From: a virus
Length of the DNA: 33,972 nucleotides
IMG/VR virus record: IMGVR_UViG_3300050144_000055
Strand: one strand, 5' to 3'
In this document: positions 1 through 33,972 of the stretch, piece by piece
How positions within the stretch are numbered: position 1 is the stretch's first letter
How the letters are laid out: each line of letters opens with the position of its first letter
Translations under genes and position numbers: made by a program
Notes under the pieces: generated by a model
Told to the model about the DNA's origin: nothing
The model's input: only the letters and a program-made list of their open reading frames with translations
Database searches by the model: none

Positions 1-69
1 GCCGGCGAATTTGTCAGCCGAGGCTTCATCGCAAAACGTGAAAGTCAGTACCTCGTCATAGCAAAACAC
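1..69. repeat. Terminal direct repeat, copy 1 (identical to 33904..33972)
   Basis: The 69 nt gccggcgaatttgtcagccgagg...gtcatagcaaaacac occur at both window ends. The repeat sits inside a minus-strand ORF that reads through the junction without interruption. Confidence 0.95.
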
Positions 70-552
70 CGAAACCAGTCCCTCGACAGACTCCGGCACG
101 GCCTGCGCGGGGACGGGGCGGGCGTAGAGCGGCGTCCCGTGTTCCGGCAGTTGCGTAGCGTCCGGGTTGTAGCGCAGCCGGCCGCCAGTTGTCGTCATCT
201 GGACCATGCAGATCGGCTCTTGCCCCTCCAGCTCCGCCAGCCGTGCGCGCAGTTCGTCGCGCTCGTCAGCCGCTGCGTCGTGCAGATCCTTGAGCGTGAC
301 GCACTTGACCTCCAGATCGGCGATGCGCCACACCTGGTCGGCGGCGTGATGTTGGAGCGTCAGACGCTGGGCGTGCGCTTCGGCGAGATCGTGCACAGCC
401 GCAATCGCGCGGTCGCTGTCGTCGTTGCCGATCTGGGCGAGCAGCTTCACGGCGATCTGCAGGCCGGTCAGTTGTTCGTACTGTGCTCGCACTGCCTCGT
501 CATAGTCGGCGCGGGTGGCGAACATGCTCATGCTCAGTTGGTCGGTGCTCAT
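1..552 (-). CDS. Hypothetical early protein, N-terminal 184 codons (gene continues across the circular junction into 33853..33903)
   Basis: Manual reverse translation from ATG 552..550 gives MSTDQLSMSMFATRADYDEAVRAQYEQL... with no stop down to base 1. GGGAG lies upstream. The ATG overlaps the TGA of the upstream Rha gene (ATGA). The ORF track misses it because it runs off the window edge. Confidence 0.75.
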   Translation of the reverse strand, partial: MSTDQLSMSMFATRADYDEAVRAQYEQLTGLQIAVKLLAQIGNDDSDRAIAAVHDLAEAHAQRLTLQHHAADQVWRIADLEVKCVTLKDLHDAAADERDELRARLAELEGQEPICMVQMTTTGGRLRYNPDATQLPEHGTPLYARPVPAQAVPESVEGLVSVFCYDEVLTFTFCDEASADKFAG

Positions 553-1325
553 GCTTGTGCTCCCTCGATGCGCAGCAGGTGCGCCAGTTCGCCAAACTTC
601 GACTCATACCAGTGCGGCTGCGTCTCGCGCTGGTTTTTCGGGCTGCTCACGTTTTTCCCGTAGCGCAGGCCCGCATCGGTCAGGCTCCAGAAATACGCCA
701 CGCCCTTGGTGCTTGGGCGGGTCTTGGCTTCGAGGATGCCCAGATCCCGCAGCGCCACGTTGCACGCCGCTGCGCTGACCTTGTGCCCGTGACGCTTGAG
801 CAGCGTCGTCAGGGATGCAGTCGTCTCGCTGCTGCCAGCGGTCGATCCGGTCGGGGCATCGATGGCGTAGACGGGCGCCAGTGCCAGAAGATGAGGGGCG
901 GTGATCTCCAAAGCCTTGCGAGCCATTCCAAGCCGCGCCGATCCATCCAGCCGCAGCATGTTCGCCAGCGCGTCGGCCACTGCCACCGCCTCGATTGCGC
1001 CGCCCGCTTGGACTGCAATCGGTTGGGCGCGTCCGGTTTCAAGATCATGCCAGCGGTCAACCAGTCGCGCCGTGAACTCGGGCGACAGGCGAGCCATTGC
1101 GACATAGCTGTCGCGCTGGTTCAGCATGCACTCTTGATAGGTCTGACCGTTTGACGGCTCGATGTAGGGGGTCTCCTCAATCTGAGGACACACCCCGGCG
1201 TCCCGCAGGTCTCGGCAAACGCGCATCACATTGTCGTGGCGCTTGTCGGCGATCGTCGCCAGTTCTCGGCTGGACATCGTGCGCACGCCAATGGCACGCA
1301 GGGCGGTAGAATTCTTGTCAGCCAT
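549..1325 (-). CDS. Rha-family phage regulatory protein / antirepressor-like
   Basis: 258 aa. The N-terminus (SSRELATIADKRHDNVMRVCRDL) matches the Phage_pRha signature. AAGGA RBS upstream; TGA stop overlaps the next start. Confidence 0.8.
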   Translation of the reverse strand: MADKNSTALRAIGVRTMSSRELATIADKRHDNVMRVCRDLRDAGVCPQIEETPYIEPSNGQTYQECMLNQRDSYVAMARLSPEFTARLVDRWHDLETGRAQPIAVQAGGAIEAVAVADALANMLRLDGSARLGMARKALEITAPHLLALAPVYAIDAPTGSTAGSSETTASLTTLLKRHGHKVSAAACNVALRDLGILEAKTRPSTKGVAYFWSLTDAGLRYGKNVSSPKNQRETQPHWYESKFGELAHLLRIEGAQA

Positions 1326-1437
1326 CGCTGAGTCCTTTTCAGTTGGTGGTTAGGAGACCCGCAGTGCGTAAACACTTGCGGGGCTTCGTCATTGTGGCGC
1401 AGACCTTGTGCCGGCGCGATTGAAAATACCTATCACA

Positions 1438-2034
1438 TCAGGCCGGGTCGATCAGGAATTCGTCTTGCGTGCGGCCAGCCTCCAGCGCCTCAAACAGCCA
1501 GCGCGGTTTCAGGCCACGGCCCGACCAGGTCGAACCCGTCGAGGGATCGCGGTACTTCACGGGCACCTTGCCGGAACCCTTCGACTCAGACGAGACCGGG
1601 TGCGGGCGCTCGCTGCCTGCTGCACGGCCGTCGCCAAGACCGCGCAGCACCTCGGCGCACACAGCCTCTGCCTGTTGTTCGCTCAGGCCATCGGAAAACT
1701 CAGCCTCGGCGGCGACCTCCGGGACCATTGCGAGCACATCCTCCACATGGTCGGCAACAGCCGGCGCGTCCTCAAACAGATCCGGCACACGCGGGTCACG
1801 CGCTGGCGCAGCGGCAGCACCACGCGACAGCAGCGGCAGATGCGCCAGTGCGCGGGCCTCCCGCGGCGTGGACAGCCGGGCCGCCAGCGTGGGCTGCTGC
1901 TGGCTGGCAACCCACAGGGCCACGGCCTCGGCCTGGCTGATCGCCTCAGCTTGGGCGACAGGCTGGCCGTTGCTCTCGACGGTGTAGAGATTGGTCTGGC
2001 GCACTCGTGGCGCAGTGATCTTGGTCATGCTCAT
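1438..2034 (-). CDS. H-NS-family DNA-binding protein (C-terminal H-NS domain)
   Basis: 198 aa. The C-terminus KYRDPSTGSTWSGRGLKPRWLFEALEAGRTQDEFLI matches the H-NS/Bph3 DNA-binding motif (TW(T/S)G(Q/R)GRxPxW...DFLI). The start overlaps the upstream stop (ATGA). Confidence 0.8.
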   Translation of the reverse strand: MSMTKITAPRVRQTNLYTVESNGQPVAQAEAISQAEAVALWVASQQQPTLAARLSTPREARALAHLPLLSRGAAAAPARDPRVPDLFEDAPAVADHVEDVLAMVPEVAAEAEFSDGLSEQQAEAVCAEVLRGLGDGRAAGSERPHPVSSESKGSGKVPVKYRDPSTGSTWSGRGLKPRWLFEALEAGRTQDEFLIDPA

Positions 2035-2666
2035 TCCTCGTTGGGGCCGCGCAGTGCAGCCGTGTAGTTGTCGACGATCCGGCCGAGCGCCACCAGGTCG
2101 CGCACCAGTTCATCCAGCGCGTCCTCGTTGCGATGAATGCGGCGCACGGTCAGCGCCCGGCCGATGCTTTCCAGGTCAGGCGCCCACAGCACCAGGTCGC
2201 ACCACTGGCGGTTCAGCAGCCACATCTCGCCGTTGATCTGGTCGATGTAGTCGGCGCTGATCCCGTCCACGACACAGCGAAACAGCGTCTCGCTCGAAAC
2301 CATGGTTTTGATCTCGATCAGCCCGTCATCCCCCACCAAGCCATCAGGCGACACGCCGAACTTGTGGTCCTCGGTGCAGAAGAACCCGCACTGCGTCACC
2401 ATGCGGCCAGTCTCCAGCTCGTAGGAAGCCCGGGCCGCGTCCTCTTGCTCGCTGCCGATCCGCATGGCGAGGTTCTGCACGCTGGGCAGCGTCAGGCCGC
2501 CGCACCGCTCGCGCGCCGTGTCCATCGCGTAGCGGGTGGCTGCGGCGCTGGGCTTGCCGGTCTTCAGCTTCTCGCGGGCCAGCGCGAACCGGCTACCGGT
2601 TATGACACCGCGCCGGGACTGCAACCAGGCATCCGACCCCTGCGGGTCCGTGTACTCGATCAGCAT
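2031..2666 (-). CDS. YqaJ-like (lambda Exo-type) recombination exonuclease
   Basis: 211 aa. Contains GSDAWLQSRRGVITGSRFA and LIEIKT motifs typical of YqaJ viral recombinase exonucleases. Adjacent to RecT. Confidence 0.85.
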   Translation of the reverse strand: MLIEYTDPQGSDAWLQSRRGVITGSRFALAREKLKTGKPSAAATRYAMDTARERCGGLTLPSVQNLAMRIGSEQEDAARASYELETGRMVTQCGFFCTEDHKFGVSPDGLVGDDGLIEIKTMVSSETLFRCVVDGISADYIDQINGEMWLLNRQWCDLVLWAPDLESIGRALTVRRIHRNEDALDELVRDLVALGRIVDNYTAALRGPNEE

Positions 2667-2669
2667 GTT

Positions 2670-3521
2670 TCAGTCCCCCAGCGCGGCGCGGAACTCGTCC
2701 ACCGACTGTTCGACAGCGGCAGCAGCCACGGCGGGCGGGCTTGCTGCGTGGTCAGCATCCGCATCGGCAGCAGCCCGCTTCATTCCGTCGTGCAGCGGCG
2801 CCAGCAGCTTGCGGTCGTCACGCGACAGGCCGGCGAAGAACTCGCGGTAGGCATCCACGCCCAGCAGCGCGGCCTCTTCGGCTTTCACTCGCAGCGCATC
2901 CGGGCACTCGGCCGGCACGTCCACGCGCTTCAAATCGCCCATGTGGCGCGGTGCGGCCGGCGCCGGTGCGACATCCACCAGTTCGTTGGGTGTGTAGACC
3001 CCAAGGATCGCCCCCGGGCAGTACAGCCGCGCCCAGTTCTTGACCTGCAGGTAGCCCATCTGCTGCTTCGGGTTGACCTTCCACAGCGGGCTGTTCTTCG
3101 TCGTCACATCGGACGACTTCAGCCACTCGCCCCAGGTGGCTTCCTGCTCTCCGGCCAGCACGGCGCCGACACGGCAGGCCATCGCCGCGCCGTCGCCCTT
3201 GTACTCGTACCTGAAAGCCCCGCGGATAGCGCCAGACGACTGCACCACGGCGTTGACCAGTTGCGCCTCGTAGCCGAGCCGGCCGCTGACGACGTGCGTC
3301 TTCTGCGCCACCACGAACGGGTCCATGCCCCAGCGCACCGCCTGCATCGCCACGGCCATGCAGTCCGGGACATTGCCGTGCAGGTGCACAGGGACGGTCA
3401 CGCGGGACTCGGACATCAGCACAGCGAAGCGGTGCAGCGATTCCATCAGGGCCACGTTCGACAGCATCGAGCCAGTGGTCAGCGCCGTAGCGGCAGGTTG
3501 TTGCGTCATCAGTTCGTTCAT
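2670..3521 (-). CDS. recT: RecT-family single-strand annealing recombinase
   Basis: 283 aa. Contains AVRWGMDPF, the GYEAQLVNAVV block and SPLWKVNPKQQMGYLQVKNWARLYCPGAILGVY, which are characteristic of RecT. GGAG RBS. Confidence 0.85.
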   Translation of the reverse strand: MNELMTQQPAATALTTGSMLSNVALMESLHRFAVLMSESRVTVPVHLHGNVPDCMAVAMQAVRWGMDPFVVAQKTHVVSGRLGYEAQLVNAVVQSSGAIRGAFRYEYKGDGAAMACRVGAVLAGEQEATWGEWLKSSDVTTKNSPLWKVNPKQQMGYLQVKNWARLYCPGAILGVYTPNELVDVAPAPAAPRHMGDLKRVDVPAECPDALRVKAEEAALLGVDAYREFFAGLSRDDRKLLAPLHDGMKRAAADADADHAASPPAVAAAAVEQSVDEFRAALGD

Positions 3522-3533
3522 CTCGATCTCCGT

Positions 3534-4526
3534 TCAGTTCGTGGCGGCGGCGATGGCGGCGCGGGCTGCGTCAAACTCCGGCTTGCCGTTGTCGAAAATC
3601 AGCAGGTCTTCCAGCGCATCCAGCAGCAGCGGCGCGGCGCGGCGCACCTTCTCCAGCGCGGCATCCGCTGCCGCGCGCTCGGCGGCCAGTCGGTCGCGCT
3701 CGATCTGAGCCAGCCGCGCGGCCTCCGCTTCCGCGGCCTGCGCGGCGGCCAGACGCTCACGCTCCACGCGGGCAGCCTCTTCGGCGACGCGGCGCGCTTC
3801 GGCTTCGCGGGCCTGGCGCTCGGCCTCGGCCGCGGCGCGCGCTGCGGCCTGCTGCTGCTCGAATGCCGCGCGCTCGGCGGCCAGTCGGTCGCGCTCGATC
3901 TGAGCCAGCCGGTCGGCTTCGGCGCGCTCGGCGGCCAGCGTTTCGGCGGCGATGCGGCGGGCCTCGGCAATCTCGGCCTCGATGGCTCGGCGCTCTGCCG
4001 CTGCGCGCTCACGCTCGGCGGCGGCGGCTCGTTCCTGTTCTTCGCGCTGGCGGGCCAGTTCGGCGCGTTCTGCGGCGATGCGCTCTTCCTCGATGCGGCG
4101 GGCCTCGGCGGCGACGCGCTCGCGCTCGGCCAGCTCGGCGGCGGCGATGGCGGCCAGCCGCTCACGCTCGATGCGTGCCTTTTCCGCGCGCTCGGCTTCC
4201 TTGCGCGCCTCCTCGGCCTTGATCTGGTCGTCGATCGGGTCTTCCAGCGCGACCAGGCGGGCGGTGATCTCGGCGGCGCGGCTGTCGATGCTGCGGCCCA
4301 GGGCCAGCACCGGGGCCTTGGCGTCCTTGCGCACCTTCTCGACCTTGACTCGCGGCGTGCGGCAGGCGGCCCGTGCGGCGATTGCCTCGGTCATGCCCTT
4401 GGTCGTGGACACGGCAAAGGCGACGCCCTTGTATTTCTGCTCCAGGCCAGCCAGACCGGCTTCCACAGCGTCAAACTCGGCGAGCTGTGCGCCGATCAGG
4501 GTGATTGCATTCGTCGAATCGTTCAT
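3534..4526 (-). CDS. Coiled-coil E/R/A-rich early protein (function unknown)
   Basis: The ORF is open from 4586. The preferred start is ATG 4526 (MNDSTNAITL) behind GGAGATCGAG. There is a long ERAAAE-type heptad-like region with an internal duplicated segment RLAQIERDRLAAERAA. Confidence 0.7.
   Translation of the reverse strand: MNDSTNAITLIGAQLAEFDAVEAGLAGLEQKYKGVAFAVSTTKGMTEAIAARAACRTPRVKVEKVRKDAKAPVLALGRSIDSRAAEITARLVALEDPIDDQIKAEEARKEAERAEKARIERERLAAIAAAELAERERVAAEARRIEEERIAAERAELARQREEQERAAAAERERAAAERRAIEAEIAEARRIAAETLAAERAEADRLAQIERDRLAAERAAFEQQQAAARAAAEAERQAREAEARRVAEEAARVERERLAAAQAAEAEAARLAQIERDRLAAERAAADAALEKVRRAAPLLLDALEDLLIFDNGKPEFDAARAAIAAATN
3669..3911. repeat. 48-bp perfect direct repeat (3669..3716 and 3864..3911) inside the coiled-coil gene
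   Basis: tgccgcgcgctcggcggccagtcggtcgcgctcgatctgagccagccg occurs twice, 195 bp (65 codons) apart and in frame. Confidence 0.9.
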
Positions 4527-4681
4527 CTCGATCTCCATTCGGTTGATGTGGCGGCCCGTTTCGTGGGCCACTCGCCGCCTGCGCATTTCTTCGCCGGTGC
4601 GGTGCCGGCTTCGGATTCGCCCCCATGGGGCTGGCGACCGGCCGGGATGCGCTTGCCCCGCGCTGCCGCGCGCCCTCGATG

Positions 4682-4921
4682 TCAGGTGCAGGTGTCTCTG
4701 GTGCAGTCAACCTCAGCGGCTGCAGCTGGGGCCGGGTTGCAGGCAACGATGACCGTTGCTGCGCACAGTGCAACCACGACCCATGCGGCGACGGCGGACA
4801 GCAGGCCCCACGGTGAGCCTGATTGGTCATCGCTCTCCCGAGCAAACTCGATGGCCTGCACGCTGTCCTGCCAGTCGCCGTCGTGGTCGAACTGGATCCG
4901 GTCGGTGTCGTGGAGGCTCAC
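4682..4921 (-). CDS. Small membrane protein (hypothetical)
   Basis: 79 aa. ATGA overlap with the upstream gene. Contains one hydrophobic helix (WGLLSAVAAWVVVALCAATVIVA). Confidence 0.55.
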   Translation of the reverse strand: MSLHDTDRIQFDHDGDWQDSVQAIEFARESDDQSGSPWGLLSAVAAWVVVALCAATVIVACNPAPAAAAEVDCTRDTCT

Positions 4922-5277
4922 GATGCGCCCCTCATCAACGCATCTGCGCGCGCCAGTAGCAGCCGGGCATTGGTCATTTCCCGGCTGCTGCTGTCCTGCA
5001 GTTCGACCACCAGGCCACGCAGCGCGCCAACCAGCTCGGCGTTCATGGCGTGCACGTTGATCTCGGACGCGGGCGACGCGATCCCGCTGCGCTTCGCCAG
5101 TGCCGTGACCGCGCTCATGCGGATCCGGCGGTGGCCACCTGGGGTGCGGCCCGCGGCCAGGGTGCCGGCATCGACCCAGAGTTGCACGGTGCGCATGGAC
5201 ACGCCCAGGCGATGCGCCACCTCTCGGGTCGTCAGCAGCGGGTCGGTCAGGTCGGGCTTGAAATAGGGGTGGCTCAT
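4918..5277 (-). CDS. Excisionase/MerR-type helix-turn-helix DNA-binding protein
   Basis: LLTTREVAHRLGVSMRTVQLWVDAGTLAAGRTPGGHRRI matches the excisionase-family HTH_17 pattern. The preferred start is MSHPYF at 5277; the ORF is open from 5292. Confidence 0.7.
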   Translation of the reverse strand: MSHPYFKPDLTDPLLTTREVAHRLGVSMRTVQLWVDAGTLAAGRTPGGHRRIRMSAVTALAKRSGIASPASEINVHAMNAELVGALRGLVVELQDSSSREMTNARLLLARADALMRGAS

Positions 5278-5278
5278 G

Positions 5279-5491
5279 TCAGTGCCCCGCAAGGTTGATC
5301 AGCAGCCGGCGCAGCGCGGCAGTCCAGCGGCTGCGCGGCTTTGCTGGTGTGTAGCCATGGCCCGGGATGTGGGCCGTGCTGCCGTGGTAGCGCCACGGCT
5401 CTGCTGCTTCGTAGCCCAGCACGACGCCGTAGACGTCGGCGCGGCGGCCGGCTGCGTGGGCGTGGCGGGGGGTGTTCATCGTGGCCATCAC
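5279..5491 (-). CDS. Hypothetical early protein
   Basis: 70-aa ORF coupled at both ends (ATGATG overlap at 5486-5491; stop one base from the next start). Confidence 0.45.
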   Translation of the reverse strand: MMATMNTPRHAHAAGRRADVYGVVLGYEAAEPWRYHGSTAHIPGHGYTPAKPRSRWTAALRRLLINLAGH

Positions 5492-5841
5492 AGCGCTCCC
5501 GTCAGCATGAGGGCGCCGCGCATCGTGTGCGCCTGGCCCATGTCTGCCAGTTCTGCGGCGCGGTCCGCCAGCGCGTCGGCAGCATTGCGGGCGGCCTGCG
5601 CTTCTGCAGCAGTCATCACGAGGTCCTGCATGTGCCTGATGTAGCGCAGCTCAGCCGTCAGCGCAGCGCCGGACCAGATTCCGGCCACTGCGGCGGCGTG
5701 CAGCGCTTCCGCAATGTCCACCGTGCTACCCGGCACTGTCACGCGGTCCAGCACGATGTCCTGTGCCTCGTAGGGCTCGTCGATCGAGTAGCGCACATCG
5801 AGCGCTACACCGCCGAGCTTGATCGTCACCTCTCCGTCCAT
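5488..5841 (-). CDS. Hypothetical protein, first gene of the leftward early operon
   Basis: 117 aa. AAGGGGTGAGAG RBS. Lies directly downstream of the left operator cluster. Confidence 0.6.
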   Translation of the reverse strand: MDGEVTIKLGGVALDVRYSIDEPYEAQDIVLDRVTVPGSTVDIAEALHAAAVAGIWSGAALTAELRYIRHMQDLVMTAAEAQAARNAADALADRAAELADMGQAHTMRGALMLTGAL

Positions 5842-5900
5842 CTCTCACCCCTTCGCAGCTCCGTCGCCCGGCGGGCGGTTCGTGCTGCGTTGGGATCAAC

Positions 5901-5960
5901 TGTAGCACTGCTACATGCTTTGCCGCAATAGCTGCGCTACATATTTTTAGCGATGCTACA
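5901..5960. promoter_or_regulatory. Left operator cluster: three TGTAGC-N3-GCTACA-type sites
   Basis: Sites are tgtagcactgctaca (5901-5915, perfect palindrome arms), aatagctgcgctaca (5927-5941) and tttagcgatgctaca (5946-5960). They lie between the repressor gene stop and the leftward operon. The third site overlaps the repressor stop codon. Confidence 0.7.
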
Positions 5961-6228
5961 GATCGTGCGCCTGAGCCGCAAGCCGCGGGCTGATCTCTTC
6001 CAGCGGAACGCCGAACCCGCGCGCATAGGCCAGCGCTGCCGGCAGGTTGATCGGTCGGCGCCCCTTGATGTGCTGGCTGAGCATCGATGCACCACCTGGC
6101 ACCCCGTGTTCACGGGCGAACGAAGCCTGGCTGATGCCGGAGAACCTCTCCGCCAGCCGCTGCGCCTCTTCTTCTTGTGACCAATTCCGCATAGGTGTAG
6201 CGATGCTATCAATTTGGTCGTGGAGCAT
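5956..6228 (-). CDS. Lambda cI N-terminal-domain-like repressor (HTH only, no S24 peptidase domain)
   Basis: WSQEEEAQRLAERFSGISQASFAREHGVPGGASMLSQHIKGRRPINLPAALAYARGFGVPLEEISPRLA parallels the lambda cI N-terminal domain (TQEQLEDARRL...LSQESVA...FSPSIA). The start is uncertain (ATG 6228 or ATG 6192). This is the only gene ending in TAG (5958..5956), with a TAA two codons later. Confidence 0.75.
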   Translation of the reverse strand: MLHDQIDSIATPMRNWSQEEEAQRLAERFSGISQASFAREHGVPGGASMLSQHIKGRRPINLPAALAYARGFGVPLEEISPRLAAQAHDL

Positions 6229-6259
6229 GGCTTTACATCTTTCATGTAGCAGTGCTACA
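6196..6259. promoter_or_regulatory. Right operator cluster and divergent promoter region
   Basis: Sites are tgtagcgatgctatc (6196-6210) and tgtagcagtgctaca (6245-6259). TTTACA (6232-6237) and TACATT (6256-6261), 18 nt apart, resemble a rightward promoter overlapped by the second operator. Confidence 0.6.
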
Positions 6260-6267
6260 TTTAAGGC

Positions 6268-6588
6268 ATGAAACAAGACCACCTCATCACCCAAGCATGC
6301 CGAGCGGCCGGCGGCTCGTCCGCCCTGGCTCGCCTCGTCGGAGTGAGCCCGGCAATCGTCTACCAGTGGCGCACCGGGATTCGTCCTGTGCCTGCTGATC
6401 GGTGCGCATCGATCGAGATGGCGGCCAGCCAGTCCGTCATGCGGTGGGATCTCCGCCCCGCCGACTGGCATCTGATCTGGCCCGAACTCCGAGCCCGCTC
6501 CGATGCACCGCCGATCCCCGATTCATCGGCCGGCCCCGCCAGTACCCAAGCGCAGAACGCACGCAACCCGCAGGAGATCGCAGCGTGA
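6268..6588 (+). CDS. Cro/YdaS-like transcriptional regulator
   Basis: 106 aa. LARLVGVSPAIVYQWRTGIRPVPADRCASIEMAASQSVMRWDLRPADWHLIWPEL matches the YdaS/Cro family pattern. Divergent from the repressor. Confidence 0.75.
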   Translation: MKQDHLITQACRAAGGSSALARLVGVSPAIVYQWRTGIRPVPADRCASIEMAASQSVMRWDLRPADWHLIWPELRARSDAPPIPDSSAGPASTQAQNARNPQEIAA

Positions 6589-7115
6589 GCGCACTGACCA
6601 TCCTCAACACGCAGATCGCCGCCGACGACGCGGGCCGGTTCTGCTTGAACGACCTGCACCGCGCCGCCATCGCGTCCGGCAAGGTCAACGGTAAGACAAA
6701 GACCCCATCGGCATTCCTACGCAGCACCTCCGCCCGCGAACTCGTGGCCGAACTCCGGTCCGAGGTCGATGTGCAGAATCTGCAGAACGACCCGGTAAGG
6801 GCTGAGCGCGGCGGCCGGGTGTCCGGGCAGGCCGGCGGCGGCGGCTCGATGTGCGTCACCAACGCCGCCAAGGCGCTGCACCAGCGCCCGAAGGATCTCT
6901 TCGCCTGGCTGTCGGCGCACCGCTGGATCTACAAGCGCGCCGGCACGGCAGTGTGGCTGGGCTACCAGGACCGTATCCAGTCCGGGCTCGTCGAGCACAA
7001 GACCACCACGGTCGAGCGCAGCGATGGGACCGAGAAGGTGATCGAGCAGGTGCTGATCACTGCCAAGGGCCTGGACCGCCTCGCGAAGGCGTTCGCCGTC
7101 GAGGTGGCCGCATGA
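6585..7115 (+). CDS. KilA-N / ANT (KilAC) domain antirepressor
   Basis: GTG start in a GTGA overlap, CAGGAG RBS. The N-terminus RFCLNDLHRAA is KilA-N-like. The C-terminus RPKDLFAWLSAHRWIYKRAGTAVWLGYQDRIQSGLVEHKTTTVERSDGTEKVIEQVLITAKGL is KilAC/ANT-like. Confidence 0.8.
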   Translation: MSALTILNTQIAADDAGRFCLNDLHRAAIASGKVNGKTKTPSAFLRSTSARELVAELRSEVDVQNLQNDPVRAERGGRVSGQAGGGGSMCVTNAAKALHQRPKDLFAWLSAHRWIYKRAGTAVWLGYQDRIQSGLVEHKTTTVERSDGTEKVIEQVLITAKGLDRLAKAFAVEVAA

Positions 7116-7210
7116 GCGCCGCCACCTTCTACCGCATCCGCGAGCAGGCGCAGCTTGCAGCGTGGGAAGCGTTCTGCGGCGGCATCCCTATGACCTGGAT
7201 TGCGCCGTGA
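7112..7210 (+). CDS. Very small hypothetical protein (32 aa)
   Basis: ATGA overlap with the upstream gene; GAGGTGG RBS; the stop overlaps the next GTG start. Confidence 0.35.
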   Translation: MSAATFYRIREQAQLAAWEAFCGGIPMTWIAP

Positions 7211-7347
7211 TCCGCTACGCCATCACCCGCCTGCGCCTCGCGTACTACAGCCGCGCCCTGAGCGACATGGGCATCGCACACCCCGACGCCGGCGCCGTGC
7301 TGCTGCACATCAGCGCGCTGCGCGACCAGATCAGGAGCTACGCATGA
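7207..7347 (+). CDS. Small hypothetical protein (46 aa from GTG 7207; frame open from 7162)
   Basis: GTGA coupling to the preceding ORF; the stop overlaps the next ATG. Confidence 0.4.
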   Translation: MIRYAITRLRLAYYSRALSDMGIAHPDAGAVLLHISALRDQIRSYA

Positions 7348-7571
7348 CCCGCCAAAGCCTGAGCGTTTCACAGCTGCTGGGCCTGCCGGCCGGGCACCGC
7401 GTCACGCTGACCCGCCGGTACCTCATCGGCGCCCCGCTGGTCATCACGACCAACGCCAACCCGGACCACGCCAGCGCGCTGCTCGACCTGCGCCACCAGT
7501 TCAAGGCCGTCACCGGCCGCGAGTACCTGCCGCGCCGCGGCGACCTGCTGACCCACGAGGTGACCGCATGA
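7344..7571 (+). CDS. Hypothetical protein (75 aa)
   Basis: ATGA overlaps at both ends; CAGGAG RBS at 7332-7337. Confidence 0.55.
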   Translation: MTRQSLSVSQLLGLPAGHRVTLTRRYLIGAPLVITTNANPDHASALLDLRHQFKAVTGREYLPRRGDLLTHEVTA

Positions 7572-7891
7572 TCGCCCAGATCGACGCCGAGGCACTGCTC
7601 AACCGGTGGACCGGTCATCGCCGCGTCATCCGCGCCGCAGAGATGCAGCGCGCCACCGCGCCGCGCAAATCCACCCGTGGCCCGTACACCGCCAGCCTGT
7701 CCGGCCGGCTGATTGGCCCACTCCAGACGCCAAGGACCGTCAAACAGCTTGCGGACGGGCTCGGCAAGAACGAGGAGGCTGTTCGGTACGCGCTGCGGGG
7801 CATGGAGGCCGCCGGCCTTGTCAAGCGGGCGGCCCGGCTGAACGGCCGTGGGTCGCCGGACCTGTGGGTGGCGTGCGAGGTGGCGCCGTGA
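7568..7891 (+). CDS. Winged-helix DNA-binding protein (MarR-like wHTH)
   Basis: 107 aa. TVKQLADGLGKNEEAVRYALRGMEAAGLVKRA is typical of a wHTH recognition region. Confidence 0.55.
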   Translation: MIAQIDAEALLNRWTGHRRVIRAAEMQRATAPRKSTRGPYTASLSGRLIGPLQTPRTVKQLADGLGKNEEAVRYALRGMEAAGLVKRAARLNGRGSPDLWVACEVAP

Positions 7892-8461
7892 TCGCCGCCC
7901 TGTTTGTCCGCGCGGACTCGGTCTACAAGACGCTCCCGGGCGTGGATGCATGGGATGCTGAGCGTGACGCGCTGCGCTGGCCCGGCGGCGCTCCGGCGGT
8001 CTATCACCCGCCGTGCCGAGCATGGGGCGCCTTTTCCTGGCGAGCAAACCCGCGCGACGGCGAGCGCGAATGTGCGACATGGTCCGTGGAGCGCGTCCGC
8101 CAGCACGGCGGCGTAATCGAGCGCCCGGCGACCTCGCAGCTGTGGCCCGAAGCCGGCCTGCCTGAGCCCGGCGAGCGCGATGCATGGGGGGGGGTGGACG
8201 CTGCCGGTGGACCAGCACTGGTGGGGTCATCGCGCCAGCAAGCGGACGCGCCTGTACATCGTCGGGTGCGAGCCCGGAGACATCCCGGTCATGCCGATGG
8301 TGCTGGGCGAGCCTACGCACGTCATCGGCGACGTTGGCCGGGCATCGCTGGGCACCAAGCGCCCGGAGATCAGCAAGGCCGAGCGCGAGCGCACCCCGCC
8401 CGAGTTCGCTCACTGGCTCGTAGACCTGGCGAGCCGCTGCAAGGTGAGGGCTGAGGCATGA
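7888..8461 (+). CDS. Conserved-looking phage protein split by a frame change in a G9 tract (8186-8194)
   Basis: The N-terminal part (VIAALFVRADSVYKTLPGVDAWD...YHPPCRAWGAFS...GGVIERPATSQLW...ERDAWGG) is in the 7888 frame. The C-terminal part (GGGWTLPVDQHWWGHRASKRTRLYIVG...) is in the next frame and ends in an ATGA coupling at 8458. Removing one G joins them as ...DAWGGWTLPV.... Confidence 0.65.
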
Positions 8462-8667
8462 GCCAGTACCTCAACCCCGCCCACGCCAGCAGCGCCCGCA
8501 TGACCACCGGCGAGACCTACATCCCGCGCCCCGCCAGCACGGGCCTGTGCAACACGATGAGCTGCATCCGCTGCGGTGCGATCCGCCCGCTGTCGGCGCT
8601 GGTGGCTGATGCGCGGATCCGGAACCAGAAACGGTGCGCAGGCGGGTGCGCGAAAGGCTCGGCATGA
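8458..8667 (+). CDS. Small Cys-containing hypothetical protein
   Basis: 69 aa; ATGA overlaps at both ends; CxxC...CxxxC pattern. Confidence 0.5.
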   Translation: MSQYLNPAHASSARMTTGETYIPRPASTGLCNTMSCIRCGAIRPLSALVADARIRNQKRCAGGCAKGSA

Positions 8668-8969
8668 CCGCCCCGAACTTGAGCCCGTCGAGCGCGGGTT
8701 TCTGCTACCATTCCTCTCGCATCATCGTCGTAGCGGAGCCGTATGATGCACAGGCAGATCACGCAAGCCGTGGTGTGCATGTGCCCCCATTCAGTTGGGA
8801 ACGGGCCGCTACCCGAGCGCATGCACACCACGGCTTTGTCGTTTCCGATCGGCAGAGCCATTCCATCAACGTCCTTCGTAGCGGAGCAGGACAGATGACC
8901 AAGAACGCCACCGGCAGCAGCCGGAAGGGTGCGCGCACGCGCACATCCCAAGCGGGGAGGCCCGCATGA
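8664..8969 (+). CDS. Hypothetical protein overlapping a lower-GC structured region
   Basis: 101 aa from ATG 8664; ATGA overlaps at both ends. The interior carries a 16-bp inverted repeat and 12-bp direct repeats, so coding status is uncertain. Confidence 0.4.
   Translation: MTAPNLSPSSAGFCYHSSRIIVVAEPYDAQADHASRGVHVPPFSWERAATRAHAHHGFVVSDRQSHSINVLRSGAGQMTKNATGSSRKGARTRTSQAGRPA
8766..8835. repeat. 16-bp perfect inverted repeat (8766-8781 / 8820-8835) with a 38-nt spacer
   Basis: agccgtggtgtgcatg ... catgcacaccacggct. Flanked by direct repeats tcgtagcggagc at 8728-8739 and 8876-8887. Confidence 0.85.
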
Positions 8970-9610
8970 GCTTCCAAGCCATGACCTGGGCAGTCGAGCA
9001 GAAGGTGCCAGCGCTTCAGAAGCTGGTCCTGCTGATGCTCGCCAACCGCCTCAACCACGACACCGGGAAGTGCATCCCGAAGATCAAGACGCTGGCCGAC
9101 GAGTGCGGCATGTCGGAGACCTCTGTCAAGACGGCGATGAAGGGCCTTGCCGAGTCCGGGCTGATCACCATCGTCCCGCGGTTTCAGGAGTCGGTGCAAC
9201 TCCCGAATGCCTATGTGCTGCACACCGGGGTGGGTCGCAATGCGGCCCAGGGTGGGTCGCCAGACGCCCCCGGGGTGGGTCGCCAGACGCCTACAGAACC
9301 AGGAAGGTTGAACCAGGAAGGGAAACAGGGGTCGCCTGTCGGCTCCTCAACCCCATCCCGTCCTGAGGATGTGAGCGAACAAGTCTGGTCGGATTGGCTG
9401 GCACACCGGAAATCGAAGAAGGCCGCCGTCACTGAAACGGTGGTCGCCGCGGCTCGGCGCGAATCAGTCAAAGCCGGGATGACGCTCGACGAGTTCCTGA
9501 CCAAGTGGTGCCTGCGCGGGAGCCAAGGACTCGAAGCCGCATGGCTCAAGGACCGGGACGGCCGTTCATCGCAGTTCGGCGACAGCGACTGGTCCAAGGG
9601 GGCGGTATGA
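8966..9610 (+). CDS. Replication initiation protein (N-terminal HTH_36-like, C-terminal DnaT-like domain)
   Basis: 214 aa. The N-terminus (MTWAVEQKVPALQKLVLLMLANRLNHDTGKCIPKIKTLADECGMSETSVKTAMKGLAESGLI) is typical of phage replication HTH proteins. The C-terminus (VWSDWLAHRKSKKAAVTETVVAAARRESVKAGMTLDEFL) is DnaT-like. Confidence 0.7.
   Translation: MSFQAMTWAVEQKVPALQKLVLLMLANRLNHDTGKCIPKIKTLADECGMSETSVKTAMKGLAESGLITIVPRFQESVQLPNAYVLHTGVGRNAAQGGSPDAPGVGRQTPTEPGRLNQEGKQGSPVGSSTPSRPEDVSEQVWSDWLAHRKSKKAAVTETVVAAARRESVKAGMTLDEFLTKWCLRGSQGLEAAWLKDRDGRSSQFGDSDWSKGAV
9228..9291. repeat. Iteron-like direct repeats inside the initiator gene
   Basis: gggtgggtcgccagacgcc occurs at 9250-9268 and 9273-9291 (perfect, 23-bp period). 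A partial copy gggtgggtcgc lies at 9228-9238. Confidence 0.8.
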
Positions 9611-9966
9611 AGGGCCAAGAGCAGATCCTCGAAGCCCGCCACCGCGGCATGAAGCCGTCCACCATGGTGTTCGTTGATGTGGGCCAGCACACCGGGTGGC
9701 AGAAGTTCCTGTTGGAGCAAAACGCCCGGATGCTGAACGACACCGAGCCGATGAACCCGCACGTCTGCTTGGCCCCGACCGAATCAGCCCGGACCGCCGA
9801 TTGGTCGTGGTGCGTCGGCCTGCGCATCCAGCTCGACGGGACCGACCCGGTGCGCGTCATGGCCGCGTTCGAGCGCATCAAGGCCGCCGGCGCCGAGCGG
9901 GTGATTGCCACGTGCGATGACGCCCCCTGGCTCTTCATGGACACCGATTTCAAGGAGGCTGCGTAA
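9607..9966 (+). CDS. Hypothetical protein (119 aa)
   Basis: ATGA overlap upstream; TAATG overlap downstream. Confidence 0.55.
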   Translation: MKGQEQILEARHRGMKPSTMVFVDVGQHTGWQKFLLEQNARMLNDTEPMNPHVCLAPTESARTADWSWCVGLRIQLDGTDPVRVMAAFERIKAAGAERVIATCDDAPWLFMDTDFKEAA

Positions 9967-10895
9967 TGGCTCTGCTTGTCACGAAAGACGACATCGACTT
10001 CGCGGTGTACCGCCACGAGACGGAGGCGACCCGGAAGGTGCGCGCCGCCGCAGACTACCTCGACGACATGATCGACGACATCGGCAAGGGCAAGGCCGAC
10101 CCCGGTGAAGACCTGCCATGGGGCAAGACCGCGGGCCTGTTCAAGTTCCGCCCGGGGGATGTGACCCTGTGGGCTGGTCCGAACGGCCACGGGAAGTCGC
10201 TGGTTACCGGCATGGTCGCGCTCGATCTGGTCTGCAACCTGCACCGGGTCTGCCTCGCCTCGTTCGAAATGCGCCCCCGCAAGACGCTGGAACGGATGGC
10301 CCGGCAGTGGATGGGGTTCAACCCGGTGCTGATGCAGGGTTCGAACAACTGGATGAAGGAACTGGCCGAGAACTACCGACAGCTCAAGGAGCAGTCTGCC
10401 GACCGGCTGTGGCTGTACGACCACCAGGGGACGATCGACGCCGACCAGATGATCAGCGTCGCCCGGTACTGCGCCAAGGTGCTGAACGTGAAGCACCTGT
10501 TCATCGACAGCCTGATGAAGTGCGTGAAGGGGGAGGACGACTACAACGGCCAGAAGGACTTCGTGAACGAGCTGTGCAGCATCGCCAACGACCACGAGAT
10601 CCACGTCCACCTTGTCCACCACATCCGCAAGCTGGAGAACGAGTCGAAGCAGCCCGACAAGATGGACATCAAGGGGTCGGGCGCCATCGCCGACCAGGTG
10701 GCCAACGTGATGATGGTGTGGCGGAACAAGGCCGAGAACAAGAAGCCCGGCGACCCCGACGCCCGCGTCATCTGCTGCAAGCAGCGCAACGGCGAGTGGG
10801 AGGGCGCGGTGAACCTGTGGTTCGACCCGGGCAGCCAGCAGTACCTGCCAGAAGAAGGCGCCAGTCCGATCATCTGGGCCGGGAGGTGCGCATGA
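9966..10895 (+). CDS. DnaB-like (RecA-fold) replicative helicase
   Basis: 309 aa. Walker A GPNGHGKS, LFIDSLMK (Walker B-like), HLVHHIRK and GSGAIADQVANVMMVWRN blocks are typical of the DnaB C-terminal / gp4-type helicase domain. Confidence 0.8.
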   Translation: MALLVTKDDIDFAVYRHETEATRKVRAAADYLDDMIDDIGKGKADPGEDLPWGKTAGLFKFRPGDVTLWAGPNGHGKSLVTGMVALDLVCNLHRVCLASFEMRPRKTLERMARQWMGFNPVLMQGSNNWMKELAENYRQLKEQSADRLWLYDHQGTIDADQMISVARYCAKVLNVKHLFIDSLMKCVKGEDDYNGQKDFVNELCSIANDHEIHVHLVHHIRKLENESKQPDKMDIKGSGAIADQVANVMMVWRNKAENKKPGDPDARVICCKQRNGEWEGAVNLWFDPGSQQYLPEEGASPIIWAGRCA

Positions 10896-10972
10896 ACGCC
10901 GAACTGAAGGCGGCACACGCCGCAAAGGTGGCCGAGTACGCCGCCGCGAAGGGGATCGAGGTGACGGCATGA
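10892..10972 (+). CDS. Micro-ORF (26 aa)
   Basis: Strong GGGAGG RBS; ATGA overlaps at both ends. Confidence 0.4.
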   Translation: MNAELKAAHAAKVAEYAAAKGIEVTA

Positions 10973-11235
10973 CGCGCTACACCTGCCCGCACTACCTAGC
11001 CCGCTCCGGCGTCTGCAATTCGCCCGAGCTGCGCGAAGAGCCGGTGACCTGGTGCGCGACCCGAGGCGACTGCGCGACCAAGGCCGACGCAAGGCCGCGG
11101 CACATCGCCAACCTGATGCGCATCCCAGGCCGCCAGCAGCGCGCCGACTACATCGACACCGTGCGGTCCGCCGAGGGCGCCGCATCGGCCGAACAACTCA
11201 AGGCCACGCTGATCGCGGCATGGGGAACGAAATGA
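10969..11235 (+). CDS. Hypothetical protein (88 aa)
   Basis: Coupled ORF; Cys-rich N-terminus. Confidence 0.55.
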   Translation: MTRYTCPHYLARSGVCNSPELREEPVTWCATRGDCATKADARPRHIANLMRIPGRQQRADYIDTVRSAEGAASAEQLKATLIAAWGTK

Positions 11236-11648
11236 GCAAGGCCAAGACGATCTCAATCCCGACCGACGTGCAGCGCGCAGGGCAGGCGCTGGCGCAGGCA
11301 AGCAGGGTGCGCGAAGAACTGAAGGCGGCACTGAATGCTGCTCTTCAGTCAGAGCAGCGTCTGGCGCACGAGCTGCTGAAGGCGCGCACCGCGTCCGACC
11401 TGGCCGGCCAAGCCGGCCCGCTGGCAACGATCTTGCCGCCGCGCGGAGCATGGCCCAGCAATCGCGGCCAAAAAGTCGTGGTTGTCAGGCGCACCGCCTC
11501 GGCCGTCTGGACACGACCTGTTGGCCTGGCCGCCGAGGGCAATCTGCAGCAGTGGCGCAAGAGCAAATCCAAGGGCGGTGCGTGGGCCGAGTACCCGGCC
11601 GGCTACTACGCCGTGCGCACGCTGACGATCGACGGGGAGGACGCATGA
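11232..11648 (+). CDS. Hypothetical protein (138 aa)
   Basis: ATGA overlaps at both ends; protein-like composition. Confidence 0.55.
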   Translation: MSKAKTISIPTDVQRAGQALAQASRVREELKAALNAALQSEQRLAHELLKARTASDLAGQAGPLATILPPRGAWPSNRGQKVVVVRRTASAVWTRPVGLAAEGNLQQWRKSKSKGGAWAEYPAGYYAVRTLTIDGEDA

Positions 11649-11980
11649 GCAGGCGCCTGTACGACTGCCAGACCGCGCTGGAGCGGCTGGAGTGGATCAA
11701 GGCCCGGCTGCTGGCCGGCGCCACCGTCAGCGAGAACACGCTGGCTCTGGGTGGGGTCGAGGTGCCGCACGCCGTCATTTCCGGCCTGCGCGCATCCGGT
11801 ATGGAGATCGAGACGCTGGTCGGTGATCTGGTCGATTCCAAGGGCGTGCGGCACCGCGGCGCGATGTCATGGCGTCTGCTGGTGTCGCCGATGGGGCGGG
11901 AAGCCGCCAATTCGGCCCGCCAGCGCACGAACGCAACCATCAAGCACCCAACGGTGCCTGAACTGAAAACGGGGGCTTAA
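11645..11980 (+). CDS. Putative wHTH DNA-binding protein (HTH_39-like)
   Basis: 111 aa. The pattern ...AVISGLRASGMEIETLVGDLVDSKGVRHRGAMSWRL resembles the xLRxxGxxIxT...YxL helix-turn-helix family common in phages. GGGGAGGA RBS. Confidence 0.5.
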   Translation: MSRRLYDCQTALERLEWIKARLLAGATVSENTLALGGVEVPHAVISGLRASGMEIETLVGDLVDSKGVRHRGAMSWRLLVSPMGREAANSARQRTNATIKHPTVPELKTGA

Positions 11981-12592
11981 ATGGGCTCGCATCAGAAATT
12001 CACGTTCAACCCGAATGCGCAGCGCATCGGGCCCGGCATCTACTGCCTGGAGGATCTGCGCCAGCGGTGCGTGATCGACAAGGAATCGGGCTGCTGGCGG
12101 TGGGGCCTGTCGATGAACAAAGCCGGGAACGGGGCCATCGTCCCTCGCGTGTCGATCCCGGCCGGCGCGCTGTGCGAACACCGCGTGTCGTCGATGTCCG
12201 GTGGGAAGGCGGCATGGCTGCTGTCTGGCCGGCGCCTGCTGGGCAAGCGGGTGGTGTGGCGGACCTGCGGCTGCCGCGAGTGCGTCAACCCTGCCCACCT
12301 GATGTCCGGCACGAAGGCGCAGGAGGGCGCATGGATTGCGCGGACCGGCGCCTTGAAGGGGAGTGTCGCGCGGCGAATCGCGTGCATCCGCAACGTGGCC
12401 CGCACCCAGGCCCTGCCGCCGGCGAAGGTCAGCGCCATCGCCGAGGAAATGGCCGCCGGGATGCTGCAACGCGACATCTGCGCCAGGCACGGTATCAGCC
12501 TGGCAACGGCCAGCGCGATCAGCCAAGGCAAGCATCTGCACCAGCGGCTTGCGGCTGGACATCTCGGATTTTCTCATCTGGGGGTCGCATGA
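11981..12592 (+). CDS. HNH_3-like nuclease-fold protein with C-terminal HTH
   Basis: 203 aa. CWRWGLS...KAAWLLSGRRLLGKRVVWRTCGCRECVNPAHL follows the HNH_3 homing-endonuclease layout (CWxW...HxCxNxxCvNPxHL), but R replaces the first His. The C-terminus (MLQRDICARHGISLATASAISQGK) is HTH-like. Confidence 0.55.
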   Translation: MGSHQKFTFNPNAQRIGPGIYCLEDLRQRCVIDKESGCWRWGLSMNKAGNGAIVPRVSIPAGALCEHRVSSMSGGKAAWLLSGRRLLGKRVVWRTCGCRECVNPAHLMSGTKAQEGAWIARTGALKGSVARRIACIRNVARTQALPPAKVSAIAEEMAAGMLQRDICARHGISLATASAISQGKHLHQRLAAGHLGFSHLGVA

Positions 12593-13038
12593 CCACGATC
12601 ACGTTTTCGGTGCCCGGCGTGCCGGTGGCCAAGGCCCGCCCGCGCGCCACCACGATCAACGGCGCAGCCCGGCTCTACACCCCGGGCAAGACCCGCGACT
12701 ACGAGCAGCAGGTTGCCCAGGCCGCACGCAGTGCGATGTGCAAGGCCCCGCCGCTGCCCGGTGCTGTGGCCGTGTCGCTCGACATCCGGCTGCCGGTGCC
12801 GGCGAGCTGGAGCAAGACGCGCCGCGCCGATGCGCTGGCTGGGCGCGTGTTCGCCACCAGCAAGCCCGACGCGGACAACTATGCCAAGGCGGTGCTCGAC
12901 GGCTGCAACGGCGTGGTGTTCTTGGACGACGCCCAGGTGGTGCGGCTGACGGCACAAAAGCGGTATGCCGAAGAGGCTGGGGTCGATGTGCAGGTGACGG
13001 TGCTCGCGGGCGCGTCGGTCAGCATCGTGAAAACCTAA
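12589..13038 (+). CDS. rusA: RusA-family Holliday junction resolvase
   Basis: 149 aa. VPGVPVAKARPRAT, LYTPGKTRDYEQ and KPDADNYAKAVLDGCNGVVFLDDAQVV are diagnostic RusA blocks. Confidence 0.85.
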   Translation: MTTITFSVPGVPVAKARPRATTINGAARLYTPGKTRDYEQQVAQAARSAMCKAPPLPGAVAVSLDIRLPVPASWSKTRRADALAGRVFATSKPDADNYAKAVLDGCNGVVFLDDAQVVRLTAQKRYAEEAGVDVQVTVLAGASVSIVKT

Positions 13039-13094
13039 GCAGAAATTAATTTACACTGTTCCAGTACAATGGAAATTAGATATCATCACGCCAT
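13039..13094 (+). promoter_or_regulatory. AT-rich island upstream of the tRNA (candidate middle/late promoter region)
   Basis: gcagaaattaatttacactgttccagtacaatggaaattagatatcatcacgcc stands out against the high-GC background. It contains TTTACA, TACAAT and TATCAT hexamers, but none are at canonical 17-bp spacing. Confidence 0.3.
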
Positions 13095-13186
13095 GGATGC
13101 GAGGTCGCAAGGTGTGGCAGGCGGCTCTAACCCGCACGGGGCGTCGGTAAAGCGCCCGCGGGGTTCGATTCCCCGAGCATCCGCCA
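13095..13186 (+). tRNA. Amber-suppressor tRNA, anticodon CUA (13127-13129), type II with long variable arm; Ser-like identity features
   Basis: The cloverleaf accounts for all 92 nt. Acceptor GGATGCG/AGCATCC (six pairs plus G7-A66). D stem GTCG/TGGC with loop CAAGGTG. Anticodon stem GGCGG/CCGCA with loop C-T-CTA-A-C. 22-nt variable arm (stem GGGCG/CGCCC). T arm CGGGG-TTCGATT-CCCCG. Discriminator G, encoded CCA. Confidence 0.85.
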
Positions 13187-13300
13187 AGATTGGAGGCTGC
13201 CATGGCCGACATGTAGGCAAGGTGGCGCGCATGGGTCGCGCTGGTGACGTGGTAGACGCGGCTGGCGGCGCTTTCCGCATGAGGTCCGAGGGGTTGTGAG

Positions 13301-13696
13301 ATGGCAGGCGGAAGGCCAAGCGATTACCGACCAGAGTATTGCAATCGAGTGATCGAGCTGGGCCGCCTCGGCATGAGCGTTGTTGAGATGGCCGCAGAAA
13401 TCGGCGTCAGTCGCAACACGCTCGAAACATCCTGGCCCGCCGCGCACCCAGCATTTTTGGAAGCCTTTGAACTCGCCAGAGAGTCGAGTCAGGCTTGGTG
13501 GGAGTCTCAGGGCCGCGTGAACCTCATCATGCCCAAGGACTCCGGCCAGTTTCAGGGCTCGGTCTGGTCTCGCAGCATGGCGGCACGGTTCCCCCGTGAC
13601 TGGCGCGAGAACAAGGGCGTTGAGCTGACCGGCAAGGATGGCGCCGACCTGAATCTGTCTGTGGTGTTTGTTGACCCGACGCCGAGGGCCGAATGA
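13301..13696 (+). CDS. terS: Terminase small subunit
   Basis: 131 aa. GRPSDYRPEYCNRVIELGRLGMSVVEMAAEIGVSRNTLETSW...PAFLEAFELARESSQAWWE is the common HTH small-terminase pattern. Lies directly upstream of TerL with an ATGA overlap. Confidence 0.8.
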   Translation: MAGGRPSDYRPEYCNRVIELGRLGMSVVEMAAEIGVSRNTLETSWPAAHPAFLEAFELARESSQAWWESQGRVNLIMPKDSGQFQGSVWSRSMAARFPRDWRENKGVELTGKDGADLNLSVVFVDPTPRAE

Positions 13697-14958
13697 TGGA
13701 CGCACATATCCCGACCGCCCTCGCGCCGCTGTTCAAGCCGGCGCGGTACAAGTTCATCCGGGGCGGGCGCGGGTCTGGCAAATCATGGGGTGTGGCGCGT
13801 GCGCTGCTGATCCAGGCCGCGCAGTCGCCGCAACGAATCCTCTGCACCCGCGAGGTGCAGGCCAGCATCAAGGACAGCGTGCACGCGCTGCTGAAGGACC
13901 AGATCCAGGCTCTTGGCCTCGGCGCGTTCTTCGAGGTGCTGGAAACCGAGATCCGAGGGCGCAACGGCTCGCGCTTTGCGTTCCGGGGCCTGAGTGACAT
14001 GACGGCCGATTCGGTCAAGTCGTTTGAGGGTTGCACCCGCGTGTGGATCGAAGAGGCTCAGACCATCACCGAACGCTCCTGGCGCATCCTCACGCCGACG
14101 ATCCGCACGCCTGGCTCGGAGATCTGGGCGACCTACAACCCGCAGCTAGACACCGACCCGACGCACATCCGCGCCGTGGTCAACGCGCATCCGGACACAT
14201 GGTCCGCTGCCATGAACTGGCGCGACAACCCGTGGTTTCCCTCCGAGTTGGAGGCCGAGCGCCTGCACGCCAAGGCCACGATGAGCGAAGCCGAGTACCT
14301 GCACGTCTGGGAAGGGCTGTGCATGCCCGCGGTCGAGGGCGCCATCTACGCCAACGAGATGGCCGCGGTCGAGGCGTCCGGGCGCATCACGCGCGTGCCG
14401 CCCGACCCGCTGCTCAAGATGCATGCGGTGTGGGACTTGGGGTTCGCCGACTCGATGGCGATCATCTGCGTGCAGCGGGCAGCGTCCGAGTTGCGCGTGG
14501 TCGACTACATCGAGGACAGCCGGCGCGCGCTGCCCAGCTACGTGCAGGAGCTGCAGGGCAAGGGGCACAACTGGGGCAACGACTGGCTGCCTCACGACGG
14601 GTTCGCGGTCAAGCACCAGACCGGCAGGGCCGATGCCGACGTGCTGCGGGCCTTGGGTCGCCTGCCGATGCAGACGCCCGGCACCGAGGTGGAGCAGGGC
14701 GTCCGGGCGACCCGTCTGGTGTTCCCGCGGGTCTGGTTCAACGACACGCCAGCCGTGCGCCGCCTGGTCGAGTGCCTGAAGCGCTACCGGCGCAACGTCA
14801 GCAGCCGCACAGGCGAGCCGGGAAGCCCGCGACACGACGAGTTCAGCCATGGAGCCGACGCATTCCGCTACCTGGCTCTCGTCGCCGACCAACTGACAAA
14901 CAGCCCGCGCCGTGCCCGTGCCGCAGATGCCGAGTACGCGGGCGGGTGGATGGGGTGA
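13693..14958 (+). CDS. terL: Terminase large subunit (PBSX/Terminase_3-like)
   Basis: 421 aa. Walker A context KFIRGGRGSGKSWGVARALL, followed by a nuclease half with DxD-type acidic motifs. No in-frame TAG. Confidence 0.9.
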   Translation: MMDAHIPTALAPLFKPARYKFIRGGRGSGKSWGVARALLIQAAQSPQRILCTREVQASIKDSVHALLKDQIQALGLGAFFEVLETEIRGRNGSRFAFRGLSDMTADSVKSFEGCTRVWIEEAQTITERSWRILTPTIRTPGSEIWATYNPQLDTDPTHIRAVVNAHPDTWSAAMNWRDNPWFPSELEAERLHAKATMSEAEYLHVWEGLCMPAVEGAIYANEMAAVEASGRITRVPPDPLLKMHAVWDLGFADSMAIICVQRAASELRVVDYIEDSRRALPSYVQELQGKGHNWGNDWLPHDGFAVKHQTGRADADVLRALGRLPMQTPGTEVEQGVRATRLVFPRVWFNDTPAVRRLVECLKRYRRNVSSRTGEPGSPRHDEFSHGADAFRYLALVADQLTNSPRRARAADAEYAGGWMG

Positions 14959-14960
14959 CC

Positions 14961-15344
14961 ATGGAAATCGGGTATCGCCACCACGGCGACGCGCAGGCGC
15001 GCATCCGGCTGTGTCCGGGGCTCGGCGCGAAGCTGCAGGCCAGCACGCGGGAGCTGTGCGACCTGCAGGTACGCGAGGAGCGGCAGGGGCAGGGCCACGC
15101 CTCGGCGCTGCTGCGCGAGGTCTGTGATGAGGCGGACGCGGCCGGCGTGATGCTGGTCCTGTTCGTCGAGCCGTTCGACGCCGGCTTGTCGGCTGACAGC
15201 CTCGTGGCGTGGTACGGGCGGCACGGGTTCGCCGAGATCCAGGCCGAACCCGTGAAAATGATGGCCCGCCAGATCGGGGCGACCCCTCGCATCCTCAGCG
15301 GCAAGCGTGTACCATCCGCGCAACCCTTGGAGCACAGCCAGTGA
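14961..15344 (+). CDS. Small GNAT-family N-acetyltransferase
   Basis: 127 aa. The acetyl-CoA motif A-like segment is LQVREERQGQGHASALLREV. The C-terminus (LVAWYGRHGFAEI) is typical of GNATs. The TGA overlaps the portal GTG (GTGA). Confidence 0.65.
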   Translation: MEIGYRHHGDAQARIRLCPGLGAKLQASTRELCDLQVREERQGQGHASALLREVCDEADAAGVMLVLFVEPFDAGLSADSLVAWYGRHGFAEIQAEPVKMMARQIGATPRILSGKRVPSAQPLEHSQ

Positions 15345-17494
15345 CCGACGACAAGCCAGCACCGCGCAGCGATGACGACGCCTTGCTGGCCGAGGTGCGC
15401 GAGCGGCTGCAGATGTGCATCACGGCCGACGGCGACAACCACGACGCCGGGCTCGATGACCTGCGATTCCTGTCCGGTGAGCAGTGGGATCCGAAGGCCA
15501 AGGCGATGCGCGACCGCGAGGCCCGCCCGTGCTTGACGATCAACCGTCTCCCGAGCTTCCTGCACCAGGTCACCAACGACCTGCGCCAGAACCGGCCGTA
15601 GATCAAGGTCCACCCCGTTGACGACGGTGCCGACCCCGAGACGGCCGAGGTGATGCAAGGCCTGATCCGGCACATCGAGTACAGCAGCAACGCGGACGTG
15701 GCCTATGACACCGCCGTGTCGAGTGCCGCGGCGGTGGGCTTCGGGTACTTTCGCCTCGTCACCGAGTACGACGGCGACGGCTTCGACCAGTGCATCCGGT
15801 TCCGGCGGATCCGCAACCCGTTCACCGTCCACCTGGACCCGGCCAGCGAAGAGCCGGACGGGGCGGACGCACGGTTCTGCGTCATCAGCACCAAGATGCC
15901 GCGGGACGAGTTCAAGCGCCTGTACCCGGACGCCGAGGCCAGCACCGAGACGCTCGGCTGCCGCGAGGGCATGAATCAGTGGCTGTGGGGCGACTTCGTG
16001 CGCGTGGCCGAGTATTACCGCGTCGAGCACGTCAAAGGCACGCTGGTGCAGCTCACGAACGGCGAAACCGGGTGGAGGGACAAGCTCCTGGAACTGCCTG
16101 CGGGGGTGTAGATCGCCCGCGAGCGGCCCGCCCACCGCAAAGAAGTCTGGTGGTACAAGGTCACCGGCTGCGACGTGCTGGAGCGCGCGCAGATCCCGTG
16201 TGACTGGATCCCAGTGTTCCCCGTCTGGGGCGACGAACTGGACATCGACGGGCGCGTGATCCGCTCGGGCCTGGTGCGCAACGCCAAAGACCCGGCGCGC
16301 ATGTACAACTACTGGATGACCAGCGCCACCGAAGAGGTGAGCATGCGCCCGAAAACGCCATTCATCGGCGCAGAAGGCCAGTTCGACGGGCATGAGGCCA
16401 AGTGGGCACAGGCCAACACGCGCACGTTCGCCTACCTCGAATACAACCCGGTTGCGGCCAACGGCATGGTGGCGCCGCCCCCGCAGCGGCAAGCAATGTC
16501 TGACGTGCCGGTGGGCGTGCTGCAGATGGCCCGCCACGCCAGTGACGACATCAAGGCGACAACGGGCATCTTCGACGCATCGCTCGGCTCCCAGGGCAAC
16601 GAGAGGAGCGGCCGGGCGATCCTGGCGCGGCAGAAGGAAGGCGACACCGCCAACTTCCACTTTTCGGACAACCTGGCCCGCACGCTGCGCCACGCGGGCC
16701 GCTGCCTGGTGAACATGATCCCCCGCATCTACGACGCCCAGCGCGTCGTGCGCGTCATGGGGCAGGACGAGCAGATCAAGAGCGTCACGATCAACGGCCC
16801 AGCGCCGGCCGGCGATGACGACCAGGCCGCCAAGACCGCGCTGCACGACCTGACGGTCGGGAAGTACGACATCACCGTGAGCGCGGGGCCGAGCTACTCG
16901 ACGCTCCGGCAGGAGGCCGCCGAGGCGATGATCCAGTTCGGCCAGTCGTGGCCGAAGCTGATGGACGTGGCCGGCGACAAGGTCGTGAAGGCGATGGACT
17001 GGCCGGGCGCCGACGACATCGCCGAGCGCATCGCCCGCACGATCCCGCCCGAGATCCGCGGCGACGAAGACGAGCAGCAGCATGGCGTGGTGATGACGCC
17101 GCAAGGGCCGATCCCGCCCGAGCAGGCCGCGCAGGTCATGGGCCAGATGAAGCAGGCCATCGACCAGATGCAGGCCGAACTGCAGGAGGCAAAAGCCGGC
17201 CTCGACCGCGAGCGCATCAAGGCGCAAAGCGCCGAAGAGGTCGCCCGCATCCGTGCCGACGCCCTGCGCGACGTGGAAGAGCTGCGCGGCGCTGTCGAGA
17301 TGCTCAAGGCGCAGATGCAGCCCCCGCCCGCGCTGGCCGCCGCCGCCATGACCGGCCTGCACAACGACACGCCGGGCGATCACGCCGGCAACACCGAACC
17401 ACGCCCCGCGCCCAGCCCGAGCGCGGACCAGGCGCAAGAGGGCACGCAGTACGCCGAACCGGGCGGTGATCCCGGGCTGGAATCGTTGGGGTAA
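15341..17494 (+). CDS. Portal protein, read through two in-frame TAG codons (15599-15601, 16109-16111)
   Basis: Three same-frame ORFs (15209.., 15650.., 16175..) join into one 717-codon portal. Sequence continuity holds across both TAGs (LRQNRP-TAG-IKVHPVDDGADPETAEV; LELPAGV-TAG-IARERPAHRKEVWWYKV). No start codon or RBS follows either TAG. Confidence 0.85.
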
Positions 17495-17497
17495 CCA

Positions 17498-18325
17498 ATG
17501 CTGGAAGATCAGATCGACACGACCACCGAAGCGCCGGGCATCCCGGCCGACACGACCGCGCCCGCTGATGCGTAGGTCGAAACTTCGGACGGTCAGACAC
17601 AGGAGCAGTCCGAGCAGCAACAGCGAGACGAGAAGGGGCGCTTTCGCGGCGTTCAGGCTCGGATCGATGAGCTGACCCGGGCGCGCCACGAAGCCGAGCG
17701 CGAAGCCGCGTTTTGGCGTGGCCGCGCGGGTGGACAGGACGGGCAGGCGCAACCCTCGGCCACTCCGGCCGCACCCGCCAAGCCGACGCCCGACCAGTTC
17801 CAGGACTACGGCGAGTACATCGAGGCGCTGACCGACTGGAAGACCGAGCAGAAGGTGAACCAGTCACTGAGCGCCCGGGAAGCCGAGCGCGAAGCCGCGC
17901 AGAAGCAGCAGACCGTGGCGAAGACGTGGGAGGAGCGGCAGGCTGCCGCCCGCTCGACGCTGCCGGACTACGACCAAGTGCTCGGCGGCGCTGACGTGCA
18001 AGTCGTCCGCCACGTCGCCGAGGTGCTGCTCGAAAGCGACCAAGGTCCCGCGCTGGCGTACCACCTCGCCAAGCACCCGGAGATCGTGCAGCGCCTGAAC
18101 GGGCTGCCCCCCATCGCTGCGGCGCGCGAAATCGGGCGCCTCGAAGCCGGGATTTCTGCTCAGGCCCCCGCCGCCGCTCCTGTGGCCGCAAAACTCAGCA
18201 ACGCGCCGACGCCGGCAGGCCACCTCAAGGCCACCGCGCCGGCAACCCAGCGGGACCCCTCGAAGATGAGCATGGACGAATACAAAGCCATGCGATCCAA
18301 GCAGGGCGCCCGCTGGGCCAACTGA
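17498..18325 (+). CDS. Scaffolding protein (by position), read through in-frame TAG at 17573-17575
   Basis: ATG 17498 lies just after the portal TAA. The frame is open to 18325 apart from TAG at codon 26. Otherwise 360 nt of coding-like sequence would be unassigned. Charged, helical, Q/E/A-rich composition. Confidence 0.65.
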
Positions 18326-18345
18326 CCAACACCTGAAAGCCCGAT

Positions 18346-19557
18346 ATGGCAAATTCGCTCGTTACATGCTCCATCGTCGCCAAGGAAGCCTTGGCGATCC
18401 TCGAAAACATGCTGTCGTTCTCCAGCGCGGTGAACCGCGACTGGGAGGACGAGTTCACGGGCTAGATGTCCCGTGGTTACGCGCCCGGCACGACGATCAA
18501 CATCAAGCGTCCGCCGCGCTACACCTACCGCGCGGGCCGGGTTGCGGCGCCCCAGGGCACCGTCGAGACGACGACCCCGCTGACCCTGTCGCAGGGCGGC
18601 GCCGACCTGAACTTCTACGGCATCGACCGCACGCTGTCGCTGACCAAGCTGGAGAAGAAGCTTCAGGCCGCGATGGCGACGGTGGCGAACGAAATCGACC
18701 GGCAGGGCCTCGACCTGGCGCGCACGTCGGTCTACAACGCCATTGGCACGCCGGGCACCCTGCCGACCACGCAGGCCCTCGCCATGGCCGCAATCACGGG
18801 CGTGAACCAGCGTCTGGACGAAATGGCCGCACCGCGCGACAAGCAGCGCGCTCTGATCATGAACCCCGCCCTGAACGGCGCGATCGTGCAGGGCTTCGCT
18901 GGCATGTTCAACGGCGCCGAAAAGCTCTCCAAGCAGTTCGGCAGCGGCGTGGTGGTCGATTCGCTGGGTCTGACCTACGCGATGGACCAGAACGTGGCCA
19001 CGCACACCAACGGCACTCAGGCCGTGGCCGGCGTCAACGTCAGCGGCGCCAACCAGACCGGATCGGCCATCACCACGGTGGCGACAACCGGCACCATCAC
19101 GCGCGGCACCGTGATCACGTTCCCGGGCGTGTTCTCGGTCAACCCGCAGAGCCGCCAGTCCACGGGCCAGCTCGCGCAGTTCGTGGTCACTGCAGACCTG
19201 GCGACCGGCGTCACCTCGATCCCGATCAGCCCGGCCATCGTGACCAGCGGCGCGTTCCAGAACGTCACCGCCAGTCCGACCAACGGGGCCCCGTTCGCCG
19301 TCTTCGGCACGGCGTCCGGCTCCTACGCCTGCAACATCGGCTTCCACACCGACGCCTTCACGTTGGCGACGGTGCCGATGTACGCGCCCGCGGGCGGGAA
19401 GGGTGTGATCGATGTCGCTACCGAGTCGTACAAGGGCCTGAACCTCAAGGTGACCGAGTTCTATGACGGCATGAACGACAACTACATCATGCGCCTGGAC
19501 GTGCTGTTCGGCTGGGCGGCCACCTACCCGGAACTCGCCACCAAGTACGCCGCCTGA
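18346..19557 (+). CDS. Major capsid (coat) protein, P22-coat-family-like, read through in-frame TAG at 18463-18465
   Basis: MANSLVTCSIVAKEALAILENMLSFSSAVNRDWEDEFTG-TAG-MSRGYAPGTTINIKRPPRY. The N-terminal 39 codons carry the conserved coat N-arm pattern (EAL..L.N.L.....VNR....F) and are in frame with the 363-aa ORF. Confidence 0.8.
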
Positions 19558-19567
19558 GGAGCCTGAT

Positions 19568-19957
19568 ATGACCGTTCAACTCACCCGCCCCTACGCCGGC
19601 TATCCGGCGGGCCAGATCGTCGAACTCGCAACTGCGGTGGAGTCCGCGCTGGTCGCGCAGGGCCTCGCCACCACGTCGGCCGCCGTGCCGACCAGCGGCG
19701 CGTACAGCACCACGGCGTTCCAGGGCGTCGCAGTGGTGCCGGCCGCCGCGTCCAGCGTCGTCATCAGCAACCCGAGCTTCGACCCCGGTCAGAAGTTCTT
19801 CGCGGTGATCGCGCAGGCCACGGCTGACGCCACGGCGCTGTATGTGGCCCGCATCGTCGTGGCGGCCGGCACGCTGACCATCTACCTCAACGCCGCGGCC
19901 ACCGCTGCGACGGTGGTGGATTGGTCGATCCTGACGCCGTTCGGCACCACGATGTGA
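19568..19957 (+). CDS. Hypothetical virion protein (129 aa)
   Basis: Follows the coat gene. A/T/S/V-rich beta-type composition. Confidence 0.55.
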   Translation: MTVQLTRPYAGYPAGQIVELATAVESALVAQGLATTSAAVPTSGAYSTTAFQGVAVVPAAASSVVISNPSFDPGQKFFAVIAQATADATALYVARIVVAAGTLTIYLNAAATAATVVDWSILTPFGTTM

Positions 19958-19996
19958 TGGGGAGGGCCGGGATCCCGGCCCCGACAGGAGAGCGCA

Positions 19997-20626
19997 ATGC
20001 CTTTTTTGCAACAGGGCCAATCGGCTCAGGTCTCCGTACCAGGGGGGCAATACCTGCGGGTCACGGCCATCCGCGGCGCTCAGGCGTCCGTGTCTGCACC
20101 GCTCGGGAGGCCGGGCGGGCCGCTGCTGACCGTGGCGGATGGGGAGGTTGTCCTCCCGATGCCGGCGGGGGCGGCCACGCTGATCAACGTCAGTGCCGCC
20201 GTCGGGGAGGTCGAGTACGTCGTCAACGGGGCGGCCACGGATCAGCGGTACAACCCGGGCGCGGTTGCTGTCTCGGGCGGGACCATCAACGCCGCCACGG
20301 TGGGCGCCACCACGCCCAGCACCGGCAATTTCACGAGCTTGAGGCACACCAGCCTCGCGTCCGCGCTCACGGACGGCTCCGGCACGCCCGGCAACGTCAC
20401 GCAGAACGTAGCGCATGGGCGCGCAGCTTTCCCCGCTGCGGCGGCCAGCGTGGTCGTCACGAACTCCCTGGTCGCCGCGAATTCCTCCGTCTTCGTGCAG
20501 CTCGGCGGCACCGATGCGACGCTCACGTGCGTCAGGGTGACGACCGCTGCAGGGTCTTTCACGGTCACTGGTGATGCCGCAGCCACCGGCATCGTTCCCT
20601 TCAGCTACCTGGTCCTGAACAACTGA
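19997..20626 (+). CDS. Hypothetical virion protein (209 aa)
   Basis: CAGGAGAG RBS; TGATG overlap with the next gene. Confidence 0.55.
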   Translation: MPFLQQGQSAQVSVPGGQYLRVTAIRGAQASVSAPLGRPGGPLLTVADGEVVLPMPAGAATLINVSAAVGEVEYVVNGAATDQRYNPGAVAVSGGTINAATVGATTPSTGNFTSLRHTSLASALTDGSGTPGNVTQNVAHGRAAFPAAAASVVVTNSLVAANSSVFVQLGGTDATLTCVRVTTAAGSFTVTGDAAATGIVPFSYLVLNN

Positions 20627-21318
20627 TGAGCGCCGCCATCGACCTCATCACCGACGCTGCCGGACTGGCGGGTATCCTCGGCGTCGGCGAGACGATGACC
20701 GCCGACGAGGCGGCCGACTCGCTGCGCCTGCTGAATGACGTGCTGGACCTGTGGAGCGCGGGCGACCTCTGGAACACCGCCAACACCACGCTGCAGGCGG
20801 CCGCAGGGCAGGCGGTCTACACCATCGGCTCCGGCGGCCAGTGGGACACGGTGCGCCCCGTGCGCATCGCGGGCGCGTACTGCACGTACAGCGGCGTGGA
20901 CTTCCCGATCCGGTTGATCGACCAGGCCGAGTACAACGGGATCAGCATCAAGGCGCAGCGTCAGCCGATTGTCGAGCGCCTGCTCTACGTCAACGAGGTG
21001 CCGCTGGGGCTGGTGACGCTGTGGCCCGTGCCCGCGGAGAACATCAGCATCACGCTCAGCATCGAGAACGTCGCGGACGCCGTGGCCGGCCTCACCGCGA
21101 ACATCAGCCTGCCGCCCGGCGCTGGGCTGGCGATCAAGGGCGAACTGGCCGCACTGATGGCCGTGAAGTACGGCCGCGACCTGCCGCCCCAGGTGGCGGC
21201 CCTCGGCGCCAAGGCCAAGGCGGACTACCGCCGGGCGAACAACCCGCTACCGCCGTCGATGGGCTTTGACCCCGCGCTGGCGTCTCCGGGTGCGCCGCTG
21301 TGGCAGCGGGGATGGTGA
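20626..21318 (+). CDS. Putative head-to-tail adaptor (P22 gp4-like position)
   Basis: 230 aa. The N-terminus (ADEAADSLRLLNDVLDLWS) resembles podovirus adaptor proteins. Lies upstream of the gp10-like gene. Confidence 0.45.
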   Translation: MSAAIDLITDAAGLAGILGVGETMTADEAADSLRLLNDVLDLWSAGDLWNTANTTLQAAAGQAVYTIGSGGQWDTVRPVRIAGAYCTYSGVDFPIRLIDQAEYNGISIKAQRQPIVERLLYVNEVPLGLVTLWPVPAENISITLSIENVADAVAGLTANISLPPGAGLAIKGELAALMAVKYGRDLPPQVAALGAKAKADYRRANNPLPPSMGFDPALASPGAPLWQRGW

Positions 21319-21319
21319 C

Positions 21320-22750
21320 GTGAGCGCCTTCCCCTTCATCGGCGGCAGCTACGAGGCGCGCGGGCGCAGCTTCGACGCTCAGCGGGCGGTCAATCTCTAC
21401 GTCGAGATGAGCGGCAGCGGCACCAGCCGCGCGCCCTCCGCGATCTACGGCACGCCGGGCCTGACGCGGTGGGCCACGCTGTCAGGGGGCGCCGTGCGGG
21501 GCTTGCTGCGTGTCTCGCCGGCCCTGGCGCTCGCCGTGGCGGGGCCGAACGTCTACCGGCTCGACGCGCAGGGAGCCGCCGTGCTGGTCGGGGCACTCAC
21601 GTCCAACGCAGGCCCCGTCAGCATGGCCGGCAACGGCGCCCAGGTGATGCTGGTCACCGGGGAGGCGGGCTACGTATTCGACATCGCCGCCGGCACGCTG
21701 GCCCAGATCACCGACCCGGACTTCTCCGGTGCGGATGTGGTCCAGTTCATCGACGGGTACTTCGTCGTCAACAAGCCCGGCACCGGGCAGTTCCAGATCA
21801 GCAGCCTGTACGGGACCGACTTCGACGCGCTCGACTTCGCGACCGCAGAGGGGGCGCCCGACCTGCTGGTGTCGCTGATCGTCGACCACCGCGAACTGTG
21901 GCTGTTCGGGCAGACCTCAACCGAAGTGTTCTTCAACTCCGGCAGCGCGGATTTCCCGTTCGAGCGAATCCAGGGCGCGTTCATCGAGCACGGATGCACC
22001 GCGCCACAGTCCGTCGCCAAGCTGGACAACTCCGTATTCTGGCTGTCGGCCGACGACAAGGGGCAGGGGGTTGTGATGCGCGCCACCGGCTACCAGCCGC
22101 AGCGGGTGAGCACTCACGCTGTCGAGTTCGCGCTCGGGGGGTACTCCACCCTGTCGGATGCCGTCGCGTGGACCTACCAGCAGGAGGGGCACGCCTTCTA
22201 CGTGCTCAGCTTCCCGGCCGCCGGCAAGACGTGGTGCTTCGACGCATCCACCGGCCTGTGGCACGAGCGCGCCTGGCGCAACCCTGCCACGGGGGGGCTA
22301 GGCCGGCACCGCGGGGGCTGTCATGCAGCGTTTGCGGGCCGGAACATCGTCGGCGACTGGGAGACGGGCAACCTCTACGCCCTCGACCTGGACGCCTACA
22401 CCGACGACGGCGCCGCACTGCCGCGGATCCGGCGATGCCCGCATTTGGCGCACCCTGACGCGCTGTGGCAGTTCTTTCACAGGCTGCAGCTCGTCATGGA
22501 CACCGGCGTGGGCACGCCGAGCGGGCAGGGTGCCGCCCCGGTGGCGCTGTTGCGCTGGTCTGACGACGGCGGGGCGTCGTGGAGCAACGAGATTGCCGCC
22601 AATGTCGGCCGCATCGGCGAGCGCCGGACGCGCGTCCTGTGGCGCCGGCTCGGCAAGAGTCGGGACCGTGTGTTCGAAGTCACCATCACCGACCCGGTGC
22701 GGGTGGCGATCACCGCGGCGTCGGTCGACGTCTCAATCGGAGGCGCGTGA
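21320..22750 (+). CDS. P22 gp10-like tail hub / packaged-DNA stabilization protein
   Basis: 476 aa from GTG 21320. The opening FPFIGGSYEARGRSFDAQRAVNLYVE and beta-propeller-like repeats are as in gp10-type proteins. Confidence 0.5.
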   Translation: MSAFPFIGGSYEARGRSFDAQRAVNLYVEMSGSGTSRAPSAIYGTPGLTRWATLSGGAVRGLLRVSPALALAVAGPNVYRLDAQGAAVLVGALTSNAGPVSMAGNGAQVMLVTGEAGYVFDIAAGTLAQITDPDFSGADVVQFIDGYFVVNKPGTGQFQISSLYGTDFDALDFATAEGAPDLLVSLIVDHRELWLFGQTSTEVFFNSGSADFPFERIQGAFIEHGCTAPQSVAKLDNSVFWLSADDKGQGVVMRATGYQPQRVSTHAVEFALGGYSTLSDAVAWTYQQEGHAFYVLSFPAAGKTWCFDASTGLWHERAWRNPATGGLGRHRGGCHAAFAGRNIVGDWETGNLYALDLDAYTDDGAALPRIRRCPHLAHPDALWQFFHRLQLVMDTGVGTPSGQGAAPVALLRWSDDGGASWSNEIAANVGRIGERRTRVLWRRLGKSRDRVFEVTITDPVRVAITAASVDVSIGGA

Positions 22751-23091
22751 TGCCTCAGGCCCTGTACTTTGTCCCTCCGCGAGGCCCTTTTGTGGACCCA
22801 GCCACGGGCGCCCTGACGCGCACCGCTGACATGTTCCTGCGGGGGTTGTATGCTCGGGTCGGCGGGTCCACTGGCGACAGCACCGCGGACCTTTCGGCCT
22901 CTGCTTTCGACGATGCTGGGACGGAAGAGCAAGAGGCGGCGCTGTACGCGCTGGCCGACGCCCAGGGGCAGCGCCCGCCGCCGCCGGTGGGGCAAGAGGC
23001 GGACGACCTGGCCGCCGAGGTGGCGCACCTGCGCGAAGAGCTTGCCGTACTGCGGCAGCAGATCAACGACATCAAGCAAGGACAGGTATGA
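22750..23091 (+). CDS. Small coiled-coil virion-module protein (113 aa)
   Basis: TGATG and ATGA overlaps. C-terminal heptad segment (LAAEVAHLREELAVLRQQINDIKQ). Confidence 0.55.
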   Translation: MPQALYFVPPRGPFVDPATGALTRTADMFLRGLYARVGGSTGDSTADLSASAFDDAGTEEQEAALYALADAQGQRPPPPVGQEADDLAAEVAHLREELAVLRQQINDIKQGQV

Positions 23092-23426
23092 CCGTCACCG
23101 CGAAGCCGATCATCAGCGCAAAGCAGGCAGAAAGCGCGCAGACCACGCAGTACACCGTGCCTGCCGGCGTGCGTGCGATCATCGACAAGTTCACTGCGAC
23201 CAACACCAGCGGCGCAACCTCGTCGCTGTAGGTCAACCTGATCCCCGGCGGCGGGTCGCCCGGCGATGCAAACCTGATCGCCAAGACCAAGGCGCTGGCG
23301 CCGGGCGAGTGCTACACGTTCCCCGAGATCGTCGGTCAGGTGCTGGGGCCGGGTGACGCGATCAGCACGCTGGCGAGTGCGACAGCGTAGATCACCATCC
23401 GTGCCAGCGGGCGCGAGGTGACGTGA
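23088..23426 (+). CDS. Small virion-module protein (112 aa) read through two in-frame TAGs (23229-23231, 23388-23390)
   Basis: The frame is open from ATG 23088 to TGA 23426 except for the two TAGs (…GATSSL-TAG-VNLIPGGGSPGD…LASATA-TAG-ITIRASGREVT). Both ends are coupled to neighbours. No ORF of 60 aa or more is called here under the standard code. Confidence 0.65.
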
Positions 23427-23887
23427 TGGGTCTAACTCCCGAGTCCGCAACCGTTGCGCTTGCCGGGATGCCGTCGTCCGACAGCGTGCGCGAACTGGAG
23501 CGGCACCTGCTGCAGCTACCCCAGATCGACCTCGGCACGCAGATGCTGGTGCATGGCGGTGTCTGCACGCGCGCAATCCTGATTCCGGCCGGGTGCTGCC
23601 TGACCGGAGCGCTCACCAACTTGCCGAACACATGCATCGTGCTGGGCGACATCACGGTGACCACCGAGCACGGTGTCCGGCGCATCACCGGCTTCGAGGT
23701 CCTGCCGGCCGCGCCGGGCGCCAAGCGCGCGGGCATCGCGCACGCCGACACCTGGTGGGTGACATGCCACCACACCGATCTGACCGATGTGGCCGAGATC
23801 GAAGACGAGATGACGCCCGAGCCCGAGATGCTGCAGACGCGGCGGCAGGCGCTCGGCAACAACGCGCCCCCGGCGCTGGAGGGTTGA
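23426..23887 (+). CDS. Hypothetical virion-module protein (153 aa)
   Basis: TGATG overlap upstream; continuous ORF. Confidence 0.55.
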   Translation: MGLTPESATVALAGMPSSDSVRELERHLLQLPQIDLGTQMLVHGGVCTRAILIPAGCCLTGALTNLPNTCIVLGDITVTTEHGVRRITGFEVLPAAPGAKRAGIAHADTWWVTCHHTDLTDVAEIEDEMTPEPEMLQTRRQALGNNAPPALEG

Positions 23888-23889
23888 AC

Positions 23890-24591
23890 ATGGCATGGGC
23901 AGCAGTTGCAGGCGCAGCGATTGGAGTGGTCGGCGGGGCGGTAGCGAGCCGGTAGGCGGCGAACGCGCAGACCGACGCGGCCAACCAGGCGAACGCCACG
24001 CAGCTCGCACAGTACGAGCAGAACCGCGCCGACGCCGAGCCCTGGCGGCAGGCGGGCATGACGGCGTTGGGCCAGCTCGGCACCGGCACGGCGGCCGGCG
24101 GCGAGTTCAACCGCAACTTCGGCATGGCCGACTTCCAGGCCGACCCGGGCTACCAGTTCCGCCAGCAGCAGGGCCAGCAGGCTCTGGAGCGCAGCGCGGC
24201 GGCGCGCGGCGGGCTGCTGAACGGCGGCACGCTCAAGGCGTTGACGCGGTACGGGCAAGACACCGCGAGCGCCGAGTACGGCAACGCCTACAACCGGTTC
24301 AACAACGACCAGTCCACCCGGTTCAACCGGTTGTCGTCGCTCGCTGGCATCGGCCAGACCGCAAGCCGCGACGTGGCGCAGATGGGCATGCAGACGGCCG
24401 GCGCGGTGGCGGGCAACCAGCTCTCCGCAGGCAACGCCCGCGCGTCGGGCTACGTCGGCATGGCGAACGCATTGAACAGCGGCATCGGGCAGGGCCAGTC
24501 GATGTACTACCTGAACCAGCTCAATCGGCCGAGCGGCGGCGCGTCCGGCCAGTCGAACGCCGACATCTGGACCCAGATCAACGGGGGCTGA
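23890..24591 (+). CDS. Putative internal/ejection protein with N-terminal TM helix, read through TAG at 23953-23955
   Basis: MAWAAVAGAAIGVVGGAVASR-TAG-AANAQTDAANQANATQLAQYEQNRADAEPWRQAG... is in frame with ORF 24058..24591. The ATG lies 3 nt after the upstream stop. Confidence 0.6.
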
Positions 24592-24592
24592 C

Positions 24593-26017
24593 ATGGGGCT
24601 TGATTCGAACATCGCACTCCAGGTGCGCGCGCCTGCCGACCCGATGGAAGCCTACGGCCGCGCCATCAGCCTGAAGAGCCTGATGGGGCAGCAGTCCATG
24701 CAGGACATGCAGCTTGAGCAGGCCCGCCAGCAGCAGGAACAGGAGCGCACCCTGGCCGACTTGTACCGCGGCAACATCGGCGCCGACGGGCAGGTGAACC
24801 GGCAGGGCGTCACCAGCGCCATGGCGCAGCGCGGGCTGGGCGGGCGCATCCCCGGTGTGCAGAAGCAATGGGCCGAGGCCGACAAGGCCGGCGCCGAGCT
24901 GGGGCAGGTGAAGGCCAAGACCGCCGTGGACGAGATCAAGGCCGAGCACGAAAAGGCCGCGTACGTCGGCGACACGATGGCGCGGCTGGCATCGAACCCG
25001 AACATCACCCACGACGACGTGATCCGCGAGCTGGCGAACGTCCCTCCGCAGTTCGCCGACAACGCCGCGCGCCTGGTGCGCTCGCTGCCCGGCGACCCCT
25101 GGCAGTTGCGGCAGTACCTGCTGACCATCGGGCTCGAAGCGGACAAGCGCCTGGCGGCGATCACGCCGCAGTTCCAGAAGCTCGACGCGGGGAACCGGTT
25201 GATCCTCGGCACAACGGACCCGATGACCGGCGCGTTCACTGCTCAGGGGGGCCCGGTGGTCAAGGCCCCCGAGGGCTACATCGTCGGGCCGGATGGCCGG
25301 CTGTCCGTCGATCCTGGGTTCCAGGCGTCGAAAGAGAAGATTGCCTCGGCCGGGAAAAGCCAGATCAACCTGGCTGTCAACACCGAAAAGAGCCTCACCA
25401 ACGAGATGGCGCAGGGCCTCGGCAGGCAGCTCGATTCGAGCCTCGCCGACGCGACCGCGGCCGGCTCGCAGATCACGAACGCCCGCAACCTGCGGCAGCT
25501 ACTCGATAGCGGCAAGGTGATCACCGGGCCCGGCGCGGACGCGCGCATCCTGGCAACACAGATCGGGTCCGCCCTCGGCGTCACCGGCAAGGACGCGGAG
25601 GAGCGCCTGGCGAACACGCGCGCTGCGATCCAGGGGCTGGCGCAGGCTGAACTCACCGCCGCCGCCGGCATGAAGGGGCAGGGGGCCATCACCGACAGTG
25701 AGCGAGCCATGCTGAAGAAAGCCGCCGCAGGCGACATCAGCATGAGCCAGTCCGAACTCCGCGCCATGTCGGCCGCCATCGAGCGCAACGCGAACGCCCG
25801 TATCCAGCTGCACCAGCAGCAGGTGCAGCGACTGGGCGCGCTGCCTGGCGCCGCGCCGCTGATGCCGTTCTACGCGGCGCCCCAGGCGCCCGGAGAGTCG
25901 CAGCCAGCACCCGCCCAGCCGGCACCCCCGGCGCGCGGCGGCACGCAACCAGCCCGCACGCAGCAGCCCGCCGCGCGGCCCCCGCAGCAGCGCGCACCCT
26001 CCGTCAGCAACTGGTGA
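24593..26017 (+). CDS. Putative internal virion / ejection protein (474 aa)
   Basis: Position and Q/A-rich helical composition resemble podovirus ejection proteins. Continuous ORF. Confidence 0.5.
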   Translation: MGLDSNIALQVRAPADPMEAYGRAISLKSLMGQQSMQDMQLEQARQQQEQERTLADLYRGNIGADGQVNRQGVTSAMAQRGLGGRIPGVQKQWAEADKAGAELGQVKAKTAVDEIKAEHEKAAYVGDTMARLASNPNITHDDVIRELANVPPQFADNAARLVRSLPGDPWQLRQYLLTIGLEADKRLAAITPQFQKLDAGNRLILGTTDPMTGAFTAQGGPVVKAPEGYIVGPDGRLSVDPGFQASKEKIASAGKSQINLAVNTEKSLTNEMAQGLGRQLDSSLADATAAGSQITNARNLRQLLDSGKVITGPGADARILATQIGSALGVTGKDAEERLANTRAAIQGLAQAELTAAAGMKGQGAITDSERAMLKKAAAGDISMSQSELRAMSAAIERNANARIQLHQQQVQRLGALPGAAPLMPFYAAPQAPGESQPAPAQPAPPARGGTQPARTQQPAARPPQQRAPSVSNW

Positions 26018-26021
26018 CACC

Positions 26022-28391
26022 ATGCCTCGAAACATCACAGTCACGTTCGACGACGGCACCCAGCACACCTACGCCAACGCCCCCGACAGCGTCACGCCCG
26101 ACCAGATCACGGCCCGCGCCTGGCAAGACCACGGCAAGGTGGTCACGCATCTCGACGGCGGGCGCAAGTCGGGGCCGGACGCATAGGCGCGTGTCGGCAC
26201 GGAGAAGGGCCGCGCCAGCAGCTACGGCACGCCCCCCGAGGCTGCGCCAGCGCCTGCCGAACCCAAGCCCCGCAGCCTCGGCGACGACCTGATCCGGCAA
26301 GGCGGCCTGACCGCCCGCTACGCCATGGAGGGCGCCCCGCAGGTGCTCGACCTCATCACCGCGCCCGTCCGGATTGGCCTCAACGCCGTCAATGGCGCCA
26401 TGGGCGGTAACCCTGAGCACTTCCAGCCGCTGTCCGACCTCGGCCGGCGCGGCGCCGACAGGCTTGGCCTGCCGCAGCCCGAGAACGCCGCCGAGCGCGT
26501 TATCGGCGATGCTTCCCGTGCCGTTGCCGGCTCCGGGGGCTCGGTCGGCCTGGCGCGCGCTGTGGCCGCTCGGGCGGGCACTCCGGCGGTGAAGGCCGTC
26601 GCGCAGAAGATGGCCGCTGACCCAGCAGCGCAAGGCGTCTCCGGCGCCACTGGCGCAGCAGCGGGCAGCGCGACCCGCGAAGAGGGCGGCACGCCGATGG
26701 GCCAGTTCGTCGCCTCGCTCGTTGGCGGGCTGACCGGTGGCGCGGCGCTCAACGCCGGCCGGTCGGCGACCAACGCGGCCGGCGCCGCGGCCCGCAAGGC
26801 GTTGAACCCGCGGCAGCTCGACGCCACGCTGAAGACGACGTTGGAGCGGGCCGGCGTGAGCTGGGACGACCTCGGCGCTGCGGCCAAGATCCGGCTCCGC
26901 AAGGACGCCGAGAACGCGGTGTACAGCGGCCAGCCCATCGACGCCGCGGCGCTGAAGCGCCTGGCCGACTTCCGCGCGGTCGGCGCCACGCCGCTGCTGG
27001 GCGACATCACCCAGGATCCAGGCCTGTTGACGATGCAGCGCAACCTCGCCAAGACGCAGGCCAATGGTGCGGGCGACCTGCCGGGCCTGCAGAACGCGAA
27101 CGCGGGCCGGGTGCTCGACACGCTGCAGCGGCAGGCTGACTCTCCCCTCGACGCCTACGCCACCGGCGAGCGGATCATCAGCACCGTGCAGGGCAAGGAC
27201 GCCGCGCTGAAGGCGGGGGAAAAGGCGCTGTACGACCGCGCCCGCGGCGCCGCAGGCCGAGAGGTGCAGCTCGACCGCGGCCAGTTCGTGAACGAGGCGT
27301 TTTCCAACCTGGCGGCCACCAACAGGCAGGCGTTCCTGCCGGAGTCGGTGGGCAAGGTGCTTGACCAGATCGCCGCAGGCACCGTCAAGGTCGGGGGGCA
27401 GGAGCACCCGGTGCCGTTCGACGTGAACACCATCGACCAGCTCAAGACGATCCTGGCAAGTGCCAGCCGGGCGACGATGGACGGGAACGCCAAGGCGGCA
27501 ATCAAGGCCGTGCGCGACGCGCTCGAAAACGCCCAGATCGCCACGGCGCGCCAGCCAGCCACCCCGGGCGGCCTCGCTACCTGGGCGCAGGCGGCGGCCA
27601 TGCGGCAGGCCGACACGGCGCCCGCCGAGGCACTGGCGTGGTTCGACAAGGCCCGCGGCGCGGCGCGCGACCGGCGCACCTGGCAGGAGAGCGCGAAGTT
27701 CATCGAGGCGGCGCTCGACGGCGCGGCGCCTGACGACTTCGTGCGCAAGCACATCATCAGCGCACCGGTCGGCGAGCTGCAGAAGCTCAAATCCGAGATC
27801 TCCCGCGCAGCCGCGCCCGCCGCTTCGTCGTCGCGCGAGTTGTCCACCGCCGTCAACCCGGGCGGCCTCACGGCGCCGAACACCGGTGGCGCACAACAGG
27901 GCGAGATCATCAACGCCGTCCGGAAGCAGATGATCGACTACATCCTGAAGCGCGGCCGAGCGGACAGTGACGTGCGCAACTTCAGCAGCGCGGGCATGAA
28001 GGACGCCCTGCAGCAGCTCGGTGACCGCAAGCTGGCGATGTTCTTCAGCCCGGACGAGACCCAGCAGATCAAGAGCGCGGTCAACGTCGGGCGCTACATG
28101 CAGTCCCAGCCCATCGGCTCGGCGGTCAACAACAGCAACTCGGGCGCGATGCTGTGGGGGCGCCTTTCCAGTCTGCTGGGGCACGCCTCCGGGATTCCTG
28201 GCGTCGGGCCCCTCGCCGCGGCCCCGCTGCAGCAGTTCACGACCACCCTGCAAGCCCGCGGCCTGCGCGATTTATCCCGTGGGCTCGCCCAACCAGCCCC
28301 CCAGGTTGGCGCCGTAAGCTCCGCTGCGGTGCCTCTGTCGCTATTATTCGCGCAGCCAGCCCAGGGCCGCGGGGACCAGCAGCGCCGCTAA
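26022..28391 (+). CDS. Large internal virion / ejection protein (789 aa) read through TAG at 26184-26186
   Basis: ATG 26022 lies 4 nt after the upstream stop. TAG at codon 55 is followed by 138 nt of in-frame coding-like sequence, with no start codon or SD before ATG 26325. Confidence 0.55.
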
Positions 28392-28437
28392 GCGACCCAA
28401 CAGATCACCTTCCATACCCGCACCCCAGGAACCCAAG

Positions 28438-30183
28438 ATGGCATCCATCCTCACTGAAGGCCGGCAGGCGTTCACCGATTAGGTCGGCGCCCCGCTGGTC
28501 GGCGGCAAGCTCTACACCTACGACGCCGGCACCAGCACGCCGCGCCCGACCTACGCCGACGCGGCCGGCACGGTGCCGAACACAAACCCGGTGGTGCTGG
28601 ACGCCCGCGGCGAAGCGGCGGTGTTCTGGTCCGGCGCGTACAAAGTGGTGCTCAAGACGGCGACCGATGCCACGGTCTGGACCGTGGACGGAGTGCAATC
28701 CACGGACGCGCAGGGCGCCGGGCAGTTTGCGGCGGATGCGCTGCGCACCGACTTGGCCAGCACTGCGGCCGGCAAGGGCGCCGCACTGGTGGGCCAAACA
28801 GACGGGGCGGCCTACCCTGCGGGGACGGTCGGCTGGTACATCAACAAGATCAAGCCGGTCGTGACCAACGGCGTGGACGACTACAGCCGGATCATGACCG
28901 AGCTGGCGAACACGGACGTGTGCTGGATCGATGGCGATCTGACCACCAGCCAGACCATCGTTGTGCCCGAATACAAGGGGATCTACGGCACGCACCGAGA
29001 CGGCACGACCCTGACCTACACCGGGGCCGGGGCTTGTGGGATCTACTGCGGTCAGGCCGGCTACGCGGTCCCATTGCGTGGATACGAGCTACGGGACTTT
29101 ACGCTCGCGGTGACGAACAAAAGCGTCGTGATCGACGGCATCGTGATGGAAAACGCCATCCATTTTCAGGTGCGCGACATCACGATCACCGGCCCGAAAA
29201 ACCCGAACTTGGTGGAGCCGCTGACCGGATCGGGCCTGCACATCAAGAACGGCTCGTTCATCGGCCGTGTGTCGCGCGTTGATTCGCGCCTTTGGGAGTA
29301 TGGGGTACATACTCAGACAATGATCACCGGGCAGGATTCATGGACCGCTGCCCTGGTGTTTGATGGCCAGGGCGAACTGATCAACAACCGCATCGGCATG
29401 ATGCTTGGGGACGATTCGGTCGCGCTCTATGATTTCAACGGGTGCACCGTTCGCGATTACACCGTCGAGGGCAACTACGAAGGCGGTATCCAAGTGGTCA
29501 GCGCGGTCTCTGCCACGCTGGACAACATCTACTGCGAGCATAACGGGTACTGGGATATCCGGCTGGGCAGCGACGGGATTGCTCCTGGCCCGATCAAAAC
29601 CCGGATCAACAACTGCAAGGCCGACTCCAACGACACGCAGTCCACGCCATACGGATCGCGCACGTATTTGTCGAAGCTGTGGATCCAGAAGGCGTCGTTT
29701 GCGAGCGCACGCGACAACGACTTCGCGGCAGGCTCGATCCCGTGCATCCGGATCGATCCCGGCAGTGACCGCGCCTACCTGGACAACAACCGGGTCAACA
29801 CGGCAAGCGCCATCAAGATTCTCGACAACGGCGTCGGCACGATCATCGACAACACTCCCGGGGTGCTGCAGTCCGTTATTTCGGTGCCGACTCTGCTCAA
29901 TAGTTGGGCCAACCTCGGCTCCGGGTATGAGCAGGCGGGGATCACGTCGCAGCGCCAGGCCAATGGGGCGACCGAGATCATGCTGAATGGCATGATCAGC
30001 GGCGGGGCCGCGGGCAGCACCATATTCACGCTACCGGCCGGCCAGCGGCCATCCGCGCGGATTGATTTTGCCGTAGGAGGAGGCGCTGCCAACAACGTCG
30101 CAGTATTTAGCACGGGGGACGTGATATGCACAGTCAAGGGGTCGTCGTCAATTTCGCTGCGCGGCGTCCGGTTCTTGGTTTGA
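28438..30183 (+). CDS. Tailspike / tail fibre read through TAG at 28480-28482
   Basis: MASILTEGRQAFTD-TAG-VGAPLVGGKLYTYDAGTSTPRPTYADAAGTVPNTNPVVLDARGEAAVFWSGAYKVVLK is the widespread conserved phage tail-fibre N-terminal motif, and the TAG falls inside it. The C-terminal two thirds have beta-helix-like repeats and lower GC. Confidence 0.8.
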
Positions 30184-30195
30184 CGGGGCGGATCA

Positions 30196-30453
30196 ATGAG
30201 TATGAGCACTGATTTCACTCACGTCAGCTGGGCGGGCCCGGTAGCTGCCTGGGCTGTCAACGCGCTCACATGGGCGCTGGGCGGGATGTCTCCTCTTGCG
30301 GCTCTAGGGGCGCTCGCGGCTCTCTGGTGGACCATCGAGCGAGCGCTGACCGAACGGGCCAAACGCCGAGCGATTTCTGATTTTGCCGCCACCCAGCCAG
30401 AGCATTTGCAGAGGACGCTATCGGCGATCAAGACCAAGCCAGGGGAGTTTTGA
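30196..30453 (+). CDS. Putative holin (two TM helices, charged C-terminus)
   Basis: 85 aa. TM segments are GPVAAWAVNALTWALGG and LAALGALAALWWTI, followed by ERAKRRA. First gene of the lysis cluster. Confidence 0.55.
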   Translation: MSMSTDFTHVSWAGPVAAWAVNALTWALGGMSPLAALGALAALWWTIERALTERAKRRAISDFAATQPEHLQRTLSAIKTKPGEF

Positions 30454-30454
30454 C

Positions 30455-30922
30455 ATGGGCGGACTTCTATCGTTCCTAGCTTCGACTGCCTTTCGATGGC
30501 TTTTTGGCTCGCTGCTGGAGGCGTGGACCAAGGGCCAGGACCACCGGCACGAGGTCGAGCTGCTGGGCCTGCAGCTGCAGCAGGACGCGCAGCGCCACCA
30601 GTGGCAGCAGGAGGCGATCCAGGCTCAGGCGGCGGCCGGCGTGCGGGTGATTGAGGCGCAATCCGTCCAGGCCCGGGAGCAGGCTGCGGACGCCGCGTTC
30701 CTGGCTGCCGTGAGCGGGGTCAATGCGGCATCCGAGCGCGCCGGCTGGGTCGGCGGGTGGAATGCAGCCATTCGCCCAGCGCTGGCCACCGTGGCGATCC
30801 TGCTGATCGCCGGCAGCGCCATCGCCCCGGATCGTGTCGTGCTGACCGGCGTGGTGCTCGAAGTTGTTTGCGCTGTGCTCGGGGTGTTCATCGGCGGCCG
30901 GATCGCATCCACGGGGCGCTGA
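30455..30922 (+). CDS. Membrane protein, GTA-holin-3TM-like
   Basis: 155 aa from ATG 30455. N-terminal TM, a Q-rich helix, then ASERAGWVGGWNAAIRPALATVAILLIAG and a further TM helix. Confidence 0.5.
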   Translation: MGGLLSFLASTAFRWLFGSLLEAWTKGQDHRHEVELLGLQLQQDAQRHQWQQEAIQAQAAAGVRVIEAQSVQAREQAADAAFLAAVSGVNAASERAGWVGGWNAAIRPALATVAILLIAGSAIAPDRVVLTGVVLEVVCAVLGVFIGGRIASTGR

Positions 30923-30959
30923 AAATTTCACAACCGCGCAATACGCGCAGAAGGCAACC

Positions 30960-31274
30960 ATGAACAGCACCGAACAAACCACCGAAGCGGCCATCGTCGC
31001 GGCAGGCGCCACAGCTCCGCGCATCACGCCGGCCGACATCGCTGCGAACATCACCCACACCGAGATCGTCAAGCACGTCACGCCGTCGGGCAAGGTGCTC
31101 CGCTGGGCGGTCCTCACGTGCCGCAATGGTTTCGCCGTCACCGGCAAGCCGTCCGCGTCCGTGTCGGTCGAAAACGACCGGGAGGAGATCGGCCGGCAGA
31201 TTGCCATCGACAACGCCCGTGACGAGATGTGGGCGCTCATGGGGTACGCTCTTCAGCAGCAGCTGCATGCCTGA
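30960..31274 (+). CDS. Gp49-like (N4 gp49 / Sf6 gp66 family) protein, paralogue 1
   Basis: 104 aa. RITPADIAANI...WAVLTCRNGFAVTGKPSASVSVENDREEIGRQIAIDNARDEMWALMGYAL matches the Phage_gp49_66 pattern. Confidence 0.7.
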   Translation: MNSTEQTTEAAIVAAGATAPRITPADIAANITHTEIVKHVTPSGKVLRWAVLTCRNGFAVTGKPSASVSVENDREEIGRQIAIDNARDEMWALMGYALQQQLHA

Positions 31275-31723
31275 TGACCCCGGCGCCGATCAAGCGCGCG
31301 CTGCCAGTCATCGCGCGGTTCGAGGGCCTGCGGCTGCGGCCGTACCTGTGTCCAGCGGGTGTTCCATCGATTGGGCTGGGATCGACCCGCTACCTCGACG
31401 GCAGGCCGGTCTGCCTGACTGATCCGCCGATCACCCGTGAGCACGCCTACGCGCTGGCCGTGGAGCAGCTTCGGCGCGAGTACCTGCCCGCAGTGCTGCG
31501 CCTGTGTCCGGGCATCGACAGCTACGACAGGCTGGCTGGTGTGCTGAGTTTCACCTACAACTGCGGGGTCGGTGCGCTCCAGGCGTCAAAGCTGCGGCGG
31601 CGGATCAACGCGGGCAACTGGCCCGGCGCCCAGGTAGAGATACGCAGATGGACCCATGGCGGTGGGCGTGAGCTGCGGGGGCTGGTCATCCGGCGAGCTG
31701 TTGAGGCTGCGATGTTGGCATAA
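31274..31723 (+). CDS. Endolysin, T4-lysozyme (GH24) family
   Basis: 149 aa. The segment ARFEGLRLRPYLCPAGVPSIGLGS has E-x8-C-x5-S spacing of the lysozyme catalytic motif. Also contains FTYNCGVGAL and GLVIRR blocks. Confidence 0.85.
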   Translation: MTPAPIKRALPVIARFEGLRLRPYLCPAGVPSIGLGSTRYLDGRPVCLTDPPITREHAYALAVEQLRREYLPAVLRLCPGIDSYDRLAGVLSFTYNCGVGALQASKLRRRINAGNWPGAQVEIRRWTHGGGRELRGLVIRRAVEAAMLA

Positions 31724-31815
31724 TGCTCCCGCGCGCCTAGGGTCTGCAGCCCGAACCGCTGGCAAGTTCCACCAGCCGGCGCGCATCAACCCGGAACAGA
31801 CCAAGGAAACAGTTC

Positions 31816-32364
31816 ATGCAAGACGCACTCCAAGTATTCGACGACCTGACCACGATCGACGGCCAGCCGATGACCACTTCGCGCAAAGTCGCGGCACGGT
31901 TCAAGAAGGCCCACAAGACCGTGCTGCGGTCGATCAAGAGAATCGAGGCGGCACAGCCCGAGTTCTCGCGGCTCAATTTTGTGCCGCGAGATTACGTTGA
32001 TGAACGCGGCAAGTCGCAGCCGGAATACCTCATGACCCGCGATGGCTTCGCGCTGCTGGCGATGGGGTTCACGGGCGATGCGGCGATGTCGTGGAAGATC
32101 GTCTACATCAACGCCTTCAACCGCATGGCTGAAGAGATCGCCAAGGCCGCTCACGTCCCGTCCATCACCGGCACTTTGTACCAACAGGCACTGACCGCCG
32201 AGAAGGCAGAAGCCTTGTCGTTCCAAGCTGCCAGCGACGCCGCGAAGATCATGCGCGCCCGGAAGGATGTGAAGCCGGTTCTCGTGCAACAGGTCGAGAT
32301 GATGCGCGAAGCGGTGCAGCTTTGCCTTGTGCTTGGGCTCACCAAGTTGCCTGAAATTTCCTGA
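31816..32364 (+). CDS. Rha-family phage regulatory protein (second copy)
   Basis: 182 aa. MTTSRKVAARFKKAHKTVLRSI...NFVPRDYVDERGKSQPEYLMTRDGFALLAMGFTGDAAMSWKIVYINAFNRM is a near-canonical Phage_pRha domain. Confidence 0.85.
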   Translation: MQDALQVFDDLTTIDGQPMTTSRKVAARFKKAHKTVLRSIKRIEAAQPEFSRLNFVPRDYVDERGKSQPEYLMTRDGFALLAMGFTGDAAMSWKIVYINAFNRMAEEIAKAAHVPSITGTLYQQALTAEKAEALSFQAASDAAKIMRARKDVKPVLVQQVEMMREAVQLCLVLGLTKLPEIS

Positions 32365-32367
32365 CCC

Positions 32368-32883
32368 ATGAAAGACACCATGACCATGACCAGTACCAAC
32401 CAAGCCATCGAATCCGCCATCGTCGCCGCTGGCGCCACGGCTCCGCGCATCACGCCGGCTGACATCGCTGCGAACATCGTCAGCGAGCATTACTTTACCG
32501 GCGCAGAAGGCATCGCTGGTGCCACGCTCAACGGCGACAACGCCGTGAACCGGTTTCTGACTTGGCCCGTCCCTGCGGACGTCTACCCCGACGGATCCCC
32601 CGGAAAGCCGGGGCGAACCGGGACCAATCTGCTGACAGCCCATCAGGCGCGGGGCATGCTGGCCCACGTATCCGCCGCTGAGGCCCAAACCTCGTCGCTC
32701 GGCTTGCTGACCTTCTGCGTGCTCACGCTACGCAACGGATTCACCGTGACCGGCGAGAGCGCCTGCGCCAGCCCTGAGAACTTCAATGCTGAAATCGGCC
32801 GGCGCATCGCCCGTGAGAACGCGGTCGCCAAGGTCTGGCCGCTCATGGGCTACGAACTGCGCAGCAAACTGGCCGCCGGCTGA
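32368..32883 (+). CDS. Gp49-like protein, paralogue 2, with an internal insertion of roughly 60 aa
   Basis: 171 aa. Shares AIVAAGATAPRITPADIAANI and LTLRNGFTVTGESACASPENFNAEIGRRIARENAVAKVWPLMGYEL with paralogue 1. Confidence 0.7.
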   Translation: MKDTMTMTSTNQAIESAIVAAGATAPRITPADIAANIVSEHYFTGAEGIAGATLNGDNAVNRFLTWPVPADVYPDGSPGKPGRTGTNLLTAHQARGMLAHVSAAEAQTSSLGLLTFCVLTLRNGFTVTGESACASPENFNAEIGRRIARENAVAKVWPLMGYELRSKLAAG

Positions 32884-32921
32884 ATTATCGCCCTTGGATA
32901 AACCGAGATAATTTCCCAAAG

Positions 32922-32957
32922 AAAAAGCCCCGCTCGGCATCCCGGCGGGGCTTTGTT
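32922..32957. terminator. Bidirectional rho-independent terminator between convergent operons
   Basis: aaaaAGCCCCGC-tcggcatcccg-GCGGGGCTttgtt: an 8-bp GC-rich stem (32926-32933 / 32945-32952) with an A-tract upstream and a T-tract downstream. Confidence 0.8.
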
Positions 32958-32967
32958 GCGTCAGGGG

Positions 32968-33402
32968 TCAGCGCATCTTGTAATCGCACCCCATCTTGTG
33001 CGGCCCGTTCTCCAGCGCGCCGCAGCATGCGTGCTCGGCCTGTCTTGCGGTCTTGCTCATCCGCTCAACCCGCATCCGCTCGCCGACAGCCGCTGCGCAC
33101 AGCACCACAGCCTCGCGCCATGCGCTTGTGTTTCCATCGCGCGCAACCCGGTGCCACTCTGCGCCAACAACCCGCGCTTGCACTGCCGTACCGCGCGAGT
33201 CCACGTACATCAGCAGTTTGTCTGCCAGCCGCGCGGCGTCCCCGTCGTCCAGGTGCGGGCGCCAGTGAATGCCGTACCCGGCCGCATTGACGCCGAGCAT
33301 TGCAACCAGTGCCCCGCGCGGCCCGACCGGCTCGAATGACGTGATCGTGTGTCCAGCCGCCAGCGCGGCCAGTTCGAGCTGTCCGCGTGTGATCTCAGCC
33401 AC
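32968..33402 (-). CDS. Hypothetical protein, last gene of the leftward operon
   Basis: The preferred start is GTG 33402 (VAEITRGQLELAAL...) six nt after GGAGG. The ORF is open from 33528. TGA stop just before the terminator. Confidence 0.55.
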   Translation of the reverse strand: MAEITRGQLELAALAAGHTITSFEPVGPRGALVAMLGVNAAGYGIHWRPHLDDGDAARLADKLLMYVDSRGTAVQARVVGAEWHRVARDGNTSAWREAVVLCAAAVGERMRVERMSKTARQAEHACCGALENGPHKMGCDYKMR

Positions 33403-33856
33403 GGCGCACCTCCAGTCCGTTCGCTGACAGCACGGCCGCTTGAACCAGCCGAGCCTCATCAAGCGCTGACGCGGCGTCAGGCCTCCCGGATTGCCACGAC
33501 AGGAACGAGAACCCTGCCGCCAGCTCATCGCCTGGCTGAATCTCGCTCATCGCCGCTGCAAGCTGCCAATCCTCCAGCAGCACCGCCTGGCGCTCGCCGT
33601 CCGGCAGAGGAAGATCCTCGATCGCCTGCGCCAATTCCTCTTCAGCCGGCTCCCCGGAGCTGTAATACAGCGGCTCCTTGCGGGCAAGCTTGGCAGCGGC
33701 ATCCCGCATCTGCTCGGCCCCCTCGCGCCGTGCATCCGCCAGCGCAGCGGCGATCATCTCGCTCAGCTCGTCGACAGATGCCTCGCACCCAACAATTGCG
33801 TCAATGATCTGCTGCACCGACAGCGGCGCCTCGTCATGTTTGTGCATCGTGCTCAT
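33395..33856 (-). CDS. Hypothetical acidic protein (153 aa)
   Basis: ATGA overlap with the junction-spanning gene; continuous ORF. Confidence 0.6.
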   Translation of the reverse strand: MSTMHKHDEAPLSVQQIIDAIVGCEASVDELSEMIAAALADARREGAEQMRDAAAKLARKEPLYYSSGEPAEEELAQAIEDLPLPDGERQAVLLEDWQLAAAMSEIQPGDELAAGFSFLSWQSGRPDAASALDEARLVQAAVLSANGLEVRRG

Positions 33857-33972
33857 GCCTTGTGCTCCGGTGCTGCGGCGGTGTCCACGCTCGGATCAAA
33901 CCTGCCGGCGAATTTGTCAGCCGAGGCTTCATCGCAAAACGTGAAAGTCAGTACCTCGTCATAGCAAAACAC
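33853..33972 (-). CDS. C-terminal end of the junction-spanning gene (unique part 33853..33903; the rest duplicates 1..69)
   Basis: The frame from 1..552 continues as ...DKFAG-RFDPSVDTAAAPEHKA-TGA (stop 33855..33853). Together this gives a 200-aa protein on the circular molecule. Confidence 0.7.
   Translation of the reverse strand: MFCYDEVLTFTFCDEASADKFAGRFDPSVDTAAAPEHKA
33904..33972. repeat. Terminal direct repeat, copy 2 (identical to 1..69)
   Basis: Exact 69/69 match to the first 69 bases. This indicates circular closure or an assembly overlap. Confidence 0.95.

Follow-up and report, generated by a model that had tools for sequence, protein, structure and literature searches.

A predicted amber-suppressor tRNA and in-frame TAG codons confined to the virion genes of a high-GC, P22-like phage

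Recoded phages that carry suppressor tRNAs are known from several groups, including the crAss-like, Lak, Garnet, and Topaz phages and others (10.1101/2021.08.26.457843; Yutin et al., 2021, PMC7886860; Peters et al., 2022, PMC9523058). Restriction of recoding to late genes has already been described (Borges et al., 2021, 10.1101/2021.08.26.457843), a role in timing or lysis-lysogeny control has been proposed for recoding in gut phages, and the evolutionary route proposed for it passes through low GC content. Irregular tRNAs have been reported in phages and proteobacteria, and engineered versions with a CUA anticodon suppress amber codons (Mukai et al., 2017, PMC5389517). The genome analyzed here shares with the recoded gut phages a suppressor tRNA that the phage itself encodes and whose anticodon pairs with the in-frame stop, limitation of the recoded codon to late or structural genes with early, replication, and lysogeny genes in the standard code, depletion of that codon as a terminator, and close kinship between recoded and standard-code phages. 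As we discuss below, it differs from them in base composition, gene content, and the amino acid probably inserted.

The window, by which we mean the whole 33,972-nucleotide stretch of DNA, represents a complete phage genome that is circular, 33,903 bp long, and 68% GC and that combines a virion module like that of P22 with early genes of lambdoid type. A codon-usage gene caller that allowed TAG as a possible sense codon gave 50 CDS, and the main features are listed in the table. The leftward early operon crosses the circular junction, where a junction gene lies, and extends into 32968-33856, one early gene is disrupted by a homopolymer frameshift, and the GNAT gene is also found in non-recoded relatives. 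Exactly nine in-frame TAGs are spread over seven of the 14 virion genes, and this independent gene calling returned the limits given in the original prediction, 15599 to 28480, from portal to tailspike. After re-annotation, an in-frame TAG was present in none of about 28 early genes, leftward or rightward, again as had been claimed, and the genes for regulation, replication, and recombination are correctly read with the standard code, in agreement with the proposal that regulation and replication remain translatable in the host code. When TAG placement was tested across gene classes, the early/late split proved non-random (p ~0.001 to 0.007): the probability that all nine TAGs would fall in virion genes is 1.0e-3, and that all nine would fall in the late operon is 7e-3, modest statistics that rest on nine codons only and describe a partition seen in one genome, the window.

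Features of the window, with positions of in-frame TAG codons (residue numbers in brackets)
Feature	Position	Strand	TAG codons	Evidence or remark
Leftward early operon: Rha, H-NS-like, YqaJ exonuclease, RecT, HTH_17 protein	1..5841	-	none in frame	Pfam
CI-like repressor candidate	5947..6228	-	terminator at 5956-5958; sole TAG-terminated gene	weak matches to phrog_8 and phrog_4 (transcriptional-regulator families)
Rightward early operon: Cro-like, KilA-N/ANT, HTH_36 replication protein, DnaB-like helicase, HNH-like, RusA	6268..13038	+	none in frame	Pfam and PHROGs
tRNA(CUA), predicted amber suppressor	13095..13186	+		ARAGORN, MFE fold; heads late module
Mini-ORF between tRNA and TerS	13203..13283	+	13215, 13254	GGAGG Shine-Dalgarno, ATG
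TerS	13301-13696	+	none in frame	PHROGs (13301..15344 block: phrog_309, phrog_3717, phrog_2)
TerL	13693-14958	+	none in frame	PHROGs (same block and families)
GNAT	14946-15344	+	none in frame	Pfam GNAT families, Acetyltransf_1 alone above curated cut-off
Portal (P22-like)	15341..17494	+	15599 (aa87), 16109 (aa257)	phrog_156 spans residues 10-675 unbroken, E = 3e-157
Scaffolding protein	17498..18325	+	17573 (aa26)	phrog_8865 matches residues 6-267
Major capsid (P22-type coat)	18346..19557	+	18463 (aa40)	phrog_283 matches residues 1-400
112-aa virion-module protein	23088..23426	+	23229 (aa48), 23388 (aa101)
DNA-ejection protein	23926..24591	+	23953 (aa10)	phrog_598 matches residues 3-194
Internal/ejection-type protein, 789 aa	26022..28391	+	26184 (aa55)
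Tailspike or tail-fibre	28438..30183	+	28480 (aa15)	phrog_26190 matches residues 10-98
Lysis region: two membrane-protein (holin) candidates, gp49-like protein, lysozyme	30196..31723	+	none in frame	Pfam Phage_lysozyme, PHROGs

Two kinds of observation show that all nine in-frame TAGs are sense codons within homologous coding sequences and not start-site artefacts. First, single PHROG profiles run across the TAGs in the portal, coat, scaffold, ejection protein, and tailspike, and non-recoded homologues have no interruption at the corresponding positions; the coat homologue in MW202655, for example, is uninterrupted, 77% identical, and has N at the position of aa40. Likewise, the 789-aa protein is an uninterrupted ORF in the relative, with GCC at aa55 and a conserved N-terminal stretch of 54 residues. 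No start codon lies between the scaffold TAG and the conserved region of that protein, the next start being at 17855. Second, the coding sequence is under purifying selection on both sides of the TAGs, with pS of 0.29 and pN of 0.035 for the segments 5' of them (0.41 and 0.058, respectively, upstream of the TAG in the 789-aa protein). The TAGs lie preferentially near the 5' ends of genes, at a mean relative position of 0.24 (p ~0.002), and the base that follows is a purine in all nine cases (p ~0.02 to 0.04). A purine after an amber codon is the context that favours suppression in classical amber-suppression studies. Five TAGs are common to one independently assembled contig, two to contigs from other samples, and four are confined to the window. 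Those shared by all three recoded lineages, at portal aa87 and coat aa40, show that some UAGs are old, and the four window-specific ones show that turnover is ongoing.

Some of these data also bear on the idea that the element is defective, its TAGs being nonsense mutations or errors of assembly to which the tRNA is unrelated. The frameshifted early gene fits such decay, as does a TAG, evidently spurious, that lies amid three clustered mismatches in the Walker B motif of TerL in a short contig, L003. All nine interruptions in the window are TAG, however, with no TGA or TAA among them; this uniformity, the strong purifying selection on either side, and the co-occurrence of a matching tRNA(CUA) in this lineage only argue against that idea, and the sharing of TAGs between independent assemblies and samples effectively refutes it.

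The tRNA claimed in the original prediction is present and heads the late module. In the MFE fold it belongs to class II: the variable arm forms a 6-bp stem, the acceptor and T stems are arranged 7/5, and the D stem has 6 bp; the acceptor has the pairs G1:C72, G2:C71, and A3:U70, the discriminator is G73, and CCA is encoded. The D stem and a G7·A66 mismatch are non-canonical. No Rfam family matched at its gathering score, the best being tRNA-Sec at 37.2 bits (gathering score, 47). Among 60 loci scanned for tRNAs (58 TerL-related loci and L082), tRNA(CUA) occurred in the window and two viral contigs only and is thus specific to a lineage that comprises three sub-lineages. Its sequence is 91/92 identical in L002 and L003, where the flanks have diverged, and L176 and the two tRNA(CUA)-bearing contigs have TAG at the same portal and coat positions as the window. 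The mini-ORF that follows the tRNA ends 18 nt 5' of the TerS start, and its Shine-Dalgarno sequence, ATG, frame, and both TAGs are conserved in L002 and L003; a search for RNA structure in this region gave nothing significant, and the mini-ORF may or may not be part of the tRNA/TAG system. Promoters and terminators sought near the tRNA were not found, and the search yielded no timing information. In lambdoid phages such as the Stx phages, tRNA genes sit, as here, after the nin/RusA region and ahead of the late genes, in the same orientation, and these late-operon tRNAs decode rare sense codons, unlike the stop-reading tRNA of the window.

The identity elements of the tRNA and alignments of homologues predict that TAG is probably read as serine and not as glutamine. 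By rules taken from PMC9976931, serine identity is set by the long variable arm, G73, and the first acceptor pairs and not by the anticodon, which makes charging by the host seryl-tRNA synthetase likely. Substitution scores over eight TAG columns rank serine highest (S 12.1, T 8.6, A 6.1, Q -1.9), and at some columns threonine, alanine, or asparagine fits about equally well. At the positions of the four window-specific TAGs, the closest relative has TCG, TCC, GCC, and GCC, which are serine and alanine codons. TCG is at aa101 of the 112-aa protein, for which the relative retains TAG at aa48 and both columns hold A, S, T, or G in other homologues; TCC is at aa10 of the ejection protein, where L004 and L008 also have serine; and GCC, besides its place in the 789-aa protein, is the codon at portal aa257 in relatives. 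The relative also has TAG at aa15 of the tailspike.

Decoding as glutamine (code 15), alanine, threonine, or a modified residue by a route like that of tRNA-Sec or tRNA-Pyl is highly improbable. It draws on the label 'Pyl' that ARAGORN gave the tRNA, on the tRNA-Sec match in Rfam, on the portal aa87 column, in which alanine is commoner than serine among distant homologues (A54, S41, and G13 in 120 homologues), and on scaffold aa26, which is TAG in contig IMGVR_UViG_3300033068_000092 and L003 but CAG (glutamine) in L176. Against these points, the long variable arm and 7/5 geometry exclude the shapes of tRNA-Pyl and bacterial tRNA-Sec, A3:U70 in place of G3:U70 argues against alanine, and the negative score of glutamine contrasts with that of serine. 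Moreover, Pfam and PHROG scans of the queried ORFs (PHROGs only for TerS, TerL, and the virion genes) found no pyl or sel genes.

As a terminator, TAG is rare. Where the original prediction counted 47 TGA, 6 TAA, and 1 TAG over 54 models, we found 43, 6, and 1 over 50 CDS, so that the totals changed and the statement that TAG terminates only the repressor stood. High-GC relatives without the tRNA use TAG for 20 of 180 stops (11%), compared to one of 50 here (binomial p ~0.02). The repressor candidate is divergent to the Cro/YdaS gene (6268-6588), and its stop lies in the context TAG-C followed by His-Arg-TAA (TAA at 5947-5949); read-through would thus add two residues only before the UAA two codons downstream.

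The original prediction went further and described a sharper partition that spares terminase and lysis genes. A per-gene count confirmed that TerS, TerL, the GNAT, both holin candidates, the lysozyme, Rha, and Gp49 are TAG-free, and this pattern could mean that the code switch gates virion proteins only, with selection keeping terminase and lysis independent of the tRNA. TerS, TerL, the GNAT, and the four lysis-region genes all lack TAG, TerS, TerL, and the GNAT are also free of it in contig 3300033068_000092, and the same is true of the GNAT and the covered part of TerL in L176. The terminase, lysis, and GNAT genes amount to only 1,178 codons, however, in which ~2.2 TAGs would be expected and the probability of none is ~0.11; at the rate of the structural genes, terminase should have 1.0 and the lysis genes 0.9. 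Given placement in the late operon, the hypergeometric probability that all nine fall in virion genes is 0.145 (Fisher p = 0.22). Related contigs supply no further independent TAG gains, and published recoded phages show the opposite tendency, with lysis genes preferentially recoded (Borges et al., 2021). A deliberate partition of this kind is therefore quite unlikely, and the claim of a sharper boundary is not supported; because these genes are small targets, we read the absence of UAG from them as chance and not design.

Overall, the best explanation, and in our judgment a probable one, is that tRNA(CUA), probably charged with serine, is needed for the UAG-bearing virion genes and that the early genes are kept free of UAG. 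The host seryl-tRNA synthetase would most likely load the tRNA, which would then compete with host release factor 1 at nine UAGs in seven virion genes. Since TAGs lie in the portal, scaffold, coat, ejection proteins, and tailspike, full-length products would be impossible without suppression, and with short N-terminal fragments as the only products of the seven genes, synthesis of virion proteins would depend on the tRNA. Early genes would be translated before, or without, the tRNA, and selection would purge any UAG arising there. Since the phage lacks genes for an RF1 antagonist, for RF2, and for an aminoacyl-tRNA synthetase, only partial suppression would be expected, at a cost in yield for the coat and portal genes. 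Gating of virion synthesis on the tRNA is implied by this mechanism; the tRNA is presumably expressed late, and any regulatory benefit would be hypothetical. The same TAG pattern would also arise passively if TAG were tolerated only where the tRNA is present during translation.

Mosaic ancestry could produce the split in another way, if the tRNA and the packaging/virion block were inherited together with their TAGs and recombination brought in the early region from phages with the standard code. Nucleotide homology of 87 to 89% with the lineage of contig 3300033068_000092 and L003 starts ~10 nt upstream of the tRNA and continues through the late genes, so that tRNA and late module move together; in L003 the 735 nt that precede the tRNA fail to align, though a RusA gene is there as well; and the helicase has relatives of no more than 58% identity, located in unrelated prophages. 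A donor of the early region was sought, and none was found. Since the window parted from its closest relative, however, it has gained four TAGs, and at that rate early genes linked for as long should hold ~3.3 (P(0) ~0.04). Mosaicism as the source of the split is thus somewhat unlikely, and dependence of the virion genes on the tRNA remains our preferred explanation.

How does this tRNA-dependent arrangement compare with known systems? The recoded gut phages are low-GC, often large, and read TAG as glutamine (or TGA as tryptophan), and many have release-factor or aminoacyl-tRNA synthetase genes and preferentially recoded lysis genes (Borges et al., 2021); the present phage has 68% GC, 34 kb, a P22-like virion, lambdoid early genes, and nine 5'-biased sense TAGs most likely read as serine, with no accessory code-change genes and unrecoded lysis genes. 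The tRNA resembles E. coli supD (serU) in being a class II tRNA with a CUA anticodon that seryl-tRNA synthetase can charge because serine identity is independent of the anticodon, and competition with RF1 would make suppression partial and context-dependent, as it does for supD. Yet supD arose by point mutation of a canonical host tRNA-Ser, whereas the tRNA here is encoded by the phage, has a mismatch at 7:66 and a D arm that is non-canonical, and serves sense codons that are conserved instead of accidental nonsense mutations. A long variable arm, G73, an extended D stem, and serine identity with an unusual anticodon are likewise features of tRNA-Sec-like tRNAs and allo-tRNAs, but the defining acceptor/T geometry of allo-tRNAs is 8/4 or 9/3 and the tRNA here folds as 7/5. 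Our literature search found no natural system in which an allo-tRNA is used for conserved UAG sense codons in virion genes. Compared to these systems, what appears to be new is the high-GC setting, the probable reading of TAG as serine, a class II tRNA of non-canonical structure, the use of so few codons, and the bias of TAG toward the 5' ends of genes.

Nine TAG codons, but no TGA or TAA codon, interrupt conserved genes of the window in frame. The gene map combined Pfam and PHROG searches with a codon-usage gene caller that allowed TAG to be read as sense. On this map, the nine codons were confined to seven of the 14 virion genes (portal, scaffold, coat, a 112-aa protein, the ejection protein, a 789-aa protein, and the tailspike). 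Gene models and TAG counts thus bear out the original prediction that TAG occurs in virion genes and in no early gene. The prediction also held that TAG is almost never a terminator, and this proved correct: the 50 stop codons comprised 43 TGA, 6 TAA, and a single TAG. That TAG ends the repressor candidate, with His-Arg-TAA directly behind it. TAG terminators were only mildly depleted by comparison with high-GC relatives that lack the tRNA described below (1/50 versus 20/180; binomial p ~0.02), because TGA dominates in GC-rich phages anyway.

As in stop-codon-recoded phages, one stop type is found in frame in conserved genes with homology on both sides. First, single PHROG profiles bridge the TAGs in the portal (residues 10-675; E = 3e-157), coat (1-400), scaffold (6-267), ejection protein (3-194), and tailspike (10-98). 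Second, the coat and portal of Manatee Spring phage MW202655 are uninterrupted, and the 789-aa protein is a single ORF in the closest relative (contig IMGVR_UViG_3300033068_000092), with GCC at the position of the window's TAG. Third, because several TAGs lie near N-termini, we considered whether they were start-site artefacts and rejected this possibility, as both homology and purifying selection extend upstream of the TAGs. Compared with the closest relative, the upstream segments had a pS of 0.29 and a pN of 0.035 and are therefore translated, and no start codon is present in the scaffold gene between the TAG and the conserved core. Purifying selection, combined with conservation of TAGs across assemblies, also excludes a defective element. 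Finally, the same permissive caller was applied to 11 non-recoded relatives as a control. Over roughly 49,000 codons it reported ~7 "internal TAGs" flanked on either side by coding score, which are most probably neighbouring genes fused in frame; by contrast, the window has 9 TAGs in 4,894 structural codons.

When nine sites were placed at random among the Ser codons of the window genome, the probability that all would fall in virion genes was 1.0e-3 and the probability that all would fall in the late operon was 7e-3. The early/late split in this genome is therefore real. Given placement in the late operon, all nine fell in virion genes with a probability of 0.145; at the structural-gene rate, 1.0 TAG was expected in the terminase genes and 0.9 in the lysis genes, where none was found. 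Thus, the proposed partition of TAG by gene class holds as a division between early and late genes, but the "sharper" partition that spares terminase and lysis genes is indistinguishable from chance. The GNAT gene is also carried by non-recoded relatives, and we rejected it as part of the code switch. A TAG in the TerL gene of locus L003 (contig IMGVR_UViG_3300020577_003752) was rejected as an unreliable sign of a recodable terminase. At positions 1676-1695 of this locus, which encode Walker B, three of six mismatches to a 99.88%-identical relative cluster within 17 nt and change W-L-E-E-A-Q to TAG-L-A-E-A-K; the cluster resembles a local misassembly or the mark of a defective variant.

Features of the window, with positions in nucleotides
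Feature	Position	Strand	Remarks
Identical ends	1-69 and 33904-33972		69 nt
Leftward early operon	across circular junction		Rha, H-NS-like protein, YqaJ exonuclease, RecT, HTH_17 protein
Gene crossing the junction	starts at 552, ends at 33853	-	
CI-like repressor candidate			small; divergent to Cro/YdaS-like gene
Rightward early operon			KilA-N/ANT, HTH_36 replication protein, DnaB-like helicase, HNH-like protein, RusA
phrog_12600 early gene	7888-8461	+	nine-G run at 8186-8194
AT-rich island	13039-13094		just 5' of tRNA(CUA)
tRNA, anticodon CUA	13095-13186		92 nt; ARAGORN; after rightward early operon
Mini-ORF	13203-13283	+	directly 3' of tRNA(CUA); TAGs at 13215 and 13254; about 120-195 in L002, a locus of the closest relative
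TerS, TerL, GNAT			in this order after tRNA(CUA)
P22-type portal, scaffold, coat, then head-completion, ejection, tailspike genes			after GNAT
Sense TAGs in virion genes	15599, 16109, 17573, 18463, 23229, 23388, 23953, 26184, 28480		
tRNA-Gly(GCC) call	20132-20203	+	ARAGORN; probably false positive
Lysis region, Rha and Gp49 genes			after tailspike
Gp49/Sf6 gp66 family paralogue	30960-31274	+	one of the two lies within the lysis region
Gp49/Sf6 gp66 family paralogue	32368-32883	+	the other lies behind the second Rha gene

The window encodes a tRNA whose anticodon matches TAG, as recoded phages do. This tRNA(CUA) folds into a 7/5 cloverleaf with a 19-nt variable arm containing a 6-bp stem, an anticodon stem of 4 to 5 bp, a 6-bp D stem with a 3-nt loop, a G7·A66 mismatch, the discriminator G73, and an encoded CCA. 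In bacterial tRNA-Ser, G1:C72 and G2:C71 are conserved, and Ser identity depends on the long variable arm and not on the anticodon (PMC9976931). The window tRNA has these class II features, namely a long variable arm, G73, G1:C72, and G2:C71; it departs from the canonical cloverleaf of bacterial tRNA-Ser as judged by the threshold of the Rfam tRNA model. No Rfam family reached its gathering score, and the top match, tRNA-Sec, scored 37.2 bits (below 47). This score, together with the lack of 8/5 geometry and of a UCA anticodon, led us to reject bacterial tRNA-Sec. ARAGORN applied the label "Pyl" because the anticodon alone drives that call. Authentic tRNA-Pyl has a 3-nt variable loop, a 6-bp anticodon stem, and a pylS/pylBCD context, whereas the window tRNA has a long arm and a shorter anticodon stem and no pyl genes turned up in Pfam and PHROG scans of the ORFs queried, and this identity was rejected as well. 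Allo-tRNAs have 8/4 or 9/3 acceptor/T geometry (Mukai et al. 2017, PMC5389517); we rejected this class because A·G at 8/81 in the window tRNA cannot lengthen the acceptor and its T stem is 5 bp. The tRNA-Gly(GCC) call, in GC-rich sequence, lacks support from Rfam and falls within a virion gene that is itself well supported.

No release-factor or aminoacyl-tRNA synthetase gene appeared in any Pfam or PHROG result for the window ORFs queried. An exact-match scan of genome_contigs and metagenome_contigs for the anticodon arm of tRNA(CUA) gave no matches, and a scan open to any anticodon recovered the two known viral contigs and no others; an ancestor with a sense anticodon thus did not turn up. 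Sequence upstream of the tRNA is not conserved, and no promoter or terminator was detectable around it. The AT-rich island just 5' of the tRNA stands out against the genome's 68% GC; L003 does not conserve it, and a consensus scan gave no sigma-70-like promoter.

Columns of homologous proteins and the features of the tRNA make serine the best assignment for TAG. At the TAG positions, S predominates in non-recoded homologues, followed by T, A, N, and G. The column for portal residue 87 contains A54, S41, and G13 among 120 homologues. Where the closest relative lacks a TAG of the window, its four codons are GCC, TCG, TCC, and GCC. A BLOSUM62 ranking over eight columns placed Ser first (12.1), followed by Thr (8.6), Ala (6.1), Gln (-1.9), Leu (-11), Tyr (-15), and Trp (-21). 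Code 15, in which TAG is Gln, fits neither this ranking nor a class II tRNA, and its use would mistranslate the recoded genes of such phages. The literature searched yielded no natural TAG-to-Ser phage code, a result that amounts to no more than absence of evidence.

Among the loci scanned for tRNAs, only those in the contig of the closest relative (loci L002, L082, and L175) and in that of L003 carry tRNA(CUA), with 91/92 positions conserved; none of the 57 other TerL-related loci has it. The closest relative has 87% nucleotide identity to the window over 13089-28691, and the two contigs are 99.9% identical to each other. Because homology begins ~10 nt upstream of the tRNA, the tRNA and the late module form one inherited unit; mosaic ancestry may be the source of the TAG split. 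A TerL-based search of metagenome contigs returned nothing above 58% identity, and a third recoded lineage (L176 and L177; 88.6% identity) was recovered via truncated portal calls. In public gene calls for L176, the portal is split at its TAG into 86 + 614 aa (1408-1668 / 1720-3564) and the coat into 39 + 363 aa (4402-4521 / 4522-5613), and database proteins of this lineage are truncated because the calls break at TAGs. More generally, annotation of such phages with the standard code breaks up their portal, coat, scaffold, ejection, and tailspike genes. TAG is present in all three lineages at portal residue 87 and coat residue 40. At scaffold residue 26, the window and the lineage of the closest relative and L003 have TAG and L176 has CAG. 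At residue 48 of the 112-aa protein and residue 15 of the tailspike, TAG is shared by the window and its closest relative, L176/L177 and L003 ending short of both genes. A further four TAGs occur in the window alone. Given this mixture of shared and window-specific codons, recoding is ancestral to the group, with single sites still being gained or lost.

In classical amber suppression, a bias toward 5' ends and a following purine are expected if failed suppression is to be cheap and suppression efficient. In tests that were both chosen after the data had been seen, the window TAGs leaned toward the 5' ends of genes (mean relative position 0.24; permutation p ~0.002), and a purine followed all nine (p ~0.02 to 0.04). 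Six of the nine lie in the first 55 codons, and C follows the terminator TAG of the repressor. The next codon is ATC, GTC, or ATG (TAG-RTN) in 7/9 cases. The mini-ORF that separates the tRNA from TerS opens with an ATG 5 nt downstream of a GGAGG Shine-Dalgarno sequence, contains two in-frame TAGs, and ends in TGA 18 nt before the TerS start. Its Shine-Dalgarno sequence, ATG, frame, and both TAGs are kept in the relatives despite 13% divergence. We found no RNA fold linking the mini-ORF to the TerS start that beat shuffled sequence, and none that was conserved. The mini-ORF could couple TerS translation to the level of the suppressor, or its conservation could be coincidence; coupling, if true, would place the whole late module under the code switch, beyond the structural genes.

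The last 69 nt of the window repeat the first 69 nt, and the assembly is therefore circular (33,903 bp). GC content is 0.60 to 0.74 along the entire genome. Portal, scaffold, and coat genes stand in order behind TerS and TerL as a P22-like virion module (phrog_156, phrog_8865, and phrog_283), PF16510 and PF11651 are recorded on homologues, and the MW202655 genes are annotated as P22 coat and portal. The complete genome carries CI-like and Cro-like genes, two Rha genes, ANT, and RecT/YqaJ, but we recognised no integrase in it; the phage may be integrating, episomal, or lytic. Cultured phages are all distant, with TerL at most 51% identical to those of F116-like Pseudomonas phages. The host is probably a betaproteobacterium, an assignment that is loose because a helicase search of genomes found only distant prophages (at most 58% identity), mostly of Burkholderiales. 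The phrog_12600 gene is frameshifted in its nine-G run, and removal of one G yields a 191-aa protein matching profile positions 4-198 of 203 (E = 4e-68); either the homopolymer was misassembled, or the site undergoes real slippage or phase variation. The two Gp49/Sf6 gp66 paralogues share a nearly identical N-terminal stretch, IVAAGATAPRITPADIAANI.

How might the recoded genes be expressed? Host SerRS most likely charges tRNA(CUA), which would then compete with RF1 at the nine UAGs. We propose that full-length virion proteins depend on the tRNA as a consequence of this competition, and that early genes lack UAG because their translation proceeds without the tRNA. Such a dependency may have been selected as a timer or a lysogeny safeguard, by analogy with what has been put forward for gut phages, or the pattern may follow passively from the timing of the tRNA. 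A more elaborate reading, which we think rather unlikely to be right, is that a non-canonical, tRNA-Sec-like class II tRNA drives an independent, early-stage natural reassignment of UAG to Ser in this high-GC phage. On that view, UAGs would have been selected near the 5' ends of virion genes and in purine-following contexts as cheap translational checkpoints, at which failure costs a short peptide, and the conserved two-UAG mini-ORF, with its strong Shine-Dalgarno sequence in the tRNA-TerS gap, would couple terminase translation to the suppressor. The few recoded sites, some shared and some lineage-specific, capture a code change at an early stage, and with one tRNA and nine codons the system is small enough for complete testing.

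Stop recoding in phages is known mainly from low-GC gut phages, in which TAG is read as Gln or TGA as Trp, and the evolutionary route proposed for these phages passes through AT-rich genomes. Borges et al. (10.1101/2021.08.26.457843) described phages with suppressor tRNAs in which structural and lysis genes are recoded and early and integrase genes keep the standard code; they also reported recoded prophages and advanced the idea of a code-based lysis/lysogeny switch; in their low-GC genomes TAG is Gln and lysis genes are preferentially recoded. The window has in common with the recoded gut phages a phage suppressor tRNA, recoded virion genes, and standard-code early genes. Its base composition, its probable amino acid, its types of tRNA and genome, and its small number of sites set it apart, the genome being 34 kb long and 68% GC, with a P22-like virion, lambdoid early genes, and nine recoded codons. 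Low GC and accessory release-factor or synthetase genes are frequent in recoded phages and not strictly required; the window is GC-rich, and such accessory genes did not turn up among the ORFs queried. If the reading of an independent reassignment in a high-GC phage is right, capture of a stop codon would need no low GC.

Follow-up and report, generated by a model that had tools for sequence, protein, structure and literature searches.

Recoded Phages and Serine-Inserting Suppressors

Alternative genetic codes have been described in crAss-like, Lak, Garnet, Topaz, and other phages, in which TAG is read as Gln (code 15) or TGA as Trp (code 4) (10.1101/2021.08.26.457843; PMC9523058). The assignments on record for low-G+C gut phages are TAG = Gln and TGA = Trp (occasionally Gly), and the published route toward it is an AT-driven loss of TAG and TGA stops, starting from low G+C. 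Amber suppressors that insert serine are known from another context. According to the passages of Mukai et al. (2017; PMC5389517) considered here, E. coli reads amber codons as Ser when given Sec-like tRNAs that combine a long variable arm with G73; allo-tRNAs are defined there by an 8/4 or 9/3 acceptor/T split along with longer anticodon stems, and some of them are natural nonsense suppressors. The same passages do not describe an allo-tRNA linked to in-frame stop codons of phage genes.

In the window analyzed here (the whole stretch of 33,972 nt in IMG/VR record IMGVR_UViG_3300050144_000055), we consider it likely that the locus at 13095 is a phage-encoded amber-suppressor tRNA, charged with serine, that makes UAG a sense codon for the phage late genes. 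This phage resembles known recoded phages in encoding a tRNA(CUA), in limiting its in-frame TAGs to late structural genes while its replication genes keep the standard code, in leaving TAG nearly unused as a terminator, and in having close relatives in standard code, the last of which suggests a recent and rapid change. It differs from them in several respects. Known recoded phages read TAG as Gln and are low-G+C gut phages, whereas Ser is the inferred residue here and the 34-kb genome, with ~68% G+C, belongs to environmental metagenomes. In addition, only nine codons are recoded in the whole genome, the lysis genes are not recoded, and the tRNA is a long-arm, Sec-like one. We found no description of TAG = Ser in any phage in the literature searched, although a report may still exist, and, as far as we are aware, TAG does not stand for Ser in any NCBI translation table.

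Genome Context of the tRNA Gene

An earlier note, made from the letters of this DNA alone, had placed a phage-encoded tRNA at the boundary between early and late genes. Both points hold: the window holds the entire 33.9-kb genome of a P22-like phage, with terminal redundancy, and the tRNA sits between the genes for RusA and the small terminase (Table 1). Relatives of this phage were found mostly in Burkholderiales genomes.

Table 1. Coordinates of the tRNA, its neighbors, and the TAG-containing late genes in the window.
Feature	Coordinates	Strand	In-frame TAG (residue)	Evidence or remark
RusA	12589-13038			Upstream neighbor of tRNA
AT-rich spacer, RusA stop to tRNA	13039-13094	+		~34% G+C; may hold promoter and 5' leader
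tRNA(CUA)	13095-13186	+		ARAGORN, Rfam E-value mode, MFE fold
Candidate leader ORF, 26 codons	13202-13282	+	13214, 13253	GGAGG upstream; ends with TGA
Small terminase	13301-13696	+		PHROG 309 / Pfam Terminase_3, assigned to the 13301-14958 pair
Large terminase	13693-14958	+		PHROG 309 / Pfam Terminase_3, assigned to the 13301-14958 pair
Portal	15341-17494	+	15599-15601 (87), 16109-16111 (257)	Pfam P22_portal
Scaffold-position gene	17498-18325	+	17573-17575 (26)	Named from position; no Pfam match
P22-type coat	18346-19557	+	18463-18465 (40)	Pfam P22_CoatProtein, residues 1-398
112-aa late gene	23088-23426	+	23229-23231 (48), 23388-23390 (101)	
Ejection protein	23890-24591	+	23953-23955 (22)	PHROG 598
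789-aa late gene	26022-28391	+	26184-26186 (55)	No Pfam match
Tail fibre/spike (beta-helix)	28438-30183	+	28480-28482 (15)	Pfam Beta_helix

The AT-rich spacer upstream of the tRNA contains a TACAAT hexamer at 13065-13070. A consensus scan around the tRNA found neither a sigma-70 promoter nor a terminator, and the AT-rich character of the spacer is not kept in the related lineage L001, so that a promoter role is no more than putative.

Structure of the tRNA

ARAGORN called the 92-nt tRNA, plus strand, at exactly the coordinates that had been proposed for it, with anticodon CTA at position 33, and its drawing and the MFE fold agree with the proposed full cloverleaf, encoded CCA, and discriminator G73. 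The acceptor stem in the ARAGORN drawing consists of G1-C72, G2-C71, A3-U70, U4-A69, G5-C68, and C6-G67, followed by a G7·A66 mismatch; the D-stem is drawn as G-C, U·G, C-G, and G·U; the anticodon stem has four Watson-Crick pairs and a top G·A (G27·A43), closing the loop C-U-CUA-A-C; and the T-arm is CGGGG/TTCGATT/CCCCG, with G-CCA at the 3' end. The drawing thus also confirms the departures already noted, namely the two mismatches and U11·G24 in place of the C11-G24 of E. coli. The layout is that of a canonical elongator tRNA, with all arms, U33, a purine at 37, and the TTCGATT T-loop. The variable arm has the 22 nt reported before, but its stem, given there as 5 bp, has six pairs if the terminal U·G is included, around a 7-nt loop.

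The core is less conventional. In the MFE structure the D-arm is a closed 6-bp helix (GUCGCA/UGUGGC) with a 3-nt loop, AGG, and this version is better than the 4-bp one by 4.6 kcal/mol of folding energy. Positions 8 and 14 are A and C, as opposed to the canonical U8 and A14. The tRNA reaches none of the Rfam gathering thresholds (29 bits for RF00005 tRNA, 47 bits for RF01852 tRNA-Sec), nor does any other part of the window, whereas the E. coli controls serU, leuZ, and tyrT score 53-58 bits on the general Rfam tRNA model; by this measure the tRNA is atypical. In E-value mode it gives a full-length match within the tRNA clan, with tRNA-Sec as the best model (37.2 bits, E = 7e-6).

ARAGORN labeled the gene "tRNA-Pyl," a label that follows from the CUA anticodon alone; we rejected it, as the variable arm of 22 nt stands against the 3-nt loop of tRNA-Pyl. 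Typical tRNA-Pyl also has a 6-bp anticodon stem and a tiny D-loop and goes with pylS/pylBCD; no pyl genes were present among the genes scanned in the 34-kb genome. ARAGORN also called a doubtful tRNA-Gly, which lies inside a gene of the window.

Comparison With tRNA-Ser, tRNA-Sec, and Allo-tRNAs

Among the determinants recognized by SerRS, the tRNA has the main one, a variable stem of at least 5 bp (6 with the U·G), as well as G73, G2-C71, and A3-U70. The phage tRNA shares with E. coli supD (serU with CGA changed to CUA) the anticodon, the long variable arm, G73, and G2-C71, while G1-C72 and an A-U pair at 3-70 are likewise common to serU and the phage tRNA. By analogy, anticodon-independent serylation would be expected for both, and the TCG to TAG codon change seen here (see below) mirrors the CGA to CUA change of the supD anticodon. 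However, in serU positions 8 and 14 are U and A, the D-stem is short and carries a large D-loop, all stems are free of mismatches, and the score on the Rfam tRNA model is 57 bits, whereas the phage tRNA has A8 and C14, the closed D helix, U11·G24, and two mismatches, both G·A. A D-arm of the tRNA-Ser type, with C11-G24 and a 3-4-bp stem below a large loop, was therefore not found. The supD-like architecture suggested in the earlier note does not extend to the core, and Rfam ranks tRNA-Sec first for the tRNA; the predicted D-arm resembles those of tRNA-Sec and allo-tRNAs, unlike that of canonical tRNA-Ser.

Features in common with tRNA-Sec (selC, RF01852) are a D-stem of 6 bp whose very short loop contains GG, the long variable arm, and G73. 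SerRS is the charging enzyme of tRNA-Sec, and the same is proposed for the phage tRNA. On the other hand, tRNA-Sec has an 8/5 (13-bp) acceptor/T domain, a 6-bp anticodon stem, and anticodon UCA, compared with 7/5, four Watson-Crick pairs plus G·A, and CUA in the phage tRNA, and selC scores 83.8 bits against 37.2. The likeness raises the question of whether serine on this tRNA might be converted to selenocysteine by a host SelA and delivered by EF-Tu, so that UAG would encode Sec. Engineered tRNAs of Sec-like design (allo-tRNA and tRNA-UTu work) insert Sec at UAG, and by analogy this tRNA, with its selC-like D-stem and loop and its top Rfam match to tRNA-Sec, might do so as well. Yet the acceptor/T domain and anticodon stem are not those of tRNA-Sec and the score is less than that of selC, no Sec machinery is encoded in the genome, the TAGs fall in structural proteins at positions that resemble surfaces or linkers, and Cys, the usual homologue of Sec, occurs in none of the nine homologue columns described below (-43.1 bits). 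We regard a Sec reading as extremely unlikely.

Allo-tRNAs, together with the phage (8/4) tRNA-Ser, offer a further parallel in the passages of PMC5389517 considered here: like the present tRNA, they were sub-threshold matches to the tRNA-Sec model and have a D stem-loop resembling that of tRNA-Sec as well as a 12-bp acceptor/T domain compatible with EF-Tu. The long variable arm is shared too, and with G73 (allo-tRNAs have G73 or U73) it predicts Ser identity. The anticodon stem differs from the longer ones of allo-tRNAs in having four Watson-Crick pairs plus G·A, and the acceptor/T split may differ from their 8/4 or 9/3. The best fold here is 7/5, at -41.2 kcal/mol; a 9/3 fold (with tandem G7·A and A8·G followed by G9-C) can also form and is weaker, at -36.0 kcal/mol.

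Conservation and Distribution of the tRNA

In L001/L002 the tRNA is conserved at 91 of 92 nt, despite ~13% genome divergence between the lineages compared; one change in 92 nt has a probability of about 4e-5 under neutral drift. The sequence directly upstream and downstream is far more diverged than the tRNA itself. The sole substitution turns a G-C pair of the variable stem into G·U, with pairing kept. It is the only substitution available for an analysis of covariation.

Among the portal and TerL relatives compared, tRNA(CUA) is confined to the clade with in-frame TAGs: it was found in 0 of 78 portal relatives and 0 of 78 TerL relatives outside this clade, and the portal and TerL scans yielded no further variants beyond two IMG/VR contigs. 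A search for a cellular or prophage ancestor, using the anticodon arm with the anticodon left free, had no matches in 185,579 species genomes, and in JGI metagenomes the same query gave only two chance matches, with no tRNA and no similarity. A BLAST search of 50,697 phage records with the tRNA returned short T-arm matches only. In the collections searched, no common descent of the phage tRNA and cellular tRNAs could be detected from sequence.

In-Frame TAG Codons in Late Genes

There are exactly nine in-frame TAGs, spread over seven late genes (Table 1). The early and lysozyme genes lack UAG, as do, in the window, both terminase genes, the first of the late genes. Late genes contain 317 ordinary Ser codons next to the nine UAGs. 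In the portal gene, the P22_portal match (E = 1e-196, residues 21-621) is one stretch that spans both TAGs, although standard gene calling splits this gene into pieces of 86, 152, and 439 aa in all contigs. The frame of the scaffold-position gene is also supported past its TAG, across which third-position periodicity runs on and homologues align, and periodicity confirms the frame of the 112-aa gene, whose TAG at 23229 is found in all six lineages. The 789-aa ORF starts 5 nt past the preceding stop codon; its TAG occurs in L228 as well, and that of the tail fibre is retained in L092 and L228. L092 was reached by a scan with the 789-aa protein, exact-match extension of L002 having given only the same locus.

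These observations support the view that real amber suppression is required, with nine in-frame TAGs lying in conserved late genes and both the P22_portal match and the third-position substitution periodicity crossing TAGs. Two further features fit this reading. TAG serves as terminator in only 1 of 40 checked stop codons, and all nine in-frame TAGs are directly followed by a purine (P = 0.017), the context that favors suppressor tRNAs over RF1. Alternatively, the TAGs might be true stops, or they might be nonsense mutations of an element that is defective or was misassembled, with the tRNA-like sequence inactive or otherwise employed. The failure of the tRNA to reach any Rfam gathering threshold, its two stem mismatches and unusual core, and the doubtful tRNA-Gly call inside a gene are in line with that idea. 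By contrast, the same interrupted genes are present in at least 23 contigs from several samples and in about six lineages that are 82-90% identical; four TAGs are kept in every lineage with covering contigs (three to six lineages), and the codons flanking TAGs evolve under purifying selection. Moreover, the distribution of the tRNA matches that of the TAGs exactly, its sequence is strongly constrained, and the genome is complete. We therefore consider true stops highly improbable.

Amino Acid Inserted at TAG

Serine had been put forward as the probable meaning of TAG, and columns dominated by Gln, Tyr, or Leu had been named as evidence that would speak against it. In our tabulation of homologues no such dominance appeared, and Ser is the best residue overall, which supports the serine assignment. 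Ser leads the sum of the nine columns with +16.3 bits, Ala follows with +8.1, and all other residues are negative (e.g., Leu and Tyr -39.7, in addition to Cys as given above); likewise, Ser alone keeps its mean BLOSUM62 score above zero in every one of these columns. The clearest column is that of portal residue 87, with S 93, G 19, A 5, and R 1 (n = 118; Ser 79%). Residue 48 of the 112-aa protein has S 61 and T 50 (n = 136), its residue 101 has A 64 and S 30, and the tail fibre column at residue 15 is mixed (S 10, A 7, D 6, N 6, Q 4).

Codon comparisons between lineages point the same way at several sites. TAG 23388 aligns with TCG (Ser) in all five other lineages, and TAG 23953 with TCC or TCG (Ser) in all five; these two TAGs, specific to the window, are single-step derivatives of TCG Ser codons that all sister lineages have retained. 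At three positions (coat residue 40, 112-aa protein residue 101, and ejection residue 22) Ser is what the closest relatives with a sense codon carry. Some columns are not dominated by Ser, among them coat residue 40 (mostly Asn), portal residue 257 (mostly Thr), and, in the deep alignment, ejection residue 22 (mostly Lys). At coat residue 40, Ser (AGC) is found in L003, the closest non-recoded relative (83% identity), and Asn in more distant ones; at ejection residue 22, the four closest protein clusters (88-91% identity) read "SRSAA."

Three exchanges between lineages involve residues other than Ser: TAG/GCC twice (at 16109 and, in L092, at 26184) and TAG/CAG once (at 17573, in the L084/L085 lineage). 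The two GCC codons bear on the possibility that the inserted residue is alanine. Ala ranks second over the nine columns, and in a likelihood computed from the close-lineage exchanges alone it stands slightly above Ser, a method that cannot separate the two. However, a Ser/Ala swap is the commonest replacement of true Ser codons here (20 of 62 changes), and Ala makes up only 4% at portal residue 87. A73 is required for Leu and Tyr identity and G3·U70 for Ala identity; the phage tRNA has neither, carrying G73 and A3-U70 instead of the AlaRS-defining pair. We judge alanine to be very unlikely.

The CAG codon in the scaffold-position gene raises the further possibility of a functional amber suppressor charged mainly with glutamine, or with a Gln/Lys mixture, as in code 15. 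TAG = Gln is the reported reading for recoded phages, and the tRNA has U35, in its CUA anticodon, with G73, G2-C71, and G10, the classical attractors of GlnRS mischarging, so that some insertion of Gln is possible. Against glutamine as the main residue, Gln totals -23 bits, opposed to +16.3 for Ser, and code 15 is thus not what the columns indicate. Six of the nine columns, including the strongly conserved portal residue 87 (0 of 118), contain no Gln or no more than 2% of it, and two variable ones contain 5 and 11%; the ninth column consists of a single homologue, with Ala. Furthermore, G1-C72 and A3-U70 are not the Gln elements U1-A72 and G3-C70, and the acceptor stem of the Gln-like suppressors that phages in IMG/VR carry (UGGGG...CCCCA) is plainly unlike the present one. 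A glutamine reading is, in our opinion, quite unlikely. Overall, serine is the best-supported reading of TAG and the probable identity of the tRNA. The phage most likely reads TAG through its own tRNA as serine, and would need this tRNA for its portal, coat, and tail proteins.

Proposed Mechanism and Evolution

For the serine-charged suppressor, we propose the following scheme, of which SerRS charging, EF-Tu delivery, and the timing of tRNA expression are steps that we infer. The tRNA gene heads the packaging and structural module and brings its own CCA. The host seryl-tRNA synthetase, which would ignore the anticodon and recognize the long variable arm, G73, and the first acceptor pairs, could charge the tRNA with serine, and the 7/5 (12-bp) acceptor/T domain would allow EF-Tu to deliver it to the ribosome. 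There, the CUA anticodon would compete with release factor 1 at UAG, and full-length portal, scaffold, coat, 112-aa, ejection, 789-aa, and tail fibre products would be made only when the tRNA is present. With the suppressor in place, TCG to TAG changes become effectively synonymous, and TAG codons may since have been gained and lost among sister lineages. The nine UAGs against 317 Ser codons may represent an early, sparse stage of code change.

The candidate leader ORF between the tRNA and the small terminase gene (terS) might add a regulatory layer. Its TGA ends 18 nt upstream of the terS ATG, and its Shine-Dalgarno sequence, ATG, both TAGs, and frame are kept in L001/L002, where the changes between the two TAGs are synonymous; two lineages cover the region. 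When the spacer between tRNA and terS was folded for two lineages, it showed no more structure than shuffled sequence. One could imagine a natural UAG to serine reassignment at its start that is wired as a switch, in which the leader ORF senses UAG suppression and couples translation of terS and the packaging genes to the charged tRNA; packaging genes with no UAG of their own would then depend on the suppressor supply via the leader UAGs. The logic would be similar to that of an attenuation leader peptide, except that the leader would read a stop codon. We consider this scenario unlikely.

If TAG is indeed read as Ser, phage recoding would be broader in host range, genome composition, and amino acid than described. 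Recoding as sparse as nine codons is unlikely to be caught by methods based on a gain in coding density, and standard annotation breaks the portal, coat, and tail genes into pieces without any sign that it has done so. The sister lineages, which record TCG to TAG gains singly, may provide a natural model for the start of a code change. The tRNA might also be of use as a tool, as a compact and naturally EF-Tu-compatible scaffold that would combine a Sec-like core with Ser identity, a type sought for genetic-code expansion and selenoprotein engineering.

Other Long-Arm tRNA(CUA) Genes

A pattern scan of IMG/VR for long-arm tRNA(CUA) genes found many, most of them with Gln-like acceptor stems. 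One of these tRNA(CUA) genes, in L214, has a canonical Ser-like D-arm, yet the TerL TAG there aligns with Gln.

In-frame TAG codons in the late genes

With TAG treated as a sense codon, and frames checked both by third-codon-position G+C and by the periodicity of third-position substitutions against a relative 87% identical, we found exactly nine in-frame TAGs inside late genes (see table) and none in the early genes, the terminase genes or the lysozyme gene of the window. One continuous Pfam P22_portal alignment (E = 1e-196) crosses both portal TAGs, and the coat TAG is spanned by P22_CoatProtein. At 100% identity, the same phage is represented by no fewer than 23 contigs, drawn from several samples of JGI and SRA; standard gene calling splits the portal gene of every one of them into 86, 152 and 439 aa. 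Sequencing errors are therefore excluded as the source of the TAGs.

The base 3' of all nine TAGs is a purine (A in four, G in five; P = 0.017), a context that favours a suppressor tRNA over RF1. Seven are followed by ATC, GTC or ATG (post-hoc P ~1e-5), codons for Ile, Val and Met that together account for ~12% of all codons. This bias in 3' context may represent a requirement for efficient suppression. As a stop, TAG accounts for only 1 of 40 stop codons checked, the others being TGA or TAA. The single TAG-ending gene, in the divergent early control region, encodes an HTH_3 repressor-like protein, which would gain a C-terminal extension if the suppressor is active.

Features of the window and of other phage contigs (L numbers)
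Position (strand)	Feature	Residue	Homologue column	Related lineages or remark
1-69; 33904-33972	69-nt exact direct repeat
5956-6192 (-)	HTH_3 repressor-like gene, 78 aa			ends in TAG
12589-13038	RusA			directly before tRNA in gene order
13095-13186 (+)	tRNA(CUA), 92 nt
13202-13282 (+)	mini-ORF			ends 18 nt before terS start
14961-15344 (+)	small GNAT acetyltransferase gene			overlaps portal start
15599	TAG, portal	87	S 93, G 19, A 5, R 1	TAG in all lineages covering it
16109	TAG, portal	257	T 76, S 15, A 6, others	GCC
17573	TAG, scaffold	26	A 6, E 5, S 4, others	CAG in one lineage
18463	TAG, coat	40	N 40, A 6, S 3, others; closest relative (83% identity) S	TAG in all lineages covering it
19500-20550	near-identical region
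20132-20203 (+)	tRNA-Gly(GCC) call, 72 nt			inside ORF 19997-20626
23229	TAG, 112-aa protein	48	S 61, T 50, N 8, others	TAG in all lineages covering it
23388	TAG, 112-aa protein	101	A 64, S 30, G 12, T 11, others	TCG in 5/5
23953	TAG, ejection protein	22	K 61, S 24, R 12, D 11; four closest clusters (88-91% identity) all S	TCG or TCC in 5/5
26184	TAG, 789-aa protein	55	single homologue: Ala	TAG in L228, GCC in L092
28480	TAG, tail fibre	15	S 10, A 7, D 6, N 6, Q 4	TAG in all lineages covering it
31728-31748	window copy of CGCGCCTAGGGTCTGCAG			just after lysozyme gene
L001 655-680	L001 copy of CGCGCCTAGGGTCTGCAG			~70 nt upstream of tRNA
L214 2191-2284 (-)	tRNA(CUA), 94 nt			IMG/VR contig, 57% G+C

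A tRNA(CUA) with a Sec-like core

ARAGORN, run on the window, called a tRNA with anticodon CTA at exactly the coordinates proposed, from sequence alone, in the earlier note; the name it assigned, ‘Pyl’, derives from the anticodon alone and was set aside. The ARAGORN drawing and the minimum-free-energy fold reproduce the structural features listed in that note: an acceptor stem of G1-C72, G2-C71, A3-U70, U4-A69, G5-C68 and C6-G67 followed by G7·A66, an anticodon loop C-U-CUA-A-C with a G·A topping its stem, a 22-nt variable region with a 7-nt loop and a 6-bp stem (including a terminal U·G; the note gave 5 bp), a T-arm CGGGG/TTCGATT/CCCCG, a discriminator G and a CCA encoded in the gene. Rfam gave no match at curated thresholds, and the best family in E-value mode was tRNA-Sec (37.2 bits, E = 7e-6; gathering score 47). 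E. coli controls scored 53–58 bits on the general tRNA model (serU, leuZ, tyrT/V) and 83.8 bits on the tRNA-Sec model (selC). Given this sub-threshold match and the higher-scoring controls, the locus is a real but atypical tRNA. A second ARAGORN call, tRNA-Gly(GCC), is probably a false positive: its 3-bp D-stem includes a wobble pair, its T-loop is non-canonical, and Rfam gave no match for it.

The architecture had been described as supD-like, which holds for the long arm, G73, G2-C71 and A3-U70 but not for the core. In E. coli serU, the supD parent, positions 8 and 14 are U and A, and a short D-stem carries a large loop. In the phage tRNA these positions are A and C, and the D-arm closes into six pairs (GUCGCA/UGUGGC, loop AGG), a fold 4.6 kcal/mol better than one with a 4-bp D-stem and similar to the D-arm of selC. 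In Mukai et al. (PMC5389517), allo-tRNAs were likewise found as sub-threshold matches of the tRNA-Sec model; they have D-arms of the Sec type, a G or U at position 73 and long variable arms, and are argued to have Ser identity, with Ser insertion at amber codons shown in E. coli. An 8/4 or 9/3 acceptor/T split defines them, whereas the best fold of the phage tRNA is 7/5 (-41.2 kcal/mol), a 9/3 alternative with tandem G·A pairs being possible but weaker (-36.0 kcal/mol). We therefore file it as a tRNA that probably works like an allo-type or Sec-like Ser tRNA, and not as a member of the allo-tRNA family.

Serine as the likely reading of TAG

Summed over the nine homologue columns, log-likelihoods were positive for Ser (+16.3 bits) and Ala (+8.1) and negative for all other residues (Gln -23; Leu, Tyr and Trp -39.7 each; Cys -43.1), and only for Ser was the mean BLOSUM62 score above zero in every column. 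Two TCG-to-TAG steps (23388 and 23953) are what would be expected if TAG is synonymous with Ser, and this codon change mirrors a CGA-to-CUA change of an anticodon. The column comparison suggested in the earlier note thus ranks Ser first, with Gln, Leu and Tyr negative, and together with the two exchanges it supports the proposal that TAG is serine rather than glutamine. Partial mischarging of the tRNA with Gln is possible, as U35, G73, G2-C71 and G10 are all present. By contrast, a reading of UAG as Sec is very unlikely, given that Cys is absent from all nine columns and that the tRNA has no 8/5 domain, no UCA anticodon and no anticodon stem of 6 bp.

In these genomes, genuine Ser codons are exchanged most often with Ala codons, and the two residues are inseparable by close-lineage exchanges alone. 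In the E. coli identity sets, G3·U70 marks Ala and A73 marks Leu and Tyr, and SerRS ignores the anticodon. Ala is disfavoured here because the tRNA has A3-U70 instead of G3·U70, together with G73, and Leu and Tyr because it has G73 instead of A73. Its long arm, G73, G2-C71 and A3-U70 would fit SerRS recognition, and these features appear to settle the choice between Ser and Ala in favour of Ser.

Genome organization and related lineages

The terminal repeat indicates a circular or terminally redundant, and therefore complete, genome of 33,903 bp (~33.9 kb), with ~68% G+C and a P22-like gene order: a leftward recombination arm (Rha, H-NS-like protein, YqaJ, RecT), a control region with an HTH repressor/Cro-like pair, a replication module (O-like protein, DnaB), HNH endonuclease, RusA, the tRNA, TerS, TerL, a GNAT acetyltransferase, a head module (portal, scaffold, P22-type coat), head-completion and ejection proteins, a beta-helix tail fibre and lysozyme. 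The tRNA thus sits exactly at the early/late junction, as had been proposed, and homology to the sister lineage starts only ~14 nt upstream of it, so that the tRNA travels with the late module. The two locations of CGCGCCTAGGGTCTGCAG hint that the L001 and window lineages differ in the junction between lysis module and late operon. Lineages that elsewhere share 87% identity are almost 100% identical over 19500-20550, pointing to recent recombination or to an unusual constraint.

Contigs were recovered from about six lineages at 82–90% nucleotide identity (L001/L002/L092, L084/L085, L228-L230, L231/L232 and L233 besides the window), and one other lineage (L001/L002) covers the tRNA region. In that lineage 91 of the 92 tRNA positions are unchanged, and the one difference, C-to-U, converts a variable-stem G-C to G·U; at most one change under 13% neutral divergence has P ~4e-5. 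No tRNA(CUA) was found in more distant relatives, 78 for the portal (at most 67% identity) and 78 for TerL (at most 73% identity), all of which have sense codons at the TAG columns. Because genome-embedded relatives are mostly Burkholderiales (Alcaligenaceae, Castellaniella, Comamonas, Noviherbaspirillum, Sulfuritalea), the host is suggested to be a betaproteobacterium using the standard code. L001, 99.9% identical to L002, has a TAG in its large terminase gene at the equivalent of window position 14044, where all other lineages have TGG (Trp); this is either a sequencing error or a nonsense polymorphism, in which case suppression would put Ser in place of Trp.

Comparison with known phage recoding

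In published phage recoding, TAG is read as Gln or TGA as Trp (occasionally Gly), in low-G+C gut phages and often densely, with enrichment in lysis genes (Borges et al., 10.1101/2021.08.26.457843; Peters et al., PMC9523058). Isotype predictions for 180 phage suppressor tRNAs were Gln, Trp, Ile and Tyr, with no Ser. The window shares with these systems a suppressor tRNA, restriction to late genes, rare TAG stops and close relatives using the standard code, but is set apart by the inferred amino acid and by its G+C content, phage type, tRNA architecture and sparse recoding. We found no report of TAG as Ser in phages in the literature searched.

A pattern scan of IMG/VR loci (L109-L227) yielded at least 36 distinct phage tRNA(CUA) genes of 84–94 nt with long variable arms (for example L122, L146 and L184), many on contigs of 80–400 kb. 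In most of them the acceptor stem is Gln-like (U1-A72, GGGG, G73) and the extra arm is conserved and includes CUGA(A/G)G; we found no mention of a long-arm, Gln-like class in the phage recoding literature examined. The L214 tRNA(CUA), with a long arm, G73 and a canonical tRNA-Ser-like D-arm, adjoins genes with in-frame TAGs, including a Terminase_3-type TerL whose TAG aligns with Gln in the window's TerL.

Possible roles of the suppressor

Most probably, the tRNA would be made from the head of the late module, serylated by host SerRS and brought by EF-Tu to the ribosome, where it would compete with RF1 at the nine late-gene UAGs, making virion assembly dependent on it. Timing, stoichiometry and shielding of the structural genes from expression without the tRNA are candidate roles for this arrangement, and a neutral ratchet is an alternative to regulation. 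The window lineage has gained three TAGs absent from sister lineages, a pattern that would fit ongoing, nearly neutral accumulation.

The mini-ORF between the tRNA and terS consists of GGAGG, 5 nt, ATG GCC GAC ATG TAG, 12 codons, TAG, 8 codons and TGA. Folding of this region gave no structure signal. The Shine-Dalgarno sequence, ATG, both TAGs and the frame are kept in L001/L002, and three of the five codon differences between the two TAGs are synonymous; the mini-ORF could be a suppression-sensing leader, or a product of chance.

Follow-up and report, generated by a model that had tools for sequence, protein, structure and literature searches.

In-frame TAG codons in the virion genes of a 68% GC P22-like podovirus and a phage-encoded Ser-type CUA tRNA likely to decode them

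Results

Phage, host and late module

The window, i.e., the whole stretch of 33,972 nt that was analysed (IMG/VR record IMGVR_UViG_3300050144_000055), comprises most of the ~34-kb, 68% GC genome of a P22-like podovirus. The closest relative in culture is Rhodoferax phage P26218; the host is therefore probably a Burkholderiales betaproteobacterium with the standard genetic code. Of the lambda-type switch that an earlier note ascribed to the phage, only a Cro/YdaS-like HTH protein, encoded at 6268–6588, was recovered; the window annotations include neither an integrase nor a CI repressor, and lysis genes were not identified either. The late module is opened by the terminase genes, which are preceded at its left edge by a tRNA cassette and followed by the virion genes:

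13081–13086 (+): -10-like hexamer TATCAT, candidate promoter element, 8 nt upstream of the tRNA
13095–13186 (+): amber-suppressor tRNA, 92 nt, CUA anticodon at 13127–13129; ARAGORN cloverleaf
13192–13282 (+): RBS GGAGG (13192–13196) and 26-codon mini-ORF (13202–13282)
13301–13696 (+): terminase small subunit (TerS); PHROG/Pfam matches and gene call; TAG-free
13693–14958 (+): terminase large subunit (TerL); PHROG/Pfam matches and gene call; TAG-free
15341–17494 (+): portal, P22-like, 717 aa; TAG codons 87 (15599) and 257 (16109)
17498–18325 (+): scaffold protein, 275 aa; TAG codon 26 (17573)
18346–19557 (+): coat, P22-type, 403 aa; TAG codon 40 (18463)
23088–23426 (+): virion-module protein of unknown function, 112 aa; TAG codons 48 (23229) and 101 (23388)
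23890–24591 (+): DNA-ejection protein (TM), 233 aa, phrog_598 match; TAG codon 22 (23953)
26022–28391 (+): ejection-type/internal virion protein, 789 aa; TAG codon 55 (26184)
28438–30183 (+): tailspike, beta-helix (Pfam Beta_helix), 581 aa; TAG codon 15 (28480)

In-frame TAG codons

The nine in-frame TAG codons were found at the coordinates that an earlier note on this DNA had given; its numbering of codon 22 in the TM ejection-type gene is correct when counted from the ATG at 23890. Genes were re-called by codon usage with TAG as sense (stops TGA and TAA only), and the pieces fused into single genes; in-frame TAGs were confined to these seven genes, the ~36 others having none. All interruptions are TAG, no in-frame TGA or TAA being found inside any gene of the window, and two of the motifs cited earlier do run across a TAG, namely RQNRP-X-IKVHPVDD in the portal and FTD-X-VGAPLVGGKLYTY in the tailspike. 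Standard-code callers fragment the genes as had been foreseen; public calls for the same phage give the portal as 86 + 152 + 439 aa, the coat as 39 + 363 aa and the tailspike as 536 aa. The effect of recoding on coding density is 3.3%.

All nine TAGs lie in the virion block (4895 of 9965 codons; p ~0.002), and the early operons and terminase genes contain none. As a terminator TAG was observed in 0 of 43 complete genes, vs 65 of 580 calls in high-GC standard-code relatives (~11%; p ~0.006), where it is a minority stop because TGA dominates; in Rhodoferax phage P26218 it ends 8 of 44 genes. Purifying selection in the same frame was directly observed before and after every TAG (dN/dS ~0.0–0.24), and homologues aligned without a break across all nine. 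Details for the individual genes, with relatives designated by L numbers, are as follows.

Portal: PF16510 homologues (~700 aa) cover both TAG sites; 102 of the 117 homologues have Ser at column 87, and column 257 holds Thr, Ser or Ala; dN/dS 0.01–0.18 across the three segments.

Scaffold: alignment with relatives unbroken; codon 26 is TAG in L001 and CAG in L019–L022.

Coat: the entire length aligns at 79% identity with the uninterrupted coat of Rhodoferax phage P26218; at column 40, 20 of 30 distant relatives have Asn, and all four close relatives with coverage have TAG.

112-aa protein: homologues unbroken; both TAG columns are mostly Ser (TCG/AGC), codon 101 being TCG in L001 and L019; the differences in the 11 codons past the second TAG are all synonymous.

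TM ejection protein: distant relatives encode Ser (TCG) at codon 22, L001 has TCC and L019 AAG.

789-aa protein: codon 55 is GCC in L001 (homologue aligned over residues 1–786) and GCT in L019; dN/dS 0.10 before the TAG and 0.22 after it.

Tailspike: the TAG sits within the conserved head-binding motif; column 15 is Ser in 59 of 95 homologues and TAG in L001.

The TAGs could in principle be true stops, the genes being either naturally split or nonsense-mutated pseudogenes of a decaying prophage. The separate ORFs returned by standard gene callers and the ATG that follows the coat TAG agree with this. It can nevertheless hardly be maintained: the homologues are single proteins across every break, most downstream pieces have no nearby start or RBS, and conserved heads would be lost under the standard code (25 aa of the scaffold, 21 aa of the ejection protein, 14 aa of the tailspike). 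The dN/dS values are far below 1 on both sides, only TAG interrupts and does so alongside a CUA tRNA, and the population is abundant and recurrent.

Co-inheritance in relatives

The same tRNA and TAGs were directly observed together in at least four diverged lineages, among them the independent assemblies L001/L025, L019/L020 and L021/L022/L214, and the window's own population is represented by at least 23 contigs from many samples. The tRNA was found in every clade member covering this region and, at a mosaic junction, is in close linkage with the module that bears the TAGs; more distant relatives had neither the TAGs nor this tRNA. At four of the sites every relative with coverage has the TAG as well, and the other five are polymorphic among genomes 86–92% identical, the window having the most TAGs of the genomes compared. 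Chance is excluded by the clustering in the virion block, the selection on both sides and the recurrence of the same TAGs in independently assembled relatives.

Sequencing or assembly artefacts, or a laboratory amber-mutant phage, deserve practically no credence as the source of the TAGs. No supporting evidence was found, and against them stand identical TAGs and tRNA in those contigs (at least 23), which were built by different assemblers out of different JGI and SRA samples, as well as TAGs and tRNA in lineages 8–14% diverged at the nucleotide level, with lineage-specific gains and losses.

The claim of the earlier note that amber is a sense codon in the structural module is thus upheld by the unbroken homologues and by purifying selection before and after the TAGs, and it is further supported by the absence of TAG terminators and by the phage CUA tRNA, which that note did not mention.

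Amber-suppressor tRNA

The tRNA(CUA) is of type II, with a long variable arm (6-bp stem, 7-nt loop), discriminator G73, encoded CCA, acceptor pairs G1-C72, G2-C71 and A3-U70, and a canonical anticodon loop (CU-CUA-AC); variable-arm pair 46:62 is G-C, G-U or A-U depending on the lineage, i.e., a compensatory change. The acceptor/T arrangement is 7/5, with six Watson–Crick pairs and a G7-A66 mismatch; an allo-tRNA-like 8/4 reading requires tandem G-A/A-G pairs to be counted. Further oddities are A8 and a compact D-arm, and the scores remain below Rfam gathering thresholds. Efficient function of this tRNA is assumed because it is conserved; its core is atypical, and there are no expression or charging data.

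The best Rfam match was tRNA-Sec (RF01852; 37.2 bits, E = 6e-6); a selenocysteine tRNA was rejected, as the match falls short of the gathering score (47), the anticodon is CUA and not UCA, and the acceptor/T helix has 12 and not 13 bp. ARAGORN labels any CUA tRNA a pyrrolysine tRNA; this assignment was rejected as well, the variable arm being long and that of the Pyl type a short loop, and no pyrrolysine-pathway protein was present among the annotated proteins of the window.

Amino acid at UAG

From the long arm, G73 and the pairs G1-C72/G2-C71/A3-U70 serine identity is predicted for the tRNA; experiments in E. coli showed that G73 determines whether long-arm CUA tRNAs insert Ser (PMC5389517). 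Among the homologues Ser was observed as the majority residue at five of the nine TAG columns (p ~1.7e-4), viz. portal-87, p112-48, p112-101, TM-22 and tailspike-15, and TCG, one step from TAG, occurs at four sites. The remaining four columns have a non-Ser consensus: Asn (coat), Thr (portal-257), Ala and Glu/Ala. Judged from these columns and the tRNA, without peptide data, UAG is most likely read as serine.

The same suppressor mechanism with glutamine as the inserted residue, as in the 'code 15' phages, is improbable, although several points speak for it. Amber suppressors are often mischarged by GlnRS, and a CUA tRNA would present C34/U35 and G73 for recognition by glutaminyl-tRNA synthetase; TAG alternates with CAG within the clade at scaffold codon 26 and mini-ORF codon 5, and glutamine is the usual meaning of TAG in the recoded phages described. 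Against this, the variable arm of the tRNA is long and its acceptor pairs are G1-C72/A3-U70, vs U1-A72/G3-C70 of tRNA-Gln; Gln was found in 0 of 95 homologues at tailspike-15 and in 0 of 117 at portal-87 (3 of 28 in a separate locus census); Ser dominates five columns, and CAG → TAG is the easiest transition anyway. Assignment to genetic code 15 (TAG = Gln) failed on the Ser-majority columns, the near-absence of Gln and the non-Gln-type tRNA; a minor Gln component, compatible with the CAG/TAG alternation at the two polymorphic sites, is not excluded.

Cassette ahead of the terminase genes

The cassette consists, in this order, of the -10-like site, the tRNA(CUA), GGAGG and the TAG-containing mini-ORF, after which the terminase genes begin. 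TATCAT of the window aligns with TATAAT (L019, L214a), CATAAT (L214b) and TACCAT (L025), and full sigma-70-like sites with 10 of 12 positions matched are present in L019 and L214b; in the promoter scan of the window upstream region its own site failed and no clear promoter was found, so that the evidence for a promoter element is weak in the window. The mini-ORF product would be MADM-X-ARWRAWVALVTW-X-TRLAALSA, with two more in-frame TAGs at 13214 and 13253, and its stop lies 18 nt before the TerS ATG. The RBS, start and both TAGs are kept in L019, L025/L001 and L214a; in L214b, from a relative that has the whole cassette twice, the mini-ORF is duplicated along with the tRNA, its fifth codon is CAG, and its stop shares bases with the TerL ATG. 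The mini-ORF is absent from standard-code relatives. That it is coding is plausible; only 4–5 distinct sequences exist, and translation is unproven.

No terminator or switch-like RNA structure was found. A leader-peptide transcription attenuator was rejected (no terminator-like site, folding z-score -0.08, no covariation).

Discussion

Decoding of the in-frame TAGs of the virion genes by the phage-encoded Ser-type CUA tRNA is the reading favoured here with high confidence. The host seryl-tRNA synthetase would charge the tRNA, and UAG would be read as an amino acid, likely serine, in competition with release factor 1. The phage has purged TAG from all gene ends and has nine TAGs in seven virion genes and two in the leader ORF, so that full-length portal, scaffold, coat, ejection proteins and tailspike would be formed only when its tRNA outcompetes release factor 1. 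Serine charging, the timing of expression and the purpose are inferred, in the absence of peptide, tRNA expression or charging data.

Six of the nine TAGs lie within the first 12% of the gene (p ~2e-4); each of the nine is followed by a purine, and six by ATC or GTC (p ~5e-6). Amber suppression is favoured by a purine at +4 (PMC6266110). With TAGs mostly near starts and always before a purine, failed suppression is therefore cheap and suppression is favoured. The purpose is most likely gating or insulation of virion-protein synthesis; this is an inference, and the regulatory logic remains unproven because no clear promoter upstream and no terminator or switch-like RNA structure were found.

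It is also possible, if rather unlikely, that decoding takes place as described and the TAGs have no regulatory role. By such a neutral ratchet, or 'addiction' of the module, TAG would become a near-synonymous serine codon once the suppressor had been acquired and would drift in until the tRNA was indispensable. The five polymorphic sites among genomes 86–92% identical, the excess of TAGs in the window, the linkage of the tRNA to the TAG-bearing module at a mosaic junction and the one-step TCG → TAG paths are in accordance with it. It does not account for the lack of TAG in early genes or terminase (p ~0.002) nor for the N-terminal and 3' context biases (p ~2e-4 and ~5e-6), and two sites differ at all three codon positions (GCC vs TAG) in genes otherwise ~90% identical; the placement patterns could, however, stem from purifying selection on cost alone.

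A more far-reaching proposal, put forward only as a speculation that is more probably wrong than right, is that the ~240-nt unit formed by the promoter-like site, the Ser-type tRNA(CUA), GGAGG and the mini-ORF with its two TAGs is a self-contained, duplicable 'code-switch cassette' that both provides the suppressor and checks its function. If so, the end of the leader ORF would be reached, and the terminase/late operon coupled or kept open, only with UAG decoded; a second gate would come from nonsense polarity at the N-terminal TAGs of the virion genes. A high-GC temperate-type phage would then use a private code as a checkpoint, its virion module remaining silent or insulated during lysogeny, in a wrong host or once recombination has carried it into a cassette-less phage.

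Given the decoding itself, stop-codon recoding in phages extends beyond low-GC gut phages to an environmental podovirus of 68% GC that has converged on it, and the published idea of low GC as a necessary precursor state is weakened. With serine as the amino acid, as appears to be the case, tools and databases built on code 15 would give wrong sequences for these proteins. Recoding as sparse as this (9–11 codons, 3.3%) is invisible to screens for coding-density gain, and since public annotations are already fragmented, similar cases have probably been missed. The shared and polymorphic sites offer a rare view of codon capture under way, and the tRNA cassette, compact and of natural origin, could serve as an amber-suppression part in GC-rich Betaproteobacteria.

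Comparison with known systems

Code 15 phages: Like crAss-like phages and the Garnet/Topaz prophages (Borges et al., bioRxiv 10.1101/2021.08.26.457843; Peters et al., PMC9523058), the window phage has TAGs in conserved genes, a phage-encoded CUA tRNA with a host that is presumably standard-code, and early genes compatible with the standard code, the TAGs being concentrated in late/structural genes. The code 15 phages are low-GC gut phages, and low GC has been proposed in their literature as a precursor state of recoding; the window phage has 68% GC and comes from wastewater/freshwater-type samples. They insert Gln via short-arm tRNAs, whereas the long-arm G73 tRNA described here predicts Ser, with which the homologue columns agree; their recoding is dense, affects many genes and gives a large coding-density gain, vs 9–11 TAGs and 3.3%. 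The earlier note had regarded the arrangement as unfamiliar in a small, high-GC genome. Small size does not stand as a novelty, TAG-recoded Garnet/Topaz prophages of ~24 kb having already been described (Borges et al.); for high GC no precedent was found, and high GC, the Ser-type suppressor and sparse sites are new relative to the literature found. In-frame TAGs, a cognate tRNA, absence of TAG terminators and late/structural concentration, by which phage stop-codon recoding is recognised, are all present; the lysis genes, which give the strongest recoding signal in published recoded phages, are unidentified here.

Classical Ser amber suppressors: In E. coli supD (tRNA-Ser CGA → CUA) and phage T4 psu1+ tRNA-Ser, charging by SerRS is independent of the anticodon, Ser is inserted at UAG in competition with RF1, and efficiency depends on a purine at +4. 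The window phage likewise has a CUA-bearing Ser-type tRNA, predicted to read UAG, and the +4 purine context. The classical suppressors are laboratory-selected tRNA-Ser mutants, whereas the window tRNA is natural and conserved, has an atypical core and would have essential genes depending on it; derivation from a canonical tRNA-Ser was not detectable.

Leader-peptide control: By analogy, and for the mini-ORF only, trp-type leaders are resembled in the very short ORF just upstream of an operon and in the two copies of the limiting codon, and translational coupling in the ORF end that adjoins (window) or overlaps (L214b) the start of the next gene. Alternative terminator/antiterminator hairpins, which leader-peptide control would involve, were not found.

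Allo-tRNAs and phage (8/4) tRNA-Ser: The distant relative L104 has an 8/4-type tRNA-Ser(CGA) upstream of terminase; apart from the acceptor end, the window tRNA showed no sequence relationship to those of L104. The allo-tRNAs (Mukai et al., PMC5389517) share with the window tRNA the long arm, G73, a compact Sec-like D-arm and the tRNA-Sec Rfam match, and long-arm CUA tRNAs of that study insert Ser efficiently in E. coli; the 7/5 acceptor/T with its G-A mismatch differs from plain 8/4. That study connected no natural target TAGs with its suppressors, whereas in the window phage suppressor and target TAGs are linked.

In-frame TAG codons and the interrupted genes

All nine TAG codons that the earlier note had reported in the structural module were recovered in place, and each shares its frame with the coding sequence on either side. 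Genes were called again with a codon-usage scorer trained on the long genes of the window, only TGA and TAA being taken as stops; with TAG read as sense, the fragments of each set fused to one gene, and seven genes were obtained.

Genes joined by the TGA/TAA-only gene call
15341-17494, portal
17498-18325, scaffold
18346-19557, coat
23088-23426, 112-aa protein (p112)
23890-24591, DNA-ejection protein
26022-28391, 789-aa internal protein
28438-30183, tailspike

In-frame TAGs were confined to these 7 of about 45 genes in the window; the virion block comprises about half of the codons, yet 9/9 TAGs lie inside it (p about 0.002). No gene of the window is interrupted by TGA or TAA, in keeping with the claim that only TAG is affected, and the expected fragmentation by standard-code callers is met in the public calls on the same phage (portal 86 + 152 + 439 aa, coat 39 + 363 aa).

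Homologue alignments were continuous at all sites, as anticipated for single proteins: both portal TAGs were crossed without a break by 120 portal homologues of about 700 aa; the uninterrupted coat of Rhodoferax phage P26218 matched that of the window from end to end at 79% identity; the motif spanning the tailspike TAG was present in 95 tailspike homologues; tblastn against about 190 related loci gave unbroken alignments at every TAG site. The TAG-spanning stretches, with TAG written as S, are QNRP-S-IKVHPVDDGADPETAEVMQGLIR (portal) and QAFTD-S-VGAPLVGGK (tailspike). Comparison with two diverged relatives gave dN/dS of 0.0-0.24 at dS of 0.1-0.6 for each segment 5' and 3' of each TAG, down to the heads of only 14, 21 and 25 codons and, in the 112-aa gene, the tail of 11; translation thus proceeds in one frame on either side of each TAG. 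The 112-aa, 474-aa and 789-aa proteins could be assigned to no Pfam or PHROG family.

Recurrence in relatives

The phage of the window was found in many JGI and SRA samples (JGI 3300059585 and SRR35808903 among them), on 23 contigs or more, with an identical tRNA region and public calls fragmented alike. Three more lineages of 86-92% nucleotide identity (contigs L001/L025, L019/L020 and L021/L022/L214) were identified, and a tRNA with the anticodon CUA was present wherever the region was covered. Since the TAGs and the tRNA recur in these contigs and lineages, the TAGs cannot be put down to assembly error, to pseudogenes or to an engineered amber mutant. Four TAGs are common to all covering relatives and five are polymorphic.

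TAG sites (gene and codon number), state in the other lineages, and residue in homologues
portal-87: TAG; Ser, 102/117
tailspike-15: TAG (covered by L001 only); Ser, 59/95
p112-48: TAG; majority Ser
coat-40: TAG; majority Asn
portal-257: polymorphic, GCC; majority Thr
scaffold-26: polymorphic, CAG; majority Glu/Ala
p112-101: polymorphic, TCG; majority Ser
ejection protein-22: polymorphic, TCC or AAG; majority Ser
789-aa protein-55: polymorphic, GCC or GCT; majority Ala

At 16109 and 26184 the TAG of the window stands against GCC/GCT (L001/L021/L019), all three codon positions being changed in genes that are about 90% identical; change at these codons is faster than expected for a single codon. 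Relatives below about 80% protein identity, including phages with a similar TerS, had neither the TAGs nor the CUA tRNA. The phage is a P22-like podovirus of 68% GC with Rhodoferax phage P26218 and EBPR podovirus 1 as nearest relatives; the host was not identified by the searches (bacterial-genome scan; tailspike receptor-binding part, for which no named relatives were found).

Position, context and loss of TAG as terminator

The earlier note had not remarked on the placement of the TAGs within genes or on their 3' context. In six of nine cases the first 12% of the gene holds the TAG (p about 2e-4), so that failed suppression gives just a very short peptide. The base after TAG is A or G at 9/9 virion sites and at both TAGs of a 26-codon mini-ORF directly 3' of the CUA tRNA (p about 0.007 for eleven), and ATC or GTC follows directly in 6/9 (p about 5e-6). 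As far as the summary in PMC6266110 goes, efficient amber suppression classically goes with a purine at +4 (Bossi and Roth 1980, Bossi 1983).

The 43 complete genes of the window end with TGA (38) or TAA (5), none with TAG; in 38 high-GC standard-code relatives, TAG was found by the same caller at 65/580 gene ends, and Rhodoferax phage P26218 has it at 8/44 annotated gene ends. For 0/43 against the 11% background, p is about 0.006. TAG is no longer a stop in this phage and was removed from gene ends. An antisense ORF (5956-6471, minus strand) ending in TAG-N6-TAA was considered as a TAG-terminated gene; it gave no family hits, overlaps a Cro/YdaS-like gene of the switch region (6268-6588, plus strand) and is probably not a gene.

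Suppressor tRNA

ARAGORN placed a tRNA of 92 nt with the anticodon CUA at 13095-13186, flanked by the RusA gene on one side and the terminase genes on the other. Its anticodon loop (CU-CUA-AC) and T-loop are canonical, CCA is encoded, the variable arm is long (6-bp stem), the discriminator is G73, and the pairs G1-C72, G2-C71 and A3-U70 are present; its core is atypical (A8, G7-A66 mismatch, compact D-arm). No RNA family was found in the window with Rfam at gathering thresholds; under relaxed settings the best match of this tRNA was tRNA-Sec (37.2 bits, E = 6e-6, sub-threshold). Judged by sequence comparison, the CUA tRNA is a selected gene despite its atypical core, because the variable-arm pair 46:62 forms a compensatory series, namely G-C (window and L214b, the copy of relative L214 before TerL), G-U (L001, L025) and A-U (L019 and L214a, the copy before TerS), and, in genomes that differ by 8-14% elsewhere, nothing else varies but anticodon-loop position 37 (L019, L214a) and position 82 (L214a). 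With this tRNA, the continuous homologues, the dN/dS values and the absence of TAG terminators, the proposal that amber is a sense codon in the structural module is supported.

Other origins of the CUA tRNA were considered. A pyrrolysine tRNA was rejected (long variable arm; no pyrrolysine-pathway protein among the annotated window proteins), the name being merely ARAGORN's label for a CUA anticodon; a selenocysteine tRNA was rejected as well (acceptor/T helix of 12 bp, anticodon wrong for Sec, sub-threshold Rfam score), as was an attP-type tRNA fragment. Descent from the phage-borne tRNA-Ser(CGA) of relative L104 finds no support, similarity being limited to the acceptor end. Scanning of bacterial genomes with an anticodon-arm pattern gave one chance match (a Siphonobacter contig of 45% GC) and no prophage copy, host or parental tRNA; a pattern scan of metagenomes had no matches, and a terminase-based metagenome scan gave relatives at ≤58% identity only, all without the CUA tRNA.

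L104 (47% TerL identity, 60% GC) carries a tRNA-Ser(GCU) and an 8/4-type tRNA-Ser(CGA) just upstream of the terminase (179-265 and 273-359); Ser tRNAs that a single mutation would turn into amber suppressors are thus met at this position in the wider group of phages. Unrelated CUA tRNAs of 71-74 nt with the same anticodon stem-loop (L023 2704-2774, L033 1859-1932, L035 1365-1438) sit in tRNA arrays of phages of about 44% GC (contigs up to 133 kb). A second ARAGORN call in the window, a 72-nt tRNA-Gly(GCC) at 20132-20203, falls within gene 19997-20626, which is itself well supported, and Rfam does not back it; it is probably spurious and recurs in population contigs because that gene does.

Amino acid at TAG

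Seryl-tRNA synthetase ignores the anticodon and recognises its tRNAs by a long variable arm together with G73 (not the A73 of Leu/Tyr). Long-arm CUA tRNAs with G73 insert Ser in E. coli (Mukai et al., PMC5389517). Serine makes up 5.5% of the proteins in question, and 5/9 Ser-majority columns at the TAG sites have p about 1.7e-4; in the non-Ser columns the residues are small or polar, their replacement by Ser being a mild change, and TCG, one mutation off TAG, was found at 4 TAG sites. Glutamine is kept as a minor rival because CAG stands in place of TAG in part of the sequences at two polymorphic sites; it is, however, nearly absent from the homologue columns. Reading of UAG as Ser is an inference from tRNA identity rules and column statistics, without experimental data on charging and readthrough.

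tRNA cassette, mini-ORF and promoter-like sites

Homology between lineages starts about 10 nt upstream of the tRNA (junction about 13085), the early regions to the left being unrelated; the CUA tRNA hence bounds the TAG-bearing late module on its left. The mosaic breakpoint was seen in the window, L019, L025 and L214; L019, for example, has an extra 127-aa ORF. Directly after the tRNA follow a conserved GGAGG, ATG and the mini-ORF (13202-13282) with conserved in-frame TAGs at 13214 and 13253; in the window 18 nt separate its end from the TerS start. Only the clade with the tRNA has the mini-ORF; standard-code relatives lack an equivalent.

GGAGG and mini-ORF
window, 13192-13282
L019, 1445-1540
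L025, 839-930
L214, 178-270 and 847-925

L214 has the whole cassette (-10-like hexamer, tRNA, GGAGG, mini-ORF) twice, with the tRNA at 86-177 before TerS and at 755-846 precisely at the TerS/TerL junction; the mini-ORF of the second copy has CAG as codon 5, and its stop overlaps the TerL ATG. The two tRNAs match different lineage variants, which suggests a gain by recombination, not by recent tandem duplication.

L019 and L214b have sigma-70-like sites (10/12 positions) whose ends lie 9-13 nt ahead of the tRNA; the -10-like hexamer is kept in all five cassette versions, that of the window being weak, and no sigma-70 promoter of the window itself passed the scan, unlike those of the relatives. 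An RNA switch or strict attenuator was considered between tRNA and TerS and is unsupported, because no terminator-like site, no significant folding (z = -0.08) and no covariation were found in this interval.

Other features of the window and relatives

The large terminase of some relatives is a protein of 722-723 aa with an intein (Pfam Intein_splicing; L019 1951-4119, L213 728-2899); the TerL of the window (421 aa) has none. The precomputed annotations give a weak match to GNAT acetyltransferases (PF13508) for gene 14946-15344 (132 aa), which lies between TerL and portal; such a gene is unusual at that place of a P22-like head module. Downstream of the tailspike, paralogous genes of unknown function (phrog_322; 30960-31274 and 32368-32883) share N-terminal AIVAAGATAPRITPADIAANI and flank a Rha/anti-repressor-like gene (31816-32364). 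Gene 1-552 (minus strand) continues beyond the left end of the window. Nothing in the window was recognised as a CI repressor, an integrase or a lysis gene.

Proposed mechanism and purpose

The phage carries a conserved CUA tRNA, its essential virion genes hold TAGs that need readthrough, and TAG is gone from the gene ends. It is inferred that the host SerRS would charge the phage tRNA and that UAG would be read as Ser in competition with RF1; from its position as the first element of the late module, the tRNA may be transcribed from a promoter of its own or from the late promoter. Synthesis of virion proteins would then depend on the CUA tRNA, and N-terminal TAGs would expose unsuppressed late mRNA to nonsense polarity.

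That the TAGs arose by a neutral ratchet after acquisition of the tRNA is a serious alternative; the bias in TAG position, context and gene class argues against it and for selection, though what purpose the TAGs serve is not shown. Gating or insulation of the virion module may be envisaged and fits the model of Borges et al.

Comparison with known recoding

Recoding of stop codons by phage suppressor tRNAs is known from gut phages (TAG = Gln, TGA = Trp), where it concentrates in late and lysis genes and includes 24-kb prophages, and a low-GC precursor state was proposed (bioRxiv 10.1101/2021.08.26.457843; PMC9523058). The observation of the earlier note is confirmed and its sense reading supported; the phenomenon was already known in principle. 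As to the novelty suggested for a small, high-GC podovirus, small size is known from the 24-kb prophages (bioRxiv 10.1101/2021.08.26.457843); high GC, the Ser type and sparse sites had no precedent in the limited literature searched, no report of phage TAG-to-Ser recoding or of recoded high-GC phages having been found there.

The window resembles the recoded gut phages in that its in-frame stops match sense residues of homologues, a cognate tRNA is encoded, the codon no longer terminates genes, and the sites are biased to late genes. It differs in GC content (68%, against the proposed low-GC precursor state), in environment and phage type (P22-like, near P26218 and EBPR podovirus 1), in tRNA type and likely amino acid (Ser instead of Gln), and in the sparseness of its TAG sites. 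The standard code would cost just 372 aa, 3.3% of the window, far under the roughly 10% gain in coding density used for spotting recoding (PMC13037316). The example exposes a blind spot of current recoding screens, offers a compact tRNA-leader cassette with a testable function, contradicts the low-GC route and points to another amino acid and tRNA class.
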